DNA of 64,000 bases. Source: Perna viridis (taxonomy: Eukaryota). The stretch spans positions 33,542,001 to 33,606,000 of the forward strand of contig CM074512.1 in the NCBI GenBank assembly GCA_037379345.1. The letters are read 5' to 3'. Positions 1 through 64,000 of this stretch are shown here, piece after piece. The notes beneath the pieces are model-generated. The model saw nothing but the letters and a program-made list of their open reading frames with translations, was not told the DNA's origin and searched no databases. A program made the position numbers and the translations under genes. Numbering within the stretch: the stretch's first letter is position 1; each line of letters opens with the position of its first letter.

Positions 1-636
1 ATCCTTGTTCTTTACTGTGAATATTTTACTTAAGACTAGAGGTCATATGCTTTGTACAAATGCAAACAATTCATATAATGTATTTGAGGTTAAGTTATAT
101 CAATCATATTATCATACCAATGGATTTCTTGTGTATTACTATATGGAGATTATGTTATACTTGTAAATTGACAATGGTCATACATCATGTAAACGATTCT
201 TGGCTGTGAAGGCAACTATTGATTTTTTGCCCAACAATTACTTCATAAGAGCTATTCCAGTAAATAATTTGTCCCCAAGGAAACCCTTGTATTACCCCAC
301 ACTATAATATTGCATTGGTTACAACAAATTGTATGCATTTACCCCAAATACATTTGTTACATAAAATAACTTTACTTTGGGATGGGGTAGGTTGTCAATT
401 TTCTGGTACTGCCCTTTTTACATGTCAACTTCCCATGATAGTGGTATAAGGTACTTAATAGAGCCAAATACAAAATGCTAGTTTAGCTTGAATGTAGGTT
501 TTCAAATTTCGGAGCAGGCTCATTCAAATACATTGGATGCAAATTTGCAATATCCTTTTCCCTATTTCCCATAAAAGTTTTCCAAATGTAAACATTCCTG
601 CTGCCTCTAACACCAACTTGTTGTTGTTTTTTTTAG

Positions 637-35793
<35,157 letters not shown>

Positions 35794-35826
35794 GTAAGTT
35801 TCCCCCTCTTTCATAGAGGTAATATT

Positions 35827-36495
35827 CAGTCGAACTTCACTCGTTCAAACTTGGATGGCTCGCATACCCGGGATTTTTCGAACACAACTCAAAGTACCAA
35901 ACTTTTCTCCTATATAATCAACATAAATAACCTTGGATTTCTCAAACTTCAAATTCTCGAACACTTGAACTAACTAGTTGGTCCACTCAGTAATAAATCT
36001 TAGAATATAACCCTCCGCTAACTGGAACTTGTCAGCCATTTTGTCAGCTTGGATAATAAAAAGTGTGAAAAACTGAAAAACTATCATTATTCAGTGTCAT
36101 TTTAGTTACTTACAGGTAATATTTAAGTTATGATCACTAATTAGGTAGTTTTAATCTAACATAGTACTGATTGTACCAAAATTGGCATGATGAAAGCATA
36201 AAAGAAAATTTAATGTCAACAAATTATTGATGAGGGAACTCGAACTCTGAATTTTTTTAAGAGCAAACACAGCATTTTTAATGTCAGCAAATCAACATAA
36301 CCTTCTGAAAGTGACTGGAAAATATCCAAGACCTAACAATACTTTGTAGGAAGTAAGTAATTTCTAACGAATAAGTTGAACTCGGATTGGCAACGAAAAA
36401 AATCCGGAAATTTACTAACTTCAATTTCTCGAACTCCCGATAACTCAAACAAATATCAATGGCCCCTTGGAGTTCAAGATACCGATGTTTGACTG
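35827..36495. mobile_element. pogo/Tc1-mariner-like MITE, about 670 bp
   Basis: Imperfect TIR CAGTCGAACTTC / GATGTTTGACTG with repeated subterminal CTCGAAC motifs; superfamily is inferred. Confidence 0.55.
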
Positions 36496-36940
36496 CACTT
36501 TAAAAAAAATAGACACTTTTATGAATTAATTGTGATTTCAATCTCCAAAATCTCTAGAATTCCCACCACAACCTTCTTAGCTCACCTGGATCATTGGTAC
36601 CAGTGAATAATGCCTTTACTTTGGGTACACAATCCATTGCCTGTCATTTGGTTTCTATACAATTCTAACCTTTTTTATTTCCTGAATTAAAACCCCATTG
36701 ACTAATTCTACCAAACTTGGCAGGAAGGGTGTTTTGTGAAGCCTTTTTAAACATTCCACTTTTGATTCTTGGTCAATCAAACAACATGGCAACTTCAATC
36801 TATTAAAACTTCTGGTAGGCCAATTTTTATATGACTGTGAAAAAATTGTGGTTATATAATGGTAAGGCACTGTCATCATCCATGTCATTGTGTCATCTGT
36901 AGGCATATTTGTTAGTTAATCTTTATAAAAAGAAGGTTTA

Positions 36941-38203
36941 CAGGGAAATAGATTAACGGTCGCCCACTCGCCAATGCCGACCAGAAATGTGCCATTTTTT
37001 CTATTTTAATAGCCCAGCTGGCAAATTGCAAAAAAATTATTGTAAACAAAAGTTGTGGTCGGAGTTGTAACTGGTTATCATTCGATCGGAAACATAGCGT
37101 CCTTAGTTAAATTTTTATCGGTAACCAGTTCTAGTAATACGGTTCCTAACCGATGTCAGTTTCTTATTTAGAATTGTTTATTAATTTCCGCATCCGGAAT
37201 TTCGAAAAATGTGGAATTTTATTTCTGGGGTTAAAAAAACCCAAGAAACCAACACCACAGCCAAGAGAAAGACATACCAAAAAGAATATTAATAAAAAAT
37301 AAATCAGTTAAAAACCTGTCTTTAGCACCTGCTAAGCCTATTGTCATTAATGATGATAAGGGAAGAGGTTAAGTCTGAAGAGTTGGCTACTGAGAATGAG
37401 GAAGGGGGACAGGAAGAAGGAGAAAATGAGGCAGCAGGAGAGAGTCAGATAGAAGAAGAGATAGAGGTAGAGGTAGGAGAGAATCAGGAATAAAGGTAGA
37501 GGTGAGTGAGAAGCTAGGATGAAAGCGATTATGAGTCAACAATAATCTTTATTCTCAAAAACCACATATTTGGTACAGAGACACATAACATATATAAAAT
37601 ATATGCTATACAAAACTATTTACAGACAAGTTGGAAACATTACAGTATTGATGAAGTTAATCAGACATGTCAGAGTGTGATAGCGATTTAGAAAAGGATT
37701 CTGTTTTTGCAAGATTGTTTGAATATTCTAGAGATTAATTTGTTCAGAATCTGAATAAAAATTAATCTCTAGGATATTCAAACAGTCTACTGTTTTATGT
37801 ATTAAAGTTTTGAATTTATATGAATTGGTTGTATAATTTTAATTCACTGAAAGAGATATATTATCCAAAGCACATTTTTAACTTCCAACTGCACATTTTA
37901 GAGTTTTCATGATGCATATAAATAGGGAGACTATGTAGTGAATGAGTGAATGTGTATGACAACAAATCACACCATACACTGAAAATTATCAAGGAACAGA
38001 GCTTTTATTCCTGTTCTGCATCTTGATGTTGCATGAGGGTCTTTAACAATGAACAAATGGTTCATACCCTCAAACAAGTATTTTTACGTACCAAAATTTT
38101 GTCAGAAAAAGTCTGGGCTACTAACTTTTTTTCTGGGCAAATTGATTTTATACTTAAGTAGCCCAGGTGGCTAGTGGCCTCAAAAAGTTAATCTTTACCC
38201 CTG
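36941..38203 (+). mobile_element. Internally deleted hAT-like DNA transposon, about 1.26 kb
   Basis: TIR CAGGGAAATAGATTAAC / GTTAATCTTTACCCCTG; CpG-rich left subterminal region; decayed coding-like remnant (MWNFISGVKKT...KRKTYQKEY, then an acidic E-rich stretch at 37370-37490); target-site duplication only partial. Confidence 0.6.
37712..37788. repeat. 77-bp near-perfect palindrome (foldback)
   Basis: AGATTGTTTGAATATTCTAGAGATTAATTT ... AAATTAATCTCTAGGATATTCAAACAGTCT. Confidence 0.85.
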
Positions 38204-41200
38204 GTTTATATTAATTTTAGGGGTTGATATTGGGGGCTAATACTTGAGGAATTATGGCATTAGGGTCTGAAAGAAGCACTTTTCTGGTTTGTTAATTGGA
38301 AAGGCTTTTTAGTGCGCCTGATTTTTCATTTTCAAATTTAATGAAAGACAGGAGATTGACAGTTTCAGCAAAACTGTTTTTTTTTGTTTTTTTTGATTAA
38401 CAGTGTATAATTTGTAATTTTTTGGAAGACATGGAATTCACCTGTATTATTGTCAGTTATGACTCATATTTAGGATTATATGCACCAAATTTCACCAAGT
38501 AATTGAGTTTTCTAAGAATTGTCATCTTGTCATTTCATTGTCAAGCCTTCTGGGTTTACAAACCTATAGTATACATTAGTTGTTTATCAGTAGCCAGTGT
38601 TATTTAATTATTGCTAATTACAGTAGTGATTATCATGCTGTGCTGTCTACAATAACAGAAATCTAAGGGAGAATGAAAGAACTTCGGCTTAATACATGTC
38701 ATAGATTCTGAAACGAACATTAGGACTCTGACCACTGGCTGACACCAGTGTTTAAAGACTTTTGTTGACAGATTTTGACATCCACAACAGAACACTGCTG
38801 CTAATGAGATATTGTAAACTCTTTACTGCTTAAAGAAAATAAAGTTAATGGAGTTTTTATGGTGGCACCCTTTTAAAAGTCATTAGATTTTTATAATATC
38901 TAAACTATAAATGATAAATAAATAAGCTATCATTTTTATTTTATTATTATTATTATCTGACCTTGTTGTTTTTAACAAAGTCTCATTACTTTGAGTGTCT
39001 TTGCTATGGTGATTTCATTTCTTTATTCTTTTTTATGCCCCACTCTTAAGAGTAGAAGCTATATTGCAATCACGTTGTAAGTCCTTCAGTCCATTCGTAA
39101 CACTTTTTATAACAGATTTCTTATCCTTTATTCGAGGGAATGCTTAGATATTTGGTATATTGCTTTGCAAGGTGACTTCTACTATGTCCCCCCTTTTCAG
39201 GCTCCATGCTTGTCTACTTCCTGTTCACAGATCGACTTAATAATTTTTCTGATGTTAAATTGTGGAAACTTTCATAACTGATTTTTCAGTTTCTATGAAG
39301 AGGAATGCTTAGATATTTGGTATATTGCTTTTGTGGGATGACATGTACTCTGACTCCCTTCCCCAGCTTTGACTGAAATGGTTGAGTTGGAGTATGCATA
39401 CTACGTCGTGTTCTCCTTTCAACTATGTACACTTATTGGTAGTTATGAATTTGGGGATGTACATTTAGTTTAAGGTATGGACTAGCATTTAGAAGGGAAT
39501 TCTATACATGTATTTCACAGTGTACTTGTGTCTTTAAACTATATTGGGATCAATTTTATTTATTGATTAGATAATAACTGACTTTCAAAGAAAAATGGAT
39601 CTTTTGGCAACCCAATCTCCTTATTTGTATCTTTTGCTTTATTGAATACCATATCAATGGCTGTTTTGTTCTTGAGTTACATTTGATGTATCTCTGCGTC
39701 ACGAAGCTTTGAAGGCGCCACTCTTGTCATGTCTGCTAAGCATATTTTTGTTTTACATTTGATAATCTTTGAACCCAATCATAGCTGCAATTATTCAATG
39801 TTTTTCCTTTCTTGGAATTGCTACTTGACAGTTTCCCCATAGAATTTGTCAATTTATTAATGGCAAGTGGATGGTTATAGCATTTTAAATGCAGTTAGAT
39901 TGCATGTGGATGACAGTCTGTCTACTTGATGAATGCCTGTAGGGATACAACTTAGTGCAGCTCTGTATTGCCACATGAAGAAAATTGTAAATGATTCTTT
40001 TATTTATTTATAATTATTATGGTATTAAGTTTGGGTATTTTTTAAACTTGTATACCTGTACACTACATTTGTACACTACATATGTACATGAGCAACATAC
40101 AGTTATAGTTATATGCCAGTGGCTTTCTGTATTACATTCTTAACATTTGAAGTCTTTAGATGTGTTGATATCCTTATGAACCATTATCAAGTTGTAGTAC
40201 TTGTGTGAAAAGGAGGACTGGTAGAAAAAGTAAGTGTATAAAAGTCCTTATGAAATGTAAATATATTTGATATAACTTCATGCTAATGCTCAAAATTACA
40301 AGATAAAAAAAGTTAATATATCTGGGATTTAAAATTTGAAATACAGGTACTAATAAGTATATTGGAGTTCTGAAATTGTACTGGCATCAGATGATTGAGA
40401 TTCAACCCAAGGCTTACATATAAAGCCTATTAAAAGACCCATGTAGAAAGAAATTTTCATGAGGTGCATTGAAATATGAAATGAAACTCGTAGAATTTTA
40501 ACCCAATATCTTTCCTGGACTGATTTATACTGATAATGATAATAACCATATCTATGTATTGTCTTGTGTCATTGGTAAATTGTTGTACATGAGTTAAGAT
40601 GACCCATGTAAGACAAGACAAGGTCATTGTATAATCCAATCAAAACAAAGACTGAGAAGACCTCAAAGGTGATTTATGATTTTGCTATGTAACATTGCAA
40701 TGATTGTTGTGGGAAATGGTGGAGATATTCTCTCTGTCTATAGACAAATTGCTGATAAAATGCAGCATTTTATACAAGAAATAAGTATATACACTCATTC
40801 CTAATGGAAGTCTGAGATTTTTAACACTAAAAGTAATATAACTTCATTGTCTTTTCAGTTGTTCCACTGTGCTTCACTTGTGCAAAAGTCTCAATTTTCT
40901 CAACACTCTTGTAAAGAATCAATTAAAAATCTATTACTTTTTTCAAAATATTTATCTCAGAGATTGATTCATTATAAAGTCTACATTTTATAACTACACA
41001 ATCATTGCTTTACAATTTTAGAAATTTTATGCTTCCCACAAGAAACCACAGCATGAAAATTAACTTTCTTGCAACATAACTGACTAATGTAACTTTGCCT
41101 GGGATGAATTTCACTTGCCATGGGTAAGAGAAATGGGGGTTCTAAACTCTGCAATTGTTATAATTTCATTGAACTATGAAAAGTGGTTACCATAAATAAA

Positions 41201-42480
41201 TTATTCTACTCTATACCCAAAAAATTCTACATTTCATTGTGCATAATCAGTATGACAGTTACCTATGGAAGCCAGTGGTTCAAAGAAAGAACCTTAATTC
41301 CCTTTTGCTGTAAAGCTAACAGTCATATAGCACCAATTAGTTCTAAAAAATATATTAAGCACACAATTATTTTGCCTTTAGGAGATCTCCTGATATAGAG
41401 ATCAATATGGAACAAAGTGCAGAATGGGAAAATTGCTCGCAGCTCTTCAATTTTCCAATTAATAAACAAAAGATGTTTTAAGTACAGAAACAGCAGTCTT
41501 TAATAGTTTATGTCATTTCCTGTAATTATTAGTTTAGTAAATTATAGTAAAACTAAGCTGTCTGTGAGATGAGGCCACTGTCCTAGGGAAGACAATGCCT
41601 TAGATTCAGGAGACACATCCATGATATTGTTAGCTTATTTTAGAACTACCTCATTCTTTTATTATAGCAATCACCCTATAATGATCTCTCTGTCTGTTTG
41701 TATGTCCTTCCATTACAAACTCCTGTTGGGGCTTTAACTGTTTTGTCTTTGGATATTGGTTTATTTTATTTTGGGTGGAGGTAAATCACCTGAAAATGAT
41801 GTGTGGTGTACAATGGATAGTGACCTAAGACCATGAAATTTGATTACACTATCAAATTCTGTTTTTTCATTGACTAACTCCTGTGTAGGCTGTAACTTTT
41901 TTTGTCTTTTGATTTGGGCTTTGAATATTTGGAATGTGGGTAGATCACCTGAAGACAATGTATTATGGATAATTGTCTAGAACCTTGAACTTTCACCTCA
42001 AGGTCGAGTTCATGTTTTTTCAGTGACAAACTTGTGTCTGGAATATATTTGATTTTATACTTCTTTCTCAACTGGTAAATATTCCTATTGAATATGAGTA
42101 CCACATTAAAAACTGAAAATTTTGAATTTCACCTACAATTGGACCCTAAAATCCCTTTAAGGTATTTAAGTGGTAAGTATAAGAAAAAAATTTATTGACT
42201 CATTCCCTTTTTATAATCTAGTTTACTATGCCATCAGATAAAAAGTCCTTTCTTGCTCAGAAGTATTCTTGAATGGCATTGACAGTTTCATCAGAACCAG
42301 AATCTGTAATTTTCCCTGGGGACCACCAAGCTCTCATTTTAATAGTCCTGTCACATATTTGTGACTCTCTTACATAGATGAATGTATATTCCCACAGGAA
42401 GTCTTAAATTTATCCTTTATAGATATAATATATCAGTTGGAGGGATTTTTATGCTGGAAGTTTCTACATCTCCTATTGTA

Positions 42481-43620
42481 AGCTCACCTGGCTAAAGGCC
42501 AAGTGAATTTATGCCATCACTTGGCTTCTGTCGTCATCATCATCGTGGACAAATTTTTGAAAATCCTCTAAAACTACTTGACCGACAGGATGTTAACTTG
42601 GTATGATTGTTCCTTAGAGTATTGTGCACAATATGACTTTTGGGATTTATAATCCTTGAAAAACCATGGCCGCATTACTAAATATAGAACATAGGAGTCT
42701 GAAGGCATTTTTTTGCAAATAACTAAAAAAATATTGCCTTTAGCAAAATTCTGGCAGTTGGTAATATTGTTCAGCATCAAGAGATGGACCTATGCCAAAC
42801 TTTTCAAAATGATTTGTCTACTGATGTAGGAGTTATGGCCCCTGAAACAGCTTTTTTTTGCATTTTTCCCCATGTACAACTTTGAAAATCCTCTTCTCAG
42901 AAATCATTTTACAGAATTTGATGAAAGTTGGCCTATCTGTTCCTTGAGATATTCCACACCAAAGTGTTGTTGGGATTTTCGATCCATGAAAAGACATGGC
43001 CCCTGTTACTAAAAATAGAACATAGGGGTCAGAAGGTCGTTTTTTGCAAATAACTCAAAAGTTGTTGCTTTTTGCAAAATTCTGGCAGGGTGATATTGTT
43101 CAGCATTATGAGTTGGACCTATGCTGAAATTTTCAGAAATTAACAGCCCCTGAATTAGAACATAGGGGTCAGACATTAGTTTTTCACATATATCTCCAAA
43201 ACCATTAGGTTTAGCTAAATTCTGACATGGATGAACGTGTTCAGCATGATGAGATCTATCTGTGATGAAATTTTCATTTTATTCTGTATAGCCATGGAGT
43301 TATTGCCCTTTTTCAATGTTATTTATTTCAAAAATCTTCTCCTCTGATATCACTTGACCAATTGGAACCAAACTTGGTGTGATTGTTCCTTGGTGTATCA
43401 TGCATAGAACTACTGTGGAGATTTTTTTTTTGTTTTGTCAAAAACATGGCTGCTGTTACTAAAAATTGAATAAAGGGGTCAGTCAGTTGCTGAAATGATC
43501 CTTATGATAAGGCCTACAAAAGTTTGTGGGGATCAAATTTTTTGGATAACTCCTTGTTAGAGTTATTGCCCTTGAAAGGCAAAAAATTATGTTTTTAGCA
43601 GTTTTCAGCCTATATCTTGA
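42481..43620 (+). mobile_element. Helentron-associated (HINE-like) element with internal tandem monomers
   Basis: 5' AGCTCACCTGG...GTGA...GCCATCACTTGGC plus (GTC/ATC)n; repeated CATGGC...TTACTAAA.ATAGAA...AGGGGTCAG and GGAGTTAT.GCCC blocks; architecture typical of bivalve HINEs (recalled). Confidence 0.6.
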
Positions 43621-46529
43621 GAAAAAAACATAAACTGGACTAAAACTAAGATATCTTTCTGGTAGTATTGTTATGTTTTACTTTATGACATCATGTTTTC
43701 TCCTTCTCTTGGGTAATCTCATTTAAAATTCCATATAAGATGTTATACACACAACTTGATGGGTGTTGTTACAAAAACAGGAGATTGGATTCTTGTGATG
43801 TATCTTTCCACCAATAAATGAAAATTTACAATTTGAAATCAAATCATTGATGAGCCTGGTCGTTGAGAATGATGGCCAGAGTCACAAAATGAAAGTACAT
43901 TTACTACATATGAATGAAATGATAACAAATTTCCTTGTCATTCATTCATAAAGATATTTATTATAATTTCTATGTTTTTCATTTAGACAGCAACAGTTGT
44001 TGTGATTGTTTATTCTATCTCTCTAAACCATAAAATGTTATATAAGTTTTGATAACTGCTTTATCTTCCTTGAGTAATAGGTAATTTAAGAAACCATTTC
44101 CTCTAAAAGTCACAAATTTTGATAAATGTTGTAAATGAATAGTTTCATTATTACTTGTAGACAACAGCACAATATTATGTAACAAGAAAATTGAAATCAA
44201 ACAATTTTGATAATTAATTTAATTAGCTTGCAAGTAATTTCGACATAGTTCAATTGATTATCGAAAATAACTATTTTCATTTTCAATTTTGCTGTTTATT
44301 AGTTTTTGTTTTGTATTTTGTCTTAAAAGTATTTTGGTTACAAAACATATTGAGCATAAAAGTCTGCATAATAATGTGTACTTTTGAATAATATCAGCGG
44401 TAATATCCTCATCAATAATTGTTCATTTATTTGTCTGTCGTAGTTTTTTATAGAAATGATCAATTTAATACATAAAGGAAGGAAGGAATTAAAAATAGTA
44501 AAAATATTCACAAAGTAAACCCTTGAATTGATCGATAAGGAGATGCAAAATGCAATGGTATTAAAAATTGCTCATGTTGACTTCAAAACTTTGTACTGAA
44601 ATCTAATTTACATGTCCACAAAAGGCCTCAGTAATGACATTGACGTCAAGATATGAGATTCTCATTTAAGTTAACTTATAATCATGACTTTTGAGAATAT
44701 GTGAATGAACAAGGTTAATAGTGTTACTGTTGGAGATGTAGCAAAACAATCTGTTTACATAGGTCTTGGTGCTTTGAGCTATTACTCCCTTTTAATGAAA
44801 ATGGCTGATTTGTTGATGATGCTGTTTCATTAATATTTCACTCTCAAGTGACACACCTTTAGAGGACTTTGACCTGTCCTGATTTATTTATGTAATTGAA
44901 TGTGATTATTTGTGCTTAGACTGTTCCCCTGTCTAGACAATCATCTTCATCTGGTCCTTTAGTTATGTAATTGTTAGGTAATGAAAATGCTGTAATGGCA
45001 CATGTTGAATACAAATGGTGTAATAACTTAACTTTGAATCTTCTGTTGTCAGTTCTTCCCTTGTCACCATTTTAAAGAGTGGTATGACTTTTGTTGAGTA
45101 AATCTAGTTATGTAATTTGTGTATTGTTATCTATAGGATTGACTTGTTCTTAAAGCTAGGGATTAGATTTGTAAGAAGTTGTTGTGGTATTGATATTGTA
45201 CTTAATGATGAGCTATGCAAGAGATCATTGCAATAATTATAGTACACATTATATCTTACTATTTCTTAACAACAGTTTTTTCTATTGTATCAGAATTTTC
45301 CTTCTGGTAATATATTAAGTGCTAATCCAAATGCTTTTATTAGCATTCCTTAGTTTTTATTTGAAAAAAAAAAATATTAGTCCACTAGATTTTCTTGCGA
45401 AATCGAATTTCAAAAGCATGCCAGAAGTGTATGTAACTAATTAAAACTATGAGTTTACCAAAGTTTGAACAAAAATTGCATCATTATCTTACAAATTTTT
45501 GTTTTTTGTTGGTTTTCAAGAAGCCTACCACAAAATATTGGCTCATCACACATTGATGGCCTGATCTAGCCTTATACATTCTGTATGCTTTCATTGGTAG
45601 CATGTGTATTAATATTATGCTTAAACTGTTAGCATATTATGTCCTTGTTTTGCTCAATCTTGATAATGCTGATTAAATTGGTGATAAAGTTGTGGTAGAG
45701 AAACCAGCTTATTAAATGGATATGATTTTCAGTTTTCTGTTTTTACAAATCTGGATGTTTACAATTTGATTCTTTATTTTACTGTTTACTTCCAGTTTTG
45801 CCCAAATTCACATATCTGTTTTTATCTCATATATGGTTATTAGCTAAGTATGGGATGAAAATATAAACACAAGTCAAACAAATATTCAACCTAGGCATAC
45901 CAGTTTAGTCTAGTCCAGACTAGGTTTTAGAGTATGCCGTTCTGTTAGTAATTTATGATGAATATCTTATTTCCAGTTCTCCTTAAAAGAAATCAGGCAG
46001 TGAAATAAACACCTGATCCACTAAACCTGTAAAAAATTCTCTCATTTTTTTTTACAGAAACATGGAATAAATTTACCAAGTTATTACTTATACAGACTGA
46101 TATTTTTAATAGCACCTATTAATTTATTTTGGGTATGCATTTAACTGAAAGCCATGATTTATTCATTTGTAATGATTTTTACCTTACACTACTATGACAA
46201 CCAAGATCTGTAGGGGAGTAATGTGGGGTTCTTTCTTCTCTCCTCCTTAAATCAAACTTCCTGATTGACTGATTGAAACACAAAAGAATGTGTTTCACCA
46301 ACTTGACTCTTTTACCCTGTCCCCTAATCCCCATTCTTAAACCCCTTATTTACACTTTCCCTGTCTGTACTCCTTGGCTCCTGAACTCCTTGATGTGTTC
46401 CACTCTCCCTGTCCACTTTCCCTGCTTTATCAGTGACTACAATGGTCTTTTATTGTGAATTTTAATGTTCAAATTTCTATTTGTCTACTTGTATTTTATA
46501 CAAGTGTCAAATTTCTTGAAGAGTTTGAA

Positions 46530-46878
46530 TTGGTTTCCATGACAAAGATCAGACATGGATAACAGACAAAAACAACAAAGAACTTAAAAAAATCGAAATA
46601 ATACATACAAAGTAATGAAAGTAAATGAGCAACTCAGACTCCACTTAAAATTAGGAGCATGGACCAGGTGCAATTGTAGGATAAGCATCCTCTGCTTTTC
46701 TAGAAATACCCGCCAAGTTGCTAAAAAAAAAAGTCAAGTCCGGTGTAGACGAAAGGGGAAAGGAAAACTATGACACATTGAACAAATCAGTTTTCATGGT
46801 GTAGATGGATACATTGTAACGATCCACAAGTTCAGGATGACGACCATAAAACTTCTGTAGTGATGACTTTAATCTTGT
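46530..46878 (-). mobile_element. 5'-truncated retroelement: last 36 codons of a reverse-transcriptase ORF plus 3' UTR
   Basis: Minus strand 46878-46768 translates TRLKSSLQKFYGRHPELVDRYNVSIYTMKTDLFNVS*, resembling the LKSSLRKFYGRHHDLVDRY C-terminus I recall from mollusc RT elements; UTR shared with 17888-18132. Confidence 0.7.
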
Positions 46879-47046
46879 ACTATCTGAACTCTGTTGAAAG
46901 TATACAGTCATTTTTGCTGGTCAAATTAATCATTTAGACTATGTACACTCTTCTGTAGTTCTATTGAGCTAGGTTCTGAGCATCAATTGCTCGGTCTCAG
47001 ATTTACTGTAAACTATATGAATTCAGTACACAATGGAAATCCTGAA

Positions 47047-47110
47047 GATTGATTGATTGTTGGGGTTTAACACCCGAGCAGCAATATTTCAGCTATATTC
47101 AGGCGAGAAA
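47047..47110 (-). mobile_element. SINE/LINE 3' tail fragment ending in (CAAT)n
   Basis: Reverse complement TTCTCGCCTGAATATAGCTGAAATATTGCTGCTCGGGTGTTAAACCCCAACAATCAATCAATC; a decayed similar tail at about 32970-33020. Confidence 0.45.
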
Positions 47111-49834
47111 TCTTTAAGAAAAATCATTGACAGAAGGTTGGTAATCCCATCACAACAAAATATCCAAAAAAAAAACCCAAAGAGCAAAAATAATTTTGTG
47201 AGAAAATTTCACCAGAAGCTATTTTTTATTGATGAACACTGAATATTCTACTTAATTTGTTTATAGCATGCAACTGGCTTCTTTTAATAACACTTTCTGT
47301 ACTCACTTTTACTTATTTTTTATCAAATTCTACAAGAATGTTAAAACAATCAACCATTTTATGATCATACCTATGTCGAAATGCTTTGAACTTGAAGTGA
47401 ATGAACTTCAAGCTTGGTTTAAAATCAGAGATTATTCAATGTCAGGTAACAAGGGGTGGAATCACAGGTAGATTGCACAGTTTCCTGTTTAATTTCACGA
47501 AGATCCTTCTTGTTGAGATTTATTTCCAAGTAAATATTACTGATAATGGTATAAAGCCTCATCTTTCTAACTATCATGTTGATGTAAGTGTCAGTCTCTT
47601 TAAGAATCAGGCATTGCAATAGGTGAATGAAGGTATTTAATAACGCACCACTTTGACAGTATTATTCGACTATTTGTACCATAAAAATAGACAATATTTC
47701 CTGTTATTTTGGTAAAATGAGTTATACTTTCATTGTAATGCACTGCAAGTAAACATGTCAAAACACCTCAATTTTCTAAAATTCAAATCAAATTTTCAAA
47801 CATCTCCAGAGAAGAAATTGTGATAATTTTATATGGAGAAGACTTCCTTATGTGGATATGTGAGTGTATGACATACATGTTTACGATTTTTTACATTTTG
47901 CCTGATTCTTACAATTTTTTGTACTTAATTGCTCTGATCATGAACTGAATAAAGGATGCAGATTTTCCTTATGGTGTTGTAGTCGAAGTGATTGCTTCTG
48001 AAAAATGCATTCAAGTGAAAGGAACAGATTACAAAGCATTTATTTTGTTGAGTTACATTTGTTCAATAAAGACATGGCTTCGCTTGCCTCCTCTTTCTTT
48101 GCAATCAGTGACACCAGAATTGATTATAATGTAGTGAAGATGCAATTGTGATAGAATGAAGTCCATGATACCCTAAAGGTTCTACAGTATAGTCAATGCT
48201 ATTTATGCTTCTTGTATCATGAAAATGAAAATTTTATTAATTAGTATTTCCTGAGGCTGCACTCTGCGGTTTTTGCCGGAAATAGGATCGGAAGCATTTA
48301 ATGAATGTTTGATGGATAACCAGGGATATCTTTATTAGTTGATTAGGTTACTCTTTAGTAATGGACATTGGCCTTTGGTTCAACCGTCACATTGGCACTT
48401 TTATTGAGCTTACTATCTTGTATTCCTGAAAGTCTGTTAATAGATAATGCCTTGTAGCAGTAGTGAGGTTGTCTTAGGTGCTGACTTCTTCCCTGTTCAG
48501 TTCCTATTTGTAGTATAGTGCTTCTTTCACCATTAAAAATGCAATCAAACAAAAATTTTAACTGAACCACTTTTGGACTTCAGGTTAAGTTTAGGCAAGA
48601 GTTTGGCTTACACAGATTCAATATACAATAAAAAGGACAGAAAGAGACTTCACAAGATATTTGTTTTAGACTAGTATCAGGTTTACTCCGGGTAAGGTTT
48701 AGGTAGGTTTTACTGTATTTTTCACTTGTTCTGCCTGATTATCTGGTAATACTTGTACTTTATTAAGAATTTACTAATGTGAAATTAAACAGTTTCTGGA
48801 ATTATGACTTGATTCATTTTTCACTATTATTAATGTCTGCAGAAAACTTATACTCCTTTTGGAGAAATGATTTTTTTTAGTATGACAAACCACCATAAAA
48901 CCACAAATATTGGTACTCTGAGCTGTTTACAGTTTTTTTAATATCTCTCTTTCCCATCTGTTACCTGGTCATTTTTGTGAACCTACTGTGTTTTAAACCA
49001 GAATGGACCCCATTTTTTCCACACATTTTTACTAGTATTGTTGTAATCAACTTCAGCATTTTGAAAAATGTGCCTATCTCAATTACTATTTTCATGCTGA
49101 ACTTATTTTGATAAAGTTCTTATTCCATCTGGAGATCAAAGCTTCGGTAGAAGACAATTCATTACCTTGTCTTCTCCTGTAATTTACGTTTGGTGGAGAA
49201 ATGAATTGAAATCGACAACTTGTTGGATTGCTATAAATTGGATTGGCACACTTTTCAAAAAAGCTTAAAAATTTAGCTGTTTTTCTATCTTGTAATTTCG
49301 ACATTTCATTTAAACTAAGTCAGAAAAATGTGTTGAATTAAGTCAATTTCGACAACATCATGCTCTGAAATACTGAGATTTATATGAAGAAATTCAGTTT
49401 ATCTTTCAATCTAAGTAATAAAAGAGAATAGTCTTTGCATGATGATAAAATTTTGGCTTTAAAGTCTAGTTTTGATTTACAGTGCTAATAATCTTGTCTC
49501 TCAAGGAGTAATTAATCTATTCTCAGATGATATTCTTGCCTTTTATATGTTTTATAACTGTGATCAAACGATTAGTCTTCCAAGCTGTAACTTACTTAGG
49601 TTGCTGCATTGTTTTCCTATATTTTACTGATATTTATCTATCCAAGTTTTAATTGGCTTAGGTTACTGTAAACAGTTCGCAGATTCTTACAAGTGAACAA
49701 ATTTATGGGTATCAATATGCACAGTTGGCGTAAATTATGAAAATAGTACACCACAAAAATTAGTACATTTTACAGTACAGTTTTTTTTTTGTTTTTTTTT
49801 TTGGGGGGGGGGGGCGGGGTGGGGGGATTTTGCA

Positions 49835-49995
49835 TCCAAGCTGTAACTGGCTCATATTGATGTAATGTTTTTTTTTTTGTATTTTGTATCTGTCTAAGCT
49901 GTAACTGGCTCTTGTTGATTTAATATTTCTTTGTATTTTGTATCTGTCATAGCTGTAACTGGCTCATGTTGATGTAATGTTTTTTTTTGTATTCT
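49835..49995. repeat. Three ~55-bp tandem copies (AGCTGTAACTGGCTC.T.TTGAT.TAAT.TTT...GTATT)
   Basis: Read directly; more decayed copies at about 49580 and 49640. Confidence 0.75.
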
Positions 49996-50083
49996 GCTTG
50001 AGGTATTATACTTTTCCATAGCCATGTTCTAGCTTTGCAGATTGCCTATACCTGTTTCTGTTTATTGCTTACTGCAGGACCAA

Positions 50084-51082
50084 GGCTTCAGCTATACAGA
50101 TTGCCTGAGCTTAGGATACTGTACTCCACTTGACTGAGGCTCCAGCTATACAGATTGCCTAAGCTTAGGGTACTGTACTCCACTTGACTGAGGCTCCAGC
50201 TATGCAGATTACCTAAACCTCCGTTTATTTTTCCCACTTGACTGAGGTTCCAGCTATGCAGATTGCCTAAGCTAAGGGTATTGTACTCCACTTGACTGAG
50301 GTTCCAGCTATGCAGATTGCCTAAGCTAAGGGAATTATACTCCACTTCACTGAGGCTCCAGCTATACAGATTGCCTAAGCCTCCGTTTATTTTTCCCCCT
50401 TTACTGAGGTTCCAGCTATGCACATTGCCTAAGCTAAGGGTATTGTACTCCACTTGACTGAGGCTCCAATGATACAGATTACCTAAGCCTTGGTTTATTT
50501 CCCCACTTGACTGAGGCTCCAGCTATACAAATTGCCTAGGCTAAGGGTACTGTACTCAACTTGACTGAGGCTTCAGCTATACAGATTGCCTAAGCCTCGG
50601 TTATTTTCCCCATTTGACTGAGGCACCAGCTATACAGATTGCCTAAGCCTCGGTTATTTTCCTCATTTGACTGAGGCACCAGCTATACAGATTGCCTAAG
50701 TTTGGGTTATTTTCCCCATTTGACTGAGGTTCCAGCTATGCAGATTGCCTTAGAGGTTCCAGCTATGCAGATTGCCTAAGCTAAAGGTATTGTACTCCAC
50801 TTGACTGAGGCTCCAACGATACAGATTACCTAAGCCTCAGTTATTTTCCTCATTTGACTGAGGCACCAGCTATACAGATTGCCTAAGTTTGGGTTATTTT
50901 CCCCATTTGACTGAGGCTTCAGCTATACAGATTGCCTAAGCCTCGGGTTATTTTCCTCATTTGACTGAGGCACCAGCTATACAGATTGCCTAAGTTTGGG
51001 TTATTTTCCCCATTTGACTGAGGCTCCAGCTATACAGACTGCCTAAGTTTAGGGTATTGTATTCCACTTGACTCTGGCTCCA
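50084..51082. repeat. Minisatellite, ~52-54-bp unit, roughly 19 copies, two interleaved subtypes
   Basis: Constant CCAGCTATRCAGATTGCCTAAG ... CAYTTGACTGAGG, with a middle of either CTAAGGGTATTGTACTC or CCTCGGTTATTTTCC. Confidence 0.95.
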
Positions 51083-52454
51083 GTTCATTGAAACCTGTAT
51101 ATTCAGAACTTCTTTTGGACTTGAGTTATGCAGGTCTCCAGAGATTTTGAAAATGGTTTGTGGTTATTGAATAATTACCTTGTAGTATCTCTTGGACCAG
51201 ACTAAAATAGAACTATTGAATCTTGGAAGTTCATCAATTATCTGTATTAATCATTTATAACCCTTGTGCTAAATAGAATCATTCAAGTACCAATTTAGAT
51301 CTTCTTTATCTCTTAATGCATTTAAAGAGCCTATATTTCAAGATTAATGTGGTATTATTCTTAATTTATACACACAGTTTAGATGGCAGCATCATGAGCT
51401 CTGTAAAAGGTATATTTGTTTTGCTTTGGGATGAGATATTCGTATGTTGCTGTTTGTACAACAATTTATATGCTGTACATGTAGTTCATGAGAAGTTCTG
51501 TGATATAATAGCAAAATTTTAATCTGCATAACCTCCTTTTTCAAGTCCAAATCTTGTTTATTTTTGTTTAGAAAAGTTGTCAAGTTGTCAAAAACAAGCA
51601 AATATCCTTCTGAAAGATCTTATAGCTATTAATTTTGGACTCATTTCTGCCTTAGGATGTTTTATTAATCAATCAATCAATCAGTCTAGAAACCAATCTG
51701 GACAATTGTATTTGTGTATTGAAATATTCTTTAGAAATGAAGTTTTAGCAATGTAATAATTATTTTGTTCATTGATATTCACCAACAACCAATGTAATCA
51801 GTGCAATGTTTACTCCTGAAATTTGCTCCTGAACTGGCTTTGACCTTTGAACTTGCAAATCATTAGAATAATCACCATATTCAGAATATTTCAGATACAT
51901 GGTAATTGGAATAAAATGACATGCTTATTGTTTTTAATGAAATGAATAGTGAATTTAAGTAGTGCTTCCCTGTTTTCTGCAATCTTTTCAGGAAGTTCCT
52001 TAAGAGAAATTAGATTATCATTTCAGTATTTTCCGACCTCCTTCTCAATAGCTCAATTGTTTCCAAGGTTACAGTGGTAGCCACTGAGGAATCTAAACTG
52101 TTTAGAGCTTTGATTTTATTAGTGTGAAGAAGAATGTGTGATTGGTATCATGGGCTTATCAGTTCTGAATGTCTTCTTTGTCTTGGAATTGAATCAGTGT
52201 CAAACCTTGGATTTGTATATTAGGAGAGAGAACAATTGTTCAAGTTAACATAATTTTGAGATTTTTTAGGATTGGTATTATACTTTTCTTTGATTAAGTT
52301 CTTTATTGACTCATTTCTGAAATTTGATATCAACATTTTAAATAACATAAACTCTTTCAGAAGATCATTGTCATGATAAAAATTCTATTAAAAAAGTTGG
52401 GAAAGGAATAAAATTGGTCGAAGCTGTTAAGTTGAGTTTTATTAAACGAAAACT

Positions 52455-52685
52455 CCCTCTCTTTTCGTGCCCTGTGCAGGTCTGGGTGTCAAAAGAATAG
52501 GCCTGCAGCAGCGCTAAGCTTGTTGTAAAAGACGACTAAATAGTGCTCAGGCTATAATATGGAAAACCTGACCGCAAACCATAGTGGTGCCCATGTTGGG
52601 AAAGATGTCACGTTCCTCGCACGTTAAAGAACACTGCTGTGGTATTCGATAGGAGTAGGACCTTTCCGCTCCGCCACAGGAGGCT
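52455..52685 (+). mobile_element. GC-richer interspersed repeat, probable SINE fragment (Nin/Deu-like domain possible)
   Basis: CTTGTTGTAAAAGACGACTAAA and CACGTTAAAGAAC resemble conserved invertebrate SINE domains as recalled; single copy in the window. Confidence 0.3.
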
Positions 52686-55600
52686 AAATTGCCTGACCTT
52701 ACCCTTTTGTATGCATTTGAAGATGATTGACATGAAGTATGGGCCTATTGCATGATTCTTGTAAGAACTTTTACTGATGATCCTCTCTTTACCTTCTGAT
52801 ACTGGCAATGTTATGACACCCCACAATGAAAGTCTGAACTAGCAAAATAGATATATTTGATATACAAAATTGGCCTTTTATATTTTGTTTTGCTAATGTT
52901 GGATAAACATCAATTTGCTGGTGTGGACTACTAGGGTTACGGAGGACTGTTAGCATGTTATAGCTGACATCCAGTTACCGATGTGTAATGATTCTTTTAT
53001 TATTTACTGTGTTATATAACGAGACTGGATATGGTGAATATGTCAAAGAGACAACAACCCCACTTAGATGAAAAATGTAAGCAGAAATTTTTTTTAAAAA
53101 AATGGTGTGATGTCTTGTTTATTCTGTCTAGTCTTTCTCCCTAGGTCATCAATATTGCAGTCTGCTTTAACTCCAATGTGCATAATATTCCTTTTATAAT
53201 TTCATCATTTCTTTTAAATATAAGCATGCAATCAATACTTATTGTGTGGAGTAACCTTCAAGCTTCAAAAGTGTACGAAATGAGAGCCTCCAGTGTTTCA
53301 CACTCATAATGTTCTGTTTACCTCCATGTCATTTTCATCACTCAATCAGGCATAAATCATACCATCTCTCTAGAATTTCCTATTCAATGCTTTAAAAATT
53401 ATTACCTTTATGATAAATATCATATAAAGCCTATTTATGTGTTCCCATATTGTTTATAATTAAAACAGTCTACCAGTTCCATGTATTGAATTGGTAATTG
53501 ATTCTCTGGAGCAGATGATATTTTTGTAAGAGGACAGATGGACTTTTATAAATTCTGGAAAATATTCCTATTATGACTTTTAATGTTCTTTTTTGAACAT
53601 TTCCTTAATTCCCCCTGCTAAAGTATAAGGGAGGATCACTTGTTTTTACTGATTGTCATACAAATTTACTCTACCCAATATTTATTTTATTAGTTTTAAT
53701 TTATATTCTATTCATTAGAATGATTTGAAATTTAGAATGTAGCTTCTGGGTGGTAAGTCTTTAATTGCATTTGTAAATTTTGTTACAGTCACATATCAAA
53801 TTTTGTTAATTGGGCATGTTTTATTTTTAATTTCCCTTTGGACACATCTTCTATTCTAAAAACATGTTCACCTGAGAATCAGGCAAAGGATTATAAGGAC
53901 ATATTTTAATAAATTACTTAATAATGTAAATGCATTTAGTTTTTCTCATTAGCATTTGAAAACCAATGAAGGTTTGGAAAGCATGAACAAACATTACTGC
54001 TTGTATAGTAGTATATGCATTTATCAGCAATTTGTCCATTTTTCCTTTGATATTTTTCATATCTTTTGTACTGATTGAATTGCAAAAAAATCAAGCAAAT
54101 CAATGGTGAGGCAATAATCCCATTGATTTGATTGTCCAATGAAAAGGGCAGTTTATGGGTGAAGTAATCAAAGTCACCCATTTCTATAAATCTATGGGAA
54201 ATGACACAATGCAGGAATGGAGCTGAAACACACTACAAAAAACTTCTGCATTAAAATATTAGTGCATATAAAAATAGTGGAAAAAACATGTTTTTTGACA
54301 AAATTTGAATTCTGGATAAACAGAATAATAGTTACATTTTTGAATACTGACTCTTCAGGCCCTTCTAAGATATTCACATGAATAGTCAGTATCAAACATG
54401 AAGTAACTATTATTCTATATATAGGGAACTGGAAACTGATTTTCCATAGCATTCATCTAAATCATTACTTGCCTTTAGCCACTGGTCCGAAGCCTGGGGC
54501 TAGTGAAATGATGTGAACATTTCTTGTTTCGGGCTAGTTGAATCCTGTACAGTCCTCTATTATTCGGACAAGTCATTGAGAGTTTTGAAGGAAAGGACTG
54601 CAATCTAAACTCTTTTTAACAAATGAATTACTCTTCCTACATCAGATATAAATTTTGTTGATATTTTTATCATTGATGTGAGGTTTTAGGTTGTAATGAA
54701 AGTTGGATTTATCACTCCTTTCATTAGTTGCATGATTCTAAGACGAAACTTTTCCTAATACAGTATAAATCGCATCACAAGGCTTTTGATATTTTGCTTT
54801 ATTTACCATATTCTATAATTGTAAATGGTTAGAGGGTTTCAGAACACAAGTCTTTGAAAGAAAAGAAACCCATTTTAATGGAAAGAAGAATATAAAGGAA
54901 GCCGTAAATGGCTTTGGAATAAGCATAATTCCTAATAAACCCGAAGCCAATGACCAATATTAAGGTTTGCCTTAGATCATATATGACCATGAGAGTAGAT
55001 TTTTTTTTATTAATATTAGAATCTCTTTACACAATTTATTTTTCTTACAAGACTGTTTCTGTCATCTTATTGACAAAGAAATTGTTTCCCTTACAAACAT
55101 ATGCTTTTTGACATTTATGACTTTTAAGGAATTTCAAATAGAAGTAATATTGAATGATTTGCTTAACTCTTAATGGCTTTGTGAACTTTCTGAAGTGTGG
55201 CCAATTTCAATATGTTTTATTGGCTAAAACTTAAATAAAGCAAGACTAAATTAGGATTCTGTCTTTTTTTGGTAAGAATCCAATAATACAATGTTTTTGA
55301 CTATTTTGAAGTGTAATGTTTCCATTCTGAAGAGCTCAAATAACTGGAGGCGTAAATGTTATCAATGAAATGAGACTGATCTCCAATTTCTGTTTCTTAT
55401 TATTAGATTCTCAGTGCAGATGAAGAATAATATTGTTGCAGGATAATTTTCATTGAGGAAAAATGGAGTAAAATGAAATACTTACAAGCAGAGTTGTAAT
55501 TTTCTTCAGATTAACTGATAAACACTTTTCTTTGAGGAAATGTTTTAATTAATTGGTTGAAAATATTAGAAAGTCAAACTTTTATGGGTCTTTAAGGGTT

Positions 55601-58344
55601 CCCCCATTTCTTTTAATGTGTTTGTTCATACCAAGTTTTGATGGTAATAAAGCAATGAAAAAATATTTCAGGAAAGTTTATTAAGCAGGGATTGAATTTT
55701 CTGCATCTTTGCAGAATTCTGCTTTTCATTTTCAGATCAGGATTTTACTATTTGATTTGTCCTTTTTCATTGTAAGCACAGCTGCTTCTAAATGATTTGA
55801 TGGAATTTGATAAAACTTTATCTAGATTGTACACCTTATGATGTGTATGACTTATTTGACTTATTTCCATTTTTCCATGAGGAGAATTGAGCCATTTACA
55901 AGTCTTCTCCTTTGCCCATCTGTTTGCATCTGTCTATGAGTGAAATCCCAGATCTTTCCTTTCTCGTTTTATAGTTCTCCATCATGTTTTCTTTGGTCTC
56001 ACTCTTTTTATTTTTCCTTCTGGTGTCCAGGTAAGCAATAGTTTTGTGTGTTTAGTATTTTCCATTCATATGATGTGTATAAAGCAAGATAAACACTGTT
56101 TATACTTGTAGTTAGAGTCTCACATTCCTCATTTTAAATATGTCTATAGATTTTCTAACACTGTGGTTGTAATCAAGAAATAACTCATACAAGATTAATT
56201 TTATTGTTGTATAAACATGGTGGCATTATTTTAATGACTCAGTGATAATTTTGTTGATAATTTATCCACTGTTTCAATGGGATGAGTAGATATGAATGAC
56301 TATTTTGCTGCTGCTGTAAAAAACGTCAATCACCTCTGAATTACTTCTTTTCTGAAAGAACAATTTTAAGCCATTTATGTTTCACACCTCTACAATTCAT
56401 CTAAAGGTGGAAGGGGGGGGGTGTTGATGACATCAGTCCCTATAAGTTATTTCCTTCTTCAGTTGTATTTTATTTGATGTGACATACTTAAACCTTAATG
56501 TGTCAAAGTTGCTTTGGTTTAGTCTCAATACTTGATATATTTTAGGATAGTAAATGTGGACTTTGTCAATCTTTGATTAAAAACAACCATTGGTTTGGGG
56601 ATTGTTTTACATCTAATTGTTTAGACATCCATATATAGTTTTCAGTTGGTGGTTAAGTTTCTTATTTTTATAGCATTTTTCTCATAAAATACAGTGGTGT
56701 ATTAATTTTAAAGCTTTTTAGGTTATTTGAATTCGTGGATTTGTAACAAATAAATGTTTTTTCAATCTTAATTTGCCAAGAATATTTTTTCTAAAAAAGT
56801 CTTGAATATATTTGTGTGTCTTATTTTACTGTATATATCGCTATACTTTTGATTTTTTTTTCAATTTCCACTTGGTTTGTTGGACATGTAGAATCATATT
56901 TCTAAAAAGCAGAAAGCTCAGACAATTATGGACAGTAATTTAAATATGCTTAAAGGCACAACTGTGTTTTCATGTAAAATCTGCCTAATAACTAAGGAGA
57001 GAAAAAAAAAAGATTAAAAGTATTGAAAGGTCATTTCTAAAGTGAACAGTGGTTTTGTTTTGTTTTTTTTTTGCTATTTTACTCAAAGTTTATATATATA
57101 TAACAAAAAATCTTATGGTCAGTTATGAAATGATTTTCCTAGAGATAATATTCAGTTGACATGAGGTTTATTTTTAGTTTAATTTATAGAATAAAGAAAC
57201 CAGACAATGTCACAAATTTACAGAGAAATCATCGATCATTCTATATTTCCTCATTATTGAAAGCTTTCAAAGCTCTAAGGCTGTTTTTTTGTGAAGACCT
57301 TGTCTGGCTTCTTTTAATGCAATGTTACAAGTATTTGTCTGGTGGAAACACAAGTCAGTAATTACTACAATTACCTTGTAACATATCCATTGATCATATG
57401 CTATTTGTTGAAATATTTTATTTTGGATATTTTTTTCGGTTGTTAGTTTTTTCGCTTACAATTTGACTAATATATGTCTTTAAATTGACATGTTTCTAAC
57501 TTAATATGATAATTTGTTTCATGCCCCACCAACAAATTGATGGCTTAAATATTTTGGTCTTTGCATGCTTCTAAATTTTTGTCATTTGTTTGTTTTTTTT
57601 TGTATAAGCTTGTATAAAGTCTGTAGCAAATGAATATTGGTTCAATTCACCATAAGGCTTATTATGGTGTGTACATTTAGAAATATATTGAAACCCAACA
57701 GTCCAGTTTAAAACCCTAGGGATGAATGATTTTGTTTTGGAAGGAATTTTATTCACATAGCATCATGATTGATGGAGACTTCAGAATATGTAGACCTGTT
57801 TTTGACAAGTTATTTGCTTACTGTGGGTTAAATCTTGCCAGGTTTATTTGTATACGCCAGTAAGGTTTTGACCAAAGCTATTCTTGCATTCCCAGCATGC
57901 TATTTTTTTTTTGTCGTAGACAGAATATTGAAGCATGAGAACAAGTTCCTGAATTAGTTCGTTTTTTTTCTTTTTTTTTTTTTGTAAAATGGACACTCTT
58001 AACTTGGTAAATTAAAACCATCTAATATGTGTAAGTTATAGACTGTTCAAATTAGCAACTGCTAACCTAACTTTCCTTTTGAATGGTTTCGTGAATGATA
58101 TAACTCCATGTCACATTATCAAAAACCGAAATGATGAATTTTTGGAGATATCGAATTAGTGGTGTTATCTTGATTAAGGATTCTTTGGCATTGACATTTT
58201 AGTTCTTTATGCCAATCCTGCTAGCCAGCTGTTTTGATACACTCAGTATAAACATTCTAAAAATAAATAAATTAGTTTTAATTCTTTGGTAAAATTTGTA
58301 ACAGATATGAATAAACTGAAGCGCTAGAAAAAATTCTTCTAGTA

Positions 58345-60200
58345 TCACCGAACTTCATCTTTGATTAGAACAGTTACTGTGTTTCTACGATCATTTGTAG
58401 CATTATGCGATGTTGGTAAACTTGCTGTATAAATATCTGATCGTATGTGTCCCTTAGTACACAAATGACATTTGAGAATCCTGATAAATGCACGACGGAA
58501 TGCAGTATTGAACATAGTGTAAATTATAGGGTTGGCCAAAGAGGCTATATAACCCATCCAAAGAAATATAGACATCATATCGGGTGTAATGTTATCCATG
58601 CATGAGGGGCAAAACCCAGACATAATGTTTACAAAGAAAAATGGTGTCCATAATACAACAAATACTCCAAATATTATTCCTAGTACTTTAGAAGCTTTTT
58701 TCTCATTGGATGTTGCTTTTCTTGACATGGCACGTTTGGCCTCTTGAGCTTTGTTAAACTTGTGGAGAAGACTCTTGATGCTTTTATTGACCTCTGGCCT
58801 TTCAGTCGTTGATGCTATAGATTCATTAGATTTTGCAGCTTCATAACCTTTCTGACAAAAGCCATTGGCATGTCTCTTTGGAGACTTTGTAAGAAGTGGA
58901 CTTGTCACACTCTGAACAGTTGTGGTCAGTTTATACATATGGAATGACTGTGGGCGTAGTTTGATTGTTAGAAACTCAGAACCTGATGAAGATGACTCGT
59001 CAAGTGAATCCTCTGATTCTGAAACTACTTTTGATGTCGGTAAGCTCAATAGATTTGGTGCACCACTATCTTCAGATGACAGTTTGTGGAGCTTAATATC
59101 TGAAAGTGAATCCTTAATTTTGTTCACTCTGGTTTCTGACACAGAATCGGACATTTTGTTGAACTTAATGTCAAAGTCTTGAAGTCTGTGAAGTTTTAGG
59201 TCTGAGAGTGAATCTGGATATCTGTTTATTTTAATATCAGAGAATGAGTCTGGAATACTTTTTCTGTCCTCTTTTTCACTGTCTCTTAGTATTTGATCCA
59301 TTTCTTGTTGAATTTGAAAGTAGTTTAGTTTCCAACCAGCTGTTTTGACATCCAGATTACCACAAGAGTGAAACATTATATTTTTTCTTGCACCTAAGAA
59401 AGGTGTGTCTGAATCAATAAAGGTGCTCGAAGAAGCCCCTAAGATATTTTTACCTTTTGAGATATTTTCTACAGAATTCACTCTAAGGAAATCTGTGGAC
59501 CTCTCATGAGGTTTTAGATATTTTGGATAAGAACTTGTTGGTAGACACGAGAAGGAAGAAGCCTTCCTCCTTTCCCAGTTATGTTTTTTTCTAGGAACTT
59601 TTTTGTACACTAACTTTTCAGAATACAAGTGATCCTTTTGTGGAAGCACAGGAACTGAGGCAAGAACAGTGTTTTCGGTGTCACTTTCTAATTGTTCAAT
59701 GCTGTGACGACGTGACCCCTCATCACTAGGAGGAGAAAGAAATGCTTTGAATGACTTTTTCTTTTGGGCTTTTTTCTGTTTGAATTTTAAGTCAGATCTC
59801 TCAATTCTTTGCATATTCAACTGATTTTTCCATAAAATCCTTATTGTAAGTACATAGGTCACTAACATTATAACTAAAGGAATGTAGAAGGCAAATACTG
59901 AGCCATAGATCACAAAATCCTCGATTGCAGGGGCACATAACCCATCATTCAGTATATAGTCACTATCCTGAATACCATAAATGCACAAAGGACTACTAAT
60001 TGTTATGGAAACAGCCCATACAAAGAATATCTTCAGCACTACCATCATTTTTGTCTTGTTTCGTCCATATCTCATCGGATATTTCAGTGTGAAATAACGA
60101 TCCATTGACATAGTACACATGTGCCATATGGAGGCTGTACACATGAGGACATCCATACTGACCCAGAACATACACAACTCAGGACCAAATGGAAACTTTC
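58345..60200 (-). CDS. HTR2: 5-HT2-type serotonin receptor (class A aminergic GPCR), terminal coding exon covering ECL1/TM3-TM7 and the C-tail; the N-terminal TM1-TM2 exon(s) were not found in the window
   Basis: ORF 58345-60177 extends to a minus-strand acceptor (ctattttcag|GAAAGTTTCCA at 60200, phase 1), reading (G)KFPFGPELCMFW. Motifs: D3.32 in DVLMCTASIWH, DRY, TM5 GSVFAFYIPL, NEKKASKVLGIIF, WTPFF, WMGYIASLANPIIYTMFN and helix 8 FRRAF, all characteristic of 5-HT2 receptors. The ORF-track 'M' is an internal TTG codon. Confidence 0.92.
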
Positions 60201-63200
60201 CTGAAAATAGAAAGAAGAATAGAAAATGCTTGCTGTGTTATACATTATTTGACATAGCCTTTTTTGTCCTTGAAATAGCTTGGCACATGCTCCAGATAAA
60301 CTTTGTAAATTTGAATTGTAAATATAGAACATGATGTTTCTGTGGTAATTAGAATAACCTTCCTTAGCCTTTACTGTGTAGTGAGCATCAATACTGACTT
60401 GAGATTTTGATTAAGAAATTCTAACAAGATATTTCTATCATCTTGATAAATTGAGGGATTTCCATAAATTAGAGCTCTGATTGTTTTTTTGGACCATGAC
60501 ATTTTCATGGTTCAATGTTGTTAATGTCAGTGATGTCATGACATTGTCTTCAGATATTATATAATATCTGGCCTTACCAGCAGAATGGCAAGTGGTCTAT
60601 TGGTTTGAAATTCAAAAAATGAACAAATTATAGTCTAGCAAATTCAATGTACATTTTACATCTTAAGATAACTGTGGTTGAGATTTCTGTTCTTTGTTTC
60701 CAGTGAAATAGGAATAATAAAAGCTGTCCATATAATCAACAGTTTGTGATCTGAATCGAATATTTATTAAATATTTCTATGAATGAGCCACTCCAGTTTA
60801 TGAATGGCTGATTTTTTTCGATGAATAGTTTGCCAAAGTATTTTCTGATCTGATGAACCTAAAACAAATATGGCAGGGGAAATGCAATATAATATATAAT
60901 CATGTGTCATTATTCAGACCCTTTCTTTTTTTATTTAACAAGGCTCCACTAGTGTCAGTACCATCCTATTCTGTCACGTTTCCCATTTACTTAATGGTCA
61001 TTTATATACAGAGTAACAGTGTTATTTAAGTAAAGCTTCTGTCTAACAGCGATGATCTGAATCCTGCTGTTTGTAATTATTTAAAAGATTTGTTCATGGA
61101 CGTGTCTAGCATGTCAATATGTTGATGCTTGGGAGAAAAGTGAAATTCAGCCCGCTATGTATTTGGTGCCAGTGGAATGAGTTGTAGAGTCTCAAAGACA
61201 AATAGTTATTGGTACAAAGAAATGAATTCACAGAGTTGGTCATCTAATGATTGTCTCAAAATTGGACCAAGGAACCAGTCAAGATTTAGCTGAAAATAGA
61301 AACTAGTAGACACTAATAGAATGTAAAATTCCTATAAAAGAGAATATTGTTTGTGGTAAAGATCCTTTAGCTGACCATAATGGTTAGTTATCTTACTCTT
61401 TATTAGCGTTAATTAAGTAATGTTCATCTTGTAAAATTGTATTTCACTATATCCTCTTTGACATTCATTTATTTATTGATCATTGAGGTACCTTGGAGTC
61501 ATGTTTACCAATGCATAATACAAATGTACTTACATTAAGACAAAAGACAAAAAAAACAAAAACAAATAAACATGGTATTAGTTCGCAGTTTTTCTGTAGA
61601 TGGCTTTCAATTCTTTGATCAGTTTGAAATATTGCTTTGTGAACTCAATAATTGTTAGAAATATGTTATGATGACTGACTTAACTATATTGATAATTTGT
61701 GCAGCAGGTTGTCATATGTATATACGCAGAGTGCACTAGCTACATGCTGTTTACATTTACCATGATTAAAATTTCAAGGTGATTGTCAAAGCCACACTAA
61801 AGCAGATCTCAATAATGATTTCACTTTTACAAAAATCATACTGATGGTATATTGACTATGCTGCACCCACAATGAGCTCAAATTTACATTTTGTTGTATC
61901 CCATGCCTCCAACCCAAACAATTATCTCTGTTTGTCCATCCATTTGTTTTTGTGTCTGCCATTGGTAATTTATGAACAGAACTTTTCTAAAAATCACTGT
62001 AGGAGTTTATCAAAATGTTGTATACTATAAGTAAAGTATATTATAGCAAAAGAAAATGAAAGTTAAAATAAAAGATTTTGAGGTAGTTAAAAACATTCAT
62101 TTTTTTCCTTTAGAATAATTCTTTCCGCTATATTAAAGTCAAATTCTTAGAAAATTTGAAATTGTTCCCTTTCTAAAATCATTGTTAATGACTTGCTGAA
62201 CTATCTAATGCTGTTGAAGATCAGTAATCTGTTTAATGTTAAATATATTTTGGTTCCACTCCTCAATTTCTCATTTCCATAATATTTTCTGAATACTTTA
62301 TGAGTTGCTTAAAATTTATGCTCTGAAGATGTATTTTTAATTTGAGTACGGTATTAATATTAAGCTATGAGCTTTTTTTTTCATTAAAATTTCAATAAAA
62401 ATTTATGATTAATAACTTTCTAATTGAGTTTTAGATTATGCTCTCATTTTGCATAATCACACTTCAATATTCATGATTATTAAAGTTCCCATATTGGTCA
62501 GGAATAAAAAAAAAATGTAGAGTTGTGGTTTGCTTTCACCAATTCCTTCATACAGACTCTCTCAGGAGTAATTTTGTTCTTTTATATAATCATATTATCA
62601 CCACAGTAAGGATTGCCCATTGAAAAGCGTAATAAAAGGATAATAGATATTGAAATTCTGTTGTAATTAGCTTGGTAAATAAGCATTTGTGTTAGTGGGT
62701 ACAAGGTTTGGCAAGATTGTAGGTGGCTTTGGTAATGGAGGTTTCTAGAATCACAATATCCAACTGTCTGACATTTGTCATTTTGATGAAATGATATCAT
62801 ATTTAGAAATAGCAGTGATTTACAAATTGCATGTTGCAATGTCGCAGTGATGTAAAACCAATATGGTTCTAAATTGTCCATTTTAGATTGTAGCCACGTC
62901 ACAAATGTAAGAAGGCAGATAAAACTGTCATTTTTAGAATTTGGACACGTCACTGGTAATATAATTGAACATGTAAATCACGATTTTATTGTTTTTGATT
63001 ATTTTACATAATATGATTTTCTAATCGTATTGAGCATGATTCATAGTCTCAATTGATGATGGCAATTACTGGCTTGAATTTTATATTAGGATAGCTCTGG
63101 GTTTTACAAACACGGGATCATAATCCAATCTACTTTAACTTGTAAATCTAAGTCTTATCACTGCTTGGTTAATTAGTTTATTAAGGGAAAGTGGCATGTA

Positions 63201-64000
63201 TTAACATCCCTGATTTTGGTTTGGTTAGGTCAGGGTTTTTATCTTGTCATCTTGTTTGAGCCTTATATAAGGCTTTAGAATAGTCAATTTTGGTGAAAAT
63301 TATAGTCAAACACCAGTAGTCATTAAGTTAGATAGAGAAATTAAGGTTGATAATTGAAGCTTCAATAAATATTCTCATTTGGCAGAGATTAATAGTCTCT
63401 GTAATATGGAATTTTGAAAAATGAAGAAAATTGATACTCTAAAATTGAGGTACCTTCTTTAAGTGTACTGTTGTGAAGAATGTCCTCTTGAAAAAGAATA
63501 TATTATAGAAAAAATAGAGAAAAGAATTCTTATTATCCAATTTAGGGCCATCAAGAGGCATGAACATATATAACCAATTAAAAATTTGACATTAACATTA
63601 ACATCATACACATGTACATATTTAAACCATAAAAAACTTTTCTTTTTTAGGTAAGTGGTGTATTTTTGTTCTTTTGTTGTTCTTGGTTTGGTAAGTAACT
63701 GTTTCACTTATGATTATTTCCATTGAAAAAAACTGTGAACTTCTAACGTCCAGTGATAAATAACTGCATTTTCAAATAAATATGTCAGTGCCAAAAAGTA
63801 TTAAACCATGAAAGTTTTGAATCATCTGCCAACTTTACCAACTCTAGTTAAGAACAAATCTTTTTAATGATTTTGATTGATTGATTAGCAATTGGAAGTT
63901 TTGCCCTTAGTTTTGCCTATTTATCAGTTTTTTTGCACTTTATTTCCAAAAGACTACAAAAATATTCCAGCTATTAAGAGTTTATTGTCACTTTGATGGG

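What the first reader, a model, noticed from the sequence alone, without database searches (positions are those of the whole stretch)
35794..64000. 5-HT2 receptor nested antisense in the same PSMD1 intron that hosts HTR2B in vertebrates: candidate pan-bilaterian nested gene pair
Seen: PSMD1 exons stop at ...SLGFLLF-R (phase 2, 35793). I found no [19 protein letters not shown] exon in the next 28 kb, and a 5-HT2-type receptor exon lies on the opposite strand at 60200-58345. Established: vertebrate HTR2B lies antisense within a very large PSMD1 intron. From memory that intron interrupts the Arg codon of LGFILFR/TPEQ in phase 2, the same position as here; this needs verifying. Inference: in an apparent mollusc, the same host, intron, phase and orientation imply the nesting predates the protostome-deuterostome split. 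It would also mean HTR2B, not HTR2A or HTR2C, keeps the ancestral 5-HT2 locus, and that some constraint (shared enhancers, a regulatory block, antisense coupling) has kept the pair linked. I do not know whether this has been reported for molluscs.
Basis: partly seen in the sequence, partly recalled or inferred. Interest (0 to 1): 0.9.

Follow-up and report, generated by a model that had tools for sequence, protein, structure and literature searches.

The report
Ancient serotonin-receptor-in-proteasome-gene nest
In this mussel-like genome two serotonin 5-HT2-type receptor genes sit backwards inside one 99-kb intron of the proteasome gene PSMD1, at exactly the codon and phase where a bird's HTR2B and a starfish's 5-HT2-like gene sit, so the nesting most likely dates from the common ancestor of bilaterian animals.

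Summary
PSMD1 (+ strand) breaks off at window 35793 in phase 2, inside an Arg codon after LGFLLF. The TPEQ exon lies 99,063 bp downstream, beyond the window.

This one intron holds two intact, two-exon 5-HT2-type receptor genes on the minus strand. R1 has exon 2 at 60200-58345. R2 lies further on, outside the window. R1 is spliced and transcribed.

The same phase-2 intron hosts antisense HTR2B in a pigeon and an unannotated 5-HT2-like gene in the starfish Acanthaster. Antisense 7tm_1 genes also lie inside PSMD1 in Mytilus, a scallop (two), a gastropod (two) and a hemichordate (one).

In amphioxus, a nemertean and an annelid the same intron is 0.2-0.85 kb and empty.

A maximum-likelihood tree, solved-structure matches and a shared phase-1 receptor intron place both mussel genes in the 5-HT2 clade.

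Best reading: an ancestral bilaterian nest, kept mainly because breaking it would split an essential host gene, and lost several times. It is a new example of a known kind (like synapsin-TIMP). I found no paper describing it.

The parts
637..35793 (+). PSMD1 (26S proteasome subunit Rpn2) coding exons for about aa 68-644. The first three exons lie up to 3 kb before the window. The remaining exons lie at extended coordinates 134857-147810.
   Evidence: tblastn with P0136 and with Mytilus galloprovincialis PSMD1 P0325 gives about 17 collinear HSPs. The RPN2_C domain exons lie at C2:33685571 and C2:33687310 on the + strand.
35156..35371 (+). PSMD1 exon [13 protein letters not shown]...LLHVA, ending in phase 0.
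   Evidence: phmmer finds PSMD1 proteins with E down to 1e-57.
35729..35793 (+). Last PSMD1 exon before the host intron: [21 protein letters not shown] plus AG of an Arg codon. Donor AG|gtaagt, phase 2.
   Evidence: Sequence read directly. The same exon end is seen in pigeon, starfish, amphioxus, Lineus and Owenia.
35794..64000 (+). First 28.2 kb of the 99,063-bp PSMD1 host intron (35794 to extended coordinate 134856). The next exon starts A|ACT CCT GAA CAA (R-TPEQ) at 134857.
   Evidence: The only long open frames in the intron are the two receptor exons plus tandem-repeat frames.
58345..60200 (-). Receptor R1, coding exon 2 (TM3 to C-terminus, long third intracellular loop, stop included). 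Exon 1 (Met to TM2, 262 nt) lies at extended coordinates 74103-73842. The predicted protein is 705 aa.
   Evidence: ORF and Pfam 7tm_1. Acceptor at 60200. Exon 1 and its donor TATG|gtaggt. RNA contigs from 4 runs of 3 studies cover only this exon. They end at 60200/60201 with loose ends identical to the end of exon 1.

Best explanation
This is a host-guest nested locus inherited from the bilaterian ancestor. The host is PSMD1/Rpn2, a 26S proteasome subunit that is housekeeping and essential from established knowledge of the family. It is transcribed on the + strand across about 151 kb. One of its introns is a phase-2 intron that splits the Arg codon between LGF(I/L)LF and TPEQ.

In this genome that intron is 99 kb and carries two 5-HT2-type serotonin receptor genes on the opposite strand (R1, 705 aa; R2, 487 aa). 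Each has two coding exons and its own phase-1 intron between TM2 and TM3. R1 is shown to be transcribed and spliced.

The guest sits in the same intron and the same orientation in a mollusc, an echinoderm and a vertebrate. It lies inside PSMD1 in further molluscs and a hemichordate. The simplest history is therefore one ancient nesting, a protostome- or spiralian-level tandem duplication (R1/R2) inside the intron, and independent escapes in amphioxus, a nemertean and an annelid.

In vertebrates the nested copy is HTR2B.

Inferred, not shown: the pair stays together mainly because any single rearrangement breakpoint between host exons would split an essential single-copy gene. The guest can then leave only by two breaks within the one intron, or by copying itself elsewhere. 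The large intron is the guest's own regulatory territory.
For: - Same host intron and phase in the mussel, pigeon and starfish.
- The guest is on the opposite strand in all 7 species that have a nest.
- The guest is 5-HT2-type. The top 29 solved-structure matches are 5-HT2A/2C/2B for both R1 and R2. The pigeon guest matches 5-HT2B at E 4e-91.
- In the careful ML tree the 5-HT2 clade holds R1, R2, the starfish guest, pigeon HTR2B, a mammalian HTR2C and insect 5-HT2. It is separated 100/100 from the 5-HT1-, 5-HT7- and alpha2-like genes of the same genome.
- The receptor's own intron lies 8 residues after the TM2 'VMP' motif, in phase 1, in R1, R2, starfish and pigeon.
- The host intron is 14.5-99 kb where occupied and 0.2-0.85 kb where empty.
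- The scallop and the gastropod each have two nested antisense 7tm_1 genes, in the same R1-then-R2 order along PSMD1 as here.
- R1 is expressed and spliced.
- The Lingula R1 ortholog is intronless and not nested, as expected for escape by retroposition.
Against: - Three of the lineages examined lack the nest (Branchiostoma, Lineus, Owenia). Several independent losses must be assumed.
- For the hemichordate, the scallop and the gastropod no DNA was served. The host intron, and for the hemichordate the receptor type, are unverified.
- Only one vertebrate was examined.
- Ecdysozoa and Cnidaria were not examined.
- The tree's outgroup contains no D2-like receptor, which was the next-best class in the structure search.
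- Relationships inside the 5-HT2 clade are weakly supported (88/74 and 89/79).
- The lock-in mechanism is reasoning, not measurement.
Confidence: 0.85

Rival explanations
1. Selection, not passive lock-in, keeps the pair together. In this reading the PSMD1 intron is a shared regulatory block, or antisense transcription through the receptor couples proteasome and 5-HT2 expression. Separation is then deleterious in itself.
For: The retention is very long and the orientation is always antisense. Two paralogs both stayed in the intron after duplication in molluscs. The intron is large only where it is occupied.
Against: At least three lineages separated the genes and kept both (5-HT2 genes of Lineus). 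Antisense orientation is the usual state of nested genes (general knowledge). No expression coupling was measured. The RNA contigs show only the receptor's own spliced transcript.
Confidence: 0.2
2. The nests arose independently. A 5-HT2 gene entered the same PSMD1 intron separately in molluscs and in deuterostomes.
For: The distribution is patchy, with the nest absent in amphioxus, Lineus and Owenia.
Against: The same one of about 24 PSMD1 introns, the same strand and the same receptor subfamily are found in all three lineages where DNA could be read. The guests keep their ancestral intron, so they are not retrocopies. The chance of repeated insertion of one particular gene into one particular intron is very small.
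Confidence: 0.04
3. The apparent nesting in this genome is an assembly or annotation artefact, or the nested gene is a dead copy.
For: None found.
Against: The extended 184-kb stretch has no N. The same arrangement is present in independent assemblies of Mytilus, Pecten and Babylonia. R1 and R2 have intact frames and canonical splice sites. R1 is spliced in RNA contigs from three studies.
Confidence: 0.01

Closest known systems
Vertebrate PSMD1 / HTR2B nested pair
   Same: Same host gene, same intron (Arg codon between LGF(I/L)LF and TPEQ, phase 2), same antisense orientation and same receptor subfamily. This was verified here in the pigeon Patagioenas fasciata. That human HTR2B lies within PSMD1 is general knowledge and was not re-examined here.
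   Different: The mussel intron is 99 kb against 28.5 kb in the pigeon. It holds two paralogs (R1 and R2) rather than one. The mussel receptors have only the first of the two vertebrate coding introns, and R1 has a very long third intracellular loop. The vertebrate neighbour ARMC9 is not adjacent in the mussel.
Synapsin / TIMP nested locus (conserved from cnidarians and Drosophila to human; PMC2825198, citing Pohar et al. 1999)
   Same: An unrelated guest gene lies in reverse orientation inside an intron of a host gene, at a conserved position across protostomes and deuterostomes. Some lineages have lost the nest and others have tandem multiplication of the guest inside the intron.
   Different: The host and guest families are different. 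Here the host is a ubiquitously needed proteasome subunit rather than a neuronal gene, so co-expression is a less obvious explanation.
Ancient conserved microsyntenic pairs (Irimia et al. 2012, PMC3514665)
   Same: Linkage of unrelated genes kept since early metazoans, for which cis-regulatory constraint was proposed.
   Different: That paper's main text mentions neither PSMD1 nor HTR2, and its supplementary lists are not held here. Whether the pair is in those lists could not be checked.
Described molluscan 5-HT2 receptors (e.g. Sc5-HT2-1/-3 of the razor clam, PMC10603676)
   Same: Sc5-HT2-3 and Sc5-HT2-1 fall in the R2 group of the trees. That paper places all Sc5-HT2 genes on one chromosome.
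   Different: That paper does not mention introns, the proteasome gene or nesting.

Membership tests
5-HT2 subfamily of class A aminergic GPCRs (R1 and R2) | Rhodopsin-type 7TM domain with the amine-binding Asp in TM3, E/DRY at the end of TM3, and NPxxY in TM7 | tested here: met
   Pfam 7tm_1 at E 2.9e-44. R1 has ...SMDVL..., SMDRY, WTPFF and NPIIY. R2 has ...TADVF..., SLERF (ERY/ERF is usual in mollusc R2 orthologs), WAPFF and NPIIY.
5-HT2 subfamily of class A aminergic GPCRs (R1 and R2) | Closer to 5-HT2A/2B/2C than to any other receptor class | tested here: met
   The top 29 distinct PDB sequences are all 5-HT2A/2C/2B for R1 (E 4e-57 to 9e-47, then D2 at 9e-45) and for R2. The next-best GPCR genes of the same genome match 5-HT7, 5-HT1 or alpha2 receptors best.
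5-HT2 subfamily of class A aminergic GPCRs (R1 and R2) | Falls in one clade with vertebrate and insect 5-HT2 receptors | tested here: met
   Careful ML tree of 41 rows and 415 columns. The 5-HT2 clade is 100/100 against six outgroup genes of G000. The outgroup lacks D2-like and vertebrate non-5-HT2 receptors.
5-HT2 subfamily of class A aminergic GPCRs (R1 and R2) | Shared coding intron between TM2 and TM3 | tested here: met
   The phase-1 intron lies 8 residues after 'VMP' in R1 (TATG|gt...ag|GA), R2, starfish and pigeon HTR2B. The second vertebrate intron (TM4) is absent in the mussel genes.
5-HT2 subfamily of class A aminergic GPCRs (R1 and R2) | Binds serotonin and couples to Gq | not testable with these tools
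   Needs heterologous expression and a calcium or IP assay.
Conserved PSMD1 / 5-HT2 nested pair | The host is the PSMD1/Rpn2 ortholog | tested here: met
   RPN2_C exons. Exons are collinear with full-length PSMD1 proteins, about 72-100% identical to Mytilus PSMD1.
Conserved PSMD1 / 5-HT2 nested pair | The whole guest coding sequence lies inside one host intron, on the opposite strand | tested here: met
   R1 lies at 58345-74103 and R2 at 99944-118402, both on the minus strand, inside the intron 35794-134856.
Conserved PSMD1 / 5-HT2 nested pair | The host intron is homologous (same codon, same phase) across phyla | tested here: met
   TTC AG|gt ... ag|R ACT CCT GAR CAR in the mussel, pigeon and starfish. 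The same intron is present but empty in amphioxus, Lineus and Owenia.
Conserved PSMD1 / 5-HT2 nested pair | Present in several protostome and deuterostome phyla | tested here: inconclusive
   Present in Mollusca (4 species), Vertebrata (1), Echinodermata (1) and Hemichordata (1, guest type unverified). Absent in Cephalochordata, Nemertea and Annelida (1 species each). Brachiopoda unclear. Ecdysozoa and Cnidaria not examined.

The most novel reading that the evidence does not exclude
The linkage could be functional. In this reading the giant PSMD1 intron is a conserved regulatory landscape for 5-HT2 receptors. Host transcription running antisense through the receptor genes would tune serotonin-receptor expression (or the reverse). 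That would be a half-billion-year-old coupling between proteasome supply and serotonergic signalling. It might also predate Bilateria if cnidarian PSMD1 hosts an aminergic-like GPCR.
Probability: 0.15. Interest if true: 0.85.

Novelty: new member of a known kind. Interest (0 to 1): 0.66.

Why it matters
- **Orthology anchor.** The nest gives a positional anchor for 5-HT2 receptors across Bilateria that does not depend on sequence. Sequence trees and automatic names are unreliable for these genes: the same mollusc genes are labelled dopamine D2, octopamine/tyramine or 5-HT2A/2C in databases.
- **Vertebrate paralogs.** It identifies HTR2B as the vertebrate paralog that still lies in the ancestral host.
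- **Spiralian paralogs.** It shows that the two spiralian 5-HT2 lineages arose by tandem duplication inside the intron.
- **A clean case for a general question.** It adds an example of a nested pair kept at the same intron for more than 500 million years, with natural 'escape' lineages for comparison. That makes it possible to test whether nested genes persist through selection or through the cost of breaking an essential host.
- **An annotation gap.** It exposes an unannotated receptor gene in a starfish genome.

Tried and rejected
- **PC_rep search.** A Pfam PC_rep (PF01851) search of G000 found nothing and also failed in the control genomes, so it is uninformative.
- **Failed look-ups.** The Patella vulgata and Ptychodera flava PSMD1 isoforms were not on record, so two look-ups were lost.
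- **Lingula.** The R1 ortholog sits near a scaffold end with no overlapping gene and is intronless. This is neither clear support nor clear refutation.
- **ARMC9.** Extended synteny with the vertebrate neighbour ARMC9 is rejected. ARMC9 lies on contig C12 in G000.
- **A supposed third receptor.** The fragment at C2:33659962-33660282 is simply exon 1 of R2 read through into its intron.
- **Literature.** Searches combining HTR2B and PSMD1 with intron, nested or synteny, PSMD1 with microsynteny, and a six-term search on serotonin receptor, 5-HT2, nested, proteasome, intron and synteny found no description of the conserved nest. Hits for 'PSMD1' with 'microsynteny' were PSMD14 and Psmd11. The supplement of Irimia et al. 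2012 is not held.
- **Earlier notes.** No earlier scan notes exist near this place.
- Exons were searched one by one by reference, and the tree used single exons of the window, starfish and pigeon genes. No human sequence was fetched or compared. The vertebrate check used a pigeon locus. The 797-N gap in the starfish intron (L031:19353-20149) was left as it is.
Full report
**1. What is in the window**

The window is G000:C2:33542001-33606000, + strand, from a 723-Mb genome in 46 contigs. PSMD1 exons run along the + strand from just before the window to 35793.

The last exon in the window is 35729-35793. It reads [21 protein letters not shown] followed by AG, and then gtaagt.

On the minus strand, an open frame of 610-630 aa at 58345-60237 encodes TM3 to the C-terminus of a rhodopsin-type receptor. 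The splice acceptor is ttttcag|GA at 60200.

**2. Where the rest of both genes lies**

I fetched 120 kb around the window from the same contig. The joined 184-kb stretch has no N.

tblastn with full-length PSMD1 proteins gives one collinear series of exons. After 35793 the next exon starts at extended window coordinate 134857. It reads ag|A ACT CCT GAA CAA..., which is [30 protein letters not shown]. The intron is 99,063 bp. PSMD1 ends near 147.8 kb, and its RPN2_C exons were also found by Pfam search.

Two receptor genes lie inside this single intron, both on the minus strand.

- **R1.** Exon 1 is at 74103-73842 (Met to TM2, donor TATG|gtaggt). Exon 2 is at 60200-58345. The protein is 705 aa.
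- **R2.** Exon 1 is at 118402-118072. Exon 2 is at 101076-99944. The protein is 487 aa.

The intron has no other long open frames apart from tandem-repeat frames.

**3. R1 is a live gene**

Contigs from four public runs (three studies) of the same coded organism cover only 58311-60201. They stop at the acceptor with loose ends whose reverse complement is the last 30 bases of exon 1. These are therefore spliced transcripts joining exon 1 to exon 2 across 13.6 kb.

**4. Receptor type**

- Against all solved structures, the 29 best distinct sequences are 5-HT2A, 2C and 2B for both R1 and R2. D2 comes next.
- The next-best GPCR genes of the same genome match 5-HT7, 5-HT1 or alpha2-adrenergic receptors best.
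- A careful maximum-likelihood tree (41 rows, 415 columns, LG+C20) puts R1, R2, the pigeon and starfish guests, a mammalian HTR2C and insect 5-HT2 receptors in one clade. That clade has 100/100 support against the six outgroup genes. A quick tree on a larger set agrees.
- Inside the clade, R1 groups with orthologs from bivalves, gastropods, octopus, Lingula, annelid, nemerteans and rotifers (100/99).
- R2 groups with mollusc, Lingula, Lineus and insect receptors (94/92).
- The R1/R2 duplication is therefore old (spiralian or protostome level). Deeper branches are weak (88/74, 89/79).
- All four guests examined share a phase-1 intron exactly 8 residues after the TM2 motif VMP. The guests are therefore not retrocopies.

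Only single exons of the window, starfish and pigeon genes were used as rows.

**5. The vertebrate comparison**

Human sequence was deliberately not used. In the pigeon Patagioenas fasciata, PSMD1 spans 67 kb and contains a 463-aa 7tm_1 gene on the opposite strand.

The exon [21 protein letters not shown]+AG ends at L027:19223 (AG|gtacag). The next exon starts ag|G ACT CCT GAG CAG (R-TPEQ) at about 47783. The guest at 29822-38282 lies inside this 28.5-kb intron.

The guest's last exon matches human 5-HT2B structures at E 4e-91, against about 1e-47 for 2A and 2C.

**6. Survey of other animals**

Nest present:

| Species | Finding |
|---|---|
| Mytilus galloprovincialis | Receptor inside an antisense PC_rep/RPN2_C gene |
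| Pecten maximus | PSMD1 spans 219 kb. Two antisense 7tm_1 genes of 838 and 568 aa. The 838-aa product has the length and contig of R1 ortholog P0007. |
| Babylonia areolata (gastropod) | PSMD1 spans 231 kb. Two antisense 7tm_1 genes of 855 and 785 aa. The 855-aa product has the length and contig of P0033. |
| Glandiceps talaboti (hemichordate) | PSMD1 spans 133 kb. One antisense 7tm_1 gene of 562 aa. No DNA served. |
| Acanthaster planci (starfish) | No gene was annotated, but tblastn found an intact two-exon 5-HT2-like gene. |

The starfish gene lies on the minus strand at L031:13028-15278. It sits inside the 14.5-kb intron between GFIMF+AG (9441) and TPEQ (23979).

Nest absent, with the same phase-2 intron present but short:

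| Species | Intron length |
|---|---|
| Branchiostoma | about 0.2 kb |
| Lineus | about 0.85 kb |
| Owenia | about 0.5 kb |

No receptor-like sequence lies anywhere in those three loci.

The Lingula R1 ortholog is a single-exon gene with no overlapping host.

**7. Interpretation**

The same host, the same one of about 24 introns, the same phase, the same antisense orientation and the same guest subfamily are found in a mollusc, an echinoderm and a vertebrate. Independent insertion cannot reasonably explain this. [quoted passage not shown]

It is not universal, because at least three lineages lost it.

The host intron is large only where it is occupied. It therefore consists of the guests and their surroundings.

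I favour a passive lock-in as the main reason for persistence.

- PSMD1/Rpn2 is an essential, single-copy proteasome subunit (established knowledge).
- Any inversion or translocation with one breakpoint in the intron would destroy it.
- The guest can leave only by two breaks in the same intron or by making a copy elsewhere. The intronless Lingula gene fits the second route.

Regulatory or antisense coupling is possible but untested.

The statement that HTR2B keeps the ancestral locus is correct in this sense: HTR2B is the vertebrate paralog still inside PSMD1. The tree is consistent with 2B and 2C being vertebrate-specific duplicates (100/99).

**8. Novelty**

That HTR2B lies within PSMD1 in vertebrates is common annotation knowledge. 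I found no paper in the searchable library that describes conservation of this nest outside vertebrates.

A razor-clam 5-HT receptor survey maps its three 5-HT2 genes to one chromosome but mentions no host gene.

The systematic microsynteny survey of Irimia et al. does not mention the pair in its text, and its supplement could not be read.

The kind of arrangement is known. The synapsin-TIMP nest is conserved across metazoans, with lineage-specific losses and tandem guests. This is therefore a new and well-supported member of a known kind.

**9. Limits**

- Only one vertebrate and one echinoderm were read at sequence level.
- The hemichordate guest is of unverified type and intron.
- Ecdysozoa and Cnidaria were not sampled.
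- The outgroup of the tree is narrow.
- PSMD1 splicing across the 99-kb intron is inferred from exon collinearity and from the orthologous Mytilus protein, not from reads.
- The species name is coded. Identities to Mytilus proteins (R1 77-80%, R2 81%, PSMD1 exons about 72-100%) indicate a mytilid-like bivalve that is not Mytilus itself.

Noticed in passing
L031:13028-15278 (minus strand; Acanthaster planci GCA_001949145.1 DF978556.1): An intact two-exon 5-HT2-like receptor gene (DRY, NPFIY, canonical splice sites) lies inside the PSMD1 intron. It is not among the called genes of that locus, so it is an annotation gap in the starfish genome.
   Followed up: yes
extended window 99944-118402, minus strand (L006, L019): The second nested receptor R2 has ERF instead of DRY at the end of TM3. 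ERY or ERF is shared by most mollusc R2 orthologs, while oyster, octopus, Lineus and Lingula R2 keep DRY.
   Followed up: partly
L032:1462-3927 (Lingula anatina): The Lingula ortholog of R1 (821 aa) is encoded by a single exon. It lacks the TM2/TM3 intron that mussel, starfish and pigeon share, which makes it a possible retrocopy that escaped the nest.
   Followed up: partly
proteins P0044 and P0461 (Babylonia areolata, both on a 40.9-Mb contig): The gastropod has a second R1-like and a second R2-like gene together on a chromosome other than the PSMD1 one. The receptor pair seems to have been duplicated as a unit. Whether a PSMD1 remnant accompanies them is unknown.
   Followed up: no
G000:C2:49524725-49524937 (+): A second match to the RPN2_C domain carries three stop codons, 16 Mb from PSMD1 on the same contig. 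It is probably a PSMD1 pseudogene fragment.
   Followed up: no
window 33476-34800, 50091-50522; extended 96550-96987: Long open frames on both strands are made of tandemly repeated peptide-like units (e.g. SLRDNQ..., LGNLYSWSLSEVEYN...). These are minisatellite arrays inside PSMD1 introns, not genes.
   Followed up: no
extended window -8063 to -5830 (+), upstream of PSMD1: Open frames resemble retroelement integrase or RNase H parts (e.g. ...HCERCLKRK...). This looks like a retrotransposon remnant just upstream of the host gene.
   Followed up: no
database names: Orthologs of R1 and R2 are variously named dopamine D2-like, tyramine/octopamine receptor-like, octopamine receptor-like, or 5-HT2A/2C-like. 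The automatic names for this family in molluscs are unreliable.
   Followed up: partly
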